The notes beneath the pieces are model-generated. The model saw nothing but the letters and a program-made list of their open reading frames with translations. It did no database searches and had not been told where the DNA came from. This document shows positions 1-64,000 of a DNA stretch of 64,000 bases, piece by piece; positions within the stretch are counted from its first letter, which is position 1; the number at the start of each line of letters is the position of its first letter. The DNA lies in sequence record PQ416618.1. One strand, given 5' to 3'. The position numbers and the translations under genes are program-made. Source of the DNA: Escherichia phage vB_VIPECOMC06.

Positions 1-1
1 T

Positions 2-256
2 CCTGTAATTATTGCACAAATTGGCAAAACTCAAAAATGGTTTTATACTGTAGCTGAGTATGAAGAAGCTAAAGATACACTGCCTAAGCATAGTATTCGA
101 TACATCAAGGGATTGGGCTCCCTTGAAAAGTCAGAATATCGTGAAATGATTCAGAACCCTGTGTACGACGTAGTTAAACTTCCTGAAAATTGGAAAGAAC
201 TCTTTGAAATGTTGTTGGGTGATGATTCAGAACTTCGTAAAGAATGGATGTCCTAA
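2..256 (+). CDS. 39: DNA topoisomerase II large subunit, C-terminal end (5' truncated by window edge)
   Basis: Open frame from window start ending ...IRYIKGLGSLEKSEYREMIQNPVYDVVKLPENWKELFEML..KEWMS*, matching the C-terminus of the T4 topo II large subunit (gp39/gp60) as I recall it. Confidence 0.85.
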   Translation, partial: PVIIAQIGKTQKWFYTVAEYEEAKDTLPKHSIRYIKGLGSLEKSEYREMIQNPVYDVVKLPENWKELFEMLLGDDSELRKEWMS

Positions 257-298
257 GCTCCTTCTGGAGCTTCATTTTAATTTTAATAAGGCTTAATT

Positions 299-1399
299 AT
301 GAAAGTTATGTTTATCCCATCTCGTGCAGTCCCATTTAATCCTGACCGTGTACAAGGTGGTCTTGAAGCAGTACATTTAAATGTGTTGAAATATCTTGTG
401 TCCATCGGTGCTGATATTGATTATATCGGCTTTGATAATGACACGTTTGGTGACTGGAAAGTTACACACCATCCTGTTGGTCATCTGACTAAATTTAGCC
501 TAGGTATGAGTTATACTATGGCTCGTAAGATTGTTGAACTAGCCGGCATTCATGAATACGATTTTGTTGTTACTATGGAACCGACTAAACTAACCGTTCA
601 GGCAATTAAAGACGCAGGTCTCTCTAAAGTTCATAAGAATTTTATGGCAACACCATTTGAACCGGTATCTCGTGGCATTGTTCAAATTTGGGACCAGACT
701 ATTCAAATTCATAAGAATGGCGGCAAGAGTTATGCTCCTACTAAAGCCTTCCGTGAATTTGAACGTAAATATTGTTATATGACTTCAGGTCTGACTGACA
801 AAATTGATTATGATTATTGGCGAGCAAATCCGTTGTTTGAAGCCGAAGATTATCCGGTTATTTGTTTGAATGAGAAACCTGAAGTTCTTCCGGCGACTGA
901 TCTGATTATTAGTGCACAACGTTATGACACTAAAATGCGTCGTACTGATGTTGCTCTTGAAGCGATTAAAGCACTAGGCGAAAATGGTGTAGGATACTGT
1001 CCTAGTAAATGGGCACCACCAGCTAAATATCCTGTTATTATTGATGCTCCACACAGTGAAATCATGGAACGTCTTAAAACAGCTAAAGCGCTTATTAATA
1101 CATGTCCTGACACAGGTACGGTAGAGAATAGTTCTATTGAAGCCATCTCTAAAGGTGTCCCTGTAATCCAGTTAGTTTTTAAGGATTATCCTCATGCGAC
1201 ATTCGAATACGACCCAGATACTGTGCGTGTAGAAATTGATTCCTCTACTCCTAAGAAAGAAGTAGTTGCGCTTTACACAAAAGCTGTATTAGAATTCACT
1301 GACACATACGAAGCTCGAGTTAAACGTGCTGAAGCAGTATGGAAGAAGTATAACCGAGATGCAGTTGTTGCGATGTGGGATAAAATCTTCACAGCGTAA
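299..1399 (+). CDS. GT-B fold glycosyltransferase (GT4-like); candidate DNA sugar-modification enzyme
   Basis: 366 aa; N-terminal MKVMFIPS...GGLEAVHLNVLKYLVSIGADIDYIGF and C-terminal ENSSIEAISKGVPVIQ resemble GT4 donor/acceptor-binding motifs; AT-rich phage-like codon usage; sits between gene 39 and rIIA. Confidence 0.6.
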   Translation: MKVMFIPSRAVPFNPDRVQGGLEAVHLNVLKYLVSIGADIDYIGFDNDTFGDWKVTHHPVGHLTKFSLGMSYTMARKIVELAGIHEYDFVVTMEPTKLTVQAIKDAGLSKVHKNFMATPFEPVSRGIVQIWDQTIQIHKNGGKSYAPTKAFREFERKYCYMTSGLTDKIDYDYWRANPLFEAEDYPVICLNEKPEVLPATDLIISAQRYDTKMRRTDVALEAIKALGENGVGYCPSKWAPPAKYPVIIDAPHSEIMERLKTAKALINTCPDTGTVENSSIEAISKGVPVIQLVFKDYPHATFEYDPDTVRVEIDSSTPKKEVVALYTKAVLEFTDTYEARVKRAEAVWKKYNRDAVVAMWDKIFTA

Positions 1400-1410
1400 A
1401 TCCTGAATTG

Positions 1411-1471
1411 CCTGGGGCACTATTACACATAAGATGATAGATTATATGGTCTTTAGTAATAGTGCCCTAGG
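1411..1471 (+). other. long RNA hairpin (16-bp stem, 29-nt loop) between the glycosyltransferase gene and rIIA.1
   Basis: CCTGGGGCACTATTAC (1411-1426) pairs with GTAATAGTGCCCTAGG (1456-1471), with one G-U pair. Confidence 0.6.
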
Positions 1472-1491
1472 AATCTACTGAAGAGAATATT

Positions 1492-1692
1492 ATGAGAACA
1501 TATAACGTGGACTTGGAACTTTTTGATAAAGCAGTGCTCCGGGAATTCCGGCTTATCCAAAGATTTTTTGATATCGAGTCAGCAGAGTTCTTTAAAGAAC
1601 GCTTTAAAGAAATTCGATATAAAATACAAACCGATACAGCTACTAAAGAAGAACTTCTTGAAGTAGCAGAAATTTTTAAACGTAACTTGTGA
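1492..1692 (+). CDS. small early protein (rIIA.1-like by position)
   Basis: 66-aa ORF directly upstream of rIIA with a purine-rich region upstream of the ATG. Confidence 0.5.
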   Translation: MRTYNVDLELFDKAVLREFRLIQRFFDIESAEFFKERFKEIRYKIQTDTATKEELLEVAEIFKRNL

Positions 1693-1704
1693 TGAGAGAA
1701 AAAT

Positions 1705-3918
1705 ATGATTATTGAAACGGCTAAAGAAACGATTATTGGTTCAGGTGGTAAGAGCACAGCATTTACTATTCAAGGCAATAGCAAAGTTTATAAGATTTTG
1801 TCTAATGACCTTTATACAAACAAAGAATTGGCTTGTGTACGTGAATTAATCACAAACTGTATCGATGGTCAAATTCTTAATGGTTGCACTGATAAGTTTA
1901 TTGTTCAGGCTCCAGGTCGTTTAGACCCACGTTTTGTAGTTCGAGACTTTGGTCCTGGTATGAGTGATTTCACCATTCGAGGTAATGACGAAGAGCCAGG
2001 AATCTATAACTCATATTTTGCTTCAACTAAAACATCGAGTAACGATTTCATTGGTGGATTCGGACTCGGCTCTAAAGCTCCACTAGCATATACCGATACG
2101 TTTAACCTTACGTCTTATCACAATGGTGAAGTTCGTGGTTATGTAATTTATCAAGATGACACAGGTCCACAGATTAAGCCAACCTTCGTAGATAAGATGG
2201 GTCCTGATGATCGGACCGGCGTTGAAGTAGTTGTGCCTGTTAACCCAGAAGATTTTGAAAAGTTCGCATCTGAAATTGCATATGTTATGCGTCCTCTCGG
2301 TGATATTGCAGAAGTTCGTGGTGTTAAAGATATCAAATACTTCCCGGAATTCGATGATGTTTATTTAGCCAAGGAAGCTCCATGGGGTGAACGTGGTAAT
2401 ATCATGGCTGTTTATGGTGGTATTGTATATCCAATCGGAAGTGTTATTAAAGAACAAACATGGATGATGACGCGATGCACTACAGCTTATATTAAATTCC
2501 CTATGGGTGAACTAGATGTAGCCCCGTCTCGTGAAGCATTGTCATTTGATAAACGTACAGTAGCAAATATCCATAAACGCGTTGCAGAAATCGATGCTAA
2601 ATTGTTCGCTGAAGATTCTAAGAAATGGATTGATTGTAAATACCCACGTCATGTGTTCCGTGAAATTGATTCTCTTGGCTATACCGCTCGCAAATACATG
2701 GAAAAGGCTGGGTCTAATATTGAATCACTGAAATACTCTAAAGAACAACTAACTTATTCCGAGTTGTACAAACGTTTTAAAATGGGACCTGAGTGGTGTA
2801 ATCTTGGCGTCGTATACGATATCGTTGAATCCCCTCGTCTTCGTCGTATTCGTGAAAGCGGTAGCTCAACGGCAACCATTTCAATTAACAGTCTGATTGG
2901 CATTAACATTAAAAATGTTGAAATTGTTATTGACGACGTTAAGGGACGCGTTCCATTAATGCGAGCTCTTAATTCAATTGAAATGTCTAAAGACGAGGTT
3001 AAATTAACCGGTAAAGTTCCACGCGGTTTTGGTAAAAGCGTACTATTCGTTGACCCTACAGACGAAGATGCAATGAAACTTCTGGAACGCCTTAAAGTTA
3101 TCTTTGATGGCGACAACATTAACATGTACAAGACTTCAGAGCTTTTACAAATCGTTAAGCCATGGATTGAAGTCAAGAAACGGACTAATGAGCCTCGTCC
3201 TAAATCCCCGAGTGCTCATCGATTCTTTAAGAATGAAAACGATGTTTGGGTATCAGAAGACCTCTTTATTCCGGCAAGTGAAGCAGATGAAATCCAAGGT
3301 TATGCTATAGTTCGTAATCGTTCTAATGCTGAATGTCTTGACGCAGATAAAGGTTGGTTGAACTATGACTCCAATTTCTTGACTCGTATTGCTGATTTGT
3401 CAGGTATTAAAGAGTTCACTGTAGTCCGTCCACAGATTGCTAAGAAAGTTCGTAAACTTGGTGAAGTAGAATGCTTGTTCGAAAAATCAATTAATGACTA
3501 TATTACGCTAATTGATAAAGTGGATTATGATGAGTATGTATCACCAAGTCGTAGAGCACAGCCTTATTTGAATCATATTACTCGTAATGAAGAGCTTAAC
3601 TTCCTTAGTAAATATTTTAGCTCTAAGAACAAAGAAATCAGTAAAGATTTTGCAAAACTTTCAACAGTAAATAATCGTTGGGGTTGGAATCGATTCTCAG
3701 GTGCTACTAACAGAGATCTGAATAAGAAGTTAGAATTGTGTGCTAAAATTTTCGATAAGCTTAAAGATAATGCTTACGATAATGATGATAAAATGGTTAT
3801 TGAATTTGAAACCAATTATCATATTGTGTCAGAATACATGGGACGACGTGGTACTCTTTCTAAAGAACAGGTCGCTCAAATCGTTAAATTCATGAAGGCC
3901 GTGGAAGCGGCCAAATAA
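1705..3918 (+). CDS. rIIA: rIIA membrane-associated protein (rapid lysis / lysis inhibition; GHKL ATPase-like N-terminus)
   Basis: 737 aa; N-terminus MIIETAKETIIGSGGKSTAF...RELITNCIDGQ matches the T4 rIIA pattern. Confidence 0.9.
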   Translation: MIIETAKETIIGSGGKSTAFTIQGNSKVYKILSNDLYTNKELACVRELITNCIDGQILNGCTDKFIVQAPGRLDPRFVVRDFGPGMSDFTIRGNDEEPGIYNSYFASTKTSSNDFIGGFGLGSKAPLAYTDTFNLTSYHNGEVRGYVIYQDDTGPQIKPTFVDKMGPDDRTGVEVVVPVNPEDFEKFASEIAYVMRPLGDIAEVRGVKDIKYFPEFDDVYLAKEAPWGERGNIMAVYGGIVYPIGSVIKEQTWMMTRCTTAYIKFPMGELDVAPSREALSFDKRTVANIHKRVAEIDAKLFAEDSKKWIDCKYPRHVFREIDSLGYTARKYMEKAGSNIESLKYSKEQLTYSELYKRFKMGPEWCNLGVVYDIVESPRLRRIRESGSSTATISINSLIGINIKNVEIVIDDVKGRVPLMRALNSIEMSKDEVKLTGKVPRGFGKSVLFVDPTDEDAMKLLERLKVIFDGDNINMYKTSELLQIVKPWIEVKKRTNEPRPKSPSAHRFFKNENDVWVSEDLFIPASEADEIQGYAIVRNRSNAECLDADKGWLNYDSNFLTRIADLSGIKEFTVVRPQIAKKVRKLGEVECLFEKSINDYITLIDKVDYDEYVSPSRRAQPYLNHITRNEELNFLSKYFSSKNKEISKDFAKLSTVNNRWGWNRFSGATNRDLNKKLELCAKIFDKLKDNAYDNDDKMVIEFETNYHIVSEYMGRRGTLSKEQVAQIVKFMKAVEAAK

Positions 3919-3927
3919 GGAAACATT

Positions 3928-4863
3928 ATGTACAATATCAAATGCTTGTCCCAAGAAGAACAGTTAGAAGCTTACGACCTGGTCAAATCAGGCAAATGGA
4001 CCCGTAAAGAAATTGCCGATTACTTCGACATTTCAACAGATACTCTTCGTAAGATTGTTAAGAATTTTAAAGCTGAAGAGAAAGCAGCTGAATTTGAAGA
4101 CGAAGAACAGGTCCCAGAAAATAATGAACCTATTATTACAGGTCATCGTCCAGAAATCGTATGGAACGCGTCATCTAAATTTATTTCAATCATTGAAGGA
4201 CGCGTAGCATACAATGCGACCCCATCAAGTCATGCAAATTTTGAAGAAATTAAAGCTAATTTGGTCGCAGGAAACCTTAGTAAAGCTGTCGAACTTATTA
4301 ACATCAAGAAAGCTATTAGTAAGTTTGTTGACGGTAATGTTGTTATTGAAGGTGGTAGTTTATTTTATCAAGGTATAGAGATTCGTTCTGGCCTGGTTAA
4401 TCGTATTATTGATTCTATGGAAAAAGGCGAAGACTTTAAATTCTATCTGCCATTCCTTGAAAACCTGTTAGAAAACCCAAGCGAAAAAGCTGTACAACGT
4501 TTATTCGACTTCTTGGTTGCAAATGATATTGAAATCACTGAAGATGGGCATTTCTATGCATGGAAAGTAGTTCGTAAAGACTATTTAGATTGCTATAGCG
4601 GCACATTTGATAACTCGCCTGGTAAAATTGTTTCAATGCCTCGTACTCGTGTTAACGATGATGATACACAAACTTGTTCCCGTGGTCTACATGTTTGTGC
4701 TAAATCATATATTCGTTACTTTGGTTCTAGCTCAGATAAAGTTGTTAAGGTTAAAGTTCATCCACGTGATGTTGTATCTATCCCAGTTGACTATGGTGAT
4801 GCTAAGATGCGTACTTGTCGTTATGAAGTAATTTCAGACGTTACTGAATTATTTGCAGAATAA
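3928..4863 (+). CDS. rIIB: rIIB protein
   Basis: 311 aa; MYNIKCL... start and conserved C-terminal block ...PRTRVNDDDTQTCSRGLHVC.KSYIR.FGSS match T4 rIIB. Confidence 0.92.
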   Translation: MYNIKCLSQEEQLEAYDLVKSGKWTRKEIADYFDISTDTLRKIVKNFKAEEKAAEFEDEEQVPENNEPIITGHRPEIVWNASSKFISIIEGRVAYNATPSSHANFEEIKANLVAGNLSKAVELINIKKAISKFVDGNVVIEGGSLFYQGIEIRSGLVNRIIDSMEKGEDFKFYLPFLENLLENPSEKAVQRLFDFLVANDIEITEDGHFYAWKVVRKDYLDCYSGTFDNSPGKIVSMPRTRVNDDDTQTCSRGLHVCAKSYIRYFGSSSDKVVKVKVHPRDVVSIPVDYGDAKMRTCRYEVISDVTELFAE

Positions 4864-4868
4864 TAATT

Positions 4869-4890
4869 GGGGACTTCGGTCCCCTTTTTT
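4869..4890 (+). terminator. intrinsic terminator after rIIB
   Basis: GGGGACTTCGGTCCCC hairpin with UUCG loop followed by TTTTTT. Confidence 0.8.
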
Positions 4891-4904
4891 CTTTAGGGGT
4901 AATT

Positions 4905-5192
4905 ATGATTCATCCATTTGACGTATCAGAATCCAAAATTGCTAATCTTCGTGGTCATCATAAGTGTAAATCAGTTTATTGTGCTAAATTGGTAAAACAT
5001 CCTGGTGATGCACACTACGGCTGGTTAGAATGCGACGAAGTTGTTATTGAAATTCCGCCTGTAGATGCAGAATATCTTGAAGAAGGTGACCGCATTTATT
5101 TTGGCGAACTACACATTAGAGGTATCTATGGTAAAGACGAACTTGGGACTGTTGAGACTGAAGAATCTTCCGACATTTATCCTGTCGAATGA
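4905..5192 (+). CDS. hypothetical protein (overlaps the denB start in another frame)
   Basis: 95-aa ORF with AGGGG Shine-Dalgarno 6 nt upstream; follows the rIIB terminator. Confidence 0.45.
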   Translation: MIHPFDVSESKIANLRGHHKCKSVYCAKLVKHPGDAHYGWLECDEVVIEIPPVDAEYLEEGDRIYFGELHIRGIYGKDELGTVETEESSDIYPVE

Positions 5193-5685
5193 GTTTTTGA
5201 CTAGTGAAATGAAGGTGAAGATTGCTGACACTGCTCGGTATTCCCTGAGCCAAAATCCTGGCCAAAACAAAGAAGATGTAGTTCGACGTTGTAAGGTTGC
5301 GGTCTTTGCAGAGTATGTAGTAGCAAATTGGCTAGACGGGTATGTTAATAAAGGTATTGAAGACGTAGAAGACCCGTACACGTATGCATGGGACGTGTTA
5401 GCCCATCCCAAGTATTGTGGAATTCGTGTAGAAGTCAAGACGCACCAGATAGATTCTAAATGGATTTCGGTTACCACAGGATACAGTGGTGATTATCCGG
5501 GTGGTAATGGAATCAATATAGGGCCCTTCTTGAACCATCGAGTCGCAGATTGCATTATTATATTAGATGTCAAAGAAACCTCACCTGACGTCTTCTCTTA
5601 TTCTATAAAGTTCGTGGGAGACCATGAAGACCTAAAGAAAATCGTCCGCAAGAGCAACTACAACGGGTGGTATCTTCAACTTTAA
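5128..5685 (+). CDS. denB: endonuclease IV (dC-specific ssDNA endonuclease), DenB-like
   Basis: ATG at 5128 with AGAGG SD gives 185 aa (T4 DenB length from memory) and places a Ser at residue 176, the residue reported as critical in T4 EndoIV; position downstream of rIIB fits. Confidence 0.5.
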   Translation: MVKTNLGLLRLKNLPTFILSNEFLTSEMKVKIADTARYSLSQNPGQNKEDVVRRCKVAVFAEYVVANWLDGYVNKGIEDVEDPYTYAWDVLAHPKYCGIRVEVKTHQIDSKWISVTTGYSGDYPGGNGINIGPFLNHRVADCIIILDVKETSPDVFSYSIKFVGDHEDLKKIVRKSNYNGWYLQL

Positions 5686-5696
5686 TTTCATAAAGT

Positions 5697-5730
5697 GTTT
5701 ACAACTAAGTAGGACTATGATATAGTAGTC
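5697..5730 (+). promoter_or_regulatory. T4-type early promoter with palindrome around -10
   Basis: GTTTACaactaagTAGGACTAtgaTATAGTAGTCCTAtc. Confidence 0.6.
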
Positions 5731-5752
5731 CTATCTAAAAGAGGATAACATC

Positions 5753-6016
5753 ATGAAATTTAAATTTTTCTACGCAAAACATAAAGTAACAGGCGAATTT
5801 GTTTCAATGTACAACACTGCAGATGACGAAGGGATGATTTATACCCATTTGGGACTATCTCATTGGGACTCGGACGTGCCTTATATGTCATCTGAAGCCG
5901 AAATAACTCGTCTGGTTAATGGACATATGAACGACCATTTTGGTGTTATTCTTTCTAAAGACCTTAAAGAGGTTATCAACAAAGGATATATGGAACTCGC
6001 GGAAGTTGAGATATGA
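5753..6016 (+). CDS. hypothetical early protein
   Basis: 87-aa ORF preceded by an early promoter and AGAGGA SD. Confidence 0.55.
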   Translation: MKFKFFYAKHKVTGEFVSMYNTADDEGMIYTHLGLSHWDSDVPYMSSEAEITRLVNGHMNDHFGVILSKDLKEVINKGYMELAEVEI

Positions 6017-6205
6017 GCTCTAAAACGTGGATCGGAATATGGCTGCTTAGTATCCCTATGATTTGTATAATATTTTCAATTGCATTGAGGTACTTATGAA
6101 AAATGCACTTATTGTACTAAGAACAATTTGCGATACAGGTTTTTACATCGCATGTTCGTTCACTGGAACATGGTTGGCTTTAACATATTTTAATGTAATT
6201 TAATT

Positions 6206-6243
6206 GTTTACAACAAGGTAGGATTATGGTATAGTAGTCCTAC
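6206..6243 (+). promoter_or_regulatory. T4-type early promoter with palindrome around -10
   Basis: GTTTACaacaagGTAGGAttatggTATAGTAGTCCTAC. Confidence 0.6.
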
Positions 6244-6263
6244 TGGAACATGAGGAACACAAA

Positions 6264-6464
6264 ATGGCTAAGCTTTTTAAAGATGTTGAAATTGGTGAAA
6301 AATTTGTTCTGAATAATGGTCAGCAGCTTATTCGTGTAGCTTCTATCGCCGGACAAACTCATAACTGTATCGCCCCAACGTGTTGGACTCGATTCTTTAT
6401 TGAAGATGACACTGAATGTTTAACTGTTGAAGAGCTTTTTGAACGTTCTGATATAGCCGAATAA
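6264..6464 (+). CDS. hypothetical early protein
   Basis: 66-aa ORF preceded by an early promoter and GAGGAA SD. Confidence 0.55.
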   Translation: MAKLFKDVEIGEKFVLNNGQQLIRVASIAGQTHNCIAPTCWTRFFIEDDTECLTVEELFERSDIAE

Positions 6465-6466
6465 AA

Positions 6467-6503
6467 TTGTACAAACTCTCGAGAGCAGAGTATAATGCTC
6501 TCA
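6467..6503 (+). promoter_or_regulatory. early promoter upstream of ndd (variant -35) with palindrome flanking TATAAT
   Basis: TTGTACaaactctcGAGAGCAgagTATAATGCTCTC. Confidence 0.55.
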
Positions 6504-6540
6504 TGGATTACAAAAACATTAATCAATTGAGGAAATTAGC

Positions 6541-6987
6541 ATGTCCAAATATTTAACTCGTAAAGACCTTCTGGCAGTTGGCGGTGAAGTTGTTGCAGTA
6601 GTTCGTAATGGCGAATACGGTTCTGAAGTTTCTAAAGAGTTTCGTTCTCGTGAAGGTTTTTACTTCTTTGTTAAAGGTTCATCTGATTGGCGTCAAGTAG
6701 CAGCACGATTCTTTGTAGGACGTCAACGTTCTAAACAAGGGTTGGATGCAATTCTTTCTCACATTCGTCAAGGCCGTTCGCAACTAGCCCGTACTATGGG
6801 CACTAACAATATTGAATATGATGTAATCTTTGTTGCAGCTAAGAACATGAAACCCCTGACTACTGGTTACGGTAAAGGACAATTGGCTCTGGCATTCACT
6901 CGCAATCATACATCAGAATATCAAACACTCACTGAAATGAACCGTCTTCTGGCAGATAATTTCAAATTCATTCTGCAGAGTTACTAA
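6541..6987 (+). CDS. ndd: nucleoid disruption protein Ndd
   Basis: 148 aa; FYVGNQRSKQG...LSHIRQ.RSQLART...[39 protein letters not shown] block matches T4 Ndd. Confidence 0.9.
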
Positions 6988-6994
6988 TTTATAC

Positions 6995-7026
6995 AGGCCT
7001 ATTAAGCTAGGCCTTTAATTTATTTT
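6995..7026 (+). terminator. putative terminator after ndd
   Basis: AGGCCT-attaagct-AGGCCT stem-loop followed by a T-rich run. Confidence 0.5.
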
Positions 7027-7039
7027 TGAGGTAATTAAA

Positions 7040-7189
7040 ATGGTAGCATGGATTATTGCATTGCTGTGTTGGTCGTTTTTATTCGTTAACACTTTAGTTA
7101 CAGGCGAAACAACAGTATTTCAACAGGCTGTGTCACAAGGTACCTTAGCGGTCTTAGCTCTTCTTAACGTATTAAAAGGCGAGCAATGA
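7040..7189 (+). CDS. small hydrophobic membrane peptide (49 aa)
   Basis: MVAWIIALLCWSFLFVNTLVTGETTVFQQAVSQGTLAVLALLNVLKGEQ; GAGGTAA SD upstream; below the 60-aa cutoff of the ORF track. Confidence 0.5.
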   Translation: MVAWIIALLCWSFLFVNTLVTGETTVFQQAVSQGTLAVLALLNVLKGEQ

Positions 7190-7326
7190 TTAAGAAAATC
7201 TTAGCAGGAGCCTTCGGGCTCTTGTTGTTGCTTACTGTTCTGTACTACGGTGTGATGTTTGGGCTAATCCAAGTAGTGCTTTTCATTTCGGATGTTATAA
7301 TGGTTATTCGTTCATTAGTATGGTGA
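7186..7326 (+). CDS. small hydrophobic membrane peptide (46 aa)
   Basis: MIKKILAGAFGLLLLLTVLYYGVMFGLIQVVLFISDVIMVIRSLVW; ATGA start/stop overlap with the previous peptide. Confidence 0.45.
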   Translation: MIKKILAGAFGLLLLLTVLYYGVMFGLIQVVLFISDVIMVIRSLVW

Positions 7327-7330
7327 AAAT

Positions 7331-8656
7331 ATGCAATTGAATTCTCGTAATCTAAAAAGTATTATTGATAACGAAGCCTTAGCATATGCGATGTACACCG
7401 TTGAAAACCGTGCAATCCCAAACATGATTGATGGATTTAAGCCGGTTCAACGTTTTGTGGTTCATCGTGCGTTAGATTTGGCTCGTGGTAATAAAGAAAA
7501 ATTTCATAAACTTGCGTCAATTGCAGGCGGTGTTGCAGATTTAGGTTATCATCATGGCGAATCTTCTGCACAAGATGCAGGTGCATTGATGGCTAACACA
7601 TGGAACAACAACTATCCACTGTTAGATGGCCAAGGCAACTTTGGTTCTCGAACAGTCCAAAAAGCTGCAGCATCTCGTTATATTTTTGCTCGTGTAAGTA
7701 AAAATTTCTATAACGTATATAAAGATACTGAATATGCTCCAGCTCATGAAGATAAAGAACACATTCCACCAAAATTCTATCTTCCTATTATTCCGACAGT
7801 TCTTTTGAATGGTGTCTCTGGTATTGCAACCGGTTACGCAACAAATATTCTGCCTCATAGTTTTAAAACAGTCAAAAAGGCTGTATTACAAGCTCTTCAA
7901 GGTAAAAATGTCACTAAGCCAAAAGTTGAATTCCCGGAATTCCGTGGTGAAGTACATGAAGTTGATGGGCGTTATGAGATTCACGGAACATATAAGTTCA
8001 CATCTCGCACTCAAATGCAGATAACTGAAATCCCATATAAATTCGACCGTGAAACGTATGTGAGTAAGGTTCTTGACCCGTTGGAAGACAAAGGTCTAAT
8101 CTCATGGGAAGATGATTGCGGTGAACACGGCTTTGGGTTTAAGGTGAAGTTCCGTAAAGAGTACTCGCTTCCTGATGATGAAGAGCTACGTCATGAAAAA
8201 ATCATGAAAGATTTTAGTCTCATCGAACGTCGTTCACAAAACATCACAGTGATTAATGAAAAGGGTAAATTAGCGGTCTATGATAACGTAGTGGACTTAA
8301 TCAAAGATTTTGTTGAAGTCCGTAAGACTTACGTTCAAAAACGTATTGACAACAAAATCCTTGAATCTGAAAAAGCATTTAAACTGGCTTTTGCTAAGGC
8401 ACACTTCATCAAAAAAGTTATTACAGGTGAAATTGTGATTCAGGGCAAGACTCGTAAAGCTTTGACTGAAGAGCTAGCACAAATCGAAATGTACAAAGAA
8501 CATGTCGATAAACTGGTAGGCCTTAACATCTTCCATATCACTTCCGACGAAGCACGTAAACTGGCAGAAGAAGCTAAAGCTAAGAAAGAAGAAAATGAGT
8601 ATTGGAAGTCTACCGATGTTGTGACAGAGTACACTAAAGACTTGGAGGCACTTTGA
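7331..8656 (+). CDS. 52: DNA topoisomerase II medium subunit (GyrA-like)
   Basis: 441 aa; MQLN.R.LKSIIDNEALAYAMYTVENRAIPNMIDGFKPVQRF... matches T4 gp52. Confidence 0.95.
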   Translation: MQLNSRNLKSIIDNEALAYAMYTVENRAIPNMIDGFKPVQRFVVHRALDLARGNKEKFHKLASIAGGVADLGYHHGESSAQDAGALMANTWNNNYPLLDGQGNFGSRTVQKAAASRYIFARVSKNFYNVYKDTEYAPAHEDKEHIPPKFYLPIIPTVLLNGVSGIATGYATNILPHSFKTVKKAVLQALQGKNVTKPKVEFPEFRGEVHEVDGRYEIHGTYKFTSRTQMQITEIPYKFDRETYVSKVLDPLEDKGLISWEDDCGEHGFGFKVKFRKEYSLPDDEELRHEKIMKDFSLIERRSQNITVINEKGKLAVYDNVVDLIKDFVEVRKTYVQKRIDNKILESEKAFKLAFAKAHFIKKVITGEIVIQGKTRKALTEELAQIEMYKEHVDKLVGLNIFHITSDEARKLAEEAKAKKEENEYWKSTDVVTEYTKDLEAL

Positions 8657-8732
8657 GTGCCCTAGCCTTAGGATTTCTCGGTGCAATAGCTGCACTAGTG
8701 ATTTGGCTGTATCGGTTGGACAAACATGATTA

Positions 8733-8752
8733 GGGAGCTTCGGCTCCCTTTT
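8733..8752 (+). terminator. intrinsic terminator after gene 52
   Basis: GGGAGCTTCGGCTCCC hairpin followed by TTTT. Confidence 0.8.
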
Positions 8753-8773
8753 GTGCATTTTTCTCACAAAACA

Positions 8774-8802
8774 GTTTACATGTGCTTCAAACATGATATT
8801 AT
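8774..8802 (+). promoter_or_regulatory. T4-type early promoter upstream of motA
   Basis: GTTTAC + 17 nt + TATTAT. Confidence 0.6.
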
Positions 8803-8841
8803 AGACCTATCAAAACAAAACAACCAAATTGGAGAAATAAA

Positions 8842-9474
8842 ATGTCTAAAGTTACTTACATCATCAAAGCTTCTGAAAACGCTCTGAATGAAAAAACTGC
8901 TGCAATAATGGTTTATATCATTAAGAACAACTTCACCACTGCTGCCAATGTCCGTGAAGCTCTGGAAGCGGAATACAATGCATCAGTTGTTAACTCTAAC
9001 ATTGGTGTATTGATTAAGAAAGGTTTAGTCGAAAAATCCGGTGATGGACTTATAGCAACAGGCGAAGCAATGGATATTATCCAAAAAGCTGCAGACCTCT
9101 TTGCCCAAGAAAATGCTCCAGAACTTCTTCAGAAACGTAACACTAGAAAAGCACGTGGAGTTACTCCTGAAATGCATGAATTAGCAAACTTTGTTTTTGA
9201 AAATATTAAAGATAAAGTTGAAGTTAAAGAAATTGGTGAAAACCGTAGTAACTTGGAAGTTCGATTTGCAAAACGAGTTCTAGGTATTCGTCAGATCGAA
9301 ATTCGTCGAGATGGTTGTCTTAGAATATTTGCATACAACATGTCAGAAACTGAATCAAAACTGTTTACTTCTCTTGAAAATGATGTTAAAATTAAGATCG
9401 GTGGTAAATATACTTACATTGACTTCCCTAATGTATCCAAAGAAATCATTACCCTTGTAACTAACGTACTGTGA
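8842..9474 (+). CDS. motA: middle transcription activator MotA
   Basis: 210 aa; MSKVTYIIKAS...NSNIGVLIKKGLVEKSGDGLI.TGEA matches T4 MotA. Confidence 0.9.
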   Translation: MSKVTYIIKASENALNEKTAAIMVYIIKNNFTTAANVREALEAEYNASVVNSNIGVLIKKGLVEKSGDGLIATGEAMDIIQKAADLFAQENAPELLQKRNTRKARGVTPEMHELANFVFENIKDKVEVKEIGENRSNLEVRFAKRVLGIRQIEIRRDGCLRIFAYNMSETESKLFTSLENDVKIKIGGKYTYIDFPNVSKEIITLVTNVL

Positions 9475-9484
9475 GGAATACATA

Positions 9485-9829
9485 ATGAATAAGCTGAATA
9501 TTATTAACGAACTTCGTAAATGTGCAGAACCTACTCAGGAAGGATGGGATATTTGGTACCACGGGGCTTATTTAGGGACAATTGTAAAGATTAAAGCTGG
9601 GTTATATTTAATTATTCGCGAAAATTCTGAATTCCCTAATGGAGTAGCTCCTGGCGGTATACGTAAAAACTACATGGCAGCGATCAGTTCATTTGTTGAT
9701 GCAGCTTACGAAATCTATAAAGAAGATTATAAAGAATATCAGCAGTCACAACCGGTTATTCGTTCGATTGGTGTAAATAAACAAGCACAAAAATCTATTT
9801 GGCAACGTATTAAGGAATGGTTTAAATGA
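9485..9829 (+). CDS. hypothetical early protein
   Basis: 114-aa ORF, tightly packed after motA. Confidence 0.55.
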
Positions 9830-10287
9830 AATCATTTAAAGAACGTTTAGAGCTATTAGATTTGGCCTTGTCTCGTGAGACTCCTGAAAGTCTAGCAGAA
9901 AAATTCCAGTCCTATGGTTATAATTATTCTGCTGATGATATAATGAATGAAGTTCCTGAAATCTGTTGGCAAACGTGTTATTGGAATAATGACCAAAAAG
10001 TTCAACGTGTTATAGTATGTGCAGCTAATAGGTTTAAATTGAAGAGTGGTGGAACTCTGGTTATTCCTGGAGTTCGTCATTACTCTAAAGATATGGCTGA
10101 AGTACTTGATATAGTTGGTCCTCAATTAGTCTCTCAACAAGTTTGTGGTGACGATCAAGGCTTTATCGACCAATACTCTAATTATTGGACTCGTGAAGAA
10201 GCAATGATTATTGCAACGTATGCTGGACAGGTACGTATTGAACGTGGCGGAAGCGAGAAAGAACTTTATTCAGAGGACCTTTATTAA
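9826..10287 (+). CDS. hypothetical early protein
   Basis: 153-aa ORF, ATGA overlap with upstream gene. Confidence 0.55.
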
Positions 10288-10568
10288 TGAATATTAAACA
10301 ACTCCAGAAAGATGCTATTGAATCACGTATCCAAGATATCAAACGTCTTAATCATATGATGGAAGAAAACTATGGTATGTATGCTAATCAGCCTGGTTGG
10401 GACGCTTTAGACCATCCTTATTTGGTCAATTTATGTAAAGGTGATACGTTAGCAATTATTCGTGATGGGCTAAAACCTTTCTTGCGTGATATGTATATTA
10501 AAATGAACGAAGAAATTATTAGCTCGTTGCAATATCAATTAAGGAAATTAGATGATGAGAATAATTGA
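10287..10568 (+). CDS. hypothetical early protein
   Basis: 93-aa ORF, start overlaps upstream stop. Confidence 0.5.
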   Translation: MNIKQLQKDAIESRIQDIKRLNHMMEENYGMYANQPGWDALDHPYLVNLCKGDTLAIIRDGLKPFLRDMYIKMNEEIISSLQYQLRKLDDENN

Positions 10569-10779
10569 TTCTAAAGCAGATTATTTTAATTCTGTTAATG
10601 ATAAGAATAAAGCTTTAATTCGCCACTTTATTACTGAGATGGGATACACTGACTCTAAAGATTTGAAAGAGCACATTATCGAATGTTCTGTGGCTAAAAA
10701 GTTTTCTTTTACCGATAAATGTTTAAACGAGGTTATAAAGCATTATGAACAATCTTGTAGCAAAACACGATTTCAATAA
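10552..10779 (+). CDS. hypothetical early protein
   Basis: 75-aa ORF overlapping the upstream gene. Confidence 0.45.
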   Translation: MMRIIDSKADYFNSVNDKNKALIRHFITEMGYTDSKDLKEHIIECSVAKKFSFTDKCLNEVIKHYEQSCSKTRFQ

Positions 10780-10853
10780 GGCTTCTGTTCATAAGGACAA
10801 GAAGAAATCAGAACTTCAATCTAAACGCAAACAAAAACATAAGGGTAAAGACT

Positions 10854-11153
10854 ATGCTTACTAAAATCAAAGAAAATCCTGCCACTGAACTTGTTATTCG
10901 TTGTGAAGAACTTGCAGAGCTTTATCAGGTTAACCGAGAAGTGTATCGTAGTGTTATCATAGATATGGAAGATGAAGTCTGCTCTCGACTTGAGTTTAGT
11001 GTTGATTTCAGTCATTTTAAACCTGGTGAAATCACTATTGTATTTGGTTCTGACTACACCGAAGAACAGGCTCTTAATGCCCTAGAATATGAAATATCAT
11101 TCTTCGACATACAGGACTACATTGATAGTTATAAGGAACAATATGAGTCATAA
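10854..11153 (+). CDS. strongly acidic small protein, possible DNA mimic (Arn-like anti-restriction candidate)
   Basis: 99 aa with roughly 23 Asp/Glu against 8 Lys/Arg; sits just upstream of asiA where T4 has arn; identity not verified. Confidence 0.4.
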   Translation: MLTKIKENPATELVIRCEELAELYQVNREVYRSVIIDMEDEVCSRLEFSVDFSHFKPGEITIVFGSDYTEEQALNALEYEISFFDIQDYIDSYKEQYES

Positions 11154-11304
11154 TCTTCAGAACGTAGTAGAGGCCGAACGTGAGCGTGAGGCTTTAGTCT
11201 ATAATGAACTATTAGCTCAGTTCTTAGCCTTACACTCGTATGAACAGGAAGACTATACCAATTACGTTAAAAGCGTAGAAAAAGCCGTTTACAATCAACA
11301 CTGA
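11143..11304 (+). CDS. hypothetical small protein (53 aa)
   Basis: ATG at 11143 overlapping the upstream stop; MSHNLQNVVEAERE... Confidence 0.4.
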   Translation: MSHNLQNVVEAEREREALVYNELLAQFLALHSYEQEDYTNYVKSVEKAVYNQH

Positions 11305-11350
11305 TAATGGTACTATATCCATATCAACTAAGTGGAATGAATAAAACGTT

Positions 11351-11623
11351 ATGAATAAAGACATTGAAATCGTACGTGAAATTATTACTATTGCTTCTAT
11401 TTTGATTAAATTCTCTAGGGAAGATATTGTTGAAGACCGAGCAAGTTTCATCGGATTCTTGAATGAGATTGGAATTAAAAAAGATGGTCGGCAGCTAAAT
11501 CAGAATTCGTTCAGAAAACTAATTACAAATTTAACTGCCGAAGAAAAGAAAACACTGATTAGTGAATTCAACGAAGGTTTTGAAAATATTTATCGTCATT
11601 TAGCGATGTATTCTAACAACTAA
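11351..11623 (+). CDS. asiA: anti-sigma70 factor AsiA
   Basis: 90 aa; MNK.I..VREIIT.ASILIKFSREDIVE.RA.FI.FLNEIG...NQNSFRK...L..E.KKTLI.EFNEGFE matches T4 AsiA. Confidence 0.92.
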   Translation: MNKDIEIVREIITIASILIKFSREDIVEDRASFIGFLNEIGIKKDGRQLNQNSFRKLITNLTAEEKKTLISEFNEGFENIYRHLAMYSNN

Positions 11624-12283
11624 TTATTTGGCCCTTCCTAGTATTCGGATCGCTTGGTTGCATATAGCCGCTAAGCGATCTTCCTCAAGTATATTACTCC
11701 CCTTATACCAATACATCGTCACAGTTCCGGCATAGATGTTATCCAAATTAAAGTATGGACAACTATACATATAAGAAAGTTCAGCAGTCTTAGATTTTGT
11801 AGGCAAAAATGCAAATTCTGATTTAGATGAGAAATGACGGCCACTTAAATGAATTATATATTCATTGGCCGTTTTATCCACCGGGAATCCGCCAAGGGAC
11901 TTTTCAGAAATTGTGCTAGGTAGTTTGCCTTCATAAGCTATAAGGTCGACGAAATAATTTAAGTTTTTAGGTCTGAAAGAATACACAGCACTAAAATCTG
12001 CACCAGATGAGATATGAACTATTTGCAGTTGTTCTAGAGCCGCAGATTCAAAACGTAAAGCTCGTTCTTTTTGGATTATTTCAGTATAAGTATCATACTT
12101 AGCTCTTACGTAATAATCCAGCAAAATACTTCCTTTGTACCATATTAGTGCCATTAGGAACAAAAGAATAATTACCGCTACTCGTGACATTAAAACCTTT
12201 CCAGTAGCGTTATCTTTGAAAATACGATCTAGCAACCCAAATAGAATATCACTAGGCGAAGATGATACTTTTGGTGTTGCCAT
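11624..12283 (-). CDS. t: holin (lysis inhibition sensor) T
   Basis: 219 aa; ...SPSDILFG.LDR.FKDNATGKVL.SRVAV...YSFRPKNLNYFVD.IAYEGKLPSTISEKSLGG.PVDKT matches T4 holin. Confidence 0.93.
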   Translation of the reverse strand: MATPKVSSSPSDILFGLLDRIFKDNATGKVLMSRVAVIILLFLMALIWYKGSILLDYYVRAKYDTYTEIIQKERALRFESAALEQLQIVHISSGADFSAVYSFRPKNLNYFVDLIAYEGKLPSTISEKSLGGFPVDKTANEYIIHLSGRHFSSKSEFAFLPTKSKTAELSYMYSCPYFNLDNIYAGTVTMYWYKGSNILEEDRLAAICNQAIRILGRAK

Positions 12284-12292
12284 AATACCTCC

Positions 12293-12844
12293 TTACTTAA
12301 AGATATTTATAATCGCTTTGACAATAGATTTGTTTTCAAGGTCAGGGAATTTGGGGAATTCACCGCCAAGATGTTCATGTTTTTCTAAAAGGGCAAAGAA
12401 TTTTTTGAGCTCTTTAAATTTTCGTTTTTCTTCTCTATTAGCAACCTCTGCGTCAATAAGAGAACTTAAAACACTGAATAATTTATAGAGTTCATGAATT
12501 TTCTTATCACGTTGAACTACGCGTTTATATGCTTCATCTTCCTTCCACCCGTCGTCGGTCCAAATGTCAAATTCGCCAGGTTCTTCTGTAGTAACATTTT
12601 GAAGAGCCCCTGGAGTGTCAATAACAATTTTTTGCTTATCATAAGTCCATACTGTTTTTCCGCGATGGTCTTCAACATAAACCCATTCTTGCTCGCGTTC
12701 GTCAAATATAACAGCATAGCCTTCTTTATGGTCTAAAGGTTTTTTTGGTGTCGAATGAGCCGGAAATCCTACGCCTTTTAATGGTTTATAATTTTCTTCT
12801 TTGTAAAATTCTTTAGTGTCAAAATAATAGTGATAGAGTTTCAT
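12293..12844 (-). CDS. 38: gp38 distal long tail fibre assembly chaperone (T4-type)
   Basis: 183 aa; MK.YHYYFDTKEFYKEENYKP...GEFDIWTDDGWKEDE...FALLEKHEHLGGEFP matches T4 gp38. Confidence 0.9.
   Translation of the reverse strand: MKLYHYYFDTKEFYKEENYKPLKGVGFPAHSTPKKPLDHKEGYAVIFDEREQEWVYVEDHRGKTVWTYDKQKIVIDTPGALQNVTTEEPGEFDIWTDDGWKEDEAYKRVVQRDKKIHELYKLFSVLSSLIDAEVANREEKRKFKELKKFFALLEKHEHLGGEFPKFPDLENKSIVKAIINIFK
12304..12311 (-). promoter_or_regulatory. late promoter for holin t
   Basis: TATAAATA on - strand about 20 nt upstream of the t ATG, inside the 3' end of gene 38. Confidence 0.6.
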
Positions 12845-12849
12845 ATTAT

Positions 12850-12867
12850 AAAAGGGACCGAAGTCCC
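12850..12867 (-). terminator. hairpin between genes 37 and 38
   Basis: GGGACTTCGGTCCC (read on - strand) followed by TTTTAT. Confidence 0.6.
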
Positions 12868-12873
12868 TTCTCC

Positions 12874-15800
12874 TTATGCTAAACGAACGATATAGTTAAA
12901 AGCAACGTTTTTAACTGTGTTTTCTGTATTTCCTGTGGCATTTACAGTTATTGTATGTCCATGGGAACCAATTGCAACAGTATGAGAATGAGCACCAATA
13001 CCTACCGTATGGGTATGAGCACCAATACCAACAGTGTGGGCATGGTTACCCGTAGCGCTAGTAGTACCAGACCAACTATGGGTGTGGGCACCGTCTGAAG
13101 AAGTTTTGGCCATATTCGACGATGCAGTAGCACCGCTCACGGATCCAGTGATTTTAGCGTTACCGTTTGGACCAGCACTATTGTATCCATCATAGAATAT
13201 GCTAGCGGGTACGCCGCCTTGTATCTGAGGGCCTGAACGCGCGTGTTGGTGAGCACCGGCGGAACTAGTATTACCACTCACTGTATGGTTATGGTTGCCA
13301 GTGGTATTACTGGTCTTAGTACCATAATCAAAGCTTGAAGTCGTTTTGCTACCGTAATCAAAACTAGAAGTGGTCTTAGTACCCAAATCTGTGTTTGATG
13401 CACTTGCACTATGGCTATGTGACTTAACACCGTCTGCTTCTGTACTTAATACAGCACGCCCAGATGGTTTACCCTTGATAGTTTGACCACGCATATCAGG
13501 CAGAGAACCGGAAGGATACACAGCGGCTAACTTAGGATACAAGCCAGCATCAAATGTTTGACCTTCCATTATGGCATAACCTTCAGGAGGTGTATCAGTA
13601 GGCCAAGGAATCGGAGCACCAATTGGATAACTTGAGACAATATCCGTCTTAAGGTTATTTATTGTGGTATTCAAGTTAGCAAAGTTACCAGAACCACCAG
13701 TAATATTACCATCAGTTCCTAGTTGGGCATTTCCGACTTTAAAGGGTTTAGTGATTGACACGAAATTATCACTTATAACAAGACCGTGTCCATACGATTG
13801 GCTATAAAGTGATAAATCATTTCCAGAACCACCAAGACCAACATACCAAGATCTAGTTCCAGCTTTAGAACCCTGCAAATAATTAGCAGAAGAAGATGAA
13901 GGAGAATCTAGAGTAAGCGCTGCATTACGTTCATTAATAGTTACTGGACATATCATTTTAATAGTTTTAAGACTATTACTTACTTGTAATAATCCTGTAC
14001 CAGATCCAGAATCTCCTAAATGAACATCGTGCGACATTTTAACTGTGCCAGTGTTCAGTTCTATTGTCAATGGTCTAAGATTACTTATACCGCCTGATTC
14101 TCCAGCATCTTTAGGAGTCGGGATAATATATAATGATGCTTCTGAACGACGGAAAATTGCCCCGTATTCAGCATTCCAAATTCTTAATGCATCAGCTGTT
14201 CCGCCGATTTTAACTTGACCAGTAATAGAAGAACCACCAGTTAAATTAAGCCCATTATTCATGGTCACAGCACCTTCATGTGTACTCAATCCTCCCACAT
14301 AAAGGTTGCCAGTGGCGGTCAATGTTCCTTTTGCATTTAAAGAACCTGAAACTTGCATTAATACAGGGCCTATAGTTTCGTCACCTGTAGGCGCACCACG
14401 TTGAGAATAAAAATGGTATCCTTGTCCGTCACTAACTTCAAATACAGTTTCACGATATTTATCACCAGTGGTGTTAAATGCATTACCCCATGCTTTAACA
14501 GTTACATAACTCTTATTCTGACCTGCTCGAGTACCACCTTCCCACATGATTTGCTTAGTGCCATCAATACCTGAAGCTGCTTTAAAAACTAGAGAAGCAT
14601 TAGTTCCATCACCATTAAAATATAATCCATTATTAAGTTTTAATGTTTGAACAGAAGCGATGGTACCATCAGCACGTAAATTTAATGAATTTGAACCAGT
14701 TTTAAGATCTAAAATTCCTGGTTCAACAAGAAGTCCATCGCCCATGCTAACAGACATACGACCCGTGCCGCGGAAATAGTGATACATTTTAGAATTACTG
14801 CTATAACCAATATGAGTCTGCCCATCGCCGTTATTATTACCATCAACATCGGTGCGTGCGGTAAACATTGCTTGGTTGTTATTTGGAAAATCCCAAGTAG
14901 AACCGGAATCTCGACTATAACCAACCGTCAATTTTTTAGTACTATTAATACCATTATTCAAAATGGTAGCGGTTGAAATACTGTTAGCCATTAAGTCAAT
15001 AACGCCATCACGGACCCATTTAATACCAGTATCGTTATCGCCAATTGCAATACCAATGGAAATGGCAGACTCTAAAGGATAACGCCCATTTGTACCATTA
15101 TCAGGAAGACCTACTGAAATAGATTTACCTGCGGTAATACGCCCGGAAGTATCAAACGCCCATTGGAAATATTGAGCACCAGTCCCTGTCCACCAAGAAA
15201 TTTCGTGTGGTTTACCTGAACGAGCATCAGCAATTTCATGGAAAATAGCAGAAGAAACATGTCCGCGGAATTTACGAAGGTAGTTTATACCATTAGTATC
15301 CAAATCCGTTTCGGTTGGAGTATAGCGCCAAGTCGGTAATGAAACTAAATCATATGCAGTATCAATATTAGTGTCCCAAGATTTAGTGCTCACATTGATA
15401 TTTTTGGTAATAACTTTAGGACCAATTAAAGAACCAGCTTTAGTTTCAATATTACTTTGAGTAACTAAATATCCATTAGCTACTAATAAATTTCCGGAAT
15501 CAACTTGAAAATTACCATTACGGTTAAAGGTCCAATATTTCGAAGTGCCTGTTTCATCAATATAATGCATCTTCATTGAGCCTTCATTAACTAAGGTCCC
15601 TAATGAGAAAGTACCATCTTTATAACGTTGCTTAATTAACGGGTTATATTCTGAAGTAGCGGTTGATGCGGAAATATCCATGAAAATAGGGGCTTTTGCC
15701 GTGTGTTGACCAGCCCAAGAACCAACTCCGGTGGCCTTATAAGCAAATTCGATATATCCACCAGATGCAACATTTTGTGAGCCTATTAAATTAAATGTAC

Positions 15801-16014
15801 CTGTCTGAGTATAGTTACCTACATGAGTTACATTACCGTTAATATCCCCGCCTTTAGCAAAACCCAGATCAATGATATTTCCTAAATCATCTTTAGTAAA
15901 AATTGTTCTATCTTTTAAGTTTATAGCCAATTCACCTTCGGCTAATACTGAAGCAGCAGGGCGTGCACCTGCGGTTTTGCTTCTTTTAAATTGTATTTGT
16001 TTTAAAGTAGCCAT
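12874..16014 (-). CDS. 37: gp37 long tail fibre distal subunit (receptor-binding)
   Basis: 1046 aa; C-terminal His-box repeats [38 protein letters not shown]...[15 protein letters not shown] as in T4 gp37. Confidence 0.93.
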
Positions 16015-16022
16015 AAGTCCTC

Positions 16023-16688
16023 TTAATAATAGCCGAAATCTTGAACAGAATCCTTAATTACGATTTGGTCGAAACGAGGAACATGATTAGCCTCAGACGC
16101 CGGATTCTGTGAGAAAAAGTTTGGTGCTGTTAAAGTACCAGTCATGGTGTCGCCTTTACGCAATACACGGGAATTTGCGTTATCCGTAACAATATTTATT
16201 CGTCCATCAACATAGTCCTTTCTAGTAAGGTCATTCGCTGCTACAGGAGCAGTAGCGTTAGAACGGACAGGACCAGTTGCATAAATACCACCTTTAGTGC
16301 TGATATCACCAGTACGAGTGTTAACAACAACAGTTCTACCTGCAGATCCTTGTGATGATTTAAAACCAATGCCATACCATGAAACAATATCAATATTTGC
16401 TGTATCAAAAGTAGCAGCATCGCCATTGCCAGGATAAATACCACTTTGATTTGTGTTATTTACGGCATAAGGTACTTGCACACCATTATTAAATGTTACT
16501 CGAGCGGCATACGTACCACCATTAGCTTTAGAAACAAAATCGTTATCAGCCGCTTGTGGTTTATTATATTCTGAATAGAGTTTAAACGTTTTATACAGGA
16601 CGTCATCACCTGCTGGCATTAAAGGGAAATTACCTTGATGCCATATAACGGCACCGCCAGTTGTACTACCAGCTTTTAAATCGGCCAT
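16023..16688 (-). CDS. 36: gp36 long tail fibre hinge/distal connector
   Basis: 221 aa, between gp35 and gp37 in the conserved fibre cluster. Confidence 0.85.
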
Positions 16689-16712
16689 AGTTGTCTCCTT
16701 ATATGTATACCA

Positions 16713-16720
16713 TATTTATA
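16713..16720 (-). promoter_or_regulatory. late promoter for gene 36
   Basis: TATAAATA on - strand about 25 nt upstream of the gp36 ATG. Confidence 0.7.
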
Positions 16721-16744
16721 CAAAAATGGGAGACCGAAGTCTCC
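16720..16744 (-). terminator. intrinsic terminator after gene 35
   Basis: GGGAGACTTCGGTCTCCC (read on - strand) followed by ATTTTT; sits just upstream of the gp36 late promoter. Confidence 0.75.
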
Positions 16745-16750
16745 CTAAAT

Positions 16751-17878
16751 TTATTCTGATGCTTCTTTAAATTCTTGTCCAAATACCTTACCAGTATCAG
16801 TTGAAGATTGAGTAGGTAATGTCATTATGTCTGTGGCACTTAAAGATTCTGAAACATAATTTACACGAATACCATTTATACCAAACTCAGCAGGTTTTGA
16901 AACGCTTCCATTATATGATACTTCAGTGAATATAACGTTTCTTAATCCACCTTGCCCGACTGGAGCTGTACGATAACAATAAATCGTGAACCCGTCAGCA
17001 CCAGCAGGAATTTCTATGTAGTCTTCATATATCTTCCATTCACCTGCAGCCCCATCAAAGTTTATATCCTTAAATGAAATAGGTGAAGTAGAAGGAGATT
17101 TAAAGAAACGAATAGAAAGTCGTGTCGTCCCTTGTGCTAACAAATCAGCATCGGCCATTAGTTGGAATTTCATATAAAGGAAATCTCCAGGCTTCAATTT
17201 ATACCCAGCGAGAGGTGTAATAAGGGACGTTGTAGGCATCCTTTTAATTTCATTATTAGTACCTCCAACAGCAGATAAAAATGTGTCTGTCGATTCGTAC
17301 GTACGACTAGGGAAGCCGGTAGCACCAATATCATCGATCGTGTCGTACACAACATCAAGTGGTGTACTATAGTCGGTTGAAGTTTTCTTATTACTATACT
17401 TAATATGTTCTAGTGCTATAGCATTCTTACCAGAAATATAAAATGCAGAATAAGAAATGTCCACTATATTTAAAACTTGTTGAGCTAATGGAATAACAGA
17501 ACTCCCAGCTTTAGTAAACCATGCAAGAACTTCAGGTGGAAAGTTCGTTTTAGCGTTAGTAACAAGAGCAAATATAAAATTTGAAGCATATGTGTCCATG
17601 AAAGTAACAAATGCACTTGACGTGGCGTCGTTTTCAGTAGAGAAATTATATGACTTAGATTCAACTACTGCACCTGTTGTAGGATTTATTACACGAACGT
17701 TTAATCCAACGGAAAAAACCTGGGACCCAAGTGGATTATCTTGGAACTTAATATAAGCAGGAGATGTTGATAGCGGACAAGAGCCCGCTATACTTAATTT
17801 AAATCGTACTGAATTGCTTTCCGATAAAAATGGCGTTTGGACATATCCTTGTCCAAACTTAGCCATAAATTTTTCCAT
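16751..17878 (-). CDS. 35: gp35 long tail fibre hinge connector
   Basis: 375 aa, position between gp34 and gp36. Confidence 0.85.
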   Translation of the reverse strand: MEKFMAKFGQGYVQTPFLSESNSVRFKLSIAGSCPLSTSPAYIKFQDNPLGSQVFSVGLNVRVINPTTGAVVESKSYNFSTENDATSSAFVTFMDTYASNFIFALVTNAKTNFPPEVLAWFTKAGSSVIPLAQQVLNIVDISYSAFYISGKNAIALEHIKYSNKKTSTDYSTPLDVVYDTIDDIGATGFPSRTYESTDTFLSAVGGTNNEIKRMPTTSLITPLAGYKLKPGDFLYMKFQLMADADLLAQGTTRLSIRFFKSPSTSPISFKDINFDGAAGEWKIYEDYIEIPAGADGFTIYCYRTAPVGQGGLRNVIFTEVSYNGSVSKPAEFGINGIRVNYVSESLSATDIMTLPTQSSTDTGKVFGQEFKEASE

Positions 17879-17886
17879 AATACCTC

Positions 17887-20800
17887 TTATTCAACCCATT
17901 CAAATTTAACAGATTTATTCACAGGGTCTGGAATAATGCGGACATTACCAATCCTTAAGAAATCACGAATAGTAAGATTCCCCATTGTAGCATTATCAGA
18001 TGGTAAAGCGCCAATATCAGAAGGTTGAGGAGGGTTTCCACCATCAAATACCTGAACAAAACTCGACCAAGAATTTTTAGTTTTCTGCCATGTACGTGTC
18101 CAACGGGTTGTACGTGCTTCTGGAGTTGTTGGATAAGTAATCCAATCTTGGTAAAGCGAATCAAGTGTGTTACCAAACTGAGTCAATGTACCAGGAGATT
18201 TAACTTCTTCGCCACGTTCTAAGTATGGAAGTCCAGTCACTTCATTAGTTTTTTCAACCATTTTAAAATAACCTGGGAACTGGTTATAAGTGGCTGAATC
18301 GTTAATATCGATTGACCAGAATCCTACAGTATCAGATGTTGGTGCACGTGTATATAAATCAGATGTTTTAGTACCTTGAGAACGAATTCTCGAGTTAACC
18401 GTTAAACCACCTGAATTTATAGTAGCACCTTTAGCAATGATTAAGCTTTCACCAATCGTTACTTGACCAGATGTATTGTTAATAGCTAAAGGACGTAATC
18501 CATTAAATCCACCAGTCTGATCACCTGATGCAGTAAGCATAAAATAGGTATTAACAGCATCATTACGAATAAAGAATCCGTAATTACCACTAATAGCTCT
18601 AAAAGCATTCGATGATTTGCTGATGAATTCACCATTAGCAGTAACTGAACTACCAAATGTTGCAACGCCGTTCGCGTTCAAAGAACCTGAAGCGTTGACA
18701 TTTATCGGCATCACAGTACCATTGATACTAAACGTTATATTCCCAGCTTTATTGCGTTGAGAATAAAAGTGATTAGACGTTTCATCACCAACTTCAAATA
18801 CAGTAGAACGTGTTGTATCTGAACCGCCACCAAACTGATTTCCCCATACACGGATGCTCATTGACTGTGCTGGGTTAGTTCCAGTTTGAGGTCCTTTTTC
18901 AAAAATCAGACGAGTTGCTGTTCCAGCGTTAGAAATAGTTAATGTACTATTTGCCGAAACTGAACCACCAAACGTAGCAGTACTAGATGATACAAGAGGG
19001 GCACTCAGATTCGTTTGTTGGGTTAATGTTAGTGAACCATTAACCGTCTGTGCAATGTCCCTACGAATGAACTGAGATGAATCTAGGCCATCCAATAAAT
19101 TCGTGTCAGCAGCTTTTGCTTTTAATGGCAAGTAATTTGCTAATACACGGTTTAATTCATATGGTGATACTGCATAGCTATTTTTCTCATATAGCTCTAA
19201 GTTCTGTGTAGAACCGACTGTATCATTACCAACGAATGTAATTGAACCGGATGAAGTTTTAACGAATCCACGAATTGCTGTAGTAGCAGCCCATGTTGGT
19301 TCGTTCTGGACAATCCATTTTAAATTCTTAGGAGATACAGCAGTGTTCGCTGACGTTCCAGTCACAGTTTCAGTCTGGGTTGCAACCTTGATTACACCTT
19401 CAGACGTTTCAGTGGACTTAGTCCCTAAAAGCTTTTTAGGAGTAATAAGAACATCATCTAAAGTTCCTGCATTAGATTCTGCCTGGGTCGCTACGCGAAG
19501 TGTACCACGTTGTGTTTCATTTGCTTTAGAAATATCAAGAGTATAATGGTTCCACAAGGTTCCTTCTTCAATAAGTCCGGAATCAGAATTAACACTGGTA
19601 CGGTCAGAAGAATCAAAATGAGTTTTAATTTTCAGTGGAGTCGAGATACGAGTATCATCAGTTCCAGTATCAAATTCAACTTGCGTAGCAATTTCGGCTA
19701 TGCCGGATAATCCTTCCGTCGCTCTCCTATCATTTAACGTCTTAGGCGTTACTGCACGTGTATAATCAGTCCCAGCATTAGTTTCTGCTTGCGTAGCAAT
19801 TTCAATTAAACCAATACGTCCATCAGTAGAAGTTTTCTTATGTAGTGTTTCAGGAGTTACTACAGCATGAGAGTATCCAGACTGAGATTGTCCAGCAATT
19901 ACTTCACTATCAATAGCTAAAATTACTGCACCTTGTTGAGCATACGTTGCTTTATATTGGTCAAGGGCTTTAGGAGAAATAGTTAAATTATTTACGGTTT
20001 TATTATAAACGTTAGTGCCTGCGGCCCCACGAGTTTCGGCAGGAGTAGCAGAAGTAGTCGATACATATTTAACTATACCAGACAGCGTTTCAGAGCCCTG
20101 ACGTGCCTGTAATTTCTTAGGCGTAATAATCGTTGTGTCATCAAGACCAGCATCGGTTTCAGTCTGAGTAGCAATTTCAGCAAGACCGCGACGAGTTTCA
20201 GTTGCTGTACGCTCATTTAGTTTTTTAGGCGTAACAATAGTATCGTCCACAAATGATGCTGTGGAGTTCTGGTTAACTTGTGCTGTTGTAGCAATTTTAG
20301 CGATACCACGTCGAGCTTCAGTTGCTGTACGATTTGCCAACGTTTCAGGAGTAATAGCAACTTCTTTAGCCGGAGTATTCTCTAAATCAACATTTGCTTG
20401 CGCTTGAGTAGCAAGAGCAATAACACCTAAACGAGCTCGTGTAGCATCAGATCCAGCATCAACACGTTCTACCGTAGGGACATTCTGTTGCACAACCCAA
20501 TAATGAGTGTCAGAATCAGTGTCTTCGATATACGCTAATTCTAATACAGGAACATATGAAGTAGTGCCATTGAATTCTAGTTCAGTAACAGAGACCCATT
20601 GAGCATCAGGTGGATATTCAGAACGTTTAGGGAACTGAAGTAATGCGACAGAAGAAGCAATTGTATCACCTTCGGCAGCTTTAATTTTTACTGTTTGGCC
20701 TTTACGCATGTAGTTCATTGAAATTTTAACAGTGTCACCACTCAAAATTCCAGTAGGCAGCGTAAGATTAATAGTTCCGGTTGTAGCGTTATTTGTGCCA

Positions 20801-21762
20801 AAAATAAGAACTTCTTCGTTTGGACGAATATTTGAATCTGCACGGATAATACGAAGACGCGATTTCTGGTCGCCTTCCCATATACGCCATAAACTATTTG
20901 CAGCATCAAAAACAAAAAACGCGTCAGAGTCATTTCTGCCTTCGGCAATATGAGTCCCTACTTCACCAATAGACGTTGTATCATCAAATGTTTTAACAAT
21001 TGTATGATACAGTGGGTTTAATCTATCTAAATCGACTAGGCTGATTATATCACCATTGTTAGCATTACGTGGAAGTGTAATGTTGATTGGTGCTGCACTA
21101 GTAAAACGACGAACTATAAAATCATTTGCTTGTGCTTGATATGGTGTCGCAGGTGTAACAGTGATTGATTCTTTACCGTAATCAATGATATACATCTGCC
21201 ACAAACGATTACTAAACACAAACACTAGTTGTGAACGTGGTCGCGTCATTAAAACTGAACGAACTTGTTCGCCTCTAAAGTTTAAAATACTCTGCACAGA
21301 CGCGTTAATCTGTACTTTAACTGTCCCGGTTCTTCCACCAATATCAGCCAAAACAACAGTATCACCATCAACCGGCGCATTTGGCAATGTGAAAACCATA
21401 TCATTGCCGGCACCGGTGTTAACCGAAATCGAATCACCTGAAGAAAGTTGATAAGTCCCAGAAGCGACAGTTATCCATTGTGCATCTGTACGAACTGCAC
21501 GCCATTGTAAAAGGTTAAATGTCCCGGAAGGAGACACGATATCATTTATTGCTTGATATAAACGGTTGTCATAAAGAACAACAAATCCTTTGTTATATCC
21601 ACGCGTAGAATCATATACTTGAACGGTGTTTTCTTGTACCAGGAAGTCAACGTTTACGCCATCAGTACCTACTGTACGGTCGGCTAATGCTACGTTAACA
21701 ATCTTGTCGCCACCGGCGTCCAGACCGTCTTCGGCTCTGAACTTACGTTTGATGTCGGCCAT
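17887..21762 (-). CDS. 34: gp34 long tail fibre proximal subunit
   Basis: 1291 aa; internal repeats of about 40 aa (...RRGIAKIATQAE...D..ITPKKL...); late promoter TATAAATA about 30 nt upstream. Confidence 0.92.
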   Translation of the reverse strand: MADIKRKFRAEDGLDAGGDKIVNVALADRTVGTDGVNVDFLVQENTVQVYDSTRGYNKGFVVLYDNRLYQAINDIVSPSGTFNLLQWRAVRTDAQWITVASGTYQLSSGDSISVNTGAGNDMVFTLPNAPVDGDTVVLADIGGRTGTVKVQINASVQSILNFRGEQVRSVLMTRPRSQLVFVFSNRLWQMYIIDYGKESITVTPATPYQAQANDFIVRRFTSAAPINITLPRNANNGDIISLVDLDRLNPLYHTIVKTFDDTTSIGEVGTHIAEGRNDSDAFFVFDAANSLWRIWEGDQKSRLRIIRADSNIRPNEEVLIFGTNNATTGTINLTLPTGILSGDTVKISMNYMRKGQTVKIKAAEGDTIASSVALLQFPKRSEYPPDAQWVSVTELEFNGTTSYVPVLELAYIEDTDSDTHYWVVQQNVPTVERVDAGSDATRARLGVIALATQAQANVDLENTPAKEVAITPETLANRTATEARRGIAKIATTAQVNQNSTASFVDDTIVTPKKLNERTATETRRGLAEIATQTETDAGLDDTTIITPKKLQARQGSETLSGIVKYVSTTSATPAETRGAAGTNVYNKTVNNLTISPKALDQYKATYAQQGAVILAIDSEVIAGQSQSGYSHAVVTPETLHKKTSTDGRIGLIEIATQAETNAGTDYTRAVTPKTLNDRRATEGLSGIAEIATQVEFDTGTDDTRISTPLKIKTHFDSSDRTSVNSDSGLIEEGTLWNHYTLDISKANETQRGTLRVATQAESNAGTLDDVLITPKKLLGTKSTETSEGVIKVATQTETVTGTSANTAVSPKNLKWIVQNEPTWAATTAIRGFVKTSSGSITFVGNDTVGSTQNLELYEKNSYAVSPYELNRVLANYLPLKAKAADTNLLDGLDSSQFIRRDIAQTVNGSLTLTQQTNLSAPLVSSSTATFGGSVSANSTLTISNAGTATRLIFEKGPQTGTNPAQSMSIRVWGNQFGGGSDTTRSTVFEVGDETSNHFYSQRNKAGNITFSINGTVMPINVNASGSLNANGVATFGSSVTANGEFISKSSNAFRAISGNYGFFIRNDAVNTYFMLTASGDQTGGFNGLRPLAINNTSGQVTIGESLIIAKGATINSGGLTVNSRIRSQGTKTSDLYTRAPTSDTVGFWSIDINDSATYNQFPGYFKMVEKTNEVTGLPYLERGEEVKSPGTLTQFGNTLDSLYQDWITYPTTPEARTTRWTRTWQKTKNSWSSFVQVFDGGNPPQPSDIGALPSDNATMGNLTIRDFLRIGNVRIIPDPVNKSVKFEWVE

Positions 21763-21792
21763 TCGTTTTTCCTTTATTGTTTCAATAATACT

Positions 21793-21800
21793 TATTTATA
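21793..21800 (-). promoter_or_regulatory. late promoter for gene 34
   Basis: TATAAATA on - strand about 30 nt upstream of the gp34 ATG. Confidence 0.7.
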
Positions 21801-21802
21801 CC

Positions 21803-21832
21803 AGTTTACGCTTTCAAATGAGTATGTTACTA
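21803..21832 (+). promoter_or_regulatory. early promoter upstream of rnh
   Basis: GTTTAC + 18 nt + TACTAT. Confidence 0.5.
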
Positions 21833-21865
21833 TAGACAAGTTGACTAACTGAACAAGAGGTTCAT

Positions 21866-22783
21866 ATGGATTTAGAAATGATGTTGGATGAAGATTACAA
21901 AGAAGGTATTGCACTTGCCGACTTTAGTAACATTGCATTGGCAGCTGCATTAAACAACTTTGAAGACGGCGATAAAATTACTGTTCCGATGGTTCGCCAT
22001 GTAATCTTGAATTCAATTCGTAAAAACGTAGTGATGTTCCGTAAGCAAGGCTATACAAAATTTGTATTGTGTATGGATAATGCTACTTCAGGTTATTGGC
22101 GTCGTGACTTTGCTTACTATTACAAGAAAAATCGTAAAACCGATCGTGAAGCTTCAAAGTGGGATTGGGAAGGATATTTTACTGCACTCCGTCAAGTTGT
22201 TGATGAGATTAAGAAATACATGCCATACGTTGTAATGGATATTGACAAGTATGAAGCGGATGACCATATCGGTGTATTAACTAAATATTTGTCATTAGCT
22301 GGACATAAGGTATGTATTGTTGCATCAGATGGTGACTTTACACAATTACACAAATATCCTAACGTTAAACAGTGGTCGCCACCACAGAAAAAATGGGTTA
22401 AAATTAAGAACGGTTCTGCTGAAATTGATTGCATGACTAAAATTCTTAAAGGTGACCGTAAAGACGGCGTTGCATCTGTTCGAGTTCGTGGCGACTTCTG
22501 GTTTACCAGAGTTGATGGTGAACGAACTCCGAGCATGAAAACAACGATTATTGAAGCAATTGCCAATGACCGTTCTCAAGCTGAAGTATTATTAAGTGCG
22601 GAAGAATATAAACGGTATCAAGAAAATTTGGTTCTCATTGATTTTGATTATATCCCTGATAATATTGCTTCAACCATTATAGAGTATTATAACTCATATA
22701 AACCACAACCTAAAGGCAAGATTTATTCATACTTTGTAAAATCTGGTCTTTCTAAATTAACAAGTGTAATTAATGAATTCTGA
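21866..22783 (+). CDS. rnh: RNase H (5'-3' exonuclease / flap endonuclease)
   Basis: 305 aa; MDLEMMLDEDYKEGI...DIDKYEADDHI...SDGDFTQLHKYPNVKQWSP matches T4 RNase H. Confidence 0.95.
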   Translation: MDLEMMLDEDYKEGIALADFSNIALAAALNNFEDGDKITVPMVRHVILNSIRKNVVMFRKQGYTKFVLCMDNATSGYWRRDFAYYYKKNRKTDREASKWDWEGYFTALRQVVDEIKKYMPYVVMDIDKYEADDHIGVLTKYLSLAGHKVCIVASDGDFTQLHKYPNVKQWSPPQKKWVKIKNGSAEIDCMTKILKGDRKDGVASVRVRGDFWFTRVDGERTPSMKTTIIEAIANDRSQAEVLLSAEEYKRYQENLVLIDFDYIPDNIASTIIEYYNSYKPQPKGKIYSYFVKSGLSKLTSVINEF

Positions 22784-22790
22784 GGTAAAC

Positions 22791-23060
22791 ATGGCTAAGA
22801 AAGAAGCAGTTGAATTTAATCAAGATGTGCATGGTGAAGAACTGGCTAAACTAGTCAAGGAAGCTTCCGATAACAAACTTAAAATTTCTGGTTATAATGA
22901 ACTGATTAAAGACATTCGTACTCGTGCTAAAGAAGAGCTTGGCGTCGATGGAAAAATGTTTAATCGTTTGTTAGCTCTTTATCATAAAGATGCTCGTGAT
23001 CAATTTGAAGCTGAAAACGAAGAGGTAGTCGAGCTTTATGACACAGTTTTCACTAAGTGA
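22791..23060 (+). CDS. dsbA: dsDNA-binding late transcription enhancer DsbA
   Basis: ATG at 22791 (GAGGTAAAC SD) gives MAKKEAVEF...ISGYNELIKDIR.RAK.ELGVDGKMFNRLLALYHKD, matching T4 DsbA. Confidence 0.88.
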   Translation: MAKKEAVEFNQDVHGEELAKLVKEASDNKLKISGYNELIKDIRTRAKEELGVDGKMFNRLLALYHKDARDQFEAENEEVVELYDTVFTK

Positions 23061-23376
23061 TATTAAACCGGTTGATGAGGCCGGTTTATCTGAACAAGAA
23101 TTAGCGGTAAAACACGATAAAGATGATATCGCTAAATTGCTTGACCGACAAGAAAACGGATTCATTATCGAATCCATGGTTGAACAATTTGGTATGTCTT
23201 ATTTAGAAGCAACAACTGCTTTCTTGGAAGAAAATTCTATTCCAGAAACACAATTTGCTAAATTTATTCCTACAGGAATTGTTGAAAAAATTACAAGCGA
23301 AGCAATTGATGAAAACATGCTTCGCCCATCAGTTGCTCGTGGTGAAAAAACTAATACGTTAGATTTCTTATTATGA
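23038..23376 (+). CDS. 33: late transcription co-activator gp33
   Basis: 112 aa; MTQFSL.DI.PVDE.GLSE.EL...LLDRQENGFIIE.MVE.FGMSYLEATTAFLEENSIPETQFAKFIP matches T4 gp33. Confidence 0.93.
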   Translation: MTQFSLSDIKPVDEAGLSEQELAVKHDKDDIAKLLDRQENGFIIESMVEQFGMSYLEATTAFLEENSIPETQFAKFIPTGIVEKITSEAIDENMLRPSVARGEKTNTLDFLL

Positions 23377-24056
23377 AATACGTTGTGTATAAAACTACCA
23401 ATAAAATAAATGGTAAAATTTATATAGGCGTACACAAAAAACATAAAGAGAAAGATTGGTATATTGGGTCTGGCCGCGCTATATTAGCGGCCAAAGCTAA
23501 ATACGGACTAAAAAATTTTTATACTGAAGTTCTTTATGAATATGATAATGACAAGGACGCCTATAAAAAAGAAGCAGAATTGGTTAATGAAGATTTTGTT
23601 TTGCGAACTGATACTTATAACCTGGTTCCAGGTGGTAAAGGTGGCCCTGGTAAAAAACAAAGTGATGAAGCTAAAAGGGCTATTTCACTTTCTAAAATAG
23701 GGAAACCTAGATCTGAAGAGACTAAGGCTAAAGTATCTAAAACCAGATTAGAAAGAAAAATACCATCACCTAATAAGGGTAAGAAACTATCTGAAGCTCA
23801 TAAATTAGCTTTGAGTAAAGTCCGAAAAGGGCGAAAAACGAATAAGCCGATGCCTGATTCAACCAAAGAAGCTCTTAGAATAGCAAATTCAAAGCCGCAT
23901 TCTAAAGAAAGAACTATTAAAAAACAAAAACCTATAATTATTGATGGTATAAAATACTCATCATGTACAGAAGTTTCGGATGTTTTTAATATTTCTGCAT
24001 CTCTAGTTACGTATAGACTTAAATCTTCAAAATGGCCTGGATGGAACTATGATTAA
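23373..24056 (+). CDS. GIY-YIG family homing-endonuclease-like protein (Seg-like), free-standing
   Basis: 227 aa; N-terminal YKTTNKINGKIYIGV (YIG element) plus a Lys/Arg-rich C-terminal DNA-binding-like region; ATGA overlap with gp33 stop. Confidence 0.65.
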   Translation: MKYVVYKTTNKINGKIYIGVHKKHKEKDWYIGSGRAILAAKAKYGLKNFYTEVLYEYDNDKDAYKKEAELVNEDFVLRTDTYNLVPGGKGGPGKKQSDEAKRAISLSKIGKPRSEETKAKVSKTRLERKIPSPNKGKKLSEAHKLALSKVRKGRKTNKPMPDSTKEALRIANSKPHSKERTIKKQKPIIIDGIKYSSCTEVSDVFNISASLVTYRLKSSKWPGWNYD

Positions 24057-24702
24057 AATACGCATGCCTCCTGACGGAGAACGTTATATTAATGGTAAAT
24101 CAGTATATAAACTATACTTGATGTGCAAAAACCACTTTGGTGGTCGGTATGACGTAATCAAATATAACTGGTGCATGCGTGTTTCGGATAATGCGTATCA
24201 AAAACGCCGAGATAAATATTTCTTTGAAAAACTAGCAGAGAAATATAAATTGAAGGAACTCACCTTGATATTTATAAGCAACTTAGTTGCTAACCAAGAC
24301 GCATGGATTGGTGAGATATCAGACGCTGATGCATTAGTTTTCTATAGGGAATATATTGGACGTCTCAAACAAGCCAAGGAGACGTTTGCTGAAGATGTAC
24401 GTAACATCTACTATTTCAGTAAGAAAGTGGAAGTTAGTGCGCTTCAAGAGATATTTGATTATAATAACAACGTTCAGTCGAGCTACATATTCAAATTGCT
24501 ACAAAGCAATATAATTTCATTTGAGACTTTCTTATTGTTGGACTCATTTTTGAATATTATAGATAAGCACGACGAACTTACTGACAATTTGGTCTGGCAA
24601 AATTATTCTACCAAATTAAAGGCATATCGAAAAATACTTCAAATCGATGGAAATGCTGCTAAGAAATTGTTCATAGAAACAATCAAATCATGTAGGTATT
24701 AA
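24049..24702 (+). CDS. 59: gp59 helicase loader
   Basis: 217 aa; MIK.RMP..GERYI.GKSVYKLYLM.K.H..G.YDVIKYNWCMRVSD.AYQKRRDKYFF matches T4 gp59. Confidence 0.93.
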   Translation: MIKIRMPPDGERYINGKSVYKLYLMCKNHFGGRYDVIKYNWCMRVSDNAYQKRRDKYFFEKLAEKYKLKELTLIFISNLVANQDAWIGEISDADALVFYREYIGRLKQAKETFAEDVRNIYYFSKKVEVSALQEIFDYNNNVQSSYIFKLLQSNIISFETFLLLDSFLNIIDKHDELTDNLVWQNYSTKLKAYRKILQIDGNAAKKLFIETIKSCRY

Positions 24703-24731
24703 GCTTTATTTCTTGTGTGTTAAAATTACTT

Positions 24732-24739
24732 TATAAATA
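24732..24739 (+). promoter_or_regulatory. late promoter upstream of gene 32
   Basis: TATAAATA on + strand in the gene 59-32 intergenic region. Confidence 0.5.
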
Positions 24740-24749
24740 AATCATACCA

Positions 24750-24819
24750 GCTACGAGGTATAAGTGTCGTAGCAACCAACTGTAAATAAATTAAATAATC
24801 TAAATAAAGGTAATAATCC
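24750..24819 (+). promoter_or_regulatory. gene 32 translational operator (structured element plus unstructured A/U-rich gp32 binding region)
   Basis: Hairpin AGCTACGaggtataagtgtCGTAGC followed by repeated (U)AAAUAA units up to the ATG (taaataaattaaataatctaaataaagg). Confidence 0.6.
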
Positions 24820-25719
24820 ATGTTTAAACGTAAATCTACTGCTGACCTCGCTGCTCAAATGGCTAAACTGAATGGTAACAAAGGTTTCTCTTCAGAAGAT
24901 AAAGGCGAATGGAAGCTGAAACTCGATGCATCTGGTAATGGTCAAGCGGTAATTCGTTTCTTGCCAGCAAAAACTGATGATGCACTACCATTTGCAATTC
25001 TTGTTAACCACGGTTTCAAGAAAAACGGTAAATGGTATATTGAAAATTGCTCTTCTACACATGGTGATTATGACTCTTGTCCTGTATGTCAGTACATTAG
25101 TAAAAATGACCTGTACAATACTAACAAAACTGAATATTCTCAACTGAAACGTAAAACTTCTTATTGGGCTAATATTCTGGTTGTTAAAGACCCTCAAGCT
25201 CCAGATAACGAAGGTAAAGTATTTAAATATCGTTTCGGTAAAAAGATTTGGGACAAAATTAATGCAATGATTGCAGTTGATACTGAAATGGGTGAAACTC
25301 CAGTTGATGTTACTTGCCCGTTTGAAGGTGCTAACTTCGTTCTTAAAGCTAAGCAGGTTTCTGGTTTTAGCAACTATGACGAATCTAAATTCTTGGGTCA
25401 ATCTGAAATTCCTCGTATTAATGACGAAGCATTCCAGAAAGAACTATATGACCAGATGGTAGACCTTACTACTTTGACGGCTAAAGACCAGTTCAAATCC
25501 TTTGAAAAATTAAATGAATCTTTCGCTAAGGTTCTTGGTACTGCCGCTCTTGGTGGTGCAGCAGCCGCAGCAGCTTCTGTTGCTGATAAAGTTGCTTCTG
25601 ACCTTGACGATTTTGATAAAGACATGGAAGCCTTTAGTTCTGCAAAAACTGAAGATGACTTCATGAGTTCCTCGTCTTCTGACGATGGCGACCTCGATGA
25701 CCTGTTAGCTGGTCTATAA
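24820..25719 (+). CDS. 32: gp32 single-stranded DNA-binding protein
   Basis: 299 aa; [35 protein letters not shown]...[17 protein letters not shown] matches T4 gp32. Confidence 0.96.
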
Positions 25720-25725
25720 TAAATT

Positions 25726-25747
25726 GGGAGACTTCGGTCTCCCTTTT
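25726..25747 (+). terminator. intrinsic terminator after gene 32
   Basis: GGGAGACTTCGGTCTCCC followed by TTTTG. Confidence 0.85.
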
Positions 25748-25774
25748 GAGTATCTGTAAATTGCCGAAAAAGTT

Positions 25775-25803
25775 GTTTACTTTTCCTTTAAACATGATAC
25801 TAT
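25775..25803 (+). promoter_or_regulatory. T4-type early promoter
   Basis: GTTTACttttcctttaaacatgaTACTAT; near-identical to the motA promoter. Confidence 0.6.
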
Positions 25804-25832
25804 AGACTTATCAACAACATGAGGAAATCAAA

Positions 25833-26219
25833 ATGGAAATCGGAAAATCTTATATCATTAACCCTTTATTTAAAGACGACTTTGCTAACGAGTGCCGTTG
25901 CAATGCAATGATGCTAAATTTAATAGAGAAGCACGGACCTAGTTTTGTTGTAGATGAAATGGAAAGTGATGATTGTGCTGGTGACTGTGTGGTACGTGTA
26001 ACTATGGAAGACGGCACTGAATACATGGCCGGTGGCCCACTTGAGACGTATTTTGAGATTTACTCTGAAGAATTCAAATACTTTACTGAGGTAACTTTAG
26101 AAAAGCCTCAACCTACTAACGAAGGTATAACTTTAGGTGTAACAAAAATCCATTGTATCGTAGATGAAACCAACGTCGACGAAATCATCAAACTTTTGCA
26201 AAAAACTTTTAAAAAGTAG
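25833..26219 (+). CDS. hypothetical early protein
   Basis: 128-aa ORF after an early promoter, GAGGAAA SD. Confidence 0.55.
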   Translation: MEIGKSYIINPLFKDDFANECRCNAMMLNLIEKHGPSFVVDEMESDDCAGDCVVRVTMEDGTEYMAGGPLETYFEIYSEEFKYFTEVTLEKPQPTNEGITLGVTKIHCIVDETNVDEIIKLLQKTFKK

Positions 26220-26258
26220 TTTACAACAAGATAGGGCTATGTTATAGTAGCCCTATCA
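26219..26258 (+). promoter_or_regulatory. T4-type early promoter with palindrome around -10
   Basis: GTTTACaacaaGATAGGGCTAtgtTATAGTAGCCCTATC. Confidence 0.6.
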
Positions 26259-26280
26259 AATAAAAGTGAAGGAGAATAAA

Positions 26281-27976
<1,696 letters not shown>

Positions 27977-27977
27977 A

Positions 27978-28232
27978 ATGATTTTACGTTTTATTAATTC
28001 ATATGGCACCACAATTTTTGAAATGAAAAATCCTACCGAACTGGATATCCCTTCACCGAATAGTGAAATCACAGTTAAAGGTGAACGATTCATTTGTTAT
28101 TCACATGAACGAATTTATGAATATCGTGAATTTTGTGGTGGCTACGGCATGGAAAAAGAACCGTTGGTTTATTTCGATATCACGGTCTTGACACCTAAAG
28201 AATACGAAGAAATTATTGCTGAGGATAATTAA
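27978..28232 (+). CDS. hypothetical small protein
   Basis: 84-aa ORF starting 1 nt after td stop. Confidence 0.5.
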   Translation: MILRFINSYGTTIFEMKNPTELDIPSPNSEITVKGERFICYSHERIYEYREFCGGYGMEKEPLVYFDITVLTPKEYEEIIAEDN

Positions 28233-28319
28233 CGCTTCAGTTTAAAAGTGTATAATAAATTAACGGGATAAATACTATCCCGTTTGGAGTAATGTCTATC
28301 AACCTATACTGAGGAATAT

Positions 28320-30575
28320 ATGCAAGTAATTAAGAGCAGTGGGGTATCCCAAAATTTTGATGCACAGAAAATTATTCAAGTCTTAACTTGGCAGTGTGAA
28401 GGAACACAAATCGACCCGTATGAATTGTATGAAGAAATTAAGACCCATCTGGTTGATGGGATGAGCACCAAAGATATCCAGAAGATTTGTATTAAAGTTG
28501 CAGCTAACTCGATTTCTGTCGAAGAACCTGATTATCAGTATGTCGCCGCCAAAGGGCTAATGTTTGCACTCCGTAAAGATGTATACGGACAGTTTGAACC
28601 GCCTGCTTTTATCGACCATATTTCTCACTGTGTTAATGAAGGCAAATACGACCCTGAGTTGTTGTCTCAATATTCAGCAGAAGAAATCATTTATCTCGAT
28701 TCACAGATTAAACATGAACGAGACTTTGACCTGACTTATGCTGGTGCTATGCAGCTTAAAGAAAAATATCTAGTTAAAGATAAAACAACTGGGAAGATTT
28801 ATGAAACTCCACAGTTTGCTATCATGGCTATTGGCATGGCCTTACACCAAGACGAAACTCATGACCGTTTGAAACATATTATTCGTTTTTATGATGCCGT
28901 TTCTACTCATCAAGTTTCATTGCCAACCCCAATTATGGCAGGTGCTCGTACTCCGACTCGCCAGTTCTCTAGTTGTGTAGTTATTGAAGCCGGTGATTCG
29001 TTAAAATCTATTAACAAAACTTCAGCATCAATTATTGAATATATTTCTAAACGAGCTGGTATCGGTATCAACGTTGGTATGCTTCGTGCAGAAGGTTCTA
29101 AGATCGGTACGGGTGAAGTTCGACATACAGGTGTTATTCCATTCTGGAAACATTTCCAAACTGCAGTAAAATCTTGTTCTCAAGGTGGTATTCGTGGTGG
29201 TGCTGCTACAGCGTATTATCCGATGTGGCACTTAGAAGTAGAGAACCTATTAGTTCTGAAAAATAACAAAGGGGTGGATGAAAACCGTATTCGACATATG
29301 GACTACGGAATTCAGATTAATGACCTTATGATGGAACGCCTTGGTAAAAATGATTATATTACTTTATTTAGCCCTCACGAAATGTCAGGCGAACTATACT
29401 ACTCGTTCTTTGAAGATCAAGATAAATTCCGTGAGCTTTATGAGAAAGCTGAAAAAGACCCGACAATCAGAAAGAAAAGAATCAAAGCACTAGAACTCTT
29501 TGAATTGTTCATGACTGAACGTTCTGGCACTGCTCGAATTTATCCACAATTCGTTGATAACACGAATAACTACACTCCGTTTATTCGCGAAAAAGCTCCA
29601 ATTCGTCAGAGTAACTTATGTTGTGAAATCGCTATTCCGACTAATGACGTGAATGGTCCTGATGCTGAAATTGGTTTATGCACATTATCTGCTTTTGTAT
29701 TAGATAAATTTGATTGGCAAGACCAAGATAAAATTAATGAACTTGCTGAAGTACAAGTACGTGCACTCGATAACCTGTTAGACTATCAAGATTATCCGGT
29801 TCCAGAAGCTTTAAAAGCTAAAAAGCGTCGTAACTTGGGTATTGGTGTGACGAACTATGCTGCATGGTTAGCTTCTAACTTTGCTTCATATGAAGACGCT
29901 AACGATTTGACTCATGAATTGTTTGAGAGATTGCAATATGGCCTTATCAAAGCTTCAATCAAACTCGCCAAAGAAAAAGGATGTTGCGAGTATTATTCAG
30001 ACACTAAATGGTCTAGAGGCGAATTACCTATCGACTGGTACAATAAAAAGATTGACCAAATCGCAGCCCCGAACTACGTCTGTGACTGGGAAGAACTTCG
30101 AGCTGAACTCAAAGAACATGGAATTCGTAACTCAACGTTGTCTGCACTCATGCCTTGTGAGTCAAGCAGTCAAGTATCGAACTCTACAAACGGGATTGAG
30201 CCCCCACGCGGTCCAGTAAGTATTAAAGAATCTAAAGAAGGCAACTTCCGACAGGTTGTTCCTAATATAGAACATAACATGAGTCTTTACGACTACGCGT
30301 GGAAACTTGCTAAGAAAGGTAATAAACCTTATTTGACCCAAGTTGCTATCATGTTGAAATGGGTGTGCCAATCTGCTTCTGCTAATACTTACTATGACCC
30401 TGCAGTATTTGAGAAAGGTAAAGTGCCAATGTCAGTAATGCTTGACGATCTACTTTACTTCTGGTACTTTGGTGGAAAAAACCTCTACTATCATAACACT
30501 CGTGATGGGTCAGGTACAGATGACTATGAATTAGAAACACCTAAAGCTGAAGATTGTTCTGCTTGTAAGCTTTAA
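28320..30575 (+). CDS. nrdA: aerobic ribonucleotide reductase large subunit
   Basis: 751 aa; class I RNR alpha subunit features; C-terminal ...CSACKL tail. Confidence 0.93.
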   Translation: MQVIKSSGVSQNFDAQKIIQVLTWQCEGTQIDPYELYEEIKTHLVDGMSTKDIQKICIKVAANSISVEEPDYQYVAAKGLMFALRKDVYGQFEPPAFIDHISHCVNEGKYDPELLSQYSAEEIIYLDSQIKHERDFDLTYAGAMQLKEKYLVKDKTTGKIYETPQFAIMAIGMALHQDETHDRLKHIIRFYDAVSTHQVSLPTPIMAGARTPTRQFSSCVVIEAGDSLKSINKTSASIIEYISKRAGIGINVGMLRAEGSKIGTGEVRHTGVIPFWKHFQTAVKSCSQGGIRGGAATAYYPMWHLEVENLLVLKNNKGVDENRIRHMDYGIQINDLMMERLGKNDYITLFSPHEMSGELYYSFFEDQDKFRELYEKAEKDPTIRKKRIKALELFELFMTERSGTARIYPQFVDNTNNYTPFIREKAPIRQSNLCCEIAIPTNDVNGPDAEIGLCTLSAFVLDKFDWQDQDKINELAEVQVRALDNLLDYQDYPVPEALKAKKRRNLGIGVTNYAAWLASNFASYEDANDLTHELFERLQYGLIKASIKLAKEKGCCEYYSDTKWSRGELPIDWYNKKIDQIAAPNYVCDWEELRAELKEHGIRNSTLSALMPCESSSQVSNSTNGIEPPRGPVSIKESKEGNFRQVVPNIEHNMSLYDYAWKLAKKGNKPYLTQVAIMLKWVCQSASANTYYDPAVFEKGKVPMSVMLDDLLYFWYFGGKNLYYHNTRDGSGTDDYELETPKAEDCSACKL

Positions 30576-30627
30576 GTCTTTTGATTATAATTTACTCATG
30601 GATGAGTTAAACTAAGTGAGAAATATA

Positions 30628-31806
30628 ATGAGTACAGTTTTTAACACACAACAAGTCGATGTTTTGAATGAGCCGATGTTCTTTGGTTCTGGTCTTGGTA
30701 TTGCGCGTTATGATATTCAACGCCATAAAGTTTTTGAAGATTTGACCGAAAAACAATTGTCATTTTTCTGGCGCCCCGAAGAGGTAAACTTGATGTTGGA
30801 CTCTGCGCAGTTCAATAAGCTTCCTCAGTTCCAACAGGACATCTTTACAAACAACCTTAAGTATCAATCATTATTAGATTCTATCCAAGGCAGAGCCCCA
30901 TCTGCGGTACTTATGGCACTGATTTCTGACCCTTCATTAGATACATGGGTTGCAACATGGACATTCAGTGAAACTATTCACTCTCGTTCGTATACTCATA
31001 TTATGCGAAATCTTTATACAGACCCATCTAAGGTATTTGATGAAATTGTATTAGACGAAGCAATCATGAAACGAGCTGAATCAATAGGTAAATATTACGA
31101 TGATGTTCTAGTTAAAACACGTGAATGGGAAAATGCTAAAGAAATTTTTAAATGTTTTTCCGAAAATGAATATGATTTGGATGCATATTCAAATAGTCTT
31201 ATGCATGTGGAAGAATGTAAACGTGCATTAATGAAGTCTCTTTATCTCTGCTTACACGTTATTAACGCCTTAGAAGCTATTCGTTTTTATGTATCTTTTG
31301 CATGTACTTTCAACTTCCATAAGAACATGGAAATCATGGAAGGTAATGCAAAGATTATGAAGTTCATCGCTCGTGACGAACAACTCCACCTTAAAGGCAC
31401 TCAGTACATTATCCGTCAACTTCAATCTGGTACTGATGGTGATGAGTGGGTTCAAATTGCTAAAGAATGTGAACAAGACGCAGTTGACATTTTTATGGAA
31501 GTAAATAGACAAGAGAAGGAATGGGCTGCACACCTCTTTAAAGACGGTACATGCCCGGGTATCAATACGCAGAGTATGTGTGCTTTTGTTGATTACTTGA
31601 CTGTGTCTCGTATGAAACAGTGCGGTTTGCCATGCCCAATAACTGATGCTCCGACCAAGCATCCGTATCCTTGGATTCGTGAATATCTGAACTCTGATTT
31701 AGTTCAATCAGCTCCTCAGGAAGTTGAAATCAGTTCTTATCTTGTCGCACAAATTGATAATGATGTAGACCAAAATGTAATCAATTCATACAAAAAATAT
31801 TTCTAA
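30628..31806 (+). CDS. nrdB: aerobic ribonucleotide reductase small subunit (uninterrupted, no intron)
   Basis: ATG at 30628 (MSTVFNTQQVDVLNEPMFFG...); continuous 392-aa ORF with R2 di-iron ligand helices. Confidence 0.93.
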   Translation: MSTVFNTQQVDVLNEPMFFGSGLGIARYDIQRHKVFEDLTEKQLSFFWRPEEVNLMLDSAQFNKLPQFQQDIFTNNLKYQSLLDSIQGRAPSAVLMALISDPSLDTWVATWTFSETIHSRSYTHIMRNLYTDPSKVFDEIVLDEAIMKRAESIGKYYDDVLVKTREWENAKEIFKCFSENEYDLDAYSNSLMHVEECKRALMKSLYLCLHVINALEAIRFYVSFACTFNFHKNMEIMEGNAKIMKFIARDEQLHLKGTQYIIRQLQSGTDGDEWVQIAKECEQDAVDIFMEVNRQEKEWAAHLFKDGTCPGINTQSMCAFVDYLTVSRMKQCGLPCPITDAPTKHPYPWIREYLNSDLVQSAPQEVEISSYLVAQIDNDVDQNVINSYKKYF

Positions 31807-31810
31807 GGAC

Positions 31811-31830
31811 GGGACTTCGGTCCCACTTTA
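31811..31830 (+). terminator. putative terminator after nrdB
   Basis: GGGACTTCGGTCCC hairpin followed by a U-containing tail. Confidence 0.6.
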
Positions 31831-31832
31831 TT

Positions 31833-32243
31833 ATGAAAGATATTGCCGCCGAATATTCCTTTATTAAATATACAGAATTGGAGCTATTAGAAGATGCAAC
31901 AATTAAAACAGTTGATGTCCCTAATAAGAAAAATGTCATATACGCTATTGCTATAGATGACGAACTTGTGTATATTGGTAAAACCAAGAATTTAAAGAAA
32001 CGCATTAACTATTATCGAACAGCCATAAATCGAAAAGACCAGACTTCAGATTCAAGAAAATCTCTTATGATTTTGGATGCCTTAATGCAAGGCAAAAAGG
32101 TTGAATTCTGGGCCCGCCAATGTTTTGACCTTTCAGTCACCAACGAACTTGGTTCAATGACCATCGCAACAATGGACCTTGAAGAACCGCTTTTTATCAA
32201 AAAGTTCAACCCGCCTTGGAATATCCAACATAAGAAAAAGTAG
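31833..32243 (+). CDS. denA: endonuclease II (GIY-YIG family)
   Basis: 136 aa; MK.IA.EYSFIKYTELEL...NVIYAIAI.DELVYIGKTKNL.KRINYYRTAINRKD...PPWNIQHKKK matches T4 DenA. Confidence 0.92.
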   Translation: MKDIAAEYSFIKYTELELLEDATIKTVDVPNKKNVIYAIAIDDELVYIGKTKNLKKRINYYRTAINRKDQTSDSRKSLMILDALMQGKKVEFWARQCFDLSVTNELGSMTIATMDLEEPLFIKKFNPPWNIQHKKK

Positions 32244-32272
32244 TTTACATGCCACAAGGATTGTGGTACAAT
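32243..32272 (+). promoter_or_regulatory. early promoter upstream of rnlA
   Basis: GTTTACatgCCACAAggaTTGTGGTACAAT. Confidence 0.55.
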
Positions 32273-32290
32273 TTAAAAAAAACTAACTGA

Positions 32291-33424
<1,134 letters not shown>

Positions 33425-33426
33425 TG

Positions 33427-33456
33427 GTTTACAAACACCACGGAAGGTGTTACTAT
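33427..33456 (+). promoter_or_regulatory. early promoter upstream of alc
   Basis: GTTTACaaacaccacggaaggtgtTACTAT. Confidence 0.55.
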
Positions 33457-33486
33457 GGCTTTTATCAACAACACGAGGAGAAAATT

Positions 33487-33987
33487 ATGAATATGCAATT
33501 GATTACTAACGATATGGTTGTGGCAGCATTTGGTGATTCTACAGACGGAATCCGAGTCTTTAAGAAAGGACGTCCAGTTGGTTATCTTACTGACCTACGT
33601 GTTACACTGGCCAAAAATGCTAAAAAGAAGTTAAAGCAAAAAGAATATTCAACACGTTACACCGAAGAGAAACGTGAAGCGATGCCAGAAGCAGTTAATG
33701 CCATGGTAGAATTTCTTCAAAACAATTTGACTAAATATGACGCTAATGTGTTCATTAATATTAGTCAACCAAATGTACATATCGCAGGTATAAAATTCTA
33801 CATTATTTGCGACCCTCTTACCGACAAATTCAACCGCCTCGGAATTTCAAGTCCATATCATACAGCAGAAGAGTTGTGTGTATTGTTTGAATCGTACAAA
33901 ATCCAGTGCGATGGTCCGAAAACCGTTCTTATCAATGGATTATCCCGAGATGAAATCATTGAGATTATTAAAACATGCTTAAAGTAA
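33487..33987 (+). CDS. alc: Alc (blocks host transcription on dC-DNA)
   Basis: ATG at 33487 with GAGGAGAAAA SD; MNMQLITNDM.VAAFGDST.GIRVFKKGR.VGYL.DLRV.LAKN.KKKLK matches T4 Alc; the upstream part of the track ORF contains an early promoter, so the shorter start is used. Confidence 0.85.
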   Translation: MNMQLITNDMVVAAFGDSTDGIRVFKKGRPVGYLTDLRVTLAKNAKKKLKQKEYSTRYTEEKREAMPEAVNAMVEFLQNNLTKYDANVFINISQPNVHIAGIKFYIICDPLTDKFNRLGISSPYHTAEELCVLFESYKIQCDGPKTVLINGLSRDEIIEIIKTCLK

Positions 33988-34331
33988 ATCCGATTTATGC
34001 TATAGTAGCAGCTTTTGCTCTAGTTTCTACGGTAACAATAGTTGTCTTAAACAACAAAGTTGATTCGTTGAATACTGAATTAGCTTCTGTCAAAGAGACC
34101 GCTAAAAACAATGCTAAAGTATTAGACGACTTCAAGGTTCAATATCAGTCAATCGAAGAAATGACTTATAAGAACCGTGTTTTAGTTGACCAACTTAAGG
34201 CCGAAAATGAAAAGCTCCGTAAGGATTCGAAGAAGAAGAACGTGGTGGCGAGTAAGCCAGGATTGGTCGAAAAACAAATCAACAAGTCCTTCGATTCCTT
34301 TGCAGAAGACCTCAGGAAGCTCTCAGAATGA
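33975..34331 (+). CDS. membrane-anchored protein (pseT.3-like by position)
   Basis: 118 aa; N-terminal hydrophobic helix VNPIYAIVAAFALVSTVTIVVL then coiled-coil-like region. Confidence 0.55.
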   Translation: MLKVNPIYAIVAAFALVSTVTIVVLNNKVDSLNTELASVKETAKNNAKVLDDFKVQYQSIEEMTYKNRVLVDQLKAENEKLRKDSKKKNVVASKPGLVEKQINKSFDSFAEDLRKLSE

Positions 34332-34618
34332 TTAAATTAACCGCAGTTGTATTATCTATTGGCATTTTGGCTGGGTGTGCCCAGGATGTGCCCTTAAGCC
34401 CTAAAGAAACTTTACATCCGCCATGGCCTGAATCTATTGTTGAATATAACCAGAAATGGCAAGTAAAGGTTATTGATGGTAATCCGTGGGTTGGAATGCC
34501 GTTTGAAGACTCTCAAGAATTTCGTATCTGGTTAAACGACGTAAAAAGATATGTACATGACCAGAAGACTATGATATGTTATTATCGTAGTGGTTTAAAA
34601 GAGGAAAAATGCCAATGA
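34328..34618 (+). CDS. putative lipoprotein (pseT.2-like by position)
   Basis: 96 aa; signal peptide with lipobox-like LAGC (MIKLTAVVLSIGILAGC). Confidence 0.55.
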   Translation: MIKLTAVVLSIGILAGCAQDVPLSPKETLHPPWPESIVEYNQKWQVKVIDGNPWVGMPFEDSQEFRIWLNDVKRYVHDQKTMICYYRSGLKEEKCQ

Positions 34619-34833
34619 CTAAAGAACAGCACGAATACATTAAAGGGCTTATCTATGAATCTGAAATGGCGGCTATGATTTATGGGCGACAGATTCAACG
34701 ATTAGAATCTTTGCCTCCGACTAACGACCGCTTGTTAGTTCAGTCTCGTGCTAATCTGAAAAATGAATATCAGAATAAGTGGGCAGTAGCGACTAAAGCT
34801 CTTCACGAGTATATTGAATCTTTAGTAAAATAG
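34609..34833 (+). CDS. hypothetical small protein
   Basis: 74-aa ORF overlapping the upstream stop. Confidence 0.5.
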   Translation: MPMTKEQHEYIKGLIYESEMAAMIYGRQIQRLESLPPTNDRLLVQSRANLKNEYQNKWAVATKALHEYIESLVK

Positions 34834-34868
34834 TTTACAAACTCTCGGGAGCAGAGTATAATGCTCCT
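34833..34868 (+). promoter_or_regulatory. early promoter with palindrome flanking TATAAT
   Basis: GTTTACaaactctcgGGAGCAgagTATAATGCTCC. Confidence 0.6.
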
Positions 34869-36102
<1,234 letters not shown>

Positions 36103-36103
<1 letters not shown>

Positions 36104-36294
36104 TGAAACGATTATATGAAGTGATTGAGGCCATCGAACAGCATAAAGAATATTTGTTTGTAGCCTGGCCTTTAGTAAATGGACAGTTCGGTATTGATGT
36201 GCTGGACTATGAGCATGAAGAACGTTTGGACTGCGGTATATTTGATAACGTCGACCAGGCAATTGAATGGTTAAATGAAAACTATGTACGATAA
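36103..36294 (+). CDS. hypothetical small protein
   Basis: 63-aa ORF, ATGA overlap with pseT stop. Confidence 0.5.
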
Positions 36295-36499
36295 ACATCA
36301 CGAAATCGAAGATGAAGCATACAAAATGCTTCGTAAACTAGTGGGACTCAATATGAGTTCTACATTAATCAACAAGCTTACCGAAATTCGTAACGACCTG
36401 AATACTCGTTACAAAGGCGAATATCATGTAGAGTTTGTTCCTGTAGGTGAACCGACCGAGCAATTTGTTGTTCGAGTTAAAGTAAATACTGTACACTGA
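36275..36499 (+). CDS. hypothetical small protein
   Basis: 74-aa ORF. Confidence 0.45.
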   Translation: MKTMYDKHHEIEDEAYKMLRKLVGLNMSSTLINKLTEIRNDLNTRYKGEYHVEFVPVGEPTEQFVVRVKVNTVH

Positions 36500-36506
36500 G
36501 GTAATT

Positions 36507-36782
36507 ATGTTCCCAACTTATTCTGAAATTGTAAAGGTAGTCTTCAGTCAGATTATTGCTAATAATATGTTTGAAGTGTTTGATAATGCAGCCGAACTCA
36601 GAGTTCATGCTCAACTAACTCATGTACTCAATGCTTTGCTCCCAGACCAAGTAGATTCTATTGCTATTACTCTTCTCCCTGGGTCTGCACACGTCATAGT
36701 GGTATTTGATCTTGACGGCGATTTAGTTATCCAATGTGATATCAATTTCGGTACACAAAAAATTGAATGCAAAGCAATTTAA
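36507..36782 (+). CDS. hypothetical small protein
   Basis: 91-aa ORF with GAGG SD. Confidence 0.5.
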   Translation: MFPTYSEIVKVVFSQIIANNMFEVFDNAAELRVHAQLTHVLNALLPDQVDSIAITLLPGSAHVIVVFDLDGDLVIQCDINFGTQKIECKAI

Positions 36783-36784
36783 TG

Positions 36785-36818
36785 GTTTACAACATGGTGG
36801 AGTTGTGATACTATAACT
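36785..36818 (+). promoter_or_regulatory. early promoter driving the operon that includes the DAHP-synthase-like gene
   Basis: GTTTACaacatggtgGAGTTgtgaTACTATAACTC. Confidence 0.55.
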
Positions 36819-36842
36819 CTACCAACAAATGAGGAAATAGAA

Positions 36843-37079
36843 ATGCTAAGTGAAAACCCAATTACAGTACACGAATTTCAGATTAAAGTAAAAGAATTTG
36901 CTCAAGCACTCATCAATAAAGTGTCTGAACGTTTCCAAGATGCAACATTACGAGTTATTCAAGAATCTCCACGTTCTTTTCTCATAATCGTTAATCCTAA
37001 AGATGGTGACCAAATTACTAATCTTAAATTAGGCAGTGATGGTCTTGTTGAAGCAACTCGAGTATATGGAACACTATAA
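36843..37079 (+). CDS. hypothetical small protein
   Basis: 78-aa ORF after an early promoter, GAGGAAA SD. Confidence 0.5.
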   Translation: MLSENPITVHEFQIKVKEFAQALINKVSERFQDATLRVIQESPRSFLIIVNPKDGDQITNLKLGSDGLVEATRVYGTL

Positions 37080-37199
37080 TTAGAGCTATCTCATTACTAT
37101 CGAGAATGGTCATAAATCTGAGCACTACCAACTTAGCCTGTCTAATCCGGTTAAAGGTGTTGTTGAATCAGAATCTGTTTATATCTCCTAAGGATTGTT

Positions 37200-38192
37200 A
37201 TGTTACCTGTCATCAGAAAACTTATTTCTCCAAAAGAACTGGCTGAGATTATTCCTTTGTCGGAAGCTTACGCATCACAAGTGGCTTCTCATCGCGAACA
37301 AGTTAATTCGATTATGAACGGTGAAGACCCACGCAAACTTATTGTTGTAGGTCCTTGTTCAATTCATGACCCTATTGCTGCTGTTGAATACGGCAAACGT
37401 CTGGCTGAACTTCAAACTCGTCTTCCTAATGTTCTGTTAGTGATGCGCGTTTATTTTGAAAAGCCTCGAACTACCGTAGGTTGGAAAGGTCTTGTAAATG
37501 ATCCATATCTTGACGGAAGTTTTGATATGAACCACGGTCTTATAGTTGCACGAACATTGTGTCGTAAACTTCTACGCATGGGACTTCCATTAGCAACTGA
37601 AGTATTAGACCCATTCACGATTAAGTATCTTTCTGGTATTTTCTCATGGGTTGCTATTGGCGCCCGTACGACTGAAAGTCAGACACATCGTGAAATTGCT
37701 TCAGGTCTACCGATGTGCGTAGGCTTCAAGAACGCAACCAATGGTTCTATTAAAGTAGCTACAGACGCGATGTATAGTGCCGCCTGGCCTCATCGGTATA
37801 TGGGTATGGACGTCGATGGTACTGTAGGCATTGTTGAAGCTGAAGGTAATCAGAATACGCATATCGTATTGCGTGGCGGGACTAACGGCCCGAACTATCA
37901 TTCTTCTGATATTCAAGAAGCTTCTAACAAAGCAAGTGCATTAGGTCTGAATCATTATGTAATGGTTGACTGTAGCCATGCAAACGCTGATGGGTATTAT
38001 AGCAATCAAATTGGTATTGGTAAAAATTTAGCAGCTAATGATTTGGTCAAAGGAATTATGATAGAATCATTCCTACATGAAGGAAATCAAAAAATTTCTG
38101 ATAATATGTCCTATGGCGTTTCCGTTACCGATGCGTGCATCAGTTGGGAACAAACTAAAGAGCTGTTAACTTATATTAATAAGGTTCAATAA
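37200..38192 (+). CDS. class I DAHP synthase homologue (3-deoxy-D-arabino-heptulosonate-7-phosphate synthase, AroG/AroF-like)
   Basis: 330 aa; conserved blocks VVGPCSIHD, VMRVYFEKPRTTVGWKGL, AIGARTTESQTHRE, VDCSHANA, MIESFLHEGNQ, VSVTDACISWEQT align with E. coli AroG active-site motifs; AAGGA SD. Confidence 0.85.
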   Translation: MLPVIRKLISPKELAEIIPLSEAYASQVASHREQVNSIMNGEDPRKLIVVGPCSIHDPIAAVEYGKRLAELQTRLPNVLLVMRVYFEKPRTTVGWKGLVNDPYLDGSFDMNHGLIVARTLCRKLLRMGLPLATEVLDPFTIKYLSGIFSWVAIGARTTESQTHREIASGLPMCVGFKNATNGSIKVATDAMYSAAWPHRYMGMDVDGTVGIVEAEGNQNTHIVLRGGTNGPNYHSSDIQEASNKASALGLNHYVMVDCSHANADGYYSNQIGIGKNLAANDLVKGIMIESFLHEGNQKISDNMSYGVSVTDACISWEQTKELLTYINKVQ

Positions 38193-38773
38193 TGAAAGCT
38201 AGCACATATCTTCAAATTGCTTATTTGATTTCTCAAGAATCAAAATGTTGTTCATGGAAAGTTGGTGCCGTCATTGAAAAAGATGGACGCATTATCTCTA
38301 CTGGATATAATGGCTCACCAGCAGGTGGCGTTAACTGTTGTGAACATGCATCCGAAAATGGTTGGTTGAAGAATAAACCAAGCCCGGTCATCGTTGCTGG
38401 ACATAAAGAAGGCACTACGGCATTTGGACGGGCAGATAATTTTGTTTTGGCTAAAGAACATCGGGCCGCTCATAGTGCATGGTCTGCTAATAATGAAATC
38501 CATGCGGAATTGAACGCAATTTTGTTTGCAGCTCGTAAAGGTAATTCTATTGAAGGTGCTACGTTATATACGACGCTTTCTCCGTGTCCTGATTGCACTA
38601 AAGCTATTACGCAGTCAGGTATTAAAAAGGTTGTATACGCAGAATTATATGACAGATCTCCTGAAAATTGGGCAGACATTCTAAAACAAGCCGGTATTGA
38701 AGTAATTCAGTACTCTCGTAATAATCTTCGTTCTCTGAATTGGGAACAAATCCGAAACTTTTGTGGTGAATAA
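38192..38773 (+). CDS. cd: dCMP deaminase
   Basis: 193 aa; MKAST.LQIAYL.SQESKCCSWKVGAVIEK.GRIISTGYNGSPAGGVNCC...HAELNAILFAAR.G.SIEGAT.Y.TLSPCPDC.KAI matches T4 Cd. Confidence 0.95.
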   Translation: MKASTYLQIAYLISQESKCCSWKVGAVIEKDGRIISTGYNGSPAGGVNCCEHASENGWLKNKPSPVIVAGHKEGTTAFGRADNFVLAKEHRAAHSAWSANNEIHAELNAILFAARKGNSIEGATLYTTLSPCPDCTKAITQSGIKKVVYAELYDRSPENWADILKQAGIEVIQYSRNNLRSLNWEQIRNFCGE

Positions 38774-38774
38774 T

Positions 38775-39071
38775 ATGATTTTAACTGAACAAGAAACTAT
38801 GGTTCTTCGTGAACGTATTAAAACTATTCTATCTGTAGGCGTTCATTGTGTTGTATTTGAAAAGGCTAACGGCGAGGTACGCACTATGTTTGCTTCGCGC
38901 GATGAACTTGAAGTCAAATATGAAAATAACAATCCAGCAACAGAAGTTCGTTATGAACCTCGTGAATCAGTTCGAGCATTCGATACCAAGTTAGGCCAGT
39001 GGCGTTCTTTCCGCCTTGATAAAGTAATTTCGGTTGATGGTACTCCGGTGGAACGTTTGCTTCTTATGTAA
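38775..39071 (+). CDS. hypothetical protein
   Basis: ATG at 38775 just after cd stop; about 98 aa. Confidence 0.5.
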   Translation: MILTEQETMVLRERIKTILSVGVHCVVFEKANGEVRTMFASRDELEVKYENNNPATEVRYEPRESVRAFDTKLGQWRSFRLDKVISVDGTPVERLLLM

Positions 39072-39128
39072 TATGCTTTACGAATAGTATGGTATTATTA
39101 ATCTATCGTCAAACAACAAGGAAATAAG

Positions 39129-39461
39129 ATGTCTGAAGTACAACTCCCAATTCGTGCTGTTGGTGAATATGTCATTCTGGTTTCTGAACCCGCTCAAGCA
39201 GGCGATGAAGAAGTTACAGAATCAGGACTTGTGATTGGTAAACGTGTTCAAGGTGAAGTTCCTGAACTATGTGTAGTTCATTCTGTAGGTCCTGATGTTC
39301 CTGAAGGTTTTGTTGAAGTCGGTGATTTGACTCCACTACCAGTTGGACAAATTCGAAATGTTCCGCATCCATTTGTGGCTTTAGGTCTTAAACAACCTAA
39401 AGAAATTAAACAGAAATTCGTAACATGTCACTATAAAGCTATTCCATGTCTTTATAAGTGA
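39129..39461 (+). CDS. 31: gp31 co-chaperonin (GroES-like) for capsid protein folding
   Basis: 110 aa; ...[102 protein letters not shown] matches T4 gp31. Confidence 0.95.
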
Positions 39462-39585
39462 TATAAATAACTATATGAAGAGAACACTCTTCTAAGCGGT
39501 AGCCTACAACTGAGAGACTTGTCGAAAGAAGGTGAAATTCAGAAGAACGTGGCTACTAAATATTATCTCGAATTGAGAATTTAAA

Positions 39586-39834
39586 ATGATTAAACAATTA
39601 CAACACGCTCTTGAACTGCAACGCCATGCATGGAATAATGGCCATGACAATTACGGTGCATCTATTGATGTTGAAGCCGAAGCTCTTGAAATCTTACAGT
39701 ATTTCAAACATCTGAATCCAGCACAAGCCGATCTTCGCGATATCCTGGTCCAGAAAGATGAATTGAAATATGCTAAGCCTCTGGCTTCTGCAGCACGTAA
39801 AGCAGTTCGTCATTTTGTTATTACTTTGAAATAA
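39586..39834 (+). CDS. rIII: rIII lysis inhibition accessory protein
   Basis: 82 aa; MIKQLQHALELQR.AWNNGH.NYGASIDVEAEALEIL.YFKHLNPAQ...KDELKYAKPLASAAR.AVRHFV.TLK matches T4 rIII. Confidence 0.92.
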   Translation: MIKQLQHALELQRHAWNNGHDNYGASIDVEAEALEILQYFKHLNPAQADLRDILVQKDELKYAKPLASAARKAVRHFVITLK

Positions 39835-39997
39835 TTACTACCATGCGTCAGCAAAATGTTAGCTGTGTAAGTCATGGTAGGTATGATGACGGGTTTACGG
39901 TTATCCTGTCGTTAAATATCCAAAACCTATGTTCCCCTTGAGGGCTTGAGCAGGCAATGTCAATAAGTCCTGCATTTTCATTTAAAGAGAATTTATA

Positions 39998-40177
39998 ATG
40001 GCAAAACAAGCTAAAGCAAAGAAAGCAGTCGAAAAGAAAGTTGATGGTACCTCTAAACGCGCTGGATACAAGCGTGGGTCGAACTATCGTATTAATCAAA
40101 CCGTTGAGAAGATCATGCGCAGAGCACGTGCAGTTCTTCGAGATGATGCTTCTCGTTTTGGAAAGGTTGTTGCATAA
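39998..40177 (+). CDS. small basic protein (59 aa)
   Basis: MAKQAKAKKAVEKKVDGTSKRAGYKRGSNYRINQTVEKIMRRARAVLRDDASRFGKVVA; followed directly by a terminator hairpin; below the ORF-track cutoff. Confidence 0.45.
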   Translation: MAKQAKAKKAVEKKVDGTSKRAGYKRGSNYRINQTVEKIMRRARAVLRDDASRFGKVVA

Positions 40178-40182
40178 TTTTA

Positions 40183-40205
40183 GGGAGACTTCGGTCTCCC
40201 TTTTG
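40183..40205 (+). terminator. intrinsic terminator after the rIII-region small gene
   Basis: GGGAGACTTCGGTCTCCC followed by TTTTG. Confidence 0.85.
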
Positions 40206-40236
40206 TGCGTTTAGGGCAGAAAAAGTTTAAAAAAGA

Positions 40237-40266
40237 TGTTTACTCTCCTGTAGGATGTGTTACTAT
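40237..40266 (+). promoter_or_regulatory. T4-type early promoter
   Basis: GTTTACtctcctgtaggatgtgtTACTAT. Confidence 0.55.
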
Positions 40267-40307
40267 AGACTTGTACCACCTAATCAATAAAACAACCGGA
40301 GAATAAA

Positions 40308-40679
40308 ATGAACATTATCAATTTAAATGCTACAATTAAATGCCGTGACCATGATGGATATAAATCTCAAGTTGTTAACGAGTTACAGTGGATGGTTCGT
40401 TCAGTTCAAGGTGATGTGGTTTATTGTACAACTCCTGATGGCCCTTCAGACGATTTTTGTTATCATATCGAAATCGAAAACTTTTTCACTGGTGAAATTT
40501 ACCGTCTGAATTCTACAGTTTATGGTTGTATTCGTTCTAAAACTTACGAAGATGAAGAGACTGGTTACTCTGAAGATGTTGTATGGTACGAAAATGCCAG
40601 AAATCGCGCAGAGGCATTAATCGAGAAGATTAAAGCAAAAGGTGTTATCGATTCAGCTAAGTGGACAAAAATCAAATAA
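40308..40679 (+). CDS. hypothetical early protein
   Basis: 123-aa ORF after an early promoter, GGAGAA SD. Confidence 0.55.
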   Translation: MNIINLNATIKCRDHDGYKSQVVNELQWMVRSVQGDVVYCTTPDGPSDDFCYHIEIENFFTGEIYRLNSTVYGCIRSKTYEDEETGYSEDVVWYENARNRAEALIEKIKAKGVIDSAKWTKIK

Positions 40680-40683
40680 AAAT

Positions 40684-40722
40684 GTTTACTTTGGTACAGG
40701 TTTTGTTATTATAGACCTGTAC
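40684..40722 (+). promoter_or_regulatory. T4-type early promoter with palindrome around -10
   Basis: GTTTACtttGGTACAGGttttgtTATTATagaCCTGTACC. Confidence 0.6.
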
Positions 40723-40753
40723 CAACAAACAACTTAAACATCTGGAGAATAAA

Positions 40754-41119
40754 ATGAACTACATCAACTTCGAACGTAAATATGTTTCTAACGGTATTGC
40801 TGGTTCTATTGATACGATTTGCTTATGGAAACATAATAACGGTTCAGTATGTGAAATTGAGCAGTATATGACTCCTAATTACGTTTATATGCGATTTGAA
40901 AATGGCATCACGGTTTCAATCACGATGGAAGGTTCTACTTTTAAAATCGCTTTAGATGATGATTTCCGTCAACGTGATTTAGGTACCCATCCTTGCTGGA
41001 ACGGCGTTAATCGTAAGCTTCTGGTTAAAACCTGGATTCGTCACATCCTGAGCAACCGAGCTAAACCTGAACATCTCGAAGCAATCTTTGATGTAGTTCT
41101 GAATGAATTCGATATCTAA
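40754..41119 (+). CDS. hypothetical early protein
   Basis: 121-aa ORF after an early promoter, GGAGAA SD. Confidence 0.55.
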   Translation: MNYINFERKYVSNGIAGSIDTICLWKHNNGSVCEIEQYMTPNYVYMRFENGITVSITMEGSTFKIALDDDFRQRDLGTHPCWNGVNRKLLVKTWIRHILSNRAKPEHLEAIFDVVLNEFDI

Positions 41120-41129
41120 TCTTAAAAAT

Positions 41130-41148
41130 GGAGGCTTCGGCCTCCTTT
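41130..41148 (+). terminator. intrinsic terminator
   Basis: GGAGGCTTCGGCCTCC hairpin followed by TTT. Confidence 0.7.
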
Positions 41149-41160
41149 GAGGAAAATATT

Positions 41161-41448
41161 ATGTTTATGACCACTTATTTCGATACTCGTAAAAATTTCT
41201 GTGAAGTTGTTTTCTCTAAAGCTGGTAAAGACGTTCCTGCCGACAAACAACCTACTCGTGAATCTATTAAGGCTTATGCTGATGTTGTATGCCCGGTAGA
41301 ATTCCGTACTGTTAATGGACGTGATACCCTGGCAATCACTAAGCTCAACCGTGACATCAATATCGACCCAAGTGTCGCCCGTGAAGTCAATACCTCTGAC
41401 ATCTATGGTGGTAATGTTAAATCACACGGCTTTCAGATGAGGTTCTAA
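41161..41448 (+). CDS. hypothetical protein
   Basis: ATG at 41161 downstream of the terminator hairpin; the track start at 41128 lies inside the hairpin. Confidence 0.45.
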   Translation: MFMTTYFDTRKNFCEVVFSKAGKDVPADKQPTRESIKAYADVVCPVEFRTVNGRDTLAITKLNRDINIDPSVAREVNTSDIYGGNVKSHGFQMRF

Positions 41449-41642
41449 TGCAACTATTCTTATCACAAACAGTCCAGTTAAAAGGCATAGGTATTCCTGG
41501 AATGATTTCAAAGGTTCTACCTGCTTTTAAATTAGGTAATGTTACTATTAAAAAAGCCTACGCCGTCTTATGGGTCGATGGAACTGAAGACGTTCGCATG
41601 AGTTCTGAATTAGAAGTTATCAAAAACCTTAAAAGACTATGA
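41448..41642 (+). CDS. hypothetical small protein
   Basis: 64-aa ORF. Confidence 0.45.
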   Translation: MQLFLSQTVQLKGIGIPGMISKVLPAFKLGNVTIKKAYAVLWVDGTEDVRMSSELEVIKNLKRL

Positions 41643-42091
41643 TTGAAATCAGAAGCAATTTTCCATGGCCGTCATGTGCATTAAGTAACTTTGCTAAATG
41701 GCCTTTTGTTATGGATGGTATTCAATTCGGAGGTCTTGAAGGATTTCTCCAAGGATGTAAGGTGAAAAATATTGAACAACAAAAACGTATATTTGGGTTG
41801 TCCGGATTGGCTGCACAGCAAGCTGGAAGGTCTTATGCAAGAGCTCAGGACCGTGGGACTCTCTTCTGGTTAGGAGTTCCATTTTCAAGATACTCCGAAG
41901 CGTGGAAAGAATTATACACAAATGCATATTTTGAAGCCGCGATCCAAAACAAGGGGTTTCGTGATGCCTTACAAGCCTCTAAAGGAAAAATTTTGAAGCA
42001 CAGCATGGCTAGCGGTCTAACAAAAGATGATACAATACTAACCGAAGCTGAATTTATTGATGTGTTAAACCTATTAAGAGACTCTTTATGA
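41639..42091 (+). CDS. NADAR/YbiA-like (DUF1768 family) domain protein
   Basis: 150 aa; LSNFAKWPFVMDGIQFGGLEGFLQGCKV resembles the YbiA core FSNFA.WP..VDG...SEHYFQAQKF; C-terminal region follows the same family pattern. Confidence 0.5.
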   Translation: MIEIRSNFPWPSCALSNFAKWPFVMDGIQFGGLEGFLQGCKVKNIEQQKRIFGLSGLAAQQAGRSYARAQDRGTLFWLGVPFSRYSEAWKELYTNAYFEAAIQNKGFRDALQASKGKILKHSMASGLTKDDTILTEAEFIDVLNLLRDSL

Positions 42092-42912
42092 AACCTACTA
42101 TTTTGACCGATATTGATGGTGTATGTTTAAGCTGGCAATCCGGACTTCCTTATTTTGCCCAAAAATATAATCTTCCATTAGAACATATTTTAAAAATGAT
42201 TCAGGACGAAAAATTTATTTCTCCTGGTAAACTATTCAATACCGACGATAACCTTGGTAAACAATTAATAGAAAAATATAATAGCTCTGATTTTATTCGT
42301 TACTTAGCGCCTTATTCAGATGCTCTTCGAGTTATCAATAAACTAAAAGAAGACTATAATTTTGTAGCCGTGACGGCGCTAGGTGATTCAATTGATGCTC
42401 GATTGAATAGACAATTTAATTTGAATGCTTTGTTCCCAGGCGCTTTCTCTGAAGTAATGATGTGTGGTCATGATTCTTCAAAGGAACAATTATTCGAACT
42501 AGCTAAAACAAAATATAACGTGATTTGTTACGTTGACGATTTAGCTCATCACTGTGACCATGCAGCAGAAATTCTTAATGTACCGATTTATTGGTTGGCT
42601 CGAGGTGAACGTGATGCCATTCCTCGTACTGCACAACGTGTACACACGTGGGATGATATTGAATCTCGTTTGGTTCCACCTGAGCATAAGTCAGGTTCAG
42701 ATCGTGAAGACCTTTTAAAACGATTGGCCGATTTGCTTAAAGAATCTGGTGCAACAAGTCCAGGTGCATGGCCTAATCAAATCGGCGGCCCCTCGACAAC
42801 ACGTACTCCATATACCTGGCGAACTCCAGGACCAACTGATATGCAGCCGTGGTGGACGATTCAAAACTTTCCTTTAGATTCGTCTAAATGGACTTGGTCT
42901 ATAAATTGTTAA
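42088..42912 (+). CDS. HAD-superfamily hydrolase-like protein
   Basis: 274 aa; N-terminal ILTDIDGV (HAD motif I, DxDG[TV]); later YVDD acidic motif. Confidence 0.5.
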   Translation: MKPTILTDIDGVCLSWQSGLPYFAQKYNLPLEHILKMIQDEKFISPGKLFNTDDNLGKQLIEKYNSSDFIRYLAPYSDALRVINKLKEDYNFVAVTALGDSIDARLNRQFNLNALFPGAFSEVMMCGHDSSKEQLFELAKTKYNVICYVDDLAHHCDHAAEILNVPIYWLARGERDAIPRTAQRVHTWDDIESRLVPPEHKSGSDREDLLKRLADLLKESGATSPGAWPNQIGGPSTTRTPYTWRTPGPTDMQPWWTIQNFPLDSSKWTWSINC

Positions 42913-42921
42913 GGGTTAATT

Positions 42922-43191
42922 ATGTTTGTAGTTCATGATATTACAGATGGCAAAAACACAACGCGTGACTACGGTCACGTTAACATGTTCTTTCGAGACT
43001 GGCCATTGTTTCGTTCAGTAAAAGACGCAGAAATATTTAAAGAGTGTGTTGAACAAGGGTTCATCTACATTTCAGAATACTATGTTGAAGGACTCGGTAA
43101 ATGGATTACCACTTATCAGAAAACGCTGAAATCGCTTCTAGATGAAGTGGCTTATAATAGAACCGTAACCAAAATCGAGGACATCAAATGA
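42922..43191 (+). CDS. hypothetical small protein
   Basis: 89-aa ORF with AGGG SD. Confidence 0.5.
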   Translation: MFVVHDITDGKNTTRDYGHVNMFFRDWPLFRSVKDAEIFKECVEQGFIYISEYYVEGLGKWITTYQKTLKSLLDEVAYNRTVTKIEDIK

Positions 43192-44681
43192 TTTTAGATA
43201 TTTTAAACCAAATAGCTGCGATCGGTTCTACTAAAACAAAACAAGAAATCCTTAAGAAAAATAAGGACAACAAATTACTTGAACGTGTGTATCGTTTAAC
43301 ATATGCACGTGGTATCCAGTATTATATTAAGAAATGGCCGGGGCCAGGTGAAAGGTCTCAAGCATATGGTCTTCTTGAATTAGATGACATGTTGGATTTT
43401 ATTGAGTTCACATTAGCCACTCGTAAACTCACTGGTAATGCTGCAATTAAAGAGCTCATGGGTTATATCGCTGATGGTAAACCTGATGATGTAGAAGTCC
43501 TTCGACGTGTAATGATGCGCGACCTTGAAGTAGGTGCTTCAGTGTCTATCGCGAATAAGGTGTGGCCTGGACTTATTCAATTGCAACCACAGATGTTAGC
43601 ATCTGCATATGATGAGAAATTGATTACTAAAAATATTAAATGGCCTGCATTTGCCCAATTAAAAGCAGATGGTGCTCGTTGTTTCGCTGAAGTTCGCGAT
43701 GATGGTGTTCAATTCTTTTCTCGTGCCGGTAACGAATATCACGGTCTTACTCTATTAGCGGATGAACTAATGGAAATGACTAAAGAAGCTCGTGAAAGAC
43801 ACCCTAATGGGGTTTTAATCGACGGTGAATTAGTTTATCATTCATTTGATATTAAAAAGGCTGTGAGCTCAGGAAATGACCTGTCGTTCTTATTTGGTGA
43901 TAATGAAGAATCTGAAGAAGTACAAGTTGCAGACCGTAGCACTTCAAATGGTTTAGCAAATAAATCTCTTCAAGGGACTATTTCTCCTAAAGAAGCGGAA
44001 GGTATGGTTCTTCAAGCCTGGGACTATGTTCCTTTAGATGAAGTCTATTCTGATGGCAAAATTAAAGGTCAGAAATACGATGTTCGTTTTGCTGCTCTTG
44101 AAAATATGGCTGAAGGCTTTAAGCGAATTGAGCCAATTGAAAATCAGTTAGTTCGTAATCTTGATGAAGCTAAAGTGGTTTATAAAAAATATGTTGACCA
44201 AGGTCTTGAAGGTATTATCCTTAAAAACCGTGATTCATATTGGGAAAACAAACGCTCTAAGAACCTAATTAAATTTAAAGAAGTTATTGATATCGCTTTA
44301 GAAGTTGTAGGATACTATGAACACTCTAAAGACCCTAACAAATTAGGTGGTGTCGAACTCGTATCACGTTGTCGTCGTATTACAACCGATTGTGGTTCAG
44401 GGTTTAAAGATACAACTCATAAAACAGTTGACGGTGTAAAGGTTCTTATTCCTTTAGACGAGCGTCATGATTTAGACCGTGAACGATTAATGACCGAAGC
44501 TCGTGAAGGTAAATTAATTGGACGTATCGCTGATTGTGAATGTAATGGTTGGGTTCATTCTAAAGGCCGTGAAGGTACTGTAGGTATTTTCCTTCCAATT
44601 ATTAAAGGGTTCCGTTTTGATAAAACAGAAGCGGATTCGTTTGAAGACGTATTTGGACCGTGGTCCCAGACAGGTTTATAA
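43188..44681 (+). CDS. 30: ATP-dependent DNA ligase
   Basis: 497 aa; MILDILNQIAAIGSTK.KQ.IL.KNKDN.LL.RVYRLTY.RG.QYYIKKWP... and adenylation lysine motif FAQLKADGARCFAEV match T4 DNA ligase. Confidence 0.95.
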   Translation: MILDILNQIAAIGSTKTKQEILKKNKDNKLLERVYRLTYARGIQYYIKKWPGPGERSQAYGLLELDDMLDFIEFTLATRKLTGNAAIKELMGYIADGKPDDVEVLRRVMMRDLEVGASVSIANKVWPGLIQLQPQMLASAYDEKLITKNIKWPAFAQLKADGARCFAEVRDDGVQFFSRAGNEYHGLTLLADELMEMTKEARERHPNGVLIDGELVYHSFDIKKAVSSGNDLSFLFGDNEESEEVQVADRSTSNGLANKSLQGTISPKEAEGMVLQAWDYVPLDEVYSDGKIKGQKYDVRFAALENMAEGFKRIEPIENQLVRNLDEAKVVYKKYVDQGLEGIILKNRDSYWENKRSKNLIKFKEVIDIALEVVGYYEHSKDPNKLGGVELVSRCRRITTDCGSGFKDTTHKTVDGVKVLIPLDERHDLDRERLMTEAREGKLIGRIADCECNGWVHSKGREGTVGIFLPIIKGFRFDKTEADSFEDVFGPWSQTGL

Positions 44682-44869
44682 TGAAAGCTTATTTAGAAAC
44701 AGTTGTTGTAGCTAAGAAGGATGGTGGAGATGTTTCCACCTCTTGCTCTCAGATTATATTAGATTTTCCTAATGAAAATTCGTATCGGGTTTTCGTAGAT
44801 AACGTTAATGGGTACGAAAAAGGCCCCAATTTTGAAGTTTATCGCACTTTGCTCCCGATTGTAGATTAA
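44681..44869 (+). CDS. hypothetical small protein
   Basis: ATG overlapping gp30 stop (TAATG); 62 aa; followed by a terminator. Confidence 0.45.
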   Translation: MKAYLETVVVAKKDGGDVSTSCSQIILDFPNENSYRVFVDNVNGYEKGPNFEVYRTLLPIVD

Positions 44870-44888
44870 GAGCCTTCGGGCTCTTTTT
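44868..44888 (+). terminator. intrinsic terminator after gene 30 region
   Basis: AGAGCCTTCGGGCTCT hairpin followed by TTTTT. Confidence 0.8.
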
Positions 44889-44924
44889 GGCATAAATATA
44901 AATTATTACTAAAAGGAAAACACT

Positions 44925-47012
44925 ATGTCTGAACAATTAAATGAAGTGTTTGAATCTGAAGGCAGTCTTCCTGTCGTCAATTTGAACCCTAAAGCTAAAG
45001 TTCCACAAGTCTGGAAAATTGGTGATGTTGATACAAACATTGTAGTTCGCTTATTCTCTTACCTTTCTGAAGGCGATGCTGTAAAACAAGTTAAACTTGG
45101 CGACAAATACGCTCATGTTGTTATTATGAGTCTGTCTGAAAAGGGTAATCTCGCTGAATTGAAAAACGGCCTTGGTCCTGCTCCTATTGATGCAATCAAC
45201 ACCATTTTCAATACAGTATATGAACAAGTTAAAGCTCTTCGTATGGATGCAGTTCTGTTCCGATTCCCTACAAAGAAATTGAAAGGACGCGGACAACAAC
45301 TTCAAACTCTTCTTGCTCGTTTAGTTTCTACTAAAACCGGTGGTCGTTTTAAAGTATTGTCGGCAATGTATCAATTCACAGGTAAACACACCTATGTGAT
45401 GATGGTTCGTAAAAATGCTAACATTGAAGATATTAAAGGCATCCCTAACATTAACACAGAGTTGTACACGAAAGTTGATTCTGACGTTGGAGAAGTTTAT
45501 GTGAGTAAAAAGACTGGTGAAATGGTCACCAAAGAAACGGCTATCGCTGGTTCTATTGCTGCTGTAGAAGAAAAACGTAAAGATAAGCCTGTTATTGCTC
45601 GTACTAAAATTTCTCGTCGTGCTATTGCAGCAAGTCAATCTTTAGAAGCTGACCGCCAAGAAGGTGAGTTATTCCAGAAATACGAAAATTCTGCTAAAGA
45701 AGTTAGTGGCCCAGCTACAGCCGAATTACTTCCTGAAGCATATGAAATCGTACTAGCCCAAGCATCGTCCACAGCAAAAGGCACTTTAGTTGCTGATATC
45801 GAAAATAAGATTTATAATCGTATTGATGAATCCTTTAGATTTGCTGATGAAGTTTCTTATGGTAGTGTTATTAAACCAACTTTAGAAAAGTTTGCTAAGA
45901 AAATTAAAACTGAAAAAACAACATCTGTTAAAGCATTAGCTGCTTTTGTTGAAGCTGCAAATGAAATTGCAGACTCTATTAAAGACGAATGGTTTGAAGA
46001 TTTTAGACGTGATAATTTCCAACTGGCTGACGACGTTTTAGCTGAAGTATCTGAAAAAACTTGGAAACAACGTAAATCAGCGTTCTTGTCTAATGTGATG
46101 TATACTTATGCACGAGAATCGGCTAGAGGCACCTTTAATATAACAATGAATCGGGTCCCTAATCAATACTCTGTTGCTGAAAAACGAGCTATTCGTGAAT
46201 ATGCCTCTTCTGCGTATACTGATATCAATAATATGTTGTTAGGTCGTTATAAACCAGATTTTTACGATGTTGCAGATGAAGATGAAGTTAAACGCGCTAT
46301 TGATGGTCTTGATTCAGCGTTTTTAAATGGAGACCGTTTACCTGAAGGACTAACGTTATATAGAGCTCAGTCTATCAGAATGCCTATTTACGAAGCAATG
46401 GTTAAAAATAAGGTATTCTACTTCAGAAACTATGTTTCCACTTCACTAGCTCCTATTATTTTCGGTGGGTTTAAAGAGAACGTTGCCCTTGGACTTGCTC
46501 CTGAAGAAGTTCGCAAAGAGCTTAACATTGACAATAATGACGAAGGTGTTACTATTTCTCCTAGTCTGGTGCGTACCGCTATGCATGCACCAGACCAAAT
46601 CCGTGTTAACGTTGGATGGGCTATTGATGGCGCCCATAAAGTTAACGTGATTTATCCTGGACAGTTGAGTAATCACCCTAATGAGCAAGAAATTATTTTG
46701 CCTAGAGGTATTCTCTTGCAGATAAATAAAATTACAGATGCGTCATCTGACACCGGTGCAGGTTTAGAATCCAACCTTAAATTTATTCAAGCTGAAGTCA
46801 TGTCCTCAGACCAGTTGGACGAAGCTGTCATTTACGATGGTGATGTTCTCATGGAAACAGGCGAGGTGGTTGCTATGACTGGTGAAATCGAATCGGATGA
46901 GCCGGTATCGTTCTCTTCATTTGTAGAAAAAACTAGTGCTCCTAAAGGATTGAAATTGTTAGCATCTTTAATGGATTTAGAATCAGTTCCGTTTAAATTT
47001 GTCCAAGGATAG
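44925..47012 (+). CDS. alt: Alt ADP-ribosyltransferase (packaged, modifies host RNA polymerase)
   Basis: 695 aa; location after gene 30 and overall match to T4 Alt; ART-like Y..Y.R..S / STS region near residues 480-520. Confidence 0.85.
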   Translation: MSEQLNEVFESEGSLPVVNLNPKAKVPQVWKIGDVDTNIVVRLFSYLSEGDAVKQVKLGDKYAHVVIMSLSEKGNLAELKNGLGPAPIDAINTIFNTVYEQVKALRMDAVLFRFPTKKLKGRGQQLQTLLARLVSTKTGGRFKVLSAMYQFTGKHTYVMMVRKNANIEDIKGIPNINTELYTKVDSDVGEVYVSKKTGEMVTKETAIAGSIAAVEEKRKDKPVIARTKISRRAIAASQSLEADRQEGELFQKYENSAKEVSGPATAELLPEAYEIVLAQASSTAKGTLVADIENKIYNRIDESFRFADEVSYGSVIKPTLEKFAKKIKTEKTTSVKALAAFVEAANEIADSIKDEWFEDFRRDNFQLADDVLAEVSEKTWKQRKSAFLSNVMYTYARESARGTFNITMNRVPNQYSVAEKRAIREYASSAYTDINNMLLGRYKPDFYDVADEDEVKRAIDGLDSAFLNGDRLPEGLTLYRAQSIRMPIYEAMVKNKVFYFRNYVSTSLAPIIFGGFKENVALGLAPEEVRKELNIDNNDEGVTISPSLVRTAMHAPDQIRVNVGWAIDGAHKVNVIYPGQLSNHPNEQEIILPRGILLQINKITDASSDTGAGLESNLKFIQAEVMSSDQLDEAVIYDGDVLMETGEVVAMTGEIESDEPVSFSSFVEKTSAPKGLKLLASLMDLESVPFKFVQG

Positions 47013-47041
47013 TTTACAAACACATGGATGTGTGATACTAT
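47012..47041 (+). promoter_or_regulatory. T4-type early promoter
   Basis: GTTTACaaaCACATGgatGTGtgaTACTAT. Confidence 0.55.
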
Positions 47042-47070
47042 CATCCCATCAACAACATGAGGAAAACGTT

Positions 47071-47364
47071 ATGAAATCTATGCTTCGCTTTAATGGTCAA
47101 GAACTAGTAGTTGAAGATGTTATCCCAGCGGATGATGCTTTTAACGAAGCTGTGATTGACGAATTGAATCGAGTATTCCCAGGTGCATTCCATATTGCTA
47201 TGGAACCTCTTAAAAACTTTCGTGACCCTGAGCACACTGATCAAATTTTTGTCGGTGTAGTGACAGGTCATTTAGAAACAGAGGTACCAATGGTTGTATT
47301 AGTTAAATACTCTAAAGATGATACTCCATTCCGAGCACCAGCATTCCTTTCATTCCGTAAATAA
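47071..47364 (+). CDS. hypothetical protein
   Basis: ATG at 47071 with GAGGAAAA SD; the longer track ORF start overlaps an early promoter. Confidence 0.45.
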   Translation: MKSMLRFNGQELVVEDVIPADDAFNEAVIDELNRVFPGAFHIAMEPLKNFRDPEHTDQIFVGVVTGHLETEVPMVVLVKYSKDDTPFRAPAFLSFRK

Positions 47365-47373
47365 ACCCCTAAA

Positions 47374-47395
47374 GGGAGACGTTGTCTCCCTTTTT
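47374..47395 (+). terminator. terminator between convergent transcripts (alt region + / gp54 -)
   Basis: GGGAGACGTTGTCTCCC hairpin followed by TTTTT on + strand. Confidence 0.75.
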
Positions 47396-47397
47396 CC

Positions 47398-48360
47398 TTA
47401 TAGTCCTAAAACTCTTGACGCAGAATTCACAACACCTGTCAATGTGTTTATATTAGACACACCTCCAGCAGTCCCACCTAATCTAGAAAGTCTTGATACT
47501 GCACTTCCTAGACCAGAATCATTCTGATTATTTCCAAACATTCCTGAAACACTACTAATAAGTCCTGATTCCAGCCATTCTAAAGCAGCCTGTCTATTTA
47601 CAGCACCTGATTGCATAACGCGATAAGCAAATGTTACATCAAAAACTGTTATCTGATTATCACCATCATACGTTAACTCAGGAGAAGAGACACTAACAGG
47701 AATACATCCAGTGAACATGACAGCGGTATGTGGTAAACCATTTCGTGCATGTAAATTAACCTGAATATCTGCTTCGACGTCTTGTGGTAAAGCACGAAGA
47801 CCTGTTACAGGGTCTTGGACTGAGTTTACCCAGTCTTGCATTGCTCTAAAGTTAGATGCTTCTGAATCCATTCTAAAGCTTATTACTAACGGGTCCATTT
47901 CACGGCCGGTAATTCGGATGTTCGGTGAGTTATGGTTGAAATCTGTTTCATAAGATAATCGGTTCTCAGGCATTTTTACAGAATAAATCATTAAACCTGT
48001 ATTATTATATGCCATATTGAAGAAGTCTATCAGATAAGATCCTACTGTGAACTCGCCTAACAAGCTTTGTACCGTACGTTGACTCATTGCTCCAATCAGA
48101 TATTTACTTACACCCGATTTTCGAATTAATTTCTGTGTTCCTGCTGTAATCAGGGTTGTTACGCCCTGATTGATATCACCTTGAGTTAATCCTAACCAAT
48201 CGGAATCCAACCCTAAGTTATTATAAGCAAAACTACCAATTGACGAAATTAGTGAAGACGATTTGGTTGATGGTGTAGTAGCAAATACACAACTAAACAT
48301 ATTGTTTCGTTGGAAATCTGCATTTATAGCTTGGTTATTAAATTCTTCTAAAGAGTACAT
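47398..48360 (-). CDS. 54: gp54 baseplate tail tube initiator
   Basis: 320 aa; position and length in the 51-27-28-29-48-54 late cluster. Confidence 0.88.
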   Translation of the reverse strand: MYSLEEFNNQAINADFQRNNMFSCVFATTPSTKSSSLISSIGSFAYNNLGLDSDWLGLTQGDINQGVTTLITAGTQKLIRKSGVSKYLIGAMSQRTVQSLLGEFTVGSYLIDFFNMAYNNTGLMIYSVKMPENRLSYETDFNHNSPNIRITGREMDPLVISFRMDSEASNFRAMQDWVNSVQDPVTGLRALPQDVEADIQVNLHARNGLPHTAVMFTGCIPVSVSSPELTYDGDNQITVFDVTFAYRVMQSGAVNRQAALEWLESGLISSVSGMFGNNQNDSGLGSAVSRLSRLGGTAGGVSNINTLTGVVNSASRVLGL

Positions 48361-49469
48361 TAGAAAGTCCCCGCATAAAGTGAAGAACGGTTTAATGTAA
48401 TAATTTCTCGCATTGTTATCTCTAACGTAAATGTTGATGGTAAGTTAGGAGCAACAGCGAGACCATTAAATTGTCCATTTGGAGTTTTATCAAAACGTAC
48501 GCTTTGAATTTGGCATGGGCCAAATACGTCAGTTAATCCATCAAATTTAGACGTATAACCAAAGTTTTTAACCATCCAAATTGTAGGGTTGCTTACAACT
48601 AATACATTTGTTAATGACGCAGTAATCTTTTCAAACAATGTCTTATTTTTTACTGCATCATCAGGCGTCATAGGCTCAATAAACGTTGAACGGTACCATT
48701 CGTCTAAATAACTTTTAATCTCTTGGGCGTACTGTGATTTACCGGTCTCACCATATGAGAAATAGTTAAAATACTGGTAAATGTTTATAATAGCCATAAG
48801 GTCTTCAGTTGAACGTGGAGTTAAATCCCATGTAAAGACTTTAGTACGGTTCTCAGCACCGCCATACATACTACGAGAAGTCGTATAAATCTGTTCGTTA
48901 TTATCAGCCATAAGCCCTTGAGTAATAGAATCTAATGCACCAAAAACTGCAGTAGAAGCAATGTTACTTAAAACACCCGTAGCAGTACCTCCACCTTTAG
49001 TAATAAGGCTATCACCGATATCGTTAAAACGATGTGAAGTTGTATCAACGTCAGATTTGGAACGTGGCAAAAGTATATTAGCAACAGGAGTTTTATTTAT
49101 AGTAGGTTTATTAGCTCCGGCAGGAAGCAACCCATTAGAGAATTTAGTCACTGCATCTTTCACATTATCAGTTAAATCTGATATGATACCATTAGATGAA
49201 GTGCCGGCGTATGCCGGACGTAAATTCCTGAGGGATCCTGAATCTCGTGCAGACATATTGTACGCGGTAAATAATAACCCATTCTTATAAAGGTCTGTTA
49301 CCTGGAAGTCTCCTGTGGAGTCATTTCCGGCTGCTCTTCCTGTAGGAAATTGAGCAACATAAGTTTTAGTAGTTGTTTCGGTTTTAGTGCTTTGCCCAGC
49401 ACTTTCTGAGACTGGGATTGCTTTATTTAAATCCTTTGCATCTACTACTATTTCTTTTACACTAATCAT
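48360..49469 (-). CDS. 48: gp48 baseplate tail tube cap
   Basis: 369 aa; position in the conserved baseplate cluster. Confidence 0.88.
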   Translation of the reverse strand: MISVKEIVVDAKDLNKAIPVSESAGQSTKTETTTKTYVAQFPTGRAAGNDSTGDFQVTDLYKNGLLFTAYNMSARDSGSLRNLRPAYAGTSSNGIISDLTDNVKDAVTKFSNGLLPAGANKPTINKTPVANILLPRSKSDVDTTSHRFNDIGDSLITKGGGTATGVLSNIASTAVFGALDSITQGLMADNNEQIYTTSRSMYGGAENRTKVFTWDLTPRSTEDLMAIINIYQYFNYFSYGETGKSQYAQEIKSYLDEWYRSTFIEPMTPDDAVKNKTLFEKITASLTNVLVVSNPTIWMVKNFGYTSKFDGLTDVFGPCQIQSVRFDKTPNGQFNGLAVAPNLPSTFTLEITMREIITLNRSSLYAGTF

Positions 49470-49477
49470 AATAATCC

Positions 49478-51250
49478 TTAATTAACACCGGTGGCATGGA
49501 AAATTCCAGGAGCCGTTGTACTTGTTACAGGGGTCATATTCTGGACTACGGTATTCTTTTTGACGACATTATTTGTGTTACTAATCGCCGCTACCGGTTG
49601 CTGTTGTTTAGATTCAGAAGCACGTCCTTTCTCTATTGACTGAACTTGTTTTGCTTCAGGAGATTTAGTCGAAGATTCAGGCTTAACTGTCGTCTGAGCC
49701 TTTTTGGCTTCAGCCATTTTATTATTTAGCTTTTCAAATCTAGCATCTAATTCCTTTTTAACAACAGGAGTTTTATTAAGTTCAGGGTCTTTAATAAGTT
49801 TACTTAAATCAGCATAAGACTTCTCGACGTTTTTAGCATTTTCTGGATTAGTCATATCGATTTTATCGATATAATCCTCAAATCTAACCAGCGCCGCACG
49901 AGTTTCATTAGCTTTTATATACGCCTCTTTACGCTCCTCTTCAGGTAACTCTTTTAATTTTGCTGATTCCGCAGCACGCTCATCGCTTGTACTAAACTCT
50001 TCTTTATTGTCATTACCACGAACCCAGTTAGTAACGAATGTTTTGCCGCGTTGTAACATATCAAGACCTTTAGAAACGGTTCCTAATTCCCCATCGTCAC
50101 GCTTCATTTGATATTTAGCGACTTTCTCTTGGTCTTCTTTCTTTAATGTGTTCCCAGTAGTTTCTTGGAATCCTTCCAAAGCACGTCCTTCTATTTCGTC
50201 CGCAGTATCACCAAAACCTATAGCACGCAATATAGACGCGGAGAGTTTGGCCATTCCTAATTGAATTAGTTCACCTAAGTTCATTAATGCTGTTCCTACA
50301 CCTTTGACAATAGCAACGGTTAAACCACCCCAGTCTCCAGCTTCCCACAATTGTTTTATAGAGTCGATAGAAGTGAATATATCACTTAAGAATTTACCCC
50401 ACTCTTTAGCTTCATCGGAGAATTTAGTAAAGTTTTCATCAAATAAATCCCAGGCAGAAGTGAACTTGTCTGTCCAATATTTGAAATGGACTATCAATAA
50501 ATCAATACCGATAACAATACCAAGAATAAGTGCGGCCATTTTTGCTGCTTCAATAGCCGCCGTTATAGTGTATTTGAAAAGCATTCCAGCAATTCTGTCT
50601 GAAATTGATATTGATTTATTAAACCCGGCTTGAACTGTTTTGGTGAGCATTGCGATTTTATCGCTCAATTTAAAGCTAATTCCGCCTTTAGAATCGGAAG
50701 TAGAATTAGCACTTTCTTGAACCGGGGCCGGGAAGAAATCTTCGTCTGGCTTATTATCAATCTTTTCAGGTGTAGGTAATGCTTTAAACAGCTCATCATA
50801 AGTTTCATTCTCAACCACTTTAACAGGTATTGCGTTCTCAATTACTTCAAGAGAGGTGCCTCCTGTATTTTGAATAGCGGTAGATGTTTGTAATTTTTGC
50901 TCTAATAATGTAGCTAATCGGTCTAACTTAGAGCTTATTGCACTAGAAACTTCGTTTATACTTTTAGTGACTTCAGTTTGTTTTTCAATAACTTCTGCGA
51001 TAAGCTCTGTGCCTTCAGCAGTATTATCTGTCGAATTCTTTAAGTCTCCAATTGATTCAATAATTCCATTGCCTTTATCTTCTACACTTTGTGATGTGAG
51101 TTCAGACGCGGCTTGGACATCGTCTAGTTTTGATGAAATGTCATTCAATGCTTCTAATGAATCGGTAGCTGCTGTTGCAGCTACTTTTTGTGGTTTATTA
51201 TCGGCAATGACCTTATTTCTACGCATGGATTTCATTTCTTCAGGTTTCAT
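49478..51250 (-). CDS. 29: gp29 baseplate hub / tail length tape measure
   Basis: 590 aa; extended alpha-helical, Ala/Lys/Glu-rich protein at the T4 gp29 position. Confidence 0.88.
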   Translation of the reverse strand: MKPEEMKSMRRNKVIADNKPQKVAATAATDSLEALNDISSKLDDVQAASELTSQSVEDKGNGIIESIGDLKNSTDNTAEGTELIAEVIEKQTEVTKSINEVSSAISSKLDRLATLLEQKLQTSTAIQNTGGTSLEVIENAIPVKVVENETYDELFKALPTPEKIDNKPDEDFFPAPVQESANSTSDSKGGISFKLSDKIAMLTKTVQAGFNKSISISDRIAGMLFKYTITAAIEAAKMAALILGIVIGIDLLIVHFKYWTDKFTSAWDLFDENFTKFSDEAKEWGKFLSDIFTSIDSIKQLWEAGDWGGLTVAIVKGVGTALMNLGELIQLGMAKLSASILRAIGFGDTADEIEGRALEGFQETTGNTLKKEDQEKVAKYQMKRDDGELGTVSKGLDMLQRGKTFVTNWVRGNDNKEEFSTSDERAAESAKLKELPEEERKEAYIKANETRAALVRFEDYIDKIDMTNPENAKNVEKSYADLSKLIKDPELNKTPVVKKELDARFEKLNNKMAEAKKAQTTVKPESSTKSPEAKQVQSIEKGRASESKQQQPVAAISNTNNVVKKNTVVQNMTPVTSTTAPGIFHATGVN

Positions 51251-51780
51251 TCAAGCAATCCAATAATTTCTGCTATACCCTTAATAGGGCCATTAGGGCC
51301 TGGAATAGCAATAGTTGTCGAAAGGTCTTCTGCCCATTTGATTACAAAAGCAGGCATCTCAAGGAAAGAAATTTCTTTCTCTTCGTCATTAACTTTTATT
51401 AAGCAATTTGATAGCATTTCACTGATTGTAGCGAATTGTTCAAATTTGCCTGGAGGTCTAAAATAAAAAGTATTACCTTGAAATTGGAATTCTGTTCGTT
51501 GGCATACATAGACGTCATCTAGTTTATAAGTGAATCCATCTTTTTCAACTTCAGACTTAAGTTTGTTATTAAATTCCAATATGTGTAGACATGCAAAATC
51601 AAAATCTGCGGGACTCATATTTTTACAAATAGAATCAGCTAAGATTTTCATGTTTTCGTCAGGACCTTTAACGTCCTTTAAAAGATTATAATGTTTGAGC
51701 CCTAATTTAGGAATCATTACCTTTTTATTAGACTGTGGTAGAATTATTTTCTTTAGAGGTAGAATCAGATTTAAGTTCAT
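51247..51780 (-). CDS. 28: gp28 baseplate hub distal subunit
   Basis: 177 aa; position; the 5' end overlaps gp27 3' end by about 50 nt, so the true start may be internal. Confidence 0.8.
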
Positions 51781-52900
51781 TTTTAACCTTAACCGGGTTA
51801 ACAGGTTCTAACACCATTGAGTTGGTAAACATATACAGATGAGTTTGTGAGTTGTTATTTGATAACTCATGAATAACTTCATCCACGTAAAATTCGGATT
51901 TGAATTGGTTCTTTTGGTCAACAAATATAATTTTAGTAGCAGGCGTTATGTTAAAATTACCTGTAGTAGTGCATTTAGCATATCCGTCATATTGAGCCAT
52001 TGTCTGAAGACGACTTGCTTCTTCAAATCCATTACGATAGGTCATTTCAGAATATCCACCAGATCTTGACACAAGAATAGCGTTATCACCGTCGCCTGTA
52101 ACAATAACCGGAATAGATGTATCTAAAAATGAATGAGCGAATATCGTGGCGTTTTTAATAGGGTCTCTTGTAAATTGGTTAGCTTTAGTCATCCAGGTGA
52201 AATCCCATACTAATGGATACTCAAGCTCTTGAATATACTGACCTACAGTATTTGGCTCGCCTACAATCATCTTAATGCCTTCCTGACCAATAAGAGTATC
52301 ATAGTCAATCATGTTTACGCCTAAAATATCTTGCCATACGAATACGAACTTATCACTCGCTGTAGCAAGTCCTAATTCTCTGACATATGCCAAATAATCA
52401 TCAAATGTGCTTGTCCAAGGAATATCAGGAACATAAGCATTAATAGTGTTTATTGGCGGAGTAATTAACGTACGGTCTTTATATATGACACCTAACATTT
52501 CACGTATAGATTCTCCTGCATCTGAGAAGAATGGACGCCCAAATTTAAGGTTCTCTATAGAATGTATTGTTCCAAGCTCAATTGCAATAATATTGTCACC
52601 TTTTGAGTCCACAGACACAGAATAATGTCTACATCCATAAATTCGAGTTCTAACTTGGAGAGGTGTGTTTGAATTTGAAACAGAGATTTGGACTATCTGT
52701 CTACCATCCATTTTAGTGTGGATGTTTTTAGTGTCATAAAATTGAAGAATCCCTTCATTTCTTCCATATAGCGAATCTCGCATTGTTAAAGTTGTTATTG
52801 TTGCTGCGAGTTCAACGTATCTATTTTCTTGCCAAGCCGAATAATCTTGATATAATTTAACGCTTAAGTTAGGATATCCTGGACGTTGGAATACTGTCAT
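51728..52900 (-). CDS. 27: gp27 baseplate hub subunit
   Basis: 390 aa; position and length. Confidence 0.88.
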
Positions 52901-53649
52901 TTTTTATGGTCCTTTTCTACTAATGTTAAAGCAATACCACGTTCAACAGGAATCATTTGCATAATAGAATCCAATGTGTATTGACTCTTTACTAGTGAAT
53001 GGTTTATCTGATAGAATGTAAAAATCTCATCAGGGTTAACTAACAATTTAAAAACCTCTAAGATATCAGTATATGTTTTAACATGACGTTCACAACAACC
53101 TAATCTAAGGGTCAAATTAATAGGGTTCATAGAAGCAATAACCTTCTCGAGCGAGTCAATGTCTATTGCTTCTATTACTTGGATTTGGTTCTCTTCAGTC
53201 AAATCATTCCATGGGTACCATTCATCATTATAATATATTTCCTTTATGTTTTCACTTATCATTAATGCTTTATTGTCATAAAACTTTTCAGGGAAAGAAA
53301 AACGTATTTTTATACCAGCAACATCAAGTTCAGGTTCGACTAGTTCTTTTTGATATATCTCAAATGGTGCAGTTTTTTCTTTAGAGCATTTAGGGCAAGT
53401 GAAAATAACGGGAACTTTTGTTTTGCCTATAGAGCCTGCAAAAACTTGCAGGAATATAAATGGTTGCCATGTTTTAGGGTACTCGCCAAAATAATCATCA
53501 ATCAGATCGGCAATTATTTCTTTTTGTTCTTGCGGCGAACGATGTTCGATATCATTTCTAACTAGTAAAAAGTCTCTATAATCCGCCACAGTGAACGGCT
53601 TAAAACGATGAACACCATCCGGTAATTTACAACGAATTATATTAGCCAT
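52897..53649 (-). CDS. 51: gp51 baseplate hub assembly catalyst
   Basis: 250 aa; divergent from gp26 with shared late promoter region. Confidence 0.85.
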
Positions 53650-53665
53650 AATTACTCCTTTTCTA

Positions 53666-53677
53666 TTATTTATAAAT
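53666..53677. promoter_or_regulatory. overlapping divergent late promoters (gene 51 on -, gene 26 on +)
   Basis: TATTTATAAATA contains TATAAATA on both strands. Confidence 0.65.
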
Positions 53678-53696
53678 ACACAATAAAGGAGTTAAC

Positions 53697-54323
53697 ATGT
53701 ACAAATATACGTTTACCGTACGTTTAGGCGATAAAGAAGTGAATTGTAGAGCCTTTACTTTAAAAGAATATTTAGGACTCATTGGTGCGCGGGCTACCGG
53801 TACTATTGAATCAGCAGTGAACAATATTATCACTAATTGCTCTAACGCTAAAAACTTGACTAAACAAGAAGCCGAGTTATTGTTGGTAAATCTGTGGGCA
53901 CATTCATTAGGTGAAGTGAATCAAGAACACACCTGGAATTGTTCCTGTGGGCATTCATTTCAAGTCTATATGAATTTATTGCACACTCAATTAGATGAAC
54001 AGGCCGATCCCTGGTATTCGTTCAGTGGTATTAAAATTAAGTTCCGTCAACCTAAATTATTTGACGATAAAAATATCGCATTAATGATTGCTTCATGTAT
54101 TGAGGCCGTTTTTGTCAATGGAGAGTCCATCCCTGTTGAAGATTTAACTGAAGCAGAAATAAACGACCTTTACGGCCTTATAACAGAAGATGACATGATC
54201 AATATTAAAAATCTTTTAGTATCGCCATCAATTTATCTGGCAACCCCTATTAAATGTCCCAAATGTGGGGCGTCACACGTTCACACAATACGAGGCCTCA
54301 AAGAATTCTTTGAGTTACTATAA
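53697..54323 (+). CDS. 26: gp26 baseplate hub subunit
   Basis: 208 aa; late promoter TATAAATA upstream. Confidence 0.85.
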   Translation: MYKYTFTVRLGDKEVNCRAFTLKEYLGLIGARATGTIESAVNNIITNCSNAKNLTKQEAELLLVNLWAHSLGEVNQEHTWNCSCGHSFQVYMNLLHTQLDEQADPWYSFSGIKIKFRQPKLFDDKNIALMIASCIEAVFVNGESIPVEDLTEAEINDLYGLITEDDMINIKNLLVSPSIYLATPIKCPKCGASHVHTIRGLKEFFELL

Positions 54324-54721
54324 TGTCTAATATCAATAAACTTTATTCAGATATCGACCCAGAAATGCGTATGGATTGGAACAAGGACGTTGCTCGTTCT
54401 GTAGGACTTCGTTCTATTAAAAATAGTCTTCTTGGCATAGTGACAACTAGAAAAGGCTCACGCCCCTTCGACCCTGAATTTGGATGCGATTTGGTCGACG
54501 AACTTTTCGAGAACATGACACCACTTACAGCCGATACGATTGAGCGTAATATCCAGGCAGCTGTTCGTAACTATGAGCCGCGCATCGACAAACTTTCTGT
54601 AAGTGTAACGCCAGTATATGATGACTATACAGTTATAGTAGAGATTAGATTTTCGGTCGTAGACAACCCTGACGATATTGAACAAATTAAACTTCAGTTA
54701 GCGTCAAGCAATAGAGTGTAA
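54323..54721 (+). CDS. 25: gp25 baseplate wedge subunit (gpW/lysozyme-fold)
   Basis: 132 aa; M.NINKLYSDIDPEM.MDWNKDV.RS.GLRSIKNSLLGI.TTRKGSRPFDPEFGCDL...IEQIKLQLASSNRV matches T4 gp25. Confidence 0.95.
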   Translation: MSNINKLYSDIDPEMRMDWNKDVARSVGLRSIKNSLLGIVTTRKGSRPFDPEFGCDLVDELFENMTPLTADTIERNIQAAVRNYEPRIDKLSVSVTPVYDDYTVIVEIRFSVVDNPDDIEQIKLQLASSNRV

Positions 54722-54746
54722 TGCTTCAAGGCAACCTATGTATAAT
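54720..54746 (+). promoter_or_regulatory. MotA-dependent middle promoter upstream of uvsY
   Basis: MotA box aaTGCTTcA about 12 nt upstream of TATAAT. Confidence 0.6.
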
Positions 54747-54801
54747 GGTTTTAGGTCCTTCCGATACAGCCGGGAGATTATTAGTTAAAAGAGAGAACAT
54801 T

Positions 54802-55215
54802 ATGAAGCTGGAAGATTTACAGGAAGAGTTGGACGCAGACTTAGCTATTGATATGTCAAAGTTGCAATATGAGACGGCGAATAATGTTAAGTTATACAGC
54901 AAATGGCTACGTAAGCACTCATTTATTCGTAAAGAAATGTTGCGTATAGAGACTCAGAAGAAAACTGCTTTAAAAGCAAGATTAGACTACTACTCGGGAC
55001 GAGGTGACGGTGATGAATTCAGTATGGACCGATACGAGAAATCTGAAATGAAAACTGTCCTGGCTGCAGATAAAGATGTGCTTAAAATAGAGACTACTTT
55101 ACAATACTGGGGAATTTTACTTGAGTTCTGTAGTGGTGCACTTGACGCAGTTAAGTCTCGTAGTTTTGCACTTAAACATATCCAGGATATGCGAGAATTT
55201 GAAGCGGGGCAATAA
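54802..55215 (+). CDS. uvsY: UvsY recombination mediator
   Basis: ATG at 54802; M.LEDLQEEL...KLQYE.ANNV.LYSKWL.KHS.I.KEMLRIE.QKK.ALKARLDYYSGRGDGDEFSMDRYEKSEMKTVL matches T4 UvsY (137 aa). Confidence 0.93.
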   Translation: MKLEDLQEELDADLAIDMSKLQYETANNVKLYSKWLRKHSFIRKEMLRIETQKKTALKARLDYYSGRGDGDEFSMDRYEKSEMKTVLAADKDVLKIETTLQYWGILLEFCSGALDAVKSRSFALKHIQDMREFEAGQ

Positions 55216-55439
55216 TGCGTTATTCAATTGAAGATGCCTTTAATAATGATGAAGAATTTGAAACTGAAATTAAATTCTTAATGGGAAAGTATCGTCTACG
55301 TCGTCAGGATATTCGTATTCTGGCAGACCACCCTTGTGGCGAAGACGTCCTTTATATTAAAGGAAAGTTTGCTGGGTACATCGACGAGTATTTTTATACA
55401 AAAGATATGGGTATCGATATGTGTATGCGAGTGATATAA
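55215..55439 (+). CDS. hypothetical protein (uvsY.-1 position)
   Basis: 74-aa ORF, ATGA overlap with uvsY stop. Confidence 0.55.
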   Translation: MRYSIEDAFNNDEEFETEIKFLMGKYRLRRQDIRILADHPCGEDVLYIKGKFAGYIDEYFYTKDMGIDMCMRVI

Positions 55440-55471
55440 ATAGATATGTAATTTCAACTTAGGAGGCAATC

Positions 55472-55639
55472 ATGTCAGATAAGATTTGTGTTGTCTGTAA
55501 AACTCCAATCGATTCTGCATTGGTTGTTGAAACAGACAAAGGACCAGCACATCCTGGACCTTGTTATAATTATGTCCAACAAATGCCGGTTTCAGAAAGT
55601 TCAGAAGAGCAATTGAACGAAACCCAACTTTTACTATAG
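55472..55639 (+). CDS. small Cys-containing protein (55 aa; possible zinc-ribbon)
   Basis: MSDKICVVCKTPIDS...GPAHPGPCYNY; AGGAGG SD 6 nt upstream; below the ORF-track cutoff. Confidence 0.5.
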   Translation: MSDKICVVCKTPIDSALVVETDKGPAHPGPCYNYVQQMPVSESSEEQLNETQLLL

Positions 55640-55659
55640 TGTTACCTTTTTTGCCTATG

Positions 55660-55693
55660 GTTTTGGCCCTTCCAAAAAGGTCGGGCCTTTTTT
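55660..55693. terminator. putative bidirectional terminator between convergent uvsY-region and uvsW.1
   Basis: A-run / GC stem / T-run arrangement (aaaaaGGtcgggCCtttttt) in a convergent intergenic gap. Confidence 0.4.
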
Positions 55694-55695
55694 AA

Positions 55696-55929
55696 TTAGA
55701 AGTCTTCTTCCTCATCCTCATCATCATCGCCTTCAAGTTCGGCACGCTTACCTGCTAAGGCATCCCTGACAGAAATATCATCTGTATCTTTTAATTCCGT
55801 TTCTTTTATACGTTTCTTATAATAAGCTTCCAATTCTTCAAGCCCTTCTAGGGTATGACAACTAGCAATTTTACCCATGAATTCGTCAATAGATGCTTCG
55901 TATAAAAATTGTTTAAATTCAAGTACCAT
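55696..55929 (-). CDS. UvsW.1-like small acidic protein
   Basis: 77 aa directly downstream of uvsW on the same strand; acidic C-terminus GDDDEDEEEDF. Confidence 0.6.
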   Translation of the reverse strand: MVLEFKQFLYEASIDEFMGKIASCHTLEGLEELEAYYKKRIKETELKDTDDISVRDALAGKRAELEGDDDEDEEEDF

Positions 55930-55954
55930 TTTTATCTCCTAAGGGCCGAAGCCC

Positions 55955-57469
55955 TTATAAATTAATTGTTTTCATTACATAGTTAAATTTCTCATCAGCG
56001 TAACGTTGGATACGATCAATACCGTGTTTTAACAAGTAATTAAGATGAGTATACTTCTTTTTAGTATTTAATGATTTAGGTTTTACACCTGCGTCATCGA
56101 TGAGATCCCAAACTGTAGCAACAGCTTTAGAACCATGCTTACGAAGCACACGACCTACGGTTTGAAGTACGATAATTTTTGATTTAACACCATGGGCAAA
56201 AATAACATGATGAAGATTCTTGACTGAAATACCAGTAGAGAATACTCCATATGATGCGACAATAATAATGCCTTTACCATTTTCTGCCATGACTTTAAGC
56301 GCGTTACGTGTTTCAGTATCAACTTCACCTGATACGTAATAAACTTTTTCGTATCCAAGCTCTTTAATAGCTTCAAATATTTCTTTACCGTGTGTAACGT
56401 GTTTAAACATTACAAAGGCGTTCTCGTCTTTCTTAGCCAATTTGACTGAAAGTTGAGCAATCCACTTTGTACGACGTTTTAGCCCGGTAATAATTTTAAC
56501 TTCTTCTTGGTATGTTTTACCTTTTAATTTAACAGTGAATTCGTCCGGATAACGAAGGAAAATACTATTAATCTTAAGCTCAGTTACTTGTCCGTCTTCC
56601 ATTAATTTAGACGTGCTAACAGGACGGAAGATTTCGCCGAACATACCTACATACTGCATTACATTGGCTTTTCCGTCTCTTAATGAGCCAGATAAACCGA
56701 ATTTAAACATGCAATTATTTAATCCTGAGATGATTGAAGAAATACTTTTGCCTGTTGCTAAGTGGCATTCATCGTTCATCATCATACCGAATTGAGAGAA
56801 CCATTCTTTAGGCTGCTTAACTACCGTTTGCCATGTGCCAACAATAATTGGAGCGTCGTTTTTAGATTTGTCTGCTTTATCAGCACCACCGCCAATTTTC
56901 TTAATCATCGAATGACTAAACAAGCGGTAATCAACAAAATCATTAGCCATCTGGGTTGTCAATGCTGTTGTAGGGACGATAATGAGAATTTTACCTTCAT
57001 AGTTCTCTAGATAATATCGAGCTAAAAGTGCTTGGATTAGTGATTTACCTGCTGATGTCGGAAGGTTTAAAATTCGACGACGATTAACTAGTCCTTCGTA
57101 TACTGCATCTTTTTGATACCAATGTGGTTCGATTTTAGAGTTGCCCGAATAAATTTCTTGTTTAGAAAGCCATTCGTCAAAATCTTCCCTGGTAAGGTCT
57201 TCGGTTTCAAAGATTTTAGGGTCAATCCATACAGAATAACTCATATTGTTACAGAACTTTTTTATTTGTCCTACAAGTCCATATGGTAACAAACGGTTGT
57301 AATCTAAAAGTCGAATTCTACCATCCCATTGCCCATAGCGATATTTTGGGTTAAATTTATACCCGTCAGCTTCAAAGCTAAAAAAGTCACGAAGTTCGTA
57401 AAACGTACTTTCGTCGCATTCAATGCGCACGTGACTAAAATCATAAAAATGTACTTTAATGTCAGTCAT
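55955..57469 (-). CDS. uvsW: UvsW DNA/RNA helicase (SF2)
   Basis: 504 aa; Walker A LPTSAGKS, DEAH-like box MMMNDECH, helicase C-terminal motifs. Confidence 0.92.
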   Translation of the reverse strand: MTDIKVHFYDFSHVRIECDESTFYELRDFFSFEADGYKFNPKYRYGQWDGRIRLLDYNRLLPYGLVGQIKKFCNNMSYSVWIDPKIFETEDLTREDFDEWLSKQEIYSGNSKIEPHWYQKDAVYEGLVNRRRILNLPTSAGKSLIQALLARYYLENYEGKILIIVPTTALTTQMANDFVDYRLFSHSMIKKIGGGADKADKSKNDAPIIVGTWQTVVKQPKEWFSQFGMMMNDECHLATGKSISSIISGLNNCMFKFGLSGSLRDGKANVMQYVGMFGEIFRPVSTSKLMEDGQVTELKINSIFLRYPDEFTVKLKGKTYQEEVKIITGLKRRTKWIAQLSVKLAKKDENAFVMFKHVTHGKEIFEAIKELGYEKVYYVSGEVDTETRNALKVMAENGKGIIIVASYGVFSTGISVKNLHHVIFAHGVKSKIIVLQTVGRVLRKHGSKAVATVWDLIDDAGVKPKSLNTKKKYTHLNYLLKHGIDRIQRYADEKFNYVMKTINL

Positions 57470-57498
57470 GTCAAATTACCATGTAATAAATATAGTTA

Positions 57499-57506
57499 TA
57501 TTTATA
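57499..57506 (-). promoter_or_regulatory. late promoter for uvsW
   Basis: TATAAATA on - strand about 30 nt upstream of the uvsW ATG. Confidence 0.5.
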
Positions 57507-57519
57507 ATGAGGAAATACC

Positions 57520-58188
57520 ATGATCGATAAAGACTATATTGAAGAGTTACGTGCTCTTTCTGATAAAAAGGAAGCCAAAGCTAAACTGTTTGAATATGCG
57601 GAACAATTTGGCATTAGTGTTAAGAAAACAAAATCATTTGATAATATTGTTATTGATATCGAAGAAGCTCTTAACGCACTGGCTGATGAACCATTACCTG
57701 AAACTGATGGATTATCTATCACCGATTTAATTACTGCCGCAGATGATGTGGACGGTGTTAATTTCACCAACGAAGAAGTTAAAGAAGAAGCTATTCTGTT
57801 GTTTGATTCTCCAACAGAACAAGTTGAAGTATTAGAAGTTGTCGAACAAGAAAAAGAATTCGACCATGATAAATTCAAAGAAGCAATTACTCAGGTTGTT
57901 GAATCTGAAAAAGAGCCTGAGGCAGAGGTAAATAAAGAAGTAAAATTTGTTCTGCCTGAAAATTTTAGTCCTACACTCATTAAATTAGGCAAAAGCCCAG
58001 GATATGTTACTGTTCCTTGGTGGATTTATCAATGGATAGCCGAAACCCCAGATTGGAAATCTCGCCCAACTAGTTTTGTGCATGCTTCTGCTCACCAAAC
58101 ATTATTTAGCTTAATTTATTATATTAATCGCGATGGATCAGTTCTAATTCGTGAATCTCGTAATTCTTCTTTCGTAACATTAAAATAA
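57520..58188 (+). CDS. acidic protein at the inh (prohead protease inhibitor) position
   Basis: 222 aa, acidic; located immediately upstream of hoc; identity with T4 Inh not verified. Confidence 0.4.
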   Translation: MIDKDYIEELRALSDKKEAKAKLFEYAEQFGISVKKTKSFDNIVIDIEEALNALADEPLPETDGLSITDLITAADDVDGVNFTNEEVKEEAILLFDSPTEQVEVLEVVEQEKEFDHDKFKEAITQVVESEKEPEAEVNKEVKFVLPENFSPTLIKLGKSPGYVTVPWWIYQWIAETPDWKSRPTSFVHASAHQTLFSLIYYINRDGSVLIRESRNSSFVTLK

Positions 58189-58197
58189 GGATAACTT

Positions 58198-59328
58198 ATG
58201 GCTTTTACAGTTGATATAACTCCTAAAACACCTACTGGAGTTATAGATGAGACTAAGCAGTTTACTGCTACTCCCAGTGGTGAAACTGGAGGTGGAACTA
58301 TTACCTATGCATGGAGTGTAGACGATGCTCCTCAAGTAGGATCGGCAGAAACTTTTGATTATGTGTTAAAAGGACCTGCTGGAACAAAAACAATTAAAGT
58401 TGTTGCAACAAATACTATTCCTGACTCTGAAGCTGAAACAGCTGAAATTAGTACAACTATTACAGTTCAAAACAAAACACAGACAACTACGTTGGCAGTA
58501 ACTCCTAATAGTCCTCCAGCAGGAGTAATTGGAACCCCAGTTCAATTTACTGCTGCCTTAGCTTCTCAACCGGCTGGAGCGTCTGCTACGTATCAGTGGT
58601 ATGTAGATGATTCACAGGTTGGTGGAGAAACTAACTCTACATTTAGCTATACTCCAACTACAAGTGGAGTTAAAAAAATCAAGTGTGTAGCTCAAGTAAC
58701 CGCAACAGATTATGATGCACTGAGCGTTACTTCTAATGAAGTATCATTGACAGTTAATAAGAAGACAATGAATCCACAGGTTACATTGACTCCTCCTTCT
58801 ATTAACGTTCAGCAAGATGCTTCGGCTACATTTACTGCTAATGTAACTGATGCTCCTGAAGAAGCGCAAATTGCGTATTCATGGAAGAAAGATTCTTCTC
58901 CTGTAGAAGGGTCAACTAACGTATACACCGTTGATACATCATCTATTGGAAGTCAAACTATTGAAGTTACTGCAACTATTACTGCAACTGATTACGATAG
59001 CAAAACTATTACAGCAGAAGGTCAAGTTCAAGTGACTGATAAAGTTGCTCCAGAACCAGAAGGTGAATTACCTTATGTTCATCCTCTTCCACATCGTACT
59101 TCAGCTTATATCTGGTGCGGTTGGTGGGTTATGGATGAAATCCAAAAAATGACTGAAGAAGGTAAAGATTGGAAAACTGACGACCCGGATAGTAAATACT
59201 ACCTGCATCGTTACACTCTTCAGAAGATGTTGAAAGACTATCCGGAAGTTGATGTTCAAGAATCACGTAATGGATACATCATTCATAAAACTGCTTTGGA
59301 AACTGGTATCATCTATACATATCCATAA
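58198..59328 (+). CDS. hoc: Hoc highly immunogenic outer capsid protein (Ig-like domains)
   Basis: 376 aa; M.FTVDITPKTPTGVIDETKQFTATPSG.TGGGTITYAWSVD... and C-terminal ...YVHPLPHR.SAYIWCGWWVMDEIQKMTEEGKDWKTDDPDSKYYLHRYTLQKM.KDYPEVDVQESRNGYIIHKTALETGIIYTYP match T4 Hoc. Confidence 0.95.
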   Translation: MAFTVDITPKTPTGVIDETKQFTATPSGETGGGTITYAWSVDDAPQVGSAETFDYVLKGPAGTKTIKVVATNTIPDSEAETAEISTTITVQNKTQTTTLAVTPNSPPAGVIGTPVQFTAALASQPAGASATYQWYVDDSQVGGETNSTFSYTPTTSGVKKIKCVAQVTATDYDALSVTSNEVSLTVNKKTMNPQVTLTPPSINVQQDASATFTANVTDAPEEAQIAYSWKKDSSPVEGSTNVYTVDTSSIGSQTIEVTATITATDYDSKTITAEGQVQVTDKVAPEPEGELPYVHPLPHRTSAYIWCGWWVMDEIQKMTEEGKDWKTDDPDSKYYLHRYTLQKMLKDYPEVDVQESRNGYIIHKTALETGIIYTYP

Positions 59329-59332
59329 TCGT

Positions 59333-59360
59333 AAGGGGCTTCGGCCCCTTTCTTCGTTTT
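59333..59360 (+). terminator. intrinsic terminator after hoc
   Basis: AAGGGGCTTCGGCCCCTT hairpin followed by T-rich stretch. Confidence 0.8.
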
Positions 59361-59427
59361 TAAAGCATACAAAACACATCTTGAGATTGATGTATAATGG
59401 CACAAACCAAATGATACGGGATTGATT

Positions 59428-59622
59428 ATGAGAGTTGAAGTTGAAGTTTATACATTACATGAGGCGGGATTTTCATTCGTAGAAATTGCTCAAAAAATCG
59501 GTTTACAACCTAAAGAAGTTGGATTACTATGGACTAAAGCCGAGACAGCTCGGTCAAAGTTTAAAGCAAAAGAAAAAGTTGTATACCGTAAACGTTTGAT
59601 TAACAAAAAGGTGAAGAAATGA
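59428..59622 (+). CDS. small basic protein with HTH-like segment
   Basis: ATG at 59428 (the track ORF starts at an upstream TTG); FSFVEIAQKIGLQPKEV resembles a helix-turn-helix. Confidence 0.45.
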   Translation: MRVEVEVYTLHEAGFSFVEIAQKIGLQPKEVGLLWTKAETARSKFKAKEKVVYRKRLINKKVKK

Positions 59623-59870
59623 GTTTTGCACAGGAATTAAGAGAAAGGGCGCTGGCCACTAAAGCCAATTTGTTGAAAGATTTTATTACTAACTTCTCTG
59701 TGATGGCAGAGAAAGCCGCTGACAAAGGCCAGACACAATTTACATACTATCCGTCAAAGAATGATTTAACTATCACCGAGCAAATCGGGGAATGGTTCCG
59801 TGATAATGGCTTTCAGTACAAAATTAATCATGACCAGCGTGATGGGCACTGGATAGAAATCAAGTTCTAG
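59619..59870 (+). CDS. hypothetical small protein
   Basis: 83-aa ORF, ATGA overlap with upstream stop. Confidence 0.5.
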   Translation: MSFAQELRERALATKANLLKDFITNFSVMAEKAADKGQTQFTYYPSKNDLTITEQIGEWFRDNGFQYKINHDQRDGHWIEIKF

Positions 59871-59871
59871 T

Positions 59872-59900
59872 ATGCTTTACATTTTTTGATGGTATAATGA
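59872..59900 (+). promoter_or_regulatory. putative middle promoter upstream of rnlB
   Basis: aTGCTTtAca + about 12 nt + TATAAT. Confidence 0.45.
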
Positions 59901-59989
59901 ATCTAGGTTCTATCCATTCAAATTAAACATTGGGCCAGAGATAGAGTCTCTGCTAATTATTTTGATATTATTATTTATAATGGTGATTT

Positions 59990-60988
59990 ATGTTTAAGAA
60001 ATACAGCAGTCTTGAAAACCACTACAACTCTAAGTTTATTGAAAAACTCTACACTAATGGTTTGACTACTGGTGTTTGGGTAGCACGTGAGAAAATCCAT
60101 GGGACCAACTTCTCGTTAATAATTGAACGTGACAACGTCACATGCGCCAAGCGCACAGGCCCTATTCTTCCAGCAGAAGATTTTTACGGCTATGAAATCG
60201 TACTCAAGAAGTATGATAAAGCTATTAAAGCCGTTCAGGAATTAATGCACGCAGATCGAGCAGTATCATATCAAGTATTCGGTGAATTCGCTGGTGGTGG
60301 AATCCAGAAAGGTGTTGACTACGGTGAAAAAGATTTTTATGTGTTCGATATCATTATCAATACAGAAAGTGGTGATAATACGTATTTGACCGATTACGAA
60401 ATGCAAGATTTCTGTAATGAATTCGGTTTTAAAATGGCACCAATGCTTGGTCGTGGCACATTTGATTCTCTTATCATGATTCCAAACGACCTTGATTCCG
60501 TCTTAGCCGCTTATAATGCTACTGCGTCAGAAGACCTTGTAGAAGCAAATAATTGTGTATTTGATGCTAATGTTATTGGCGATAATACAGCAGAAGGTTA
60601 TGTTCTGAAGCCTTGTTTCCCTAAATGGCTGCCAAACGGTACTCGTGTAGCTATTAAGTGCAAGAACTCTAAATTCAGTGAAAAGAAAAAGTCTGATAAG
60701 CCTATTAAAACTCAGGTTCCATTAACCGAAATTGACAAAAACTTGCTTGATGTTCTAGCTTGTTATGTTACATTAAACCGTGTTAATAATGTGATTTCTA
60801 AGATTGGGACTGTAACGCCAAAAGATTTTGGCAAAGTGATGGGATTAACTGTTCAAGATATTCTGGAAGAAACTTCTCGTGAAGGTATTGTATTAACATC
60901 ATCTGATAATCCGAATCTTGTTAAGAAAGAATTAGTCCGAATGGTGCAAGATGTTCTGCGTCCTGCATGGATTGAATTAGTATCATAA
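59990..60988 (+). CDS. rnlB: RNA ligase 2
   Basis: 332 aa; [60 protein letters not shown] (ligase lysine KIHG) matches T4 Rnl2. Confidence 0.95.
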
Positions 60989-60990
60989 CG

Positions 60991-61016
60991 AAAAAGGGAC
61001 CTTACGGTCCCTTTTT
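60991..61016. terminator. bidirectional terminator between convergent rnlB (+) and gene 24 (-)
   Basis: AAAAAGGGACCTTACGGTCCCTTTTT: hairpin flanked by A-run and T-run. Confidence 0.8.
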
Positions 61017-61017
61017 A

Positions 61018-62298
61018 TTAATCAATAATAATTTTAGGCAATTTAACACCGAGTAAAACAGACAAGTCTGAACGTCCTGCCATTTTATCCATGTCCCCAC
61101 CATCAATTATTCTCGCTTCTTTTTCATCTTTTGCTACTGTGTAAGGATTTGCTGATAAAGCATATCTAACCAATAATCCGATAGATGGTTGCAAGCTTTC
61201 TGGATCAACTACGACTTTAAATGCACCGACATGTTCCGGGTCATCTAAATCTACTCCTTCAGTGTATGGAGCATAAAAGACGGACCCTACAATTTCTTTT
61301 TCGCCGATATTTTCTACAACACCCACAATAACATAATCTAACGGACTGTTGGTATCGCAGTAAAGAGGTAATCCATTTGCCAAGAATCCATAAGCATTTT
61401 GTGAAAGATACTTGTCATCTTCTGGCTTATGTTTTAACCAACCGGAAGCAGCAAGAATAGCAGCTGCACGAGCTGAGGCTACACAAAACGTTGCAGTATA
61501 AGTTGTCTCTTTTTGAATGTGTGATACCATTTCACACACCATTCGATATAACGAACGACCTGCTTCTGGAGCGGATGCATAGCTCAAGTCAATAAATCCG
61601 GTGTCAGTAATTCCAGTAACTTTATAACGTTTCGATACAGTAATTAAAGACTGAAGAATATCTTTATTAATTTCATCAGCCATTTCAGTGGCAAGCAAAT
61701 CTTCTAAGAAGTTAGGGGCATCAAATCCATTCGCTTCCAAATCTTGCGCTAATTCAACCGTGAGGCCAGTTTTAAGTTTACGAGATTTGACTGAAGTTTG
61801 CCATTTATTAATCTGGAATCTTGCATCAGCAATTTCGCTACCAGAACTTTCAAATTTGCTTGTTACCGCTGCATCTGAAAATAACCGTACCTTTAAATGA
61901 ACGACTGCAATCTGAAGAGCTAATTCTAGATCACTTTCTTGAATATCTGCAAATGGTGTATCTTCTAACACTTTATAGACGATATTATTATATTTGAAAA
62001 AATCGCCTTTATTTAGTGTGTCTTTTGATTCTTCTGTGAGCTCAGTAATTTTTTCTCGGTCTACATATCCAACTTCGCCTGCATAAGTAGCACCAGTTTT
62101 AAATGTGAATTCGTTATCTGGGTTAAGATATTTGATACCATAAAAAGCAGCAACAGGTTGATTAGTTCTTTGTGTTGCTACAATGTCAGAATATATTAAT
62201 TTAGTCGTAGCGCGAGTCAAAGCAACGAGATTTGGGCGACCGATTGAGTTGCTAGTAGACGTTGTAGATTCACGCAATAATTTTTGGATTTTACTCAT
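61018..62298 (-). CDS. 24: gp24 capsid vertex protein
   Basis: 426 aa; capsid-fold protein paralogous to gp23, late promoter TATAAATA about 28 nt upstream. Confidence 0.9.
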   Translation of the reverse strand: MSKIQKLLRESTTSTSNSIGRPNLVALTRATTKLIYSDIVATQRTNQPVAAFYGIKYLNPDNEFTFKTGATYAGEVGYVDREKITELTEESKDTLNKGDFFKYNNIVYKVLEDTPFADIQESDLELALQIAVVHLKVRLFSDAAVTSKFESSGSEIADARFQINKWQTSVKSRKLKTGLTVELAQDLEANGFDAPNFLEDLLATEMADEINKDILQSLITVSKRYKVTGITDTGFIDLSYASAPEAGRSLYRMVCEMVSHIQKETTYTATFCVASARAAAILAASGWLKHKPEDDKYLSQNAYGFLANGLPLYCDTNSPLDYVIVGVVENIGEKEIVGSVFYAPYTEGVDLDDPEHVGAFKVVVDPESLQPSIGLLVRYALSANPYTVAKDEKEARIIDGGDMDKMAGRSDLSVLLGVKLPKIIID

Positions 62299-62325
62299 TG
62301 CATTTTTTCCTTATGTGATATAGAT

Positions 62326-62333
62326 TATTTATA
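62326..62333 (-). promoter_or_regulatory. late promoter for gene 24
   Basis: TATAAATA on - strand about 28 nt upstream of the gp24 ATG. Confidence 0.7.
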
Positions 62334-62339
62334 AAGATT

Positions 62340-62370
62340 GTTTACAACGTATTTGGTATGTGATACTATA
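62340..62370 (+). promoter_or_regulatory. T4-type early promoter
   Basis: GTTTACaacgtatttggtatgtgaTACTAT. Confidence 0.55.
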
Positions 62371-62399
62371 GACTTATCAACTACAGAGGAGTAAACAAA

Positions 62400-62669
62400 A
62401 TGACTAAAGCACGTTTCTTACGAGATACTTTAAAAGTTCTGGAAGCTGAAGCAGTTAAGTTAGTAGAAAAATATGGTGCAAAAGTTAATGGTAATGCCTT
62501 CAACAAAGTATGGATGAAAGTTGATTCTGAAGCTCGAGCTAAAGGTTATTGGGCCACTGATAAACTTGCATCATTCAAAAACAAAGATGGTTCTCCAGCA
62601 TATGTCCAAGAAGGTATGCCTAATTGGCAAAATATTTTGAAAACTTACATCGAAATTGCACAGAAATAA
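62400..62669 (+). CDS. hypothetical protein
   Basis: 89-aa ORF between gp24 and gp23 after an early promoter; GAGGAG SD. Confidence 0.5.
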   Translation: MTKARFLRDTLKVLEAEAVKLVEKYGAKVNGNAFNKVWMKVDSEARAKGYWATDKLASFKNKDGSPAYVQEGMPNWQNILKTYIEIAQK

Positions 62670-62674
62670 AACCA

Positions 62675-62700
62675 AAAATGGGAGACCGAAGTCTCCCAAA
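62675..62700 (-). terminator. terminator downstream of gene 23 (- strand)
   Basis: GGGAGACTTCGGTCTCCC on - strand followed by ATTTTTGGTTTT. Confidence 0.75.
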
Positions 62701-62721
62701 ATAAGATTTAATCAATTAAGA

Positions 62722-63996
62722 TTAGATGCCTTTTACATATACACGGCGGAAGTAAGCGTTCTTACCAAGGCTGTTCAGGATAGACGGCATACCGGACTGG
62801 ATGCGAGCACCTGGAGCCTGCAGGGAACTTTCAGCAAACGGGTTAACACCGATACCGTAACGAGTTTTAAAGCCCATTACCGGCTGGAAGTTCTTAGGAT
62901 CGGAACCACGCAGTGGGGTAAGTGCAACGTAAGGAGCATAGTAAATACCTGCATCCATTTCGTTAGCGCCTTTGTAACCAACGGTAAAGTAATCCTGTTT
63001 AGCATACTGGTCGATGTATACGCGGTACTTACCACCAAGTACACCGGCAAATACAGACTTAGTAGTGTCGGTATTAAAACCAGAAGCCAGACCCTGTGCA
63101 GCGTAAGAAATACCAGTATCAACTGAAGCCAGTACGTTAACTACGTTACGGGAAGCGATAATGAAGTTACCTTCACCACGACCGGTTTGACGAGCAATTT
63201 CAACTGCTTCTTTATCAATCTGGAACAACAGAGCTTTAAAGCTTTCACCGGCCCAACGAGCACCACGGATATCAATCGGGTCCTGGAAGTCAAATACACC
63301 AGCTTTAGAACCAACGATATTAGTCATACCAGATTTACCAACCTGAGCGGAGTAGTTAATCCAGTCAACAACTTCACGGTTGATTTCCAGCATAATTTCA
63401 GTAGCAAGAATACCACTCAGTTCAGCATCAGCATCCATACCGTGTACTGCACGGAGGTCTTGTGCCAATTCGATGGAGTAAGCTGCTTTCAGCTGACGAG
63501 ATTTAGCTTCAATAACTTGTTTGTCGATACGGAAGCCCATTTCGTTCCATGGGTTATCGGTAGAACCGTTGAAACCTTCCTGAAGCTCGGCGATAGAAGT
63601 AGCCATACCTTCAGCGATTTCTACCAGTACACCAGCTTCCATTTGTTTCTTAATTTCAGCATCCAGTTTAGTTGCATCGGTAGCACTAGCATCGATTGTT
63701 ACTACAGCAGAAGCTTGTAGATACACAGTACCAGTGTCCTGGAAGAAGTGAGTATAGATATCACCTACAACGGTTTGTGTGCTAGCAGCCAGAGCTGGGA
63801 ATTTCTTAGCAGCACCCTGACCAGAGAACATCGCGTCTGGAGCATACATCGGATGGAAAGCTTCTTTAGCGTCAGCAGCGATAGGGTCTTTACCATATAC
63901 TGCACGGAGAGCAAATACCTGACCGGTAGGGCTGTTCATAGGCTGAACACCACAAATATCGAAAGCGATCAGATTAGGAATAGCACGACGAACCAT
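62722..63996 (-). CDS. 23: gp23 major capsid protein, C-terminal part (5' end beyond window)
   Basis: Open frame running to the window end; C-terminal ...FRRVYVKGI and HK97-like capsid sequence; adjacent to gp24. Confidence 0.9.
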   Translation of the reverse strand: MVRRAIPNLIAFDICGVQPMNSPTGQVFALRAVYGKDPIAADAKEAFHPMYAPDAMFSGQGAAKKFPALAASTQTVVGDIYTHFFQDTGTVYLQASAVVTIDASATDATKLDAEIKKQMEAGVLVEIAEGMATSIAELQEGFNGSTDNPWNEMGFRIDKQVIEAKSRQLKAAYSIELAQDLRAVHGMDADAELSGILATEIMLEINREVVDWINYSAQVGKSGMTNIVGSKAGVFDFQDPIDIRGARWAGESFKALLFQIDKEAVEIARQTGRGEGNFIIASRNVVNVLASVDTGISYAAQGLASGFNTDTTKSVFAGVLGGKYRVYIDQYAKQDYFTVGYKGANEMDAGIYYAPYVALTPLRGSDPKNFQPVMGFKTRYGIGVNPFAESSLQAPGARIQSGMPSILNSLGKNAYFRRVYVKGI

Positions 63997-64000
63997 ACCC

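What the first reader, a model, noticed from the sequence alone, without database searches (positions are those of the whole stretch)
16727..62697. The same 18-nt hairpin (GGGAGACUUCGGUCUCCC) is reused as terminator at four distant sites
Identical copies occur at 25726-25743 and 40183-40200 on the + strand and, as reverse complement, at 16727-16744 and 62680-62697 on the - strand. Each is oriented so the local transcript reads GGGAGACUUCGGUCUCCC with a UUCG tetraloop. Several other terminators are close variants (GGGGACUUCGGUCCCC, GGGAGCUUCGGCUCCC, GGGACUUCGGUCCC). This is a dispersed repeat family that could also act as RNA-stability elements or recombination hotspots.
Basis: seen in the sequence. 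Interest (0 to 1): 0.4.

Follow-up and report, generated by a model that had tools for sequence, protein, structure and literature searches.

The report
Recurrent UUCG-loop terminators in T4-like phage
The four identical 18-base hairpins are real, but they are the classic, extra-stable "CUUCGG" stem-loops that T4-type phages place just after genes to stop transcription and protect the RNA end. This feature has been known since 1988, so the finding is ordinary.

Summary
GGGAGACTTCGGTCTCCC occurs exactly four times, where shuffles give none; one coordinate is off by one base. The window is a T4-like phage of the genus Mosigvirus, about 95% identical to Shigella phage SHSML-52-1. Each copy lies 5-24 nt after a stop codon (genes 35, 32, 30.9-like and 23). 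Each reads UUCG on the sense strand and is followed by a U-run. Nine more C(UUCG)G hairpins occur in the window, and all 13 are sense-oriented. The relative's whole genome has 22, all sense. At the sites after genes 32, 23 and 30.9, nearly every T4-like phage examined has a hairpin whose stem sequence differs but stays fully paired. The same 18-mer recurs in at least 120 unrelated viral contigs and at least 120 bacterial contigs, with a T-run after it in 82-88%. These are therefore intrinsic terminators and 3'-end stabilisers of the CUUCGG class (Tuerk 1988), not a mobile repeat. Two of the "variants" are probably not terminators: one is the gene 38 split ribosome-binding site, and a similar one precedes denA. 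One mildly interesting extra is that several lineages carry the same terminator allele at non-homologous sites more often than chance (P≈0.006). This hints at gene conversion, in line with the published PeSL cassettes.

The parts
16728..16745 (-). Copy 1 of GGGAGAC-UUCG-GUCUCCC. It lies 5 nt after the gene 35 stop, with tail AUUUUUGU.
   Evidence: (dG -14.4, z -3.6). It is conserved in SHSML-52-1. T4 has a UUCG hairpin with a different stem at the same junction.
16713..16720 (-). T4-type late promoter box TATAAATA, 7 nt after copy 1, serving gene 36.
   Evidence: T4 has the same terminator-then-TATAAATA arrangement.
25726..25743 (+). Copy 2. It lies 6 nt after the gene 32 stop, with tail UUUUGAGU.
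   Evidence: A hairpin is present at this site in 29 of 30 relatives, with varied stems.
25776..25804 (+). Early sigma-70-like promoter (TTTACT, 17 nt, TACTAT) 32 nt after copy 2. Together they form a terminator/promoter cassette.
   Evidence: T4 has the same layout after gene 32.
40183..40200 (+). Copy 3. It lies 5 nt after the stop of a 59-aa ORF (phrog_1427, at the position of T4 gene 30.9). The stem extends to 8 bp and the tail is UUUGUGCG.
   Evidence: (dG -19.2, z -5.0). A hairpin is present in all 25 relatives, mostly with other stems.
40239..40266 (+). Early sigma-70-like promoter (TTTACT, 16 nt, TACTAT) 38 nt after copy 3, upstream of the gp30.8 homologue.
62680..62697 (-). Copy 4. 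It lies 24 nt after the gene 23 (major capsid) stop, with an 8-bp stem and tail UUUUUGGUUUU. It is convergent with a small + strand ORF.
   Evidence: (dG -16.1, z -4.1). A hairpin is present at this site in about 60 of 62 relatives.
47371..47393 (.). The same GGGAGAC/GUCUCCC stem with a GUU loop, flanked by AAA and TTT, between convergent genes (DUF5498 ORF on +, gene 54 on -). It is probably a bidirectional terminator.
   Evidence: (dG -14.2, z -3.8)
4869..4884 (+). Variant GGGGAC-UUCG-GUCCCC with UUUUUU, 5 nt after the rIIB stop. Terminator-like.
8732..8749 (+). Variant AGGGAGC-UUCG-GCUCCCU with UUUGUG, after gene 52 and followed by an early promoter (8775-8802). This cassette borders an indel relative to SHSML-52-1.
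41130..41145 (+). Variant GGAGGC-UUCG-GCCUCC with a weak U-run. It shows a double compensatory change relative to SHSML-52-1 (GGGAGC/GCUCCC), and a replaced gene block starts 22 nt downstream.
44868..44885 (+). Variant AAGAGCC-UUCG-GGCUCUU with UUUGG. It overlaps the stop of the ORF upstream of alt.
59333..59350 (+). Variant AAGGGGC-UUCG-GCCCCUU with UCUUCGUUUUU, 4 nt after the hoc stop.
12852..12869 (-). AAGGGAC-UUCG-GUCCCUU between the Shine-Dalgarno GGAG and the AUG of gene 38 (7 nt). This is a split ribosome-binding site, not a terminator.
   Evidence: T4 homologue; review PMC3014915
31811..31824 (+). GGGAC-UUCG-GUCCC between the nrdB stop/AAGGA and the denA AUG (8 nt). Possibly a second split ribosome-binding site; the U-run is poor.
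   Evidence: inference
55940..55957 (-). UAAGGGC-UUCG-GCCCUUA, which includes the uvsW stop and is followed directly by the GGAG of uvsW.1. It has no U-run, so it is not a terminator.
7208..7221 (+). GAGCC-UUCG-GGCUC inside a 46-codon ORF. This is the only UUCG hairpin within a coding sequence.
60991..61016 (.). AAAAAGGGACC-UUAC-GGUCCCUUUUU between convergent rnlB and gene 24. A bidirectional terminator without a UUCG loop, listed for comparison.
   Evidence: dG -16.6, z -4.8

Best explanation
The four identical 18-mers are Rho-independent (intrinsic) transcription terminators of a T4-like (Mosigvirus) phage, built on the C(UUCG)G tetraloop hairpin. As RNA polymerase passes the stop codon of genes 35, 32, 30.9-like or 23, the nascent RNA folds into a 7-8 bp, G-rich-5'/C-rich-3' stem capped by UUCG. 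The stem is followed by a short U-run, which destabilises the elongation complex and releases part or all of the transcripts. The hairpin left at the 3' end then shields the mRNA from 3'-5' exonucleases. Three of the four are followed by a fresh promoter (late TATAAATA, or an early sigma-70-like one), so they insulate neighbouring transcription units. The copies are identical mainly because the workable sequence space is small (GGG base, purine-rich 5' arm, C-G closing pair, UUCG loop) and this sequence is a widely recurring solution. Occasional gene conversion between terminators may add to the identity. The following are shown: sequence, position, orientation, structural conservation and recurrence elsewhere. 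The following are inferred: actual termination, its efficiency and RNA stabilisation.
For: The window is a T4-like phage. Each copy lies 5-24 nt after a stop codon, on the sense strand, with 5-6 T in the next 8 nt. The predicted hairpins have dG -13.6 to -19.2 kcal/mol. All 13 UUCG hairpins in the window are sense-oriented and 12 are intergenic. The bare hexamers CTTCGG and CCGAAG show no strand bias (13 vs 15), so the bias is specific to hairpins. In the complete SHSML-52-1 genome all 22 UUCG hairpins are sense-oriented (one was scored antisense only by my segment boundary). UUCG is by far the commonest tetraloop there, with 22 of 82 and the next at 5. At the orthologous sites after genes 32, 23 and 30.9, nearly every T4-like genome has a hairpin with a different but fully complementary stem and a stable tetraloop (UUCG > UACG > GCAA > GAAA). 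At the gene 23 site, 95% of cells are paired and 56 cells show a change on both sides, against 13.5 in shuffles. T4 itself has UUCG hairpins after genes 23 and 35 and the known CUAGA-loop terminator after gene 32. The identical 18-mer occurs in at least 120 unrelated viral contigs (GC 30-63%) and at least 120 bacterial contigs from many phyla. A T-run follows it in 88% and 82% in the UUCG reading, against 23-25% in the opposite reading. In the literature, CUUCGG hairpins are abundant in intergenic regions of T4 (Tuerk 1988, as cited in PMC8948821 and PMC4371310). T4 terminator stems that contain GGAG often carry UUCG loops (PMC1702504).
Against: No 3'-end data exist for this phage, and I found no T4 term-seq paper. 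The U-runs are short and interrupted (UUUUG..., AUUUUUG...), so termination may be partial. Genes 35 and 36 are likely also co-transcribed. Copy 2 in its 51-nt context has a z-score of only -1.7. The covariation count rests on hairpins picked by a hairpin finder, so its pairing percentage is partly circular. Sequence-space limits alone do not explain why tails are also shared between copies in some genomes.
Confidence: 0.85

Rival explanations
1. The copies are still terminators, but they are identical because they are copied from one another. Short-homology recombination or gene conversion between dispersed terminator or terminator/promoter cassettes homogenises them within a genome. The same cassettes act as break-and-join points for module shuffling, as proposed for PeSLs.
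For: In several separate lineages the same hairpin allele sits at non-homologous sites of one genome: GGGAGAC (this window, 2974737508, 2974666281), AAGGAGCC, GGGACC, and GGGAACC with a CUAGU loop. There are 6 identical cross-site pairs among 26 distinct genome patterns, against 1.9 expected (permutation P=0.006). In the AAGGAGCC phages the identity runs 14 nt past the stem (ttgttgtttctgga), and in 2974737508 also 14 nt. The gene 23 terminator plus an antisense ORF is an insertion or replacement relative to RB69-like phages. An ORF absent from the window is flanked in SHSML-52-1 by two terminator/promoter cassettes. PeSL papers: PMC2839356, PMC4122927.
Against: In this window identity ends 5-7 nt beyond the hairpin and the flanks are unrelated. 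All four copies are at the same places in the 95%-identical relative, so there has been no recent movement. The permutation test ignores phylogeny. The same 18-mer arises in unrelated viruses and bacteria, so convergence clearly happens. Only copies 2 and 3 have the early promoter that defines a PeSL.
Confidence: 0.3
2. The hairpins do not stop transcription. They act only after it, as 3'-exonuclease barriers at processed ends, as RNase or protein recognition sites, or as folding nucleation sites within polycistronic mRNAs.
For: Some UUCG hairpins in the window clearly have non-terminator roles or lack a U-run (12852, 31811, 55940). The U-runs of the four copies are modest. The literature assigns several different functions to CUUCGG hairpins.
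Against: All four copies have a U-run directly after the stem. In other genomes the same 18-mer is followed by a T-run in 82-88% of cases. The UUCG loop is described as binding no protein and making no RNA contacts (PMC4371310). Three copies are followed by a new promoter, as expected at the end of a transcription unit.
Confidence: 0.1
3. The 18-mer is a DNA-level signal or a small mobile element, such as a cruciform, a recombination or packaging site, or a MITE- or REP-like repeat.
For: It is a near-perfect DNA palindrome repeated four times.
Against: A DNA palindrome would work in either orientation, yet 13 of 13 hairpins here and 22 of 22 in the relative have the UUCG reading on the sense strand. 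There is no extended repeat, no terminal repeats and no target duplication, and presence does not vary against the closest relative. Stems change by compensatory substitutions at fixed positions, which points to selection on RNA pairing and not on DNA sequence.
Confidence: 0.03

Closest known systems
C(UUCG)G 'CUUCGG' hairpins of bacteriophage T4 mRNAs (Tuerk et al. 1988, PNAS 85:1364; known to me, and cited in PMC8948821 and PMC4371310)
   Same: It is a UUCG tetraloop closed by C-G on a short G/C-rich stem. The hairpins are mostly intergenic, abundant in a T4-type genome and sense-oriented. T4 has such hairpins at the same junctions: after genes 23 and 35, and before gene 38.
   Different: Only the stem sequence differs. 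T4 uses GGGAACC after gene 23, GGGACCC/GGGUUCCC after gene 35, and a CUAGA-loop hairpin after gene 32. This phage uses one stem at four sites.
Rho-independent (intrinsic) terminators of bacteria and phages
   Same: It has a G/C-rich hairpin with a G-rich 5' arm and a C-rich 3' arm, followed at once by a U-run just after a stop codon. The very same 18-mer with a T-run is found in many bacteria and viruses.
   Different: The U-runs are short (4-5 U and then G), and termination has not been measured.
PeSLs, promoter-early stem-loop cassettes of T4-like phages (Arbiol 2010 PMC2839356; Comeau 2014 PMC4122927)
   Same: Copies 2 and 3, and the 8732 variant, are stem-loops followed within 25-40 nt by a strong early sigma-70-like promoter. 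One such cassette pair flanks an indel relative to SHSML-52-1.
   Different: Copies 1 and 4 follow late structural genes and have no early promoter. Identity between copies is about 23-25 nt, not about 100 nt. The four copies are not indel breakpoints relative to the closest relative.
T4 gene 38 (and gene 25) split ribosome-binding sites (review PMC3014915)
   Same: The variant at 12852-12869 sits between GGAG and the gene 38 AUG, exactly as in T4.
   Different: This applies to that variant, and possibly to 31811-31824, but not to the four identical copies.

Membership tests
Intrinsic (Rho-independent) terminator | Stable G/C-rich RNA hairpin | tested here: met
   A 7-8 bp stem with 5 G-C pairs; dG -13.6 to -19.2 kcal/mol in 51-nt contexts
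Intrinsic (Rho-independent) terminator | U-rich tract immediately 3' of the stem | tested here: met
   5-6 T in the 8 nt after each copy, though interrupted by G
Intrinsic (Rho-independent) terminator | Located downstream of a gene end, on the transcribed strand | tested here: met
   5-24 nt after the stops of genes 35, 32, 30.9-like and 23, all in sense orientation
Intrinsic (Rho-independent) terminator | Transcript 3' ends map to the U-tract, or termination occurs in vitro | not testable with these tools
   No RNA data for this phage, and no T4 3'-end mapping paper found
T4-type C(UUCG)G hairpins (Tuerk 1988) | UUCG loop closed by a C-G pair | tested here: met
   All four copies and nine variants read C-UUCG-G
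T4-type C(UUCG)G hairpins (Tuerk 1988) | Over-represented, mainly intergenic, in a T4-type phage genome | tested here: met
   13 observed against 0.07 in shuffles; 12 of 13 intergenic; 22 in the whole genome of the relative; host genome is Tevenvirinae
PeSL (promoter-early stem-loop cassette) | Stem-loop joined to a strong sigma-70-like early promoter | tested here: inconclusive
   Met for copies 2 and 3 (promoters at 25776-25804 and 40239-40266). Not met for copy 1 (late promoter) or copy 4 (no promoter)
PeSL (promoter-early stem-loop cassette) | Sequence conservation over about 100 bp between cassettes | tested here: not met
   Identity between the four copies is 23-25 nt at most
PeSL (promoter-early stem-loop cassette) | Flank indels or replacements of ORFans between close relatives | tested here: inconclusive
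   Not met for the four copies against SHSML-52-1. Met for the 8732 cassette and for the gene 23 site against RB69-like phages
Mobile short repeat (MITE/REP-like) | Repeat unit with its own ends and target duplication, variable in presence between close relatives | tested here: not met
   Flanks are unrelated and all four sites are conserved in the relative
Any curated RNA family (Rfam 15) | Match at or above the gathering score | tested here: not met
   No match in the 64-kb window. Terminator hairpins are not expected to match.

The most novel reading that the evidence does not exclude
Terminator hairpins of T4-like phages evolve in concert. Short-tract gene conversion, driven by the phage's very active recombination system, spreads one terminator allele (hairpin plus about 14 nt of tail) to non-homologous gene ends within a genome. 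Each lineage thus ends up with its own 'house' terminator, and these same short identities serve as joints for module exchange.
Probability: 0.3. Interest if true: 0.35.

Novelty: already known. Interest (0 to 1): 0.12.

Why it matters
It matters little beyond annotation. The sites mark the ends of transcription units for genes 35, 32, 30.9-like and 23, and they separate terminators from look-alike translational hairpins (gene 38, and perhaps denA). The 18-mer with its U-run recurs in many unrelated genomes, so it is probably a compact and portable terminator that could serve as a synthetic part. The one open point is whether within-genome sharing of terminator alleles reflects gene conversion. 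That would extend the PeSL idea from early-gene cassettes to late-gene terminators.

Tried and rejected
- The Rfam scan of the window gave no match.
- Tuerk 1988 (PMC279771) and Miller 2003 (PMC150520) are not held, so they are cited through papers that quote them.
- Searches for T4 3'-end mapping found nothing usable.
- The gene 35 search in IMG/VR returned only two fragments, so the site 1 comparison rests on SHSML-52-1 and T4.
- I rejected the mobile-element reading because the flanks are unrelated and the positions are conserved.
- I rejected the DNA-palindrome reading because of the strict sense orientation.
- I rejected a RegB target role for the GGAG in the stem, because such structured GGAGs are reported to be RegB-resistant.
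- The sigma-70 promoter scan as a whole is not enriched over shuffles, so only promoters with the T4 early consensus next to hairpins were used.
Full report
**Observation.** GGGAGACTTCGGTCTCCC occurs exactly four times: at 16728-16745 (-), 25726-25743 (+), 40183-40200 (+) and 62680-62697 (-). Dinucleotide shuffles give none, and there are no further matches with up to three mismatches. The quoted variants are present. A fifth copy of the same stem with a GUU loop lies at 47371-47393.

**Source and gene context.** The window is a T4-like phage of the genus Mosigvirus, about 95% identical to Shigella phage SHSML-52-1. I transferred that genome's annotation by tblastn.
- Copy 1 lies 5 nt after the gene 35 stop and 7 nt before a late-promoter box, TATAAATA, that serves gene 36.
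- Copy 2 lies 6 nt after the gene 32 stop. An early sigma-70-like promoter follows 32 nt later.
- Copy 3 lies 5 nt after the stop of a 59-codon ORF, upstream of the gp30.8 homologue. It is also followed by an early promoter.
- Copy 4 lies 24 nt after the gene 23 stop and faces a small convergent ORF.

Each copy reads UUCG on the sense strand and has 5-6 T in the next 8 nt. Predicted energies are -13.6 to -19.2 kcal/mol.

**Census of hairpins.** The window has 40 perfect hairpins with a stem of at least 5 bp and at least 4 G-C pairs. Of these, 22 are intergenic, and 12 of those carry a TTCG loop. One more TTCG hairpin lies inside a short ORF.
- All 13 read UUCG on the sense strand.
- Shuffles give 0.07 such hairpins on average.
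- The bare hexamers CTTCGG and CCGAAG are equally common on the sense strand (13 vs 15), so the orientation bias belongs to the hairpins.
- In the assembled SHSML-52-1 genome (169,621 bp) there are 22 UUCG hairpins, all sense-oriented. One was scored antisense only because of my segment boundary.
- UUCG is by far the commonest tetraloop in that genome.
- The exact 18-mer occurs four times there, at the four orthologous sites.

This strand rule argues against any purely DNA-level role.

**Comparison with relatives.** I fetched the DNA downstream of genes 32 and 23 and of the 59-codon ORF from T4-like genomes in IMG/VR.
- Nearly every genome has a strong hairpin a few bases after the stop codon.
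- The stem sequence differs between genomes: GGGAGAC, AAGGAGCC, GGGACC, GGGAACC, GGGACUCC, AAAGGCAACC and others. It is always fully complementary.
- The loop is usually a stable tetraloop. At the gene 23 site, 31 of 62 loops are UUCG, 7 UACG, 6 GCAA and 3 GAAA.
- On a loop-anchored alignment of 27 distinct gene 23 hairpins, 95% of cells pair and 56 cells show changes on both sides, against 13.5 in shuffles. These hairpins were chosen by a hairpin finder, so the pairing percentage is partly built in. The real point is that a hairpin is found at all in almost every genome.
- T4 itself has AGGGAACC-UUCG after gene 23, a UUCG hairpin followed by TATAAATA after gene 35, and GGGGACC-CUAGA-GGUCCCC after gene 32.
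- Between the window and SHSML-52-1, the 41130 hairpin shows a double compensatory change.

**Occurrence elsewhere.** It is also present in at least 120 bacterial contigs from many phyla. In the UUCG reading it is followed by at least 5 T in 8 nt in 88% and 82% of cases. In the opposite reading the figures are 23% and 25%, and almost all of those sites have a T-run on both sides. This exact sequence is therefore a repeatedly reinvented terminator, not a family-specific element.

**Interpretation.** The four copies are intrinsic terminators and 3'-end protectors of the CUUCGG class. This class was first described in T4 (Tuerk 1988) and is cited as abundant in intergenic regions of T4. T4 terminator stems that contain GGAG and a UUCG loop have also been noted as resistant to RegB. 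Termination itself is inferred, because no 3'-end data exist. The U-runs are short, so partial read-through is likely.

**Variants that are not terminators.**
- 12852-12869 lies between the GGAG and the AUG of gene 38. This is the known split ribosome-binding site, in which the hairpin shortens the effective spacing.
- 31811-31824 sits in the same way between AAGGA and the denA AUG. This reading is my inference.
- 55940-55957 spans the uvsW stop, abuts the next Shine-Dalgarno sequence and has no U-run.

**Is it a repeat family?** In this window, identity between copies ends 5-7 nt beyond the hairpin. Copies 1 and 4 share CCCAUUUUUG, and copies 2 and 3 share CCCUUUUG. The flanks are unrelated, and the positions are fixed relative to the closest relative. 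Mobility is therefore rejected.

Across T4-like genomes, however, the same allele often sits at different sites of one genome. Different alleles do this in different lineages, and in some the identity runs 14 nt past the stem. On distinct genome patterns there are 6 shared cross-site pairs against 1.9 expected (P=0.006), without correction for phylogeny. Three further observations fit the same picture:
- The gene 23 terminator plus an antisense ORF is an insertion or replacement relative to RB69-like phages, and T4 has segD at that spot.
- A terminator/promoter cassette pair flanks an ORF that the window lacks.
- A replaced gene block begins 22 nt after the 41130 hairpin.

All of this fits the published PeSL model of cassette-mediated shuffling.

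**Verdict.** Novelty: already known. Interest is low.

Noticed in passing
window 8765-8850 (and SHSML-52-1 record 41053-41138 / 41374-41459, in L001): The early promoter, leader and first codons downstream of the 8732 hairpin align to two places in SHSML-52-1, where they flank a 216-nt ORF that the window lacks. This is a PeSL-type indel between repeated terminator/promoter cassettes.
   Followed up: partly
window 5710-5733, 6481-6502, 26230-26257, 28262-28284, 34848-34867: Inverted repeats that embed the -10 box of strong early-type promoters, for example GAGAGCA-GAGTATAA-TGCTCTC. They resemble the promoter-overlapping stem-loops described for PeSLs.
   Followed up: no
window 62299-62724 (hyp146 at 62400-62669, + strand): The spacer between genes 23 and 24 holds a hairpin plus an antisense 89-aa ORF (phrog_6003, unknown function), 384 nt in all. 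RB69-like phages have only about 45 nt there, with a different UUCG hairpin, and T4 has the homing endonuclease segD at the same spot. This looks like an insertion hotspot.
   Followed up: partly
window 31804-31835: The layout is the nrdB stop, AAGGA, a 14-nt UUCG hairpin, 8 nt and then the denA AUG. It looks like a second split ribosome-binding site of the gene 38 type.
   Followed up: no
window 41167-41645: This gene block is replaced relative to SHSML-52-1 (three ORFs, one only 58% identical). The replacement starts 22 nt after the 41130-41145 hairpin.
   Followed up: partly
window 13755-14087 (gene 37, - strand): This segment of the distal tail-fibre gene does not align to SHSML-52-1, and the whole protein is only 79% identical. 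It is probably a host-range region.
   Followed up: no
window 23373-24053: A homing-endonuclease ORF lies between genes 33 and 59, overlapping both neighbours. T4 has segG one gene further on, between genes 59 and 32.
   Followed up: no
loci L302, L319, L358, L361, L365, L376 (Gallionellaceae / Sideroxydans / Nitrosomonadales contigs): These bacterial contigs carry two copies of the same 18-mer within 1-4 kb, and this group is over-represented among the bacterial hits. It may have its own 'house' terminator.
   Followed up: no
IMG/VR contigs 2974573174, 2706796299, 2974556567 (loci L128, L131, L132, L219, L221, L260): The terminators after genes 32 and 23 are identical over 34 nt (AAGGAGCCTTCGGGCTCCTT + ttgttgtttctgga) while the flanks are unrelated. 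This is the clearest hint of terminator copying.
   Followed up: partly

Follow-up and report, generated by a model that had tools for sequence, protein, structure and literature searches.

A probable Seg-type GIY-YIG homing endonuclease gene at the gene 33/59 junction of T4-like phages

Introduction

The free-standing homing endonucleases of phage T4 that have been characterised cut DNA hundreds to thousands of base pairs away from the gene that encodes them (PMC2988022). The mechanism of the family is described in this review of T4 mobile elements and in the paper on SegB (PMC2330249). High-frequency inheritance with co-conversion is expected for homing of the SegF/SegE type (PMC2988022, PMC2330249). 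SegG, which cuts gene 32 of phage T2, is the paradigm of marker exclusion with co-conversion, and segC, segF and segG have all been described as promoter-less cassettes (PMC2988022). For SegD, activity and target are listed as not determined (PMC2988022).

Here we analyse an open reading frame located between gene 33 and gene 59 (the 33/59 ORF) in a stretch of 64,000 nt from the T4-like (Mosigvirus) Escherichia phage vB_VIPECOMC06 (PQ416618.1), which we refer to as the window. An earlier note, made from the sequence of the window, had described this ORF as a free-standing GIY-YIG homing-endonuclease-like gene. Many GenBank records already label the gene as a putative homing or Seg-like endonuclease, and our literature searches found no published paper on the element.

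In a multiple alignment with the T4 Seg proteins and I-TevI/II, the 33/59 protein was 43% identical to SegD, 39% to SegC, 37% to SegA, 31% to SegB, 28% to SegE, 26% to SegF, 25% to I-TevII, 24% to I-TevI and 19% to SegG. SegD is therefore its closest T4 paralogue by this alignment, while tblastn gave 33.5% over 242 columns for the same pair (E=2e-30). Both proteins are of similar length and share the layout of GIY-YIG domain, NUMOD3 and helix-turn-helix (HTH). However, segD lies between genes 23 and 24, in opposite orientation to its T4 neighbours, and the identity of 33-43% together with the other locus rules out orthology. segG is a promoter-less free-standing GIY-YIG cassette in the same neighbourhood as the 33/59 gene, but it occupies the 59/32 junction, at the far end of gene 59, and its product is only 19% identical to the 33/59 protein. 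In phage IME540 and in contig L111, moreover, a SegG homologue (58% and 48% identity, respectively) occurs together with a relative of the 33/59 gene, so that the two are distinct elements.

I-TevI provides the best structural match for both domains of the 33/59 protein and has a homologous HTH and the same tethered two-domain architecture. Unlike the 33/59 protein, it is encoded in the td intron and possesses a zinc finger and an Arg27 helix, both of which fall into gaps of the 33/59 protein. segF and segE resemble the 33/59 gene in being free-standing between conserved genes, in being absent from close relatives and in that the target allele of the carrier is different. They differ in their low protein identity (26-28%) and in the distance to the cleavage site, which in characterised T4 cases is at least hundreds of base pairs, whereas the diverged gene 59 patch described below starts about 15-45 bp from the insert. 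Finally, the record of phage Shf125875 labels the 33/59 gene 'SegH; similar to RB3 segH'. SegH (T6/RB3) is also a GIY-YIG protein of the Seg type, but the SegH proteins of T6 and phage F2 are only 33-34% identical to the 33/59 protein, and the segH match of phage F2 adjoins the gene for the anaerobic ribonucleotide reductase activating protein. Orthology with SegH is thus ruled out by identity and locus, and the label reflects a loose similarity. Judged by its low identities and different location, the 33/59 gene is not an orthologue of any named Seg (SegA-SegH). By analogy, it would work like the T4 seg genes, through intronless homing and marker exclusion.

Results and Discussion

Gene organisation at the 33/59 junction

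The genes around the ORF are arranged on the + strand in the order rnh (21866..22783), dsbA (22773..23060), gene 33 (23038..23376), the 33/59 ORF, gene 59 (24049..24702) and gene 32 (24820..25719). Gene 34 is located upstream on the - strand. The upstream flank, the gene for the late-transcription coactivator, was identified by its Pfam match to Trans_coact (3.5e-26), and the downstream flank, the helicase loader gene 59, by T4_Gp59_N (1.9e-49) and T4_Gp59_C (1e-43). A Phage_DsbA match confirmed the dsbA neighbour. In the ORF listing, the stretch between the flanks is occupied by an ATG ORF of 227 aa at 23373..24056 on the + strand, with the N-terminus MKYVVYKTTNKINGKIYIGV. These coordinates and flanks agree with the arrangement proposed earlier.

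The ORF overlaps both of its neighbours, as the earlier note had pointed out. The sequence ATGA at 23373-23376 is common to the start of the ORF and the stop of gene 33. At the other end, 8 nt (ATGATTAA, 24049-24056) are shared with the start of gene 59, and the stop codon TAA (24054-24056) of the ORF is formed by codons 2-3 of gene 59. The note had also stated that genes 33 and 59 are adjacent in T4. The T4 record bears this out, with a 4-nt overlap of the two genes (ATGA, 149193-149196) and segG at the next junction, between gene 59 and gene 32.

The sequence comparisons indicate that the 33/59 ORF is a real gene and not a chance ORF. Its product matches PHROG 314 ('homing endonuclease') over the full length (4.3e-55), it has 642 homologues at E<=1e-5, and the ratio pN/pS is 0.10.

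Occupied and empty junctions in Mosigvirus

When 2.2 kb around the ORF were used as query against the phage collection, 186 records matched. The whole query was spanned by 28 of them at 95.7-98.5% identity (three being RefSeq duplicates), whereas most other records aligned at about 98% identity in two pieces and skipped the ORF. A query from the ORF to gene 59 again returned 28 carriers, and a junction query detected the uninterrupted 33/59 junction in 138 records. The gene is absent from about 83% of the Mosigvirus records, meaning that roughly one relative in six carries it. In tblastn, identity of at least 95% was found solely in the 28 carrier records, the next best match being 56%. The 33/59 protein is 100% identical to annotated homing endonucleases of phages SSE1 and PaulHMueller.

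Comparison of the window with the empty-site phage GADS24 revealed a clean insert of 676 bp bounded by TATGA. According to the alignments of occupied and empty junctions, the left direct repeat lies at 23372..23376 and the right one, which contains the regenerated start codon of gene 59, at 24048..24052 (both + strand). The empty site is identical to the ATGA arrangement of T4. Both states occur even within the species Mosigvirus JS09, where SSE1 is occupied and ST0 and TU01 are empty. With 28 occupied and 138 empty sites among relatives, the precise junctions argue for the selfish insertion into an intergenic site that had been suggested, and empty-site alleles, by which such an insertion was to be recognised, are abundant.

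Protein domains and predicted fold

The region at aa 1-91 (23373..23645, + strand) was assigned to a GIY-YIG nuclease domain by alignment and by Foldseek. It contains the bipartite motif GIY...YIG as VVY6 and Y17-I-G19. In comparison with SegA-G and I-TevI/II, Y17 and G19 are invariant and Y6 is nearly so. The residues Y6, Y17, G19, S33, E67 and N83 are all kept in the 33/59 protein, E67 corresponding to E75 and N83 to N90 of I-TevI. Among 120 homologues, E67, Y82, N83, G87 and G88 are invariant, and Y6, Y17, G19, H21, D28, Y30, G32-S33-G34 and K43 nearly invariant. The Pfam search reported no match of the 33/59 protein to PF01541. It scored 19.9 bits against PF19835 (SegE_GIY-YIG, aa 5-81, E=8.8e-4), which is below the cut-off of 25, a curation threshold and not a biological feature. 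The clade members P0003 and P0012-P0016 have recorded PF01541/PF19835 matches.

The nuclease domain is followed by a linker rich in Lys and Arg (aa 93-175; 23649..23897, + strand), in which Pfam and the helices of the structural model indicate about four helical repeats resembling NUMOD3. NUMOD3 itself matched at aa 93-122 with 20.7 bits, just over the cut-off of 20.4. The C-terminal HTH DNA-binding domain of the I-TevI type (aa 183-226; 23919..24050, + strand) was detected by Pfam as I-TevI_DNA-bd (5.7e-11, 42.6 bits, cut-off 27), and its structural counterpart, PDB 1i3j, was also matched by sequence (E=5e-4).

The AlphaFold model, built on the alignment of 120 homologues, reached a mean pLDDT of 92.7. 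In this prediction, aa 1-77 form a three-stranded sheet with helices, the linker contains four helices (98-108, 115-127, 141-152 and 162-173), and the C-terminal domain is small. I-TevI's DNA-binding domain (1i3j) ranked first among the PDB matches of the model, and its catalytic domain occupied ranks 2-4. Against 1mk0/1ln0, Foldseek gave a probability of 1.00 and a target-normalised TM of 0.65-0.66 over 95 columns. I-HmuI was the next fold match after the I-TevI domains. The family profile aligned with residues 4-77 of I-TevI. Judged by the alignments and the model, the 33/59 protein is built like I-TevI without the zinc finger.

The features that had been read from the sequence were confirmed. 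The N-terminal GIY-YIG module has the motif tyrosines, E67, N83 and the predicted fold of the I-TevI catalytic domain. The Seg-like DNA-binding C-terminal region consists of NUMOD3 and an I-TevI-type HTH, both above their Pfam cut-offs. The catalytic Glu is conserved on alignment with SegA-G and I-TevI, and an Asn accompanies it.

The catalytic Arg requires a separate consideration. The segment 'fekrwk' around R27 of I-TevI is an insertion relative to the family profile in both the multiple and the profile alignments, and all seven Seg proteins of T4 share this gap. Because six of these are listed as active (PMC2988022), the presence or absence of this Arg does not discriminate here. The candidates are R35, which is variable, and K43, which is nearly invariant, both in the single helix that lies between strand 2 and strand 3. 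The catalytic Arg of the Seg proteins was left unsettled in the superfamily paper (PMC1564403).

Domains, fold and the pattern of presence and absence support the homing-endonuclease reading given earlier. From the sequence data and the model we conclude that the 33/59 ORF is very probably a functional free-standing GIY-YIG homing endonuclease gene of the Seg type, belonging to a lineage specialised for the gene 33/59 junction of T4-like phages.

Selection and state of the gene

For the eight intact Mosigvirus copies we obtained a pN/pS of 0.10 (pS 0.12), indicating that the protein is under selection. By region, the ratio was 0.08 in the nuclease domain, 0.07 in the linker and 0.18 in the HTH, compared to 0.03 for gp59. 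By this measure, the Mosigvirus copies are under purifying selection.

These values bear on the possibility that the gene is a relic, degenerating or already inactive, of a homing endonuclease that has ceased to cut DNA and persists only through its interlock with the translational coupling of genes 33 and 59. One could argue in this direction from the GIY-YIG HMM score under the Pfam cut-off, from the Arg27 equivalent that cannot be aligned, and from the copy in AV116, in which a 1-nt insertion at nt 309 truncates the ORF, reflecting either decay or a sequencing error. In addition, about eight empty-site phages bear an 'occupied-type' gene 59 patch (see below), which is compatible with loss after fixation. 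However, a relic would hardly show such a low pN/pS, which extends to the nuclease domain, and the invariant or nearly invariant state of E67, N83 and the GIY/YIG tyrosines. The Arg27 gap is common to all T4 Segs, including those listed as active. Furthermore, carriers are outnumbered by empty-site phages in three genera, as one would expect if the element is still cycling. We therefore consider an inactive relic unlikely.

Expression and coupling to gene 59

The late promoter sequence TATAAATA was not found on the + strand in or just upstream of the 33/59 ORF. A scan of the ORF for sigma-70-like promoters and terminators gave no excess over the shuffled expectation, and no Shine-Dalgarno sequence was found for it. 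Rfam returned no match in the whole window. As no promoter or terminator signal rose above chance, we treat the ORF as a promoter-less cassette, in keeping with what has been described for segC, segF and segG. Its transcript would be that of the rnh-dsbA-33-59 unit, and its translation would rely on termination-reinitiation at the ATGA overlap, which serves gene 59 in empty-site phages.

Seven of nine versions start with ATGATT... and thereby repeat the opening 5-13 nt of their local gene 59. The repeat is ATGATTAA in IME540, P0003 and P0013, and ATTATGATTCGTC in P0008, where the endonuclease and gene 59 both start with M-I-R. The window copy and P0004 start with ATGAAATA, and the repeat is limited to TATGA there, whereas elsewhere in the clade it is mostly ATGATTAA or longer. 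The element effectively sits just inside the original start of gene 59 and takes over this start and the coupling to gene 33. As read from the junction sequence, the start of gene 59 is recreated at the element's own 3' end.

This arrangement may explain why the element is retained. The ORF would use the original start context of gene 59 and regenerate the ATGATTAA start. Since gene 59 codons 2-3 provide its stop codon and the start is regenerated, an imprecise deletion would damage the expression of an essential gene. We infer that the interlock with the gene 59 start entrenches the element.

The same interlock, the purifying selection on the protein and the fact that marker exclusion can favour the carrier genome (PMC2988022) could be taken to mean that the protein has been domesticated, that is, that it acts mainly as a DNA-binding regulator or to the benefit of the phage and not as a selfish mobile element. 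Possible roles would be the tuning of gp59 translation or the use as a weapon that excludes the late-transcription and replication markers of competitors. But the gene is dispensable, being missing from the large majority of Mosigvirus records and from most relatives in Dhakavirus and Winklervirus, and the diverged patch beside the insert is predicted by homing and not needed by a regulator. Competitive exclusion is hardly a rival at all, as it is the phenotype that homing produces. Domestication as the main explanation appears very unlikely to us.

Homologues at the same junction in other genera

In the Dhakavirus IME540, a homologue with 56% identity lies at the 33/59 junction and overlaps its neighbours by 4 and 8 nt, as in the window. 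Four Dhakavirus records are carriers, while the site is empty in over 40 close relatives, among them JS98 and JS10. In Winklervirus, a homologue with 53% identity occupies the same junction in the Serratia phages CHI14, CBH8 and LC53 and the Kosakonia phage Kc304, whereas it is empty in X20, Gravdalen, Vettismorki and Virsaitis27. Six metagenomic homologues (45-58% identical in BLASTP) are all found between Trans_coact and T4_Gp59 genes and start on the ATGA overlap. Altogether, the same-junction homologues are 44-66% identical. Because homologues occur at exactly the same junction in Dhakavirus, Winklervirus and the six metagenomic T4-like contigs, they are, by sequence and location, a site-faithful lineage.

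Pairwise comparison of nine versions gave mostly 44-66% identity for the endonuclease and 72-85% for gp59. The divergences of the two proteins among these nine clade members were not correlated (Spearman 0.11, p=0.53), over a range too narrow to separate co-divergence from transfer. A search of IMG/VR with the 33/59 protein yielded distant relatives only (at most 36% identity), and a search with gp59 found two loci, one from Mosigvirus (empty) and one from Winklervirus (occupied). In 20 divergent T4-like IMG/VR contigs, the junction was empty in 19, and the sole occupied one was that from Winklervirus.

A gene 59 patch as predicted homing site

Sequences from nine carriers and eight empty-site Mosigvirus phages were compared, covering 1500 nt to either side of the junction. 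No differentiated positions were found upstream. Downstream, they were confined to nt 45-92 of gene 59 (24093..24140, + strand), a patch at the 5' end of the gene whose alleles track the endonuclease gene. The key positions in the window are 24108, 24130, 24132, 24139 and 24140. All nine carriers have T60, A82, C84, G91 and G92 (N28 and G31 in gp59). Six of the eight empty alleles have C, C, A, A and A (Q28 and N31), and the other two are of the 'occupied' type. Among empty-site phages, ST0 and JS09 are of the Q28/N31 type, and G53 and mobillu of the N28/G31 type. With relatedness ignored, the association between patch and insert has a one-sided hypergeometric probability of about 0.002.

Of the 138 empty records in the full collection, about 8 have a patch of the carrier type, matching it with at least 97.9% identity. 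For the gene 59 alleles of the 28 carriers, megablast identity is an ambiguous typing measure owing to other SNPs. The nine inspected carriers span most identity classes, AV110 (98.6%) and JK42 (94.8%) lying outside the sample, and individual inspection of the empty alleles covered classes other than 95.0-96.4%.

The patch (nt ~15-95 of gene 59) recurs in three genera, and the flanks are otherwise near-identical. Per 50 nt of gene 59, IME540 (carrier) and JS98/QL01 (empty) differ by 3, 11, 1-2, 0-1, 0, 0 and so on, and CHI14 (carrier) and X20/Gravdalen (empty) by 11-12, 11, 0, 0, 0 and so on. Between CHI14 and Gravdalen, all 22 mismatches in gene 59 are located in the first 100 of 650 nt, and the last 300 nt of gene 33 contain 0-1 mismatches. 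The changes in the patch are dense and mostly synonymous. At codon 23 of gene 59, each of the four empty lineages examined (T4 among them) has TAC, and eight of the nine carrier lineages have TAT. The exception among the carriers is the window copy, which keeps TAC. This exception and the roughly eight empty records with a carrier-type patch indicate that the immunising changes are not uniform.

We infer from the allele patterns that the patch may reflect co-conversion and a diverged homing site by which the carrier protects itself. Alternatively, the true cut site could lie elsewhere, the patch being merely a recombination seam. A homing target within about 100 bp of the insert is predicted here and would be a modest departure from the characterised enzymes.

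The idea that an ancestral resident gene was deleted repeatedly and that the patch is ordinary mosaic recombination unrelated to the endonuclease is extremely unlikely: the short direct repeats (TATGA, ATGATTAA) flanking the ORF could mediate a precise deletion and some empty alleles bear the occupied-type patch, but T4 and nearly all of the divergent IMG/VR contigs are empty, so that the empty state is widespread and presumably ancestral, and the same tight patch, with near identity beyond it, is seen between carriers and empty phages in three genera.

Proposed mechanism and implications

On the reading as a functional homing endonuclease, the 33/59 protein would act as an I-TevI-like nuclease. 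Going by sequence and predicted fold, the C-terminal HTH and the NUMOD3 helices would anchor it to DNA, and the tethered GIY-YIG domain would make a double-strand break, which in characterised members of the superfamily leaves 2-nt 3' overhangs. The allele patterns point to the first ~100 nt of gene 59 in phages without the gene as the target, and the carrier's own gene 59 would be spared through its divergence in the patch. As known from the family, the broken empty genome would be repaired from the carrier by the phage recombination machinery during mixed infection. Repair would copy the 676-bp insert together with the adjacent gene 59 patch, resulting in intronless homing and local marker exclusion. 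The enzyme is accordingly predicted to cut gene 59 within its first ~100 bp in Mosigvirus phages with an empty site, and to spare its own allele.

With the 33/59 gene, the mobile elements of the T4 group gain a Seg lineage that is uncharacterised and site-faithful, while the current understanding of homing endonucleases is unchanged by it. Elements of this kind shape the survival of markers in mixed infections, which is relevant to phage cocktails that mix closely related Mosigvirus isolates with and without the gene, and they are also sources of long-target nucleases.

A more specific proposal, which we put forward only tentatively and regard as somewhat doubtful, is that the element is a compact cassette of an endonuclease plus its diverged target, with the site within ~100 bp, capture of the start codon, and exchange of the DNA-binding module while remaining at one junction in several genera. 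If this were true, the lineage would provide a natural series for how a free-standing endonuclease keeps its site and changes its reading. The interlock with gene 59 translation and the module swap would be small illustrations of how a selfish gene becomes entrenched. C-terminal modules of two types exist in the lineage: the long type includes a fourth NUMOD3-like repeat, and the other is short. Over the first 150 aa, P0003 and P0013 are 100% identical, but over the last 45 aa only 44%. Their C-terminal modules match different clade members, the tail of P0003 matching that of IME540 at 78%, and this pattern in the sequences indicates recombination between variants of the lineage.

Variation of the endonuclease gene at the 33/59 junction

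The metagenomic homologues P0003 (L107, locus 3001-3696) and P0013 (L109, locus 3001-3600), both members of the clade, are identical over the first 150 amino acids of the endonuclease; their C-terminal DNA-binding modules are of unrelated types and share 44% identity. The P0003 tail is similar to that of the Dhakavirus IME540 (78%). As judged from these sequences, domains appear to have been shuffled inside a lineage in which the insertion site stayed constant.

A truncated copy was found in Escherichia phage AV116 (L097, OR352946.1, locus 2174-2858), where a 1-nt insertion at nt 309 of the endonuclease gene (GGTCCTATT vs GGTCTATT) cuts off the ORF after approximately 102 codons. The only annotation for this gene in the AV116 record is a 138-aa downstream fragment. 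The frameshift could reflect natural decay of the element, or else an assembly error.

Two database labels should be mentioned here. The endonuclease gene is named ‘SegH’ in the record of Shf125875 (L100, KM407600.1), but its product is only about 33-34% identical to SegH, which is encoded at a different locus. PaulHMueller (L001, MZ501098.1) is classed as a Tequatrovirus, despite the fact that its locus is 98.5% identical to that of Mosigvirus phages.

Gene 59 and its flanks

The N28/G31 type of the gene 59 5' patch (nt 45-92 of the gene), elsewhere seen only in phages carrying the element, is also present in approximately eight Mosigvirus records with an uninterrupted 33/59 junction, for example G53 (L101) and mobillu (L103; locus 2174-2270 in both). 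Such phages could represent lineages that have precisely lost the element, or else the resistant background where it was first established.

On the other side of gene 59, a second free-standing GIY-YIG gene was found between genes 59 and 32 in IME540 (L093, 3845-4462) and in the metagenome contig L111 (4346-5011). The encoded proteins are SegG homologues, 58% and 48% identical to T4 SegG, respectively. Since both loci also contain the 33/59 element, homing endonuclease genes are located on both sides of the essential gene 59.

In the 3-kb comparison, no other stretch varies nearly as much as the spacer that separates gene 59 from gene 32 (window 24703-24819, and its equivalent in L001-L106): the spacer has 35 variable sites per 100 nt vs 4-13 per 100 nt elsewhere in gene 59, and its length also differs among these loci. 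It includes TATAAATA (window 24732-24739, + strand). In T4, segG occupies the same junction.

Other features of the window

When the full set of T4 Seg, Mob and I-Tev proteins was used as tblastn queries, no further homologue was revealed in the 64-kb window, and no RNA family reached the Rfam gathering thresholds in window 1-64000. Two ORFs look uninterrupted: as judged from location and length, the one at 27116..27976 could be td and the one at 30616..31806 could be nrdB. For dsbA, two starts are possible (window 22773-22790): the one at 22773 yields 95 aa and overlaps the rnh stop, and the one approximately 18 nt downstream yields 89 aa. Annotation among related records is divided between these two versions.

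Follow-up and report, generated by a model that had tools for sequence, protein, structure and literature searches.

The locus considered here raises two questions: what fills the 120 nt (37080–37199) in front of the DAHP synthase (DAHPS) gene of Escherichia phage vB_VIPECOMC06, and what such a gene does between cd.2 and cd. The DNA analysed (PQ416618.1), hereafter the window, is a 64,000-nt stretch of this phage, a Mosigvirus, i.e. an RB69-like T-even phage. Read 5' to 3', the locus consists of an early promoter, cd.2, the 120-nt gap, an intact DAHPS gene and cd (Table 1). The gap had been described in a preliminary description as unusually long and non-coding, and as possibly holding a translational or RNA-level regulatory element. 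Its length is indeed conspicuous against the median intergenic distance of 10 nt in the window, but not in absolute terms, since 9 of the 85 gaps are at least 120 nt long and 14 of 85 at least 100 nt by a crude ORF call.

Table 1. Features of the cd.2–cd region of vB_VIPECOMC06, in coordinates of the 64,000-nt window
Feature	Coordinates	Strand	Basis
Predicted T4-type early promoter	36785..36814	+	cd.3/cd.2 intergenic; consensus scan and regular expression
Resident cd.2, 78 aa, DUF7320 / phrog_1504	36843..37079	+	profile matches
Left junction of the putative cassette	37079..37094	+	alignments; JK36 match to the window stops at 37094
TAG amber codon, from private G-to-T at 37081	37081..37083	+	alignment to 11 Mosigviruses
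Relic 3' end of a second, xenologous cd.2: 35 codons (SYLITIENGHKSEHYQLSLSNPVKGVVESESVYIS) and TAA	37084..37191	+	profile and alignment
Predicted DAHPS translation start	37190..37202	+	AAGGA 37190–37194, 5-nt spacer, ATG 37200; read from sequence, fold z=+0.82
Type I-alpha DAHP synthase, 330 aa	37200..38192	+	Pfam, TIGR00034, PRK12755, alignments
cd (dCMP deaminase)	38192..38773	+	Pfam dCMP_cyt_deam_1, E=1.5e-26

The predicted promoter at 36785 possesses a −35 GTTTAC, an 18-nt spacer and a TG-extended −10 TACTAT, consistent with the T4 early class (sigma-70 GTTTAC, 17–18 nt spacer, TG-extended −10, positional orthology). It is among the 19 GTTTAC..TAnnnT sites found by regular expression in the window, and it aligns base for base with the T4 cd.3/cd.2 stretch bearing the annotated early promoter Pe133295, of which the predicted site is the positional and sequence orthologue. 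The consensus scan returned no promoter-like site on the + strand between 36786 and 37973; terminator-like sites were absent from the + strand over 34000–40500, and neither a MotA box nor TATAAATA occurs in 36500–38800. A hidden middle or late promoter inside the gap was ruled out, the nearest such motifs lying at 39072 (gene 31) and 39462 (rIII). An early promoter at about 36785 as the one nearest to DAHPS, a small ORF upstream of DAHPS (78 aa, 36843–37079, between promoter and DAHPS) and the lack of a promoter belonging to DAHPS itself had all been noted in the preliminary description and are borne out. Its further proposal, co-transcription of DAHPS with cd.2 and cd, is a reasonable reading of the sequence, because DAHPS lies downstream of the early promoter, lacks a recognisable one of its own and is packed head-to-tail with cd. 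An early polycistronic transcript from 36785, together with those from promoters further upstream, would run through cd, and DAHPS would probably be expressed passively.

The resident cd.2 matches Pfam DUF7320 (E=1.5e-35) and phrog_1504 (E=1e-37) and shares about 70% DNA identity with T4 cd.2. At its other end DAHPS joins cd by TAATG, the TAA stop (38190–38192) and the ATG at 38192 having one base in common; the ATGA overlap first described does not exist, as there is no ATG/TGA overlap. The T4 cd.2-cd.1-cd segment has the same flanking genes, the conserved promoter and the same packing with overlapping stop and start codons, whereas its slot holds cd.1 (112 aa) where Mosigvirus has the relic and DAHPS. 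The operon context is standard T-even architecture.

No ORF of at least 30 aa is found in the gap in the window. Position 37081 is T in vB_VIPECOMC06 and G in 11 of 11 aligned Mosigviruses; besides creating the amber codon, the private G-to-T turns the ATG at 37079–37081 into ATT and destroys the TAATG start kept in all 11 relatives. With G at 37081, an ATG overlaps the cd.2 stop and a 41-codon ORF (37066–37191) is open, which is annotated in several records, e.g. Bas47 and NRG-P0074. "Non-coding" thus describes the gap of vB_VIPECOMC06, where no in-frame ATG, GTG or TTG follows the amber codon within the gap, but not that of relatives with G at this position. Over the gap, the closest of 138 other Mosigvirus records differs by at least 2 mismatches in 131, and none exceeds 98.5% identity.

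The relic was recognized by its match to the Cd.2 family profiles, Pfam DUF7320 (E=2.1e-6, 28.1 bits, gathering 27) and phrog_1504 (E=1.8e-5); it covers only positions 45–76 of the 78 in the DUF7320 profile and falls short of a full-length domain with a start codon. Local alignment of the relic to Kanagawavirus Cd.2 gave a score of 71 (z=11.4, reached by 0 of 500 shuffles) versus 29 (z=2.6) for the resident Cd.2, and tandem duplication of the resident cd.2 was rejected on this difference. A remnant of T4 cd.1 had also been considered; that apparent alignment came without any profile match and is superseded by the cd.2 explanation. The DNA alignment of the relic with Kanagawavirus cd.2 takes in the stop codon and the GG of the Shine-Dalgarno site, and 8 nt separate the end of the relic from the DAHPS ATG, compared with 9 nt for the intact cd.2 of Kanagawaviruses. 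From this homology, which is observed, and an order of recombination events that we infer, the 120-nt gap is read as a recombination scar, the dead tail of a second, Kanagawavirus-type cd.2 that came in with DAHPS, and not as a regulatory leader, with DAHPS as an accessory metabolic gene in the variable slot between cd.2 and cd. We give this reading a probability of roughly 80%.

The left junction is informative as to how the scar may have formed. In relatives it reads TAATGAGAGCTATCTCAT, and 12 of the 15 bases after the stop match the 5' end of cd (TAATGAAAGCTAGCACAT); the same segment also matches the donor-type cd.2 codons SYLI. By these alignments it is a patch of microhomology, which may have served as the crossover point. 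RB69 and JK36 present the DAHPS-free site, cd.2-TAATG-cd, and the former cd start codon at the junction is ATT in vB_VIPECOMC06. A Mosigvirus with the RB69 and JK36 arrangement would have acquired DAHPS from another T-even-like phage, with the left crossover in the short similarity patch between the cd 5' end and the middle of the donor cd.2, and the incoming piece would have brought the last ~35 codons of the donor cd.2, the donor stop codon and the donor Shine-Dalgarno region. An insertion and a deletion would leave identical junctions, and the choice between these two directions is made by parsimony. When phage records, IMG/VR and metagenome contigs were screened for the donor lineage, no DAHPS with an identity between 77% and 95% turned up. 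Most Mosigviruses can still read the scar as the 41-codon ORF, and the orphaned cd start opens a 55-codon ORF out of frame; in vB_VIPECOMC06 the single G-to-T abolishes both, so that the scar looks non-coding. The frame-2 ORF of 55 aa from the orphaned cd ATG was dismissed as a gene, having no Pfam or PHROG match. A caution for annotation follows: when a long gap looks "non-coding", a single SNP in a gene fragment can be all that makes it so.

The 41-codon ORF could alternatively encode a real small protein of Mosigviruses, a paralogue of the C-terminal half of Cd.2 (41 aa, 37066–37191), whose stop 8 nt before the DAHPS ATG couples ribosomes to DAHPS and of which vB_VIPECOMC06 would be a natural amber mutant. 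None of the 11 aligned relatives interrupts the frame, and nearly all relatives have it intact; several records annotate it, it forms a PHROG of its own (phrog_15876), a weak GAG stands 4–6 nt upstream of its ATG, and from stop to start it lies as far from DAHPS as intact cd.2 does in Kanagawaviruses. However, divergence is so low that an intact frame is expected by chance, and the product would lack the first 44 positions of the Cd.2 family profile. Substitutions in the gap fall 4/3/3 on the three codon positions, with no third-position bias and at about the frequency of third-position changes in DAHPS, although they are too few for a test of constraint to decide (pi 0.0069, against 0.0076 in the adjacent gene). 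One assembly, itself unverified, has a 2-nt insertion in the ORF, and the ORF is dispensable, because vB_VIPECOMC06 carries an amber at its codon 6. We regard a functional small protein as unlikely.

The proposal of a cis-acting RNA element (riboswitch, attenuator or protein-binding operator) controlling DAHPS translation or transcript stability drew on the length of the gap, which does exceed the 10-nt median and to which can be added its 95–99% conservation within Mosigvirus, where variation is too small to exclude weak constraint. That conservation is no higher than in the adjacent gene by the pi values above, and the gap sequence is fully explained as a cd.2 fragment. Rfam 15, searched over 36700–37400 at a permissive E<=1, returned no match, and a riboswitch or other known RNA family was discarded. 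The secondary-structure prediction that had been called for gave z=+0.36 relative to shuffled sequence for 37070–37215, and z=+0.82 for 37160–37235, which contains the DAHPS translation start; folding is no better than in shuffles, and a stable leader or a sequestered ribosome-binding site was rejected on these positive scores. Covariation has no power here, with 6–10 variable sites in 12 sequences that are all at least 95% identical. Upstream of the orthologous DAHPS in the Kanagawa-, Winkler-, Kagamiyama-, Klebsiella- and Proteus-phage genera the 120-nt gap is missing, and four genera besides Mosigvirus hold DAHPS in this slot with no leader: in Kanagawa-, Winkler- and Kagamiyamaviruses DAHPS occupies the same slot 0–9 nt from cd.2, in Klebsiella phages it is preceded by 43 unrelated nt, and in Proteus phages by an overlapping ORF. 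A leader unconserved and unstructured in relatives was what the preliminary description had named as speaking against its own proposal, and the gap is absent from other genera and shows no excess folding. An RNA leader is close to refuted, and its chance of being correct is slight in the extreme.

DAHPS would instead be translated from its own open AAGGA-N5-ATG site. A narrower form of control, repression by RegA at the DAHPS start codon, would confine the element to the last ~15 nt of the gap and the ATG rather than the whole gap. RegA represses many early mRNAs, and AGGAUUGUUAUGUUA matches the T4 RegA SELEX consensus aaAAUUGUUAUGUAA at 12 of 15 positions, 10 of them contiguous, and is unstructured like RegA sites in general (PMC3014915). 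The resemblance is real, yet such matches occur about as often as chance would produce them, with 14 sites at three mismatches in the window versus 10.5 expected, and the motif is absent in Kanagawavirus and Klebsiella phages. Furthermore, SELEX with RB69-type RegA yielded AAUAAUAAUAA-type RNAs without an AUG (PMC3014915), whereas the DAHPS site has one UAA only. A RegA operator was accordingly set aside as decidedly improbable.

With the gap read as a cd.2 scar, attention turns to the gene behind it. The 330-aa ORF scores above curated family cutoffs, in line with its first description as DAHP-synthase-like: 250.3 bits for Pfam DAHP_synth_1 (PF00793; E=2e-74, cutoff 25.5), 426.4 bits for TIGR00034 aroFGH (cutoff 173.2) and 453.8 bits for PRK12755 (cutoff 343), while staying below the AroG- and AroH-specific NCBIfam cutoffs. 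The protein is 100% identical to those of phages ST0 and AV113, and among solved structures its closest relative is E. coli AroF (E=1e-104). Identity to E. coli AroF, AroG and AroH (PDB 6AGM, 1KFL) is 47% for vB_VIPECOMC06 DAHPS and 47–50% among the aligned phage copies, which belong to the same fold family and conserve all metal, PEP and E4P ligands. The residues assigned to the metal (Cys61, His268, Glu302, Asp326) and to PEP/E4P (Arg92, Lys97 and Arg99 of the KPRT motif, Arg165, Lys186, Arg234) are invariant in a 12-sequence alignment, and nearly so in one of 155 sequences, where the exceptions are 1–3 alignment gaps at Cys61, Glu302 and Asp326.

The feedback site, defined by N-terminal residues 6–10 together with Pro150, Gln151, Ser180 and Phe209, looks different. 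In each of the 14 copies from T-even phages the first ~9 residues of the E. coli enzymes are missing and I150, K151, P180 and Y209 are present, whereas P, Q, S and F are kept at these positions in 132–136 of 138 other homologues. In AroG, P150L, S180F and F209A/S confer feedback resistance, and Q151 and S180 contact the inhibitor (PMC9529685). Judged from these alignments, vB_VIPECOMC06 DAHPS is a catalytically complete type I-alpha enzyme with a rebuilt aromatic-amino-acid feedback site, and because the catalytic residues are all kept but the inhibitor contacts are replaced in 14 of 14 copies, the T-even phage enzymes are probably deregulated, i.e. insensitive to feedback. The altered positions 150, 180 and 209 are those of feedback-resistant AroG/AroF alleles engineered for aromatic-compound production (P150L, S180F, F209A/S, D146N), with the contact Q151 in addition (PMC9529685); unlike the engineered changes, those of the phages arose naturally, occur together and are fixed across six genera, use I, K, P and Y, and leave D146 intact, and the resistance they would confer is a prediction. 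Whatever the levels of Phe, Tyr or Trp, DAHPS would most likely channel PEP and erythrose-4-phosphate into the shikimate pathway. The searchable literature yielded no experimental work on a phage DAHPS.

A different role had been suggested from presumed co-expression with dCMP deaminase and polynucleotide kinase, namely in DNA precursor supply or modification; in its specific form, DAHPS would supply a sugar or precursor for arabinosylated 5-hydroxycytosine and ride with cd for that reason. Mosigviruses are listed with the 5-hydroxycytosine/arabinosylation cluster, as are several further genera that bear DAHPS (PMC13326640). Intermediates of the pentose-phosphate pathway feed arabinosylation, and erythrose-4-phosphate is a substrate that DAHPS uses up. 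Yet the A5P isomerase is present and DAHPS missing in JK36 and also in RB69, the phage used to demonstrate DNA arabinosylation; DAHPS, going by this gene content, is therefore dispensable and not tied to DNA arabinosylation. The distribution of DAHPS does not track that of the isomerase elsewhere either: 57 Acinetobacter phages have the isomerase versus 4 with DAHPS, and 25 Klebsiella phages have DAHPS although they lie outside the isomerase's ten commonest genera. DAHPS is also ~100 kb from the modification cluster, which adjoins gene 43 rather than cd, and its substrate is probably unchanged because the E4P-binding KPRT motif is intact. With T4 filling the same slot with cd.1, the argument from co-expression is weak, and the link to arabinosylation, for which co-occurrence with the A5P isomerase fails, has in our view very little chance of being right.

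The slot between cd.2 and cd varies among DAHPS carriers as well, since Winkler- and Kagamiyamaviruses hold DAHPS and a cd.1 homologue where Mosigvirus has the relic and DAHPS. Within Mosigvirus, nucleotide diversity across 36800–38200 is 0.007–0.02, versus 0.15 in cd.3 and 0.047 in cd; likewise the variable fraction of third positions is 0.045 in DAHPS, versus 0.28 in cd and 0.60 in cd.3. After its entry, the block of cd.2, relic and DAHPS would have spread among Mosigviruses by homologous recombination, and relic and low-diversity block together would record the entry of an accessory gene into a T-even lineage and its subsequent spread.

As first stated, the finding matters little: the operon context is standard, the "leader" a fossil and the gene known, being annotated in more than 200 phage genomes and classed (phrog_5045) as "moron, auxiliary metabolic gene and host takeover". 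Of wider interest is the allosteric pocket, which is remodelled alike in all copies and predicts a natural feedback-resistant DAHPS; such an enzyme would bear on how phages take over host metabolism and could serve as it stands in the production of aromatic compounds. A broader interpretation can be offered tentatively, as possible though less probable than its negation: at least six T-even genera would carry naturally feedback-insensitive DAHPS (N-terminal lid lost; P150I, Q151K, S180P and F209Y fixed), the cassette would have swept recently through Mosigvirus by recombination as advantageous, the enzyme would, once the host is shut off, push PEP and erythrose-4-phosphate towards chorismate, and the relic ORFs would incidentally tune translation in most Mosigviruses. 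The physiological benefit to the phage we infer; if the interpretation is correct, DAHPS would sustain, for example, aromatic amino acids, or the p-aminobenzoate/folate needed for phage dTMP and modified-dCMP synthesis. Auxiliary metabolic genes are familiar from other phages, e.g. the transaldolase and other pentose-phosphate enzymes of cyanophages. The T-even DAHPS is likewise a host-type enzyme of central metabolism in a lytic phage, with early expression (predicted here), whereas it belongs to another pathway, at the entry to shikimate.

Segment 36500-38800 shares 99.3% identity with Shigella phage SSE1 and with Escherichia phages HX01 and ST0, and every one of its 139 near-full-length matches is from Mosigvirus, the RB69-like T-even phages. 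Gene names follow annotated records, among them those of T4 and RB69, and the gene order compared with that of T4 places the DAHP synthase gene (DAHPS) in the slot that T4 gives to cd.1, which is absent from Mosigvirus and Kanagawavirus. The DAHPS-like identity proposed in the preliminary description was confirmed by Pfam (E=2e-74), by TIGR00034 and PRK12755, whose cutoffs were exceeded, and by phrog_5045; the gene is already catalogued. The small ORF reported upstream of it is cd.2. The gap between these two genes, described as unusually long, is long but not singular, ranking 9th of 85 intergenic distances (median 10 nt) in a crude ORF call.

Features of the DAHPS region in transcriptional order
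Feature	Position	Remark
pseT	35201-36103	
cd.5, cd.4, cd.3		cd.3 ends at 36782
Spacer		60 nt, between cd.3 and cd.2
Early promoter motif	36785-36814	GTTTAC, 18-nt spacer, TG-extended TACTAT
cd.2	36843-37079	
Gap	37080-37199	120 nt, between cd.2 and DAHPS
DAHPS	37200-38192	+ strand
cd	38192-38773	
31.1, then gene 31, rIII		3' of cd

Translation of the gap in the frame of 37084 gave SYLITIENGHKSEHYQLSLSNPVKGVVESESVYIS, followed by TAA. This relic peptide matched Pfam DUF7320, the Cd.2 family (E=2.1e-6, 28.1 bits, gathering 27, profile positions 45-76 of 78), and the Cd.2 PHROG (E=1.8e-5). Alignment with Kanagawavirus Cd.2 scored 71 (z=11.4, 0/500 shuffles) with SYLITIE identical, whereas alignment with the resident Cd.2, 39 codons upstream, scored 29 (z=2.6), and local duplication of the resident gene is therefore ruled out. 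The DNA alignment with Kanagawavirus cd.2 extends past the stop codon into the following GG, and the relic TAA lies 8 nt from the DAHPS ATG, compared with 9 nt for intact Kanagawavirus cd.2. The profile matches, the Kanagawavirus likeness and the spacing together indicate that the gap is a gene-fragment scar, the 3' end of a donor cd.2 that would have been co-imported with DAHPS.

RB69 and JK36 retain the empty site, cd.2-TAATG-cd. In phages bearing the cassette (relic plus DAHPS), the first 15 nt past the cd.2 stop equal the cd 5' end at 12/15 positions and coincide in part with the donor-type SYLI codons; JK36 aligns with the window as far as 37094. This patch probably marks an illegitimate left crossover, and the right crossover would lie at or within cd. 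DAHPS lies directly 3' of cd.2 in several other genera too, with differing junctions: Kanagawavirus has 9 nt between the two genes, Winklervirus and Kagamiyamavirus have an ATGA-type overlap and a cd.1 homologue 3' of DAHPS, Klebsiella phages have 43 nt with a UUCG hairpin, and in Proteus phages the upstream ORF overlaps DAHPS. The 120-nt sequence is confined to Mosigvirus. The Klebsiella phage hairpin (L015:1458-1500, L016:1458-1500), directly after the cd.2 stop, has 7 bp and a UUCG tetraloop (UAAGGGC-UUCG-GCCCUUA), is similar to the intercistronic C(UUCG)G hairpins described for T4 and has no equivalent in Mosigvirus. A ~112-aa ORF overlapping the DAHPS 3' end in Winkler-, Kagamiyama- and Proteus-phage genomes (L006:3498-3839, L007:3483-3818, L019:2457-2795) shares the motif FNDKK.RF.DG with T4 Cd.1, so DAHPS and cd.1 coexist there.

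The gap, described as non-coding, is indeed ORF-free in the window, but one private substitution removed a relic ORF that is open in the relatives: position 37081 is G in 11/11 aligned Mosigviruses and T here. With G, ATG 37066 starts a 41-codon ORF ending at 37191 (phrog_15876; annotated in Bas47, NRG-P0074 and O157 typing phage 3, there longer, 50 aa), and the orphaned cd start (TAATG, 37079) opens a 55-codon frame-2 ORF reaching 47 nt into DAHPS, without a family match in Pfam or PHROG. The T creates TAG in the former and changes the ATG of the latter to ATT. Among 138 records, the best matches to this gap each carry at least 2 mismatches. Another private substitution of this phage, at 37159 (A to G), replaces I by V in the relic reading frame. 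This brings the private changes in the gap to 2, with 0 in the 237-nt cd.2 and 2 in the 990-nt DAHPS relative to the closest relative (L011).

Ten gap positions vary among 12 Mosigviruses, or 6 without one unverified assembly that also carries a 2-nt insertion there; the ten fall 4/3/3 over codon positions, without bias. The pi of the gap (0.0069) is close to that of DAHPS (0.0076), and third-position variable fractions are 0.045 in DAHPS, 0.18 in cd.2, 0.28 in cd (pi 0.047) and 0.60 in cd.3 (pi 0.15). Comparison of 36500-38800 with L001, L011, L012 and L092-L096 gave pi of 0.007-0.02 for the cd.2-relic-DAHPS block (~36800-38200), far below its flanks, a pattern consistent with one origin and a later, recent spread through recombination among Mosigvirus species. 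cd.3 differs by up to 85/276 nt among Mosigviruses and apparently occurs as two strongly divergent alleles.

The low divergence of the block leaves no power for covariation tests. Neither the gap (z=+0.36) nor the region around the DAHPS start (z=+0.82) folds better than shuffles, and no Rfam match was found at E<=1. The proposal of a regulatory leader is unsupported, since the gap is the scar of a gene fragment that a single private substitution has left without an ORF. The region around the DAHPS start, AGGAUUGUUAUGUUA, equals the T4 RegA SELEX consensus (PMC3014915) at 12/15 positions, and matches of this quality are about as frequent in the window as expected by chance. RB69 RegA, a translational repressor, favours UAA repeats (selected RNAs AAUAAUAAUAAnA; PMC3014915), which occur at the cd start, not the DAHPS start. 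The cd translation start (38165-38197, UUAAUAAGGUUCAAUAAUG), with repeated UAA/AAUAA units like those selected RNAs, may be a RegA target.

The early promoter placed at about 36785 was recovered as a motif, aligning with the T4 segment between cd.3 and cd.2 whose -10 is annotated as early promoter Pe133295. As had been stated, DAHPS has no recognisable promoter of its own: no + strand promoter-like site occurs from there to 37973. Over 34000-40500, promoter-like matches occur at chance rate (23 seen, 19.2 expected) and + strand terminator-like sites are absent. The next T4-type signals downstream of the cd unit are a MotA-box middle-promoter-like site 5' of gene 31 (39072-39098; TATGCTTTAC, 11 nt, TATTAT) and a late-promoter TATAAATA 5' of rIII (39462-39469). 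The anatomy described beforehand and the early-operon reading of DAHPS with cd.2 and cd appear right and ordinary, although DAHPS and cd join at TAATG, not at an ATGA containing a TGA stop. Any insert in this early region would by default be co-transcribed with cd, so such co-transcription carries little functional information.

The best solved relative of the phage enzyme is E. coli AroF (6AGM, E=1e-104), and identity to AroG and AroF is ~47%. In alignments, no catalytic or substrate ligand varies, and the KPRT motif for E4P is intact. The 14 T-even phage copies, drawn from six genera (37200-38192 plus loci L004-L007, L013-L020 and L100), all lack the N-terminal ~9 residues and carry I150, K151, P180 and Y209 (AroG numbering), while 138 other homologues from viral and metagenome contigs have P in 136, Q in 132, S in 136 and F in 135, respectively. 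In AroG, Q151 and S180 touch the bound amino acid, and P150L, S180F and F209A/S are feedback-resistant alleles (PMC9529685). We infer an active enzyme, predicted to escape inhibition by Phe, Tyr and Trp naturally. Follow-up interest is restricted to this allosteric site, which is probably deregulated, and to the recent cassette sweep.

RB69-type phages make arabinosylated 5-hydroxycytosine from ribulose-5-phosphate via arabinose-5-phosphate isomerase (PMC13326640). RB69 and JK36 have the isomerase and lack DAHPS; the isomerase occurs in 57 Acinetobacter phage records and DAHPS in 4, and 25 Klebsiella phage records have DAHPS, with the isomerase rare there. DAHPS is thus neither needed by nor limited to arabinosylating phages, which argues against the DNA precursor or modification role suggested from co-expression. 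Judged from sequence, DAHPS most likely acts as an accessory enzyme that gives deregulated entry into the shikimate pathway.

Follow-up and report, generated by a model that had tools for sequence, protein, structure and literature searches.

The gene for a DAHP synthase (DAHPS) that lies directly upstream of cd in this phage genome raises the question of what a virus gains from carrying the committed-step enzyme of a pathway in which all the other enzymes are those of the host. The window analyzed here (the whole stretch of DNA, 64,000 nucleotides) belongs to a Mosigvirus and is about 99% identical to the phages ST0, HX01 and HY126. The gene call itself is not new, as over 200 phage records already annotate DAHPS, which is also catalogued as PHROG 5045. 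These records give the name only, and an analysis of the regulation, origin or distribution of the annotated phage enzymes was not found in the searched literature. Also, no experimental study of any phage DAHPS was found when the literature was searched under several names. The sole remark found on a role as AMG concerns the copy of phage KLB31, which has been proposed as an aromatic amino-acid AMG (PMC11845039). The features of the locus are listed in Table 1.

Table 1. Features of the DAHPS locus, with positions in the window and the basis of each assignment.
Feature	Position	Strand	Basis
pseT, polynucleotide kinase/phosphatase; anchors the conserved order pseT...DAHPS...cd on its upstream side	35201..36103	+	PF25109, PF13671, synteny
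Sigma-70-type promoter-like site (TTTACA, 17 nt, TACTAT, upstream TG) in the cd.3/cd.2 gap	36786..36814	+	scan and sequence
cd.2 homologue (DUF7320), upstream neighbour, same presumed transcription unit	36843..37079	+	PF24005 E=1.5e-35; cd.2-like in PhAPEC2 annotation
Imperfect 13-bp direct repeat at the borders of the DAHPS cassette, left copy, ATAATTAGAGCTA	37076..37088	+	RB69 alignment
Shine-Dalgarno-like AAGGA, 5 nt upstream of the DAHPS ATG	37190..37194	+	direct sequence reading
DAHP synthase gene (type I-alpha, 330 aa, stop codon included)	37200..38192	+	ORF with ATG start
GPCSIHD block; C53, metal-binding Cys (AroG C61)	37350..37370	+	alignment; unchanged throughout the phage and E. coli sequences
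KPRTT block (K88, P89, R90, T91); PEP and E4P-phosphate binding motif distinguishing DAHPS	37461..37475	+	invariant
DPFTIKYLSGIF (aa 137-148), remodelled wall of the presumed former inhibitor pocket; I141, K142, G146 for AroG P150, Q151, D155	37608..37643	+	alignment
IASGLP (aa 166-171); I166, P171 for AroG L175, S180	37695..37712	+	alignment
beta6a/beta6b hairpin (aa 198-214), type I-alpha insertion, retained; Y200 for AroG F209, G202 as AroF	37791..37841	+	model and residue mapping
SHANA block; H260, metal-binding His (AroG H268)	37974..37988	+	alignment
E289 codon, metal-binding Glu (AroG E302), block MIES	38064..38066	+	residue mapping
TDACI block; D311, metal-binding Asp (AroG D326)	38127..38141	+	alignment
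Right copy of the repeat, ATAATGAAAGCTA; holds the DAHPS stop and cd start	38189..38201	+	RB69 alignment
cd, dCMP deaminase; its position would allow translational coupling to DAHPS	38192..38773	+	PF00383 E=1.5e-26, phrog_174

Judged from its sequence, the open reading frame can be regarded as a genuine and intact type I-alpha DAHP synthase. A sequence-only reading of the window had already described it as a complete class I enzyme, and the profile HMM search bears this out, with DAHP synthase models matched well above their cutoffs. The 330-aa protein matches Pfam DAHP_synth_1 (PF00793; E=2.1e-74, 250 bits against a cutoff of 25.5) and the NCBIfam models TIGR00034 aroFGH (426 bits, cutoff 173) and NF009395 (454 bits, cutoff 343), and its residues 1-330 align with positions 8-337 of the 341 positions of the PHROG 5045 profile (E=1.5e-181). 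Among the NCBIfam matches (E<0.01) only DAHPS models are present and a KDO8PS model is absent. The intact KPRT motif sets the protein apart from KDO8P synthase (type I-beta, KdsA). The protein had been called AroG-like and shorter at both ends. The shortening is confirmed, as the 330 aa compare with 350 aa in AroG, 356 aa in AroF and 348 aa in AroH, a difference of 18-26 aa that is distributed over both ends and three small internal deletions. The likeness, by contrast, is greatest with AroF, which is the closest E. coli isozyme (51% identity, against 47% for AroG) and also provides the best PDB sequence match (6AGM, E=1e-104). The AroG-specific model NF006723 (362 bits, cutoff 568) and the AroH-specific model NF009396 (384 bits, cutoff 463) both remain below their NCBIfam cutoffs. 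The GC content of the gene is 0.408 and that of the whole window is 0.378. Over all open reading frames of the window, Phe, Tyr and Trp together make up 9.7% of the residues; T4 has the same AT-rich bias, and this figure is not taken as evidence.

The six motif blocks quoted earlier are all located in the translation: GPCSIHD (aa 51-57), KPRTT (aa 88-92), GARTTESQ (aa 154-161), SHANA (aa 259-263), HEGNQ (aa 293-297) and TDACI (aa 310-314). The alignment retains every metal and PEP ligand. The metal ligands C53, H260, E289 and D311 are unchanged throughout the phage homologues, and the ligands of PEP and E4P (R83, K88-P89-R90-T91, R156, K177 and R225) are all invariant. The Cys, His and Asp had been assigned correctly from the motifs, but the metal-binding Glu had been sought in the HEGNQ block (E294) and is instead E289. 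The AF2 model of the enzyme has a pLDDT of 93.4 and superimposes on the solved DAH7PS structures from Neisseria meningitidis and E. coli (Foldseek; 4HSO, 5CKS and 1QR7) with TM scores of 0.94-0.96 and an rmsd of 1.4 A. In this model, a (beta/alpha)8 barrel is preceded by N-terminal helices, the extension lacking its first ~8 residues, and the strands of the beta6a/beta6b hairpin are assigned by DSSP to residues 198-203 and 209-214. With these residues in place, the phage DAHPS is predicted to convert PEP and E4P to DAHP and Pi in a divalent metal-dependent reaction.

The dCMP deaminase gene that had been noticed next to DAHPS is cd, which follows directly downstream. The stop codon of DAHPS overlaps the ATG of cd as TAATG, a position that suggests translational coupling from DAHPS to cd. 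Upstream, the promoter-like site in the cd.3/cd.2 gap occupies the same intergenic position as the mapped T4 early promoter Pe133295. Promoters and terminators were scanned for, and their total numbers did not exceed those of shuffled controls; the 15 promoter-like sites compare with 16.1 expected in shuffled sequence and are as a whole not above chance. From its position, the cd.3/cd.2 site is a likely early promoter for cd.2-DAHPS-cd, and DAHPS would probably be transcribed early together with cd.2 and cd. Phage RB69 lacks a DAHPS segment of 1.1 kb here, and in the alignment the two edges of this segment fall on one and the same stretch of 13 bases in RB69.

The pseT-cd locus carries DAHPS in no fewer than five genera (Mosigvirus, Marfavirus, Winklervirus, Bragavirus and Kanagawavirus), and metagenomic T4-like contigs share this arrangement. 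Together, the phage enzymes make up a T-even clade of their own, for which the best bacterial match has at most about 55% identity. This low identity, together with a phage-like GC3 of 0.293 and the synteny, rules out a recent capture from the host, in agreement with what had been concluded from codon usage. A tree of the flanking markers pseT and cd indicates one ancestral presence of DAHPS with losses later, and the gene has been inherited vertically. The gene is absent from T4, Dhakavirus and RB69; for canonical T4 the absence had been noted earlier, and the slot in T4 holds cd.1. These absences are most simply read as losses, and RB69 and T4 show that the gene is dispensable. Between genera, dN/dS is 0.14-0.26, a rough range with saturated between-genus dS, and the within-genus values, which rest on fewer than 15 substitutions, are uninformative; the between-genus ratios indicate purifying selection on the phage DAHPS. 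The tblastn distributions of DAHPS, RB69 gp55 (API) and RB69 gp52 (AfhE-like) were compared in a sample of phages. DAHPS was found in 212 phage records (including 25 of Klebsiella, 7 of Proteus and 6 of Serratia phages), with Tequatrovirus absent among the matches listed, and the AfhE-like gene was found in 373 records (Klebsiella 25, Proteus 7, Serratia 9 and Acinetobacter 57). The DAHPS of Aeromonas phage HJ05 keeps the catalytic residues and has A/H/P/P at the inhibitor contacts; it is regarded as an independent acquisition. The faecal 'Bacteriophage sp.' contig MT837466 was left out, as its divergent DAHPS is of uncertain, possibly bacterial, origin.

The phage clade differs from the bacterial enzymes mainly at the site where the end products bind. 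Nine columns in the whole protein separate the two groups; seven of these are in or adjoining the inhibitor pocket and none is in the active site. In AroG, the main chain of the inhibitor is bound by Q151/Q152 and S180/S181, and a D155-K127 salt bridge steadies the inhibitor site. Feedback resistance is complete in the P150L variant and is also seen with S180F, L175D and F209A (PMC9529685). Also in yeast, Aro4 with residues 1-20 deleted or with Q166E or S195A is described as unregulatable (PMC9733642, citing Hartmann 2003). In the phage clade, the P150 position is Ile in 19/19 sequences (Pro in 38/40 bacterial sequences), the Q151 position is Lys in 18/19 (Gln in 40/40), the D155 position is Gly in 18/19 (Asp in 40/40) and the S180 position is Pro in 19/19 (Ser in 39/40). 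In addition, the N-terminal arm is absent from all 19 phage-clade sequences, with only 1-2 residues ahead of the equivalent of AroG K11, against 8-45 in bacteria. The missing segment corresponds to AroG residues 3-10, which we take to include the Phe-contacting residues D6, D7 and I10. Thus, the inhibitor pocket of AroG, AroF and AroH, as defined by the arm and the equivalents of P150, Q151, D155 and S180, is not present in the phage DAHPS. Since the arm is absent and the inhibitor-contact residues are replaced, the phage DAHPS is predicted not to be switched off by Phe, Tyr or Trp. Feedback insensitivity had been suggested earlier from the N-terminal truncation; the truncation is real, and the replaced contacts in the pocket strengthen the case and make the suggestion plausible. 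The pocket residues D137, G169, L170 and V212 and the AroF-type G202 are kept, and given these, residual or altered feedback inhibition could persist.

The pocket is also strongly conserved inside the phage clade (0.888 against a protein average of 0.640, p about 0.0006 versus random column sets), and the replacements are fixed at an overall sequence identity of only about 57%. A locked-open scaffold would account for this conservation, and a pocket that has kept the ability to bind some ligand would do so no less well. The remodelled pocket could thus be a new allosteric site through which the enzyme is still regulated by another ligand, for instance an anionic, phage-relevant metabolite drawn by the fixed Lys142; entry into the shikimate pathway, or the drain on PEP and E4P, would in this way be tied to the state of infection. 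Both the conservation and the fixation speak for such a site, and the hairpin that forms the pocket is retained. However, no member has the arm that closes the pocket, the conservation is equally explicable by the dimer interface or by packing that locks the active state, and the gene context points to no candidate ligand. We regard a new allosteric site as unlikely. It is also quite unlikely that the enzyme is an ordinary isozyme under feedback inhibition, sensitive to Tyr as AroF is, and simply raises the amount of DAHPS. AroF is indeed the closest relative in both identity and PDB match, and the Tyr-type Gly at AroG position 211 is kept along with the four other pocket residues named above, but the main-chain contacts of the inhibitor are replaced (Gln by Lys and Ser by Pro), the Ile at P150 resembles the feedback-resistant P150L, and the arm is absent.

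The reading that we consider probable is that of a competent DAHPS from a lineage found only in T-even phages, with an inhibitor site that has been dismantled and rebuilt, which serves as an unregulated input to the shikimate pathway. The arm, which closes the pocket of the partner subunit, is missing, and the holders of the inhibitor main chain (Q151 and S180), the hotspot of feedback resistance (P150) and the salt-bridge residue (D155) are fixed as Lys, Pro, Ile and Gly. Infected cells would then gain an unregulated fourth DAHPS activity, and carbon in the form of PEP and E4P would be forced into the shikimate enzymes of the host regardless of the aromatic pools. The most likely benefit would be that Phe, Tyr, Trp and chorismate-derived cofactors continue to be supplied during the shutdown of host expression. 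Any benefit is conditional, as RB69, T4 and Dhakavirus manage without the gene. The downstream shikimate enzymes of the host might also cap the gain in flux.

The same chemistry could have been selected for a reshaping of central carbon metabolism. In phages whose ribulose-5-phosphate (Ru5P) is diverted to UDP-arabinose for arabinosylated 5-hydroxycytosine DNA, DAHPS would act as an irreversible sink for E4P (and PEP) and would either pull transketolase flux to pentose phosphates or reduce E4P. HY126 and Bas47, which have arabinosylated DNA, both carry DAHPS, and Ru5P has been proposed as the start of the arabinose pathway (PMC13326640). In addition, T-even carriers of DAHPS appear nested within the carriers of arabinose-nucleotide genes; T4 is without DAHPS, and Tequatrovirus is absent among the DAHPS matches listed. 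However, the DNA of RB69 is arabinosylated without DAHPS, the sugar genes also occur without a T-even-type DAHPS in Dhakavirus and in about 57 Acinetobacter phage records, and by the flanking-marker tree the co-occurrence counts as about one evolutionary event. A drain on E4P would also waste carbon that the non-oxidative branch would return to pentoses. A selected role as carbon sink is very unlikely. The co-occurrence of DAHPS and arabinosylated DNA was rejected as evidence for a functional coupling on account of RB69, Dhakavirus, the Acinetobacter phages without DAHPS and the single ancestral presence. Taken jointly, the two possibilities that the T-even clade has turned its pocket into a different conserved regulatory site (with fixed Lys, Pro, Ile, Gly and Tyr) or that the actual role of the enzyme is that of an irreversible PEP/E4P sink that rebalances pentose phosphates in phages with arabinosylated 5-hydroxycytosine keep a small but real probability. 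If one of them is true, the gene would represent a virus-evolved re-wiring of the shikimate entry valve and not a borrowed housekeeping enzyme.

The further suggestion, made from the sequence at first sight, of an aldolase that uses arabinose-5-phosphate or another sugar phosphate to make an unusual sugar acid, with which DNA or the surface would be modified, is extremely improbable: the family includes KDO8P synthase and the phage makes arabinose-5-phosphate (API gene), but the KPRT motif and every E4P/PEP ligand are invariant, the NCBIfam matches are to DAHPS models only, the use of arabinose-5-phosphate would compete with UDP-arabinose synthesis, and the role is not supported because RB69 has its DNA modification, arabinosylation, without this gene. 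Altered substrate specificity was rejected, as no clade-specific column (0/9) falls within the active site.

With the deregulated DAHPS, a virus would carry the committed-step enzyme with its end-product brake apparently removed. If confirmed, this would show clearly that a phage can override the metabolic homeostasis of its host at an allosteric control point, and the bioproduction of aromatic compounds would gain an I-alpha DAHPS scaffold whose feedback resistance has evolved in nature. RB69 and the JS09-type phages would form a natural presence/absence pair for gauging what the gene is worth to the phage.

Several known systems resemble the phage enzyme. The annotated phage DAHPS genes (among them ST0 gp164, HX01, JS09, Bas47_0048, Marfa_230, CHI14 gp196 and KLB31) are the same gene at the same locus; the proteins of ST0 and AV113 are 100% identical to that of the window, and there is no structural difference from the annotated phage enzymes. 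E. coli AroF, AroG and AroH (6AGM, 1KFL and 1QR7) are 44-51% identical to the phage enzyme along the whole length and have the same fold (TM score about 0.95); the ligands of the metal, PEP and E4P are identical, and the beta6a/beta6b insertion is shared. Compared with AroG, the phage enzyme lacks eight N-terminal residues (AroG 3-10) and has I, K, G, P and Y for P150, Q151, D155, S180 and F209. PhzC-type DAH7PS (type IIB) of Pseudomonas aeruginosa is described as supplying shikimate flux outside normal homeostasis (PMC6435475) and is similar in this respect, but it is a bacterial enzyme of the type II structural class and is linked to a gene cluster for a secondary metabolite. A parallel in regulation is provided by the feedback-resistant variants AroG P150L, S180F and D146N and yeast Aro4 with residues 1-20 deleted, Q166E or S195A. 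The same positions are altered in the phage clade, and a deregulated enzyme is therefore predicted. The phage substitutions (Ile, Lys, Pro and Gly) differ from the laboratory ones, and unlike the engineered or selected variants, the phage clade naturally combines several changes that have been fixed over a long divergence.

The DAHP synthase (DAHPS) gene lying between cd.2 and cd encodes an enzyme of type I-alpha. Pfam DAHP_synth_1 covers residues 36-323 (E=2.1e-74), and the NCBIfam aroFGH equivalog TIGR00034 and subfamily model NF009395 are matched at 426 bits (cutoff 173) and 454 bits (cutoff 343), respectively, with scores under the cutoffs of both the AroG-specific and the AroH-specific models. 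The closest solved structure is the Tyr-sensitive AroF of E. coli (6AGM, E=1e-104, query residues 8-327 on AroF 17-344), which is also the nearest E. coli isozyme at 51% identity (AroG only 47%). An AlphaFold2 model (mean pLDDT 93.4, pTM 0.92; input alignment of 58 sequences) superposes on the DAH7PS structures of N. meningitidis and E. coli AroG with TM 0.94-0.96 and an rmsd of about 1.4 A. The phage family corresponds to PHROG 5045 (E=1.5e-181), classed under auxiliary metabolic genes. The identity proposed in the sequence-only reading is thus confirmed by the Pfam and NCBIfam profiles, the AroF match and the model superposition, and all six motif blocks that it quoted are found in the translation.

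Nine phage homologues were aligned with AroG, AroF and AroH. The metal ligands C53, H260, E289 and D311 (AroG C61, H268, E302 and D326) are invariant across this alignment, as are the PEP and E4P ligands R83, K88-P89-R90-T91, R156, K177 and R225. The Glu of HEGNQ had been taken for a metal ligand; residue mapping corrects this to E289, in MIES. No KDO8P-synthase model is among the NCBIfam matches, and no sequence feature speaks against ordinary DAHPS chemistry.

When all protein columns were scanned, only nine were conserved within both the phage and the bacterial group yet different between them, and seven of these (AroG 150, 151, 155, 156, 175, 180 and 209) are in or adjoin the inhibitor pocket. 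All 19 phage-clade sequences have Ile for Pro at AroG P150, Pro for Ser at S180, Ile for the bacterial Met (Leu in AroG) at L175 and Tyr for Phe at F209; Lys replaces Gln at Q151 (18/19, Arg in one) and Gly replaces Asp at D155 (18/19). The Pro, Gln, Asp and Ser at positions 150, 151, 155 and 180 are kept in 38-40 of the 40 bacterial sequences. In addition, every phage-clade member has only 1-2 residues before the equivalent of AroG K11, compared with 8-45 in the bacterial sequences, and AroG residues 3-10 are missing. In AroG, P150L gives complete feedback resistance, and S180F, L175D and F209A/S are also resistant; Q151/Q152 and S180/S181 contact the main chain of bound Phe or Tyr, and the D155-K127 salt bridge stabilises the inhibitor site (PMC9529685). 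Yeast Aro4 is described as unregulatable after deletion of its first 20 residues or with Q166E or S195A (PMC9733642, citing Hartmann et al. 2003). With a 15-residue offset, Aro4 Q166 and S195 are the equivalents of AroG Q151 and S180. Because of the pocket replacements, the missing arm and the literature on these positions, we infer that the phage DAHPS would escape canonical inhibition by aromatic amino acids. The feedback insensitivity that had been suggested earlier thereby gains support from both the N-terminal truncation and the pocket.

The pocket of the phage clade is not decaying: conservation of its columns is 0.888, compared with a mean of 0.640 for random sets of the same size, and only 0.06% of 10,000 such sets reach 0.888. 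This conservation fits a pocket whose residues pack and lock the active conformation, and it is equally compatible with a pocket that now binds some other ligand. A distant DAHPS (38% identity, annotated as hypothetical) is encoded by Aeromonas phage HJ05, an unrelated phage of 79 kb; it has all catalytic residues intact and A/H/P/P at four inhibitor-contact positions. This enzyme was acquired independently, and the parallel is no more than suggestive.

A homologue search of 5.8 billion proteins gave two groups of matches, one of phage proteins (57-98% identity to the phage DAHPS, 319-343 aa) and one of bacterial enzymes (at most 55% identity, 341-388 aa). All 19 phage sequences form one clade in a single neighbour-joining tree without bootstrap. 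The gene lies between pseT and cd in Mosigvirus, Marfavirus, Winklervirus, Bragavirus and Kanagawavirus, and likewise on a metagenomic T4-like contig (protein cluster P0020); the basal clade member, cluster P0022, is found on T4-like phage contigs without a recognisable cd beside it. Between genera, the Nei-Gojobori dN/dS is 0.14-0.26, with dS saturated. The GC content (0.408) and GC3 (0.293) are inside the range of neighbouring genes (window GC 0.378).

The slot is occupied by cd.1 in T4 and by other small ORFs in Dhakavirus QL01. In RB69, of the same genus as the window, cd.2 directly abuts cd, and the 1.1 kb that the window has in addition is exactly the DAHPS gene and its leader. This cassette is bracketed by an imperfect 13-bp direct repeat containing the stop/start overlap, and the repeat occurs just once in RB69, where cd.2 meets cd. 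The pattern points to recombination at this short repeat, by which the cassette was deleted or inserted. In a tree of concatenated pseT and cd (200 bootstraps), the DAHPS-negative T4 and Dhakavirus pair (100% support) and RB69 are nested inside DAHPS-positive lineages, with only 72.5% support for the branch setting this pair beside Mosigvirus. Most parsimoniously, the gene was acquired once in the distant past, descended vertically and was lost at least twice, in RB69 plausibly via recombination between the short repeats. Therefore, the gene appears beneficial enough for long retention, yet dispensable. As a separate observation, RB69 cd, annotated as only 169 aa, runs into a stop codon close to its C-terminal end (KPSWY*SNS) when translated in the frame of the window protein. 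Either a true frameshift or an error in sequencing could account for this; such errors are on record for other RB69 genes (PMC13326640).

Arabinosylated cytosine is present in the DNA of Mosigviruses, RB69, HY126 and Bas47 among them; recent work describes it as arabinosyl-5-hydroxycytosine, and ribulose-5-P has been proposed as the starting point of its sugar (PMC6024577, PMC13326640). Judging from record counts, T-even phages with DAHPS seem to be a subset of those carrying sugar-nucleotide genes (API, AfhE-like). By host name in the record, DAHPS and AfhE-like genes number 25 and 25 for Klebsiella, 7 and 7 for Proteus, 6 and 9 for Serratia, 4 and 9 for Enterobacter, and 4 (one checked being a 13-kb contig) and 57 for Acinetobacter. 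This nesting would accord with a role as E4P sink or in pentose-phosphate metabolism, but such a role has a low probability, since RB69 is modified without DAHPS, Dhakavirus and Acinetobacter phages also occur without it, and the co-occurrence amounts to about one evolutionary event on the pseT and cd tree. Synthesis of a modification precursor is rejected on the RB69 evidence, and the earlier idea of a sugar acid for DNA modification is not borne out. The gene is not mentioned in the modification papers PMC6024577, PMC8056088 and PMC13326640. In Marfavirus and Dhakavirus, the AfhE-like gene is divergent (41-43% identity) and the API gene seems to be missing, so that these phages may make a different sugar donor.

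The start of cd on the DAHPS stop and the ribosome-binding and promoter-like sites listed in the table make it likely that cd.2, DAHPS and cd are transcribed together at early or middle times, with translational coupling to cd. The homologous cd.3/cd.2 gap of T4 has the mapped early promoter Pe133295. The window encodes a MotA homologue (the ST0 gp122 equivalent), and the middle-promoter pattern TGCTTNA, 11-13 nt, TANNNT occurs 13 times compared with 4.0 expected (0/100 shuffles reach 13), 12 of them on the + strand. The coding status of two short leader ORFs is doubtful.

Coordinates of features in the window and in related phages
Feature	Position	Strand	Remarks
DAHPS gene	37200-38192	+	ATG-initiated ORF, 330 aa
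dCMP deaminase (cd)	38192-38773	+	193 aa; starts on last base of DAHPS stop, TAATG
Shine-Dalgarno-like AAGGA			5 nt upstream of DAHPS ATG
Sigma-70-type site	36786-36814		TTTACA, 17 nt, TACTAT, upstream TG; 60-nt cd.3/cd.2 gap
Direct repeat ATAAT(T/G)A(G/A)AGCTA	37076-37088 and 38189-38201		brackets 1.1-kb DAHPS cassette
Segment extra to RB69	~37089-38188
Leader ORF, 41 aa	37066-37191	+	annotated in ST0 and Bas47; overlaps cd.2 end, stops just before DAHPS RBS
Open ORF, 46 aa	37106-37246		different from the 41-aa ORF
MotA-box-like patterns nearest to DAHPS	35796; 39074		inside pseT; before gene 31
Other MotA-box-like patterns (examples)	19522; 22666; 54722; 59873
Homing endonuclease, Seg-like GIY-YIG	23373-24056	+	227 aa; between gp33 and gp59 homologues
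HJ05 DAHPS (OQ594355.1)	3899-5062 of locus L014
RB69 cd (NC_004928.1)	5671-6252 of locus L009
RB69 arabinose-nucleotide genes (API, AfhE-like)	6048-12599 of locus L002

The window belongs to Mosigvirus (Straboviridae, Tevenvirinae) and is colinear over its entire length with ST0, about 58.7 to 123 kb; the 2 kb around the gene are 99.3% identical to Escherichia phages ST0, HX01, pEK20 and SSE1, and 99.2% to HY126. This colinearity is interrupted by the homing endonuclease, which ST0 lacks; it matches the I-TevI DNA-binding domain (E=6e-11) and, weakly, NUMOD3 and SegE. ARAGORN found no tRNA genes in window 1-64000, and therefore the T4-type tRNA cluster lies outside it. By tblastn, 212 of 50,697 phage records are positive for DAHPS, 139 of them at ≥95% identity (Mosigvirus), and most of the 212 already bear the names 'phospho-2-dehydro-3-deoxyheptonate aldolase', 'DAHP synthase class 1' or 'aroF'. 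The 98%-identical representative of protein cluster P0001 carries the NCBI label 3-deoxy-7-phosphoheptulonate synthase [Escherichia coli]; its contig of 170,875 bp is almost certainly a Mosigvirus genome deposited under its host's name. As a gene call, the phage DAHPS is already known and annotated. The searched literature held no experimental study of any phage DAHPS, and its sole mention is one sentence proposing the copy of KLB31 (Kanagawavirus) as an aromatic amino-acid AMG (PMC11845039). No description of the remodelled, conserved allosteric pocket turned up in the literature searched; this pocket is the only part of the finding that merits follow-up.

DAHPS chemistry combined with deregulation is probably the best explanation, and the main interpretation of the sequence-only reading agrees with the profiles, the intact ligands and the remodelled pocket. 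The phage enzyme would act as an unregulated fourth DAHPS in the infected cell, keeping carbon flowing from PEP and E4P to the host shikimate enzymes during host transcription shut-off, when the aromatic pools would otherwise restrain the host isozymes AroF, AroG and AroH. The nearest analogues in principle are the laboratory fbr alleles and the aromatic-insensitive DAH7PS PhzC of Pseudomonas, in which the allosteric sites were lost by omission of structural elements (PMC6435475).
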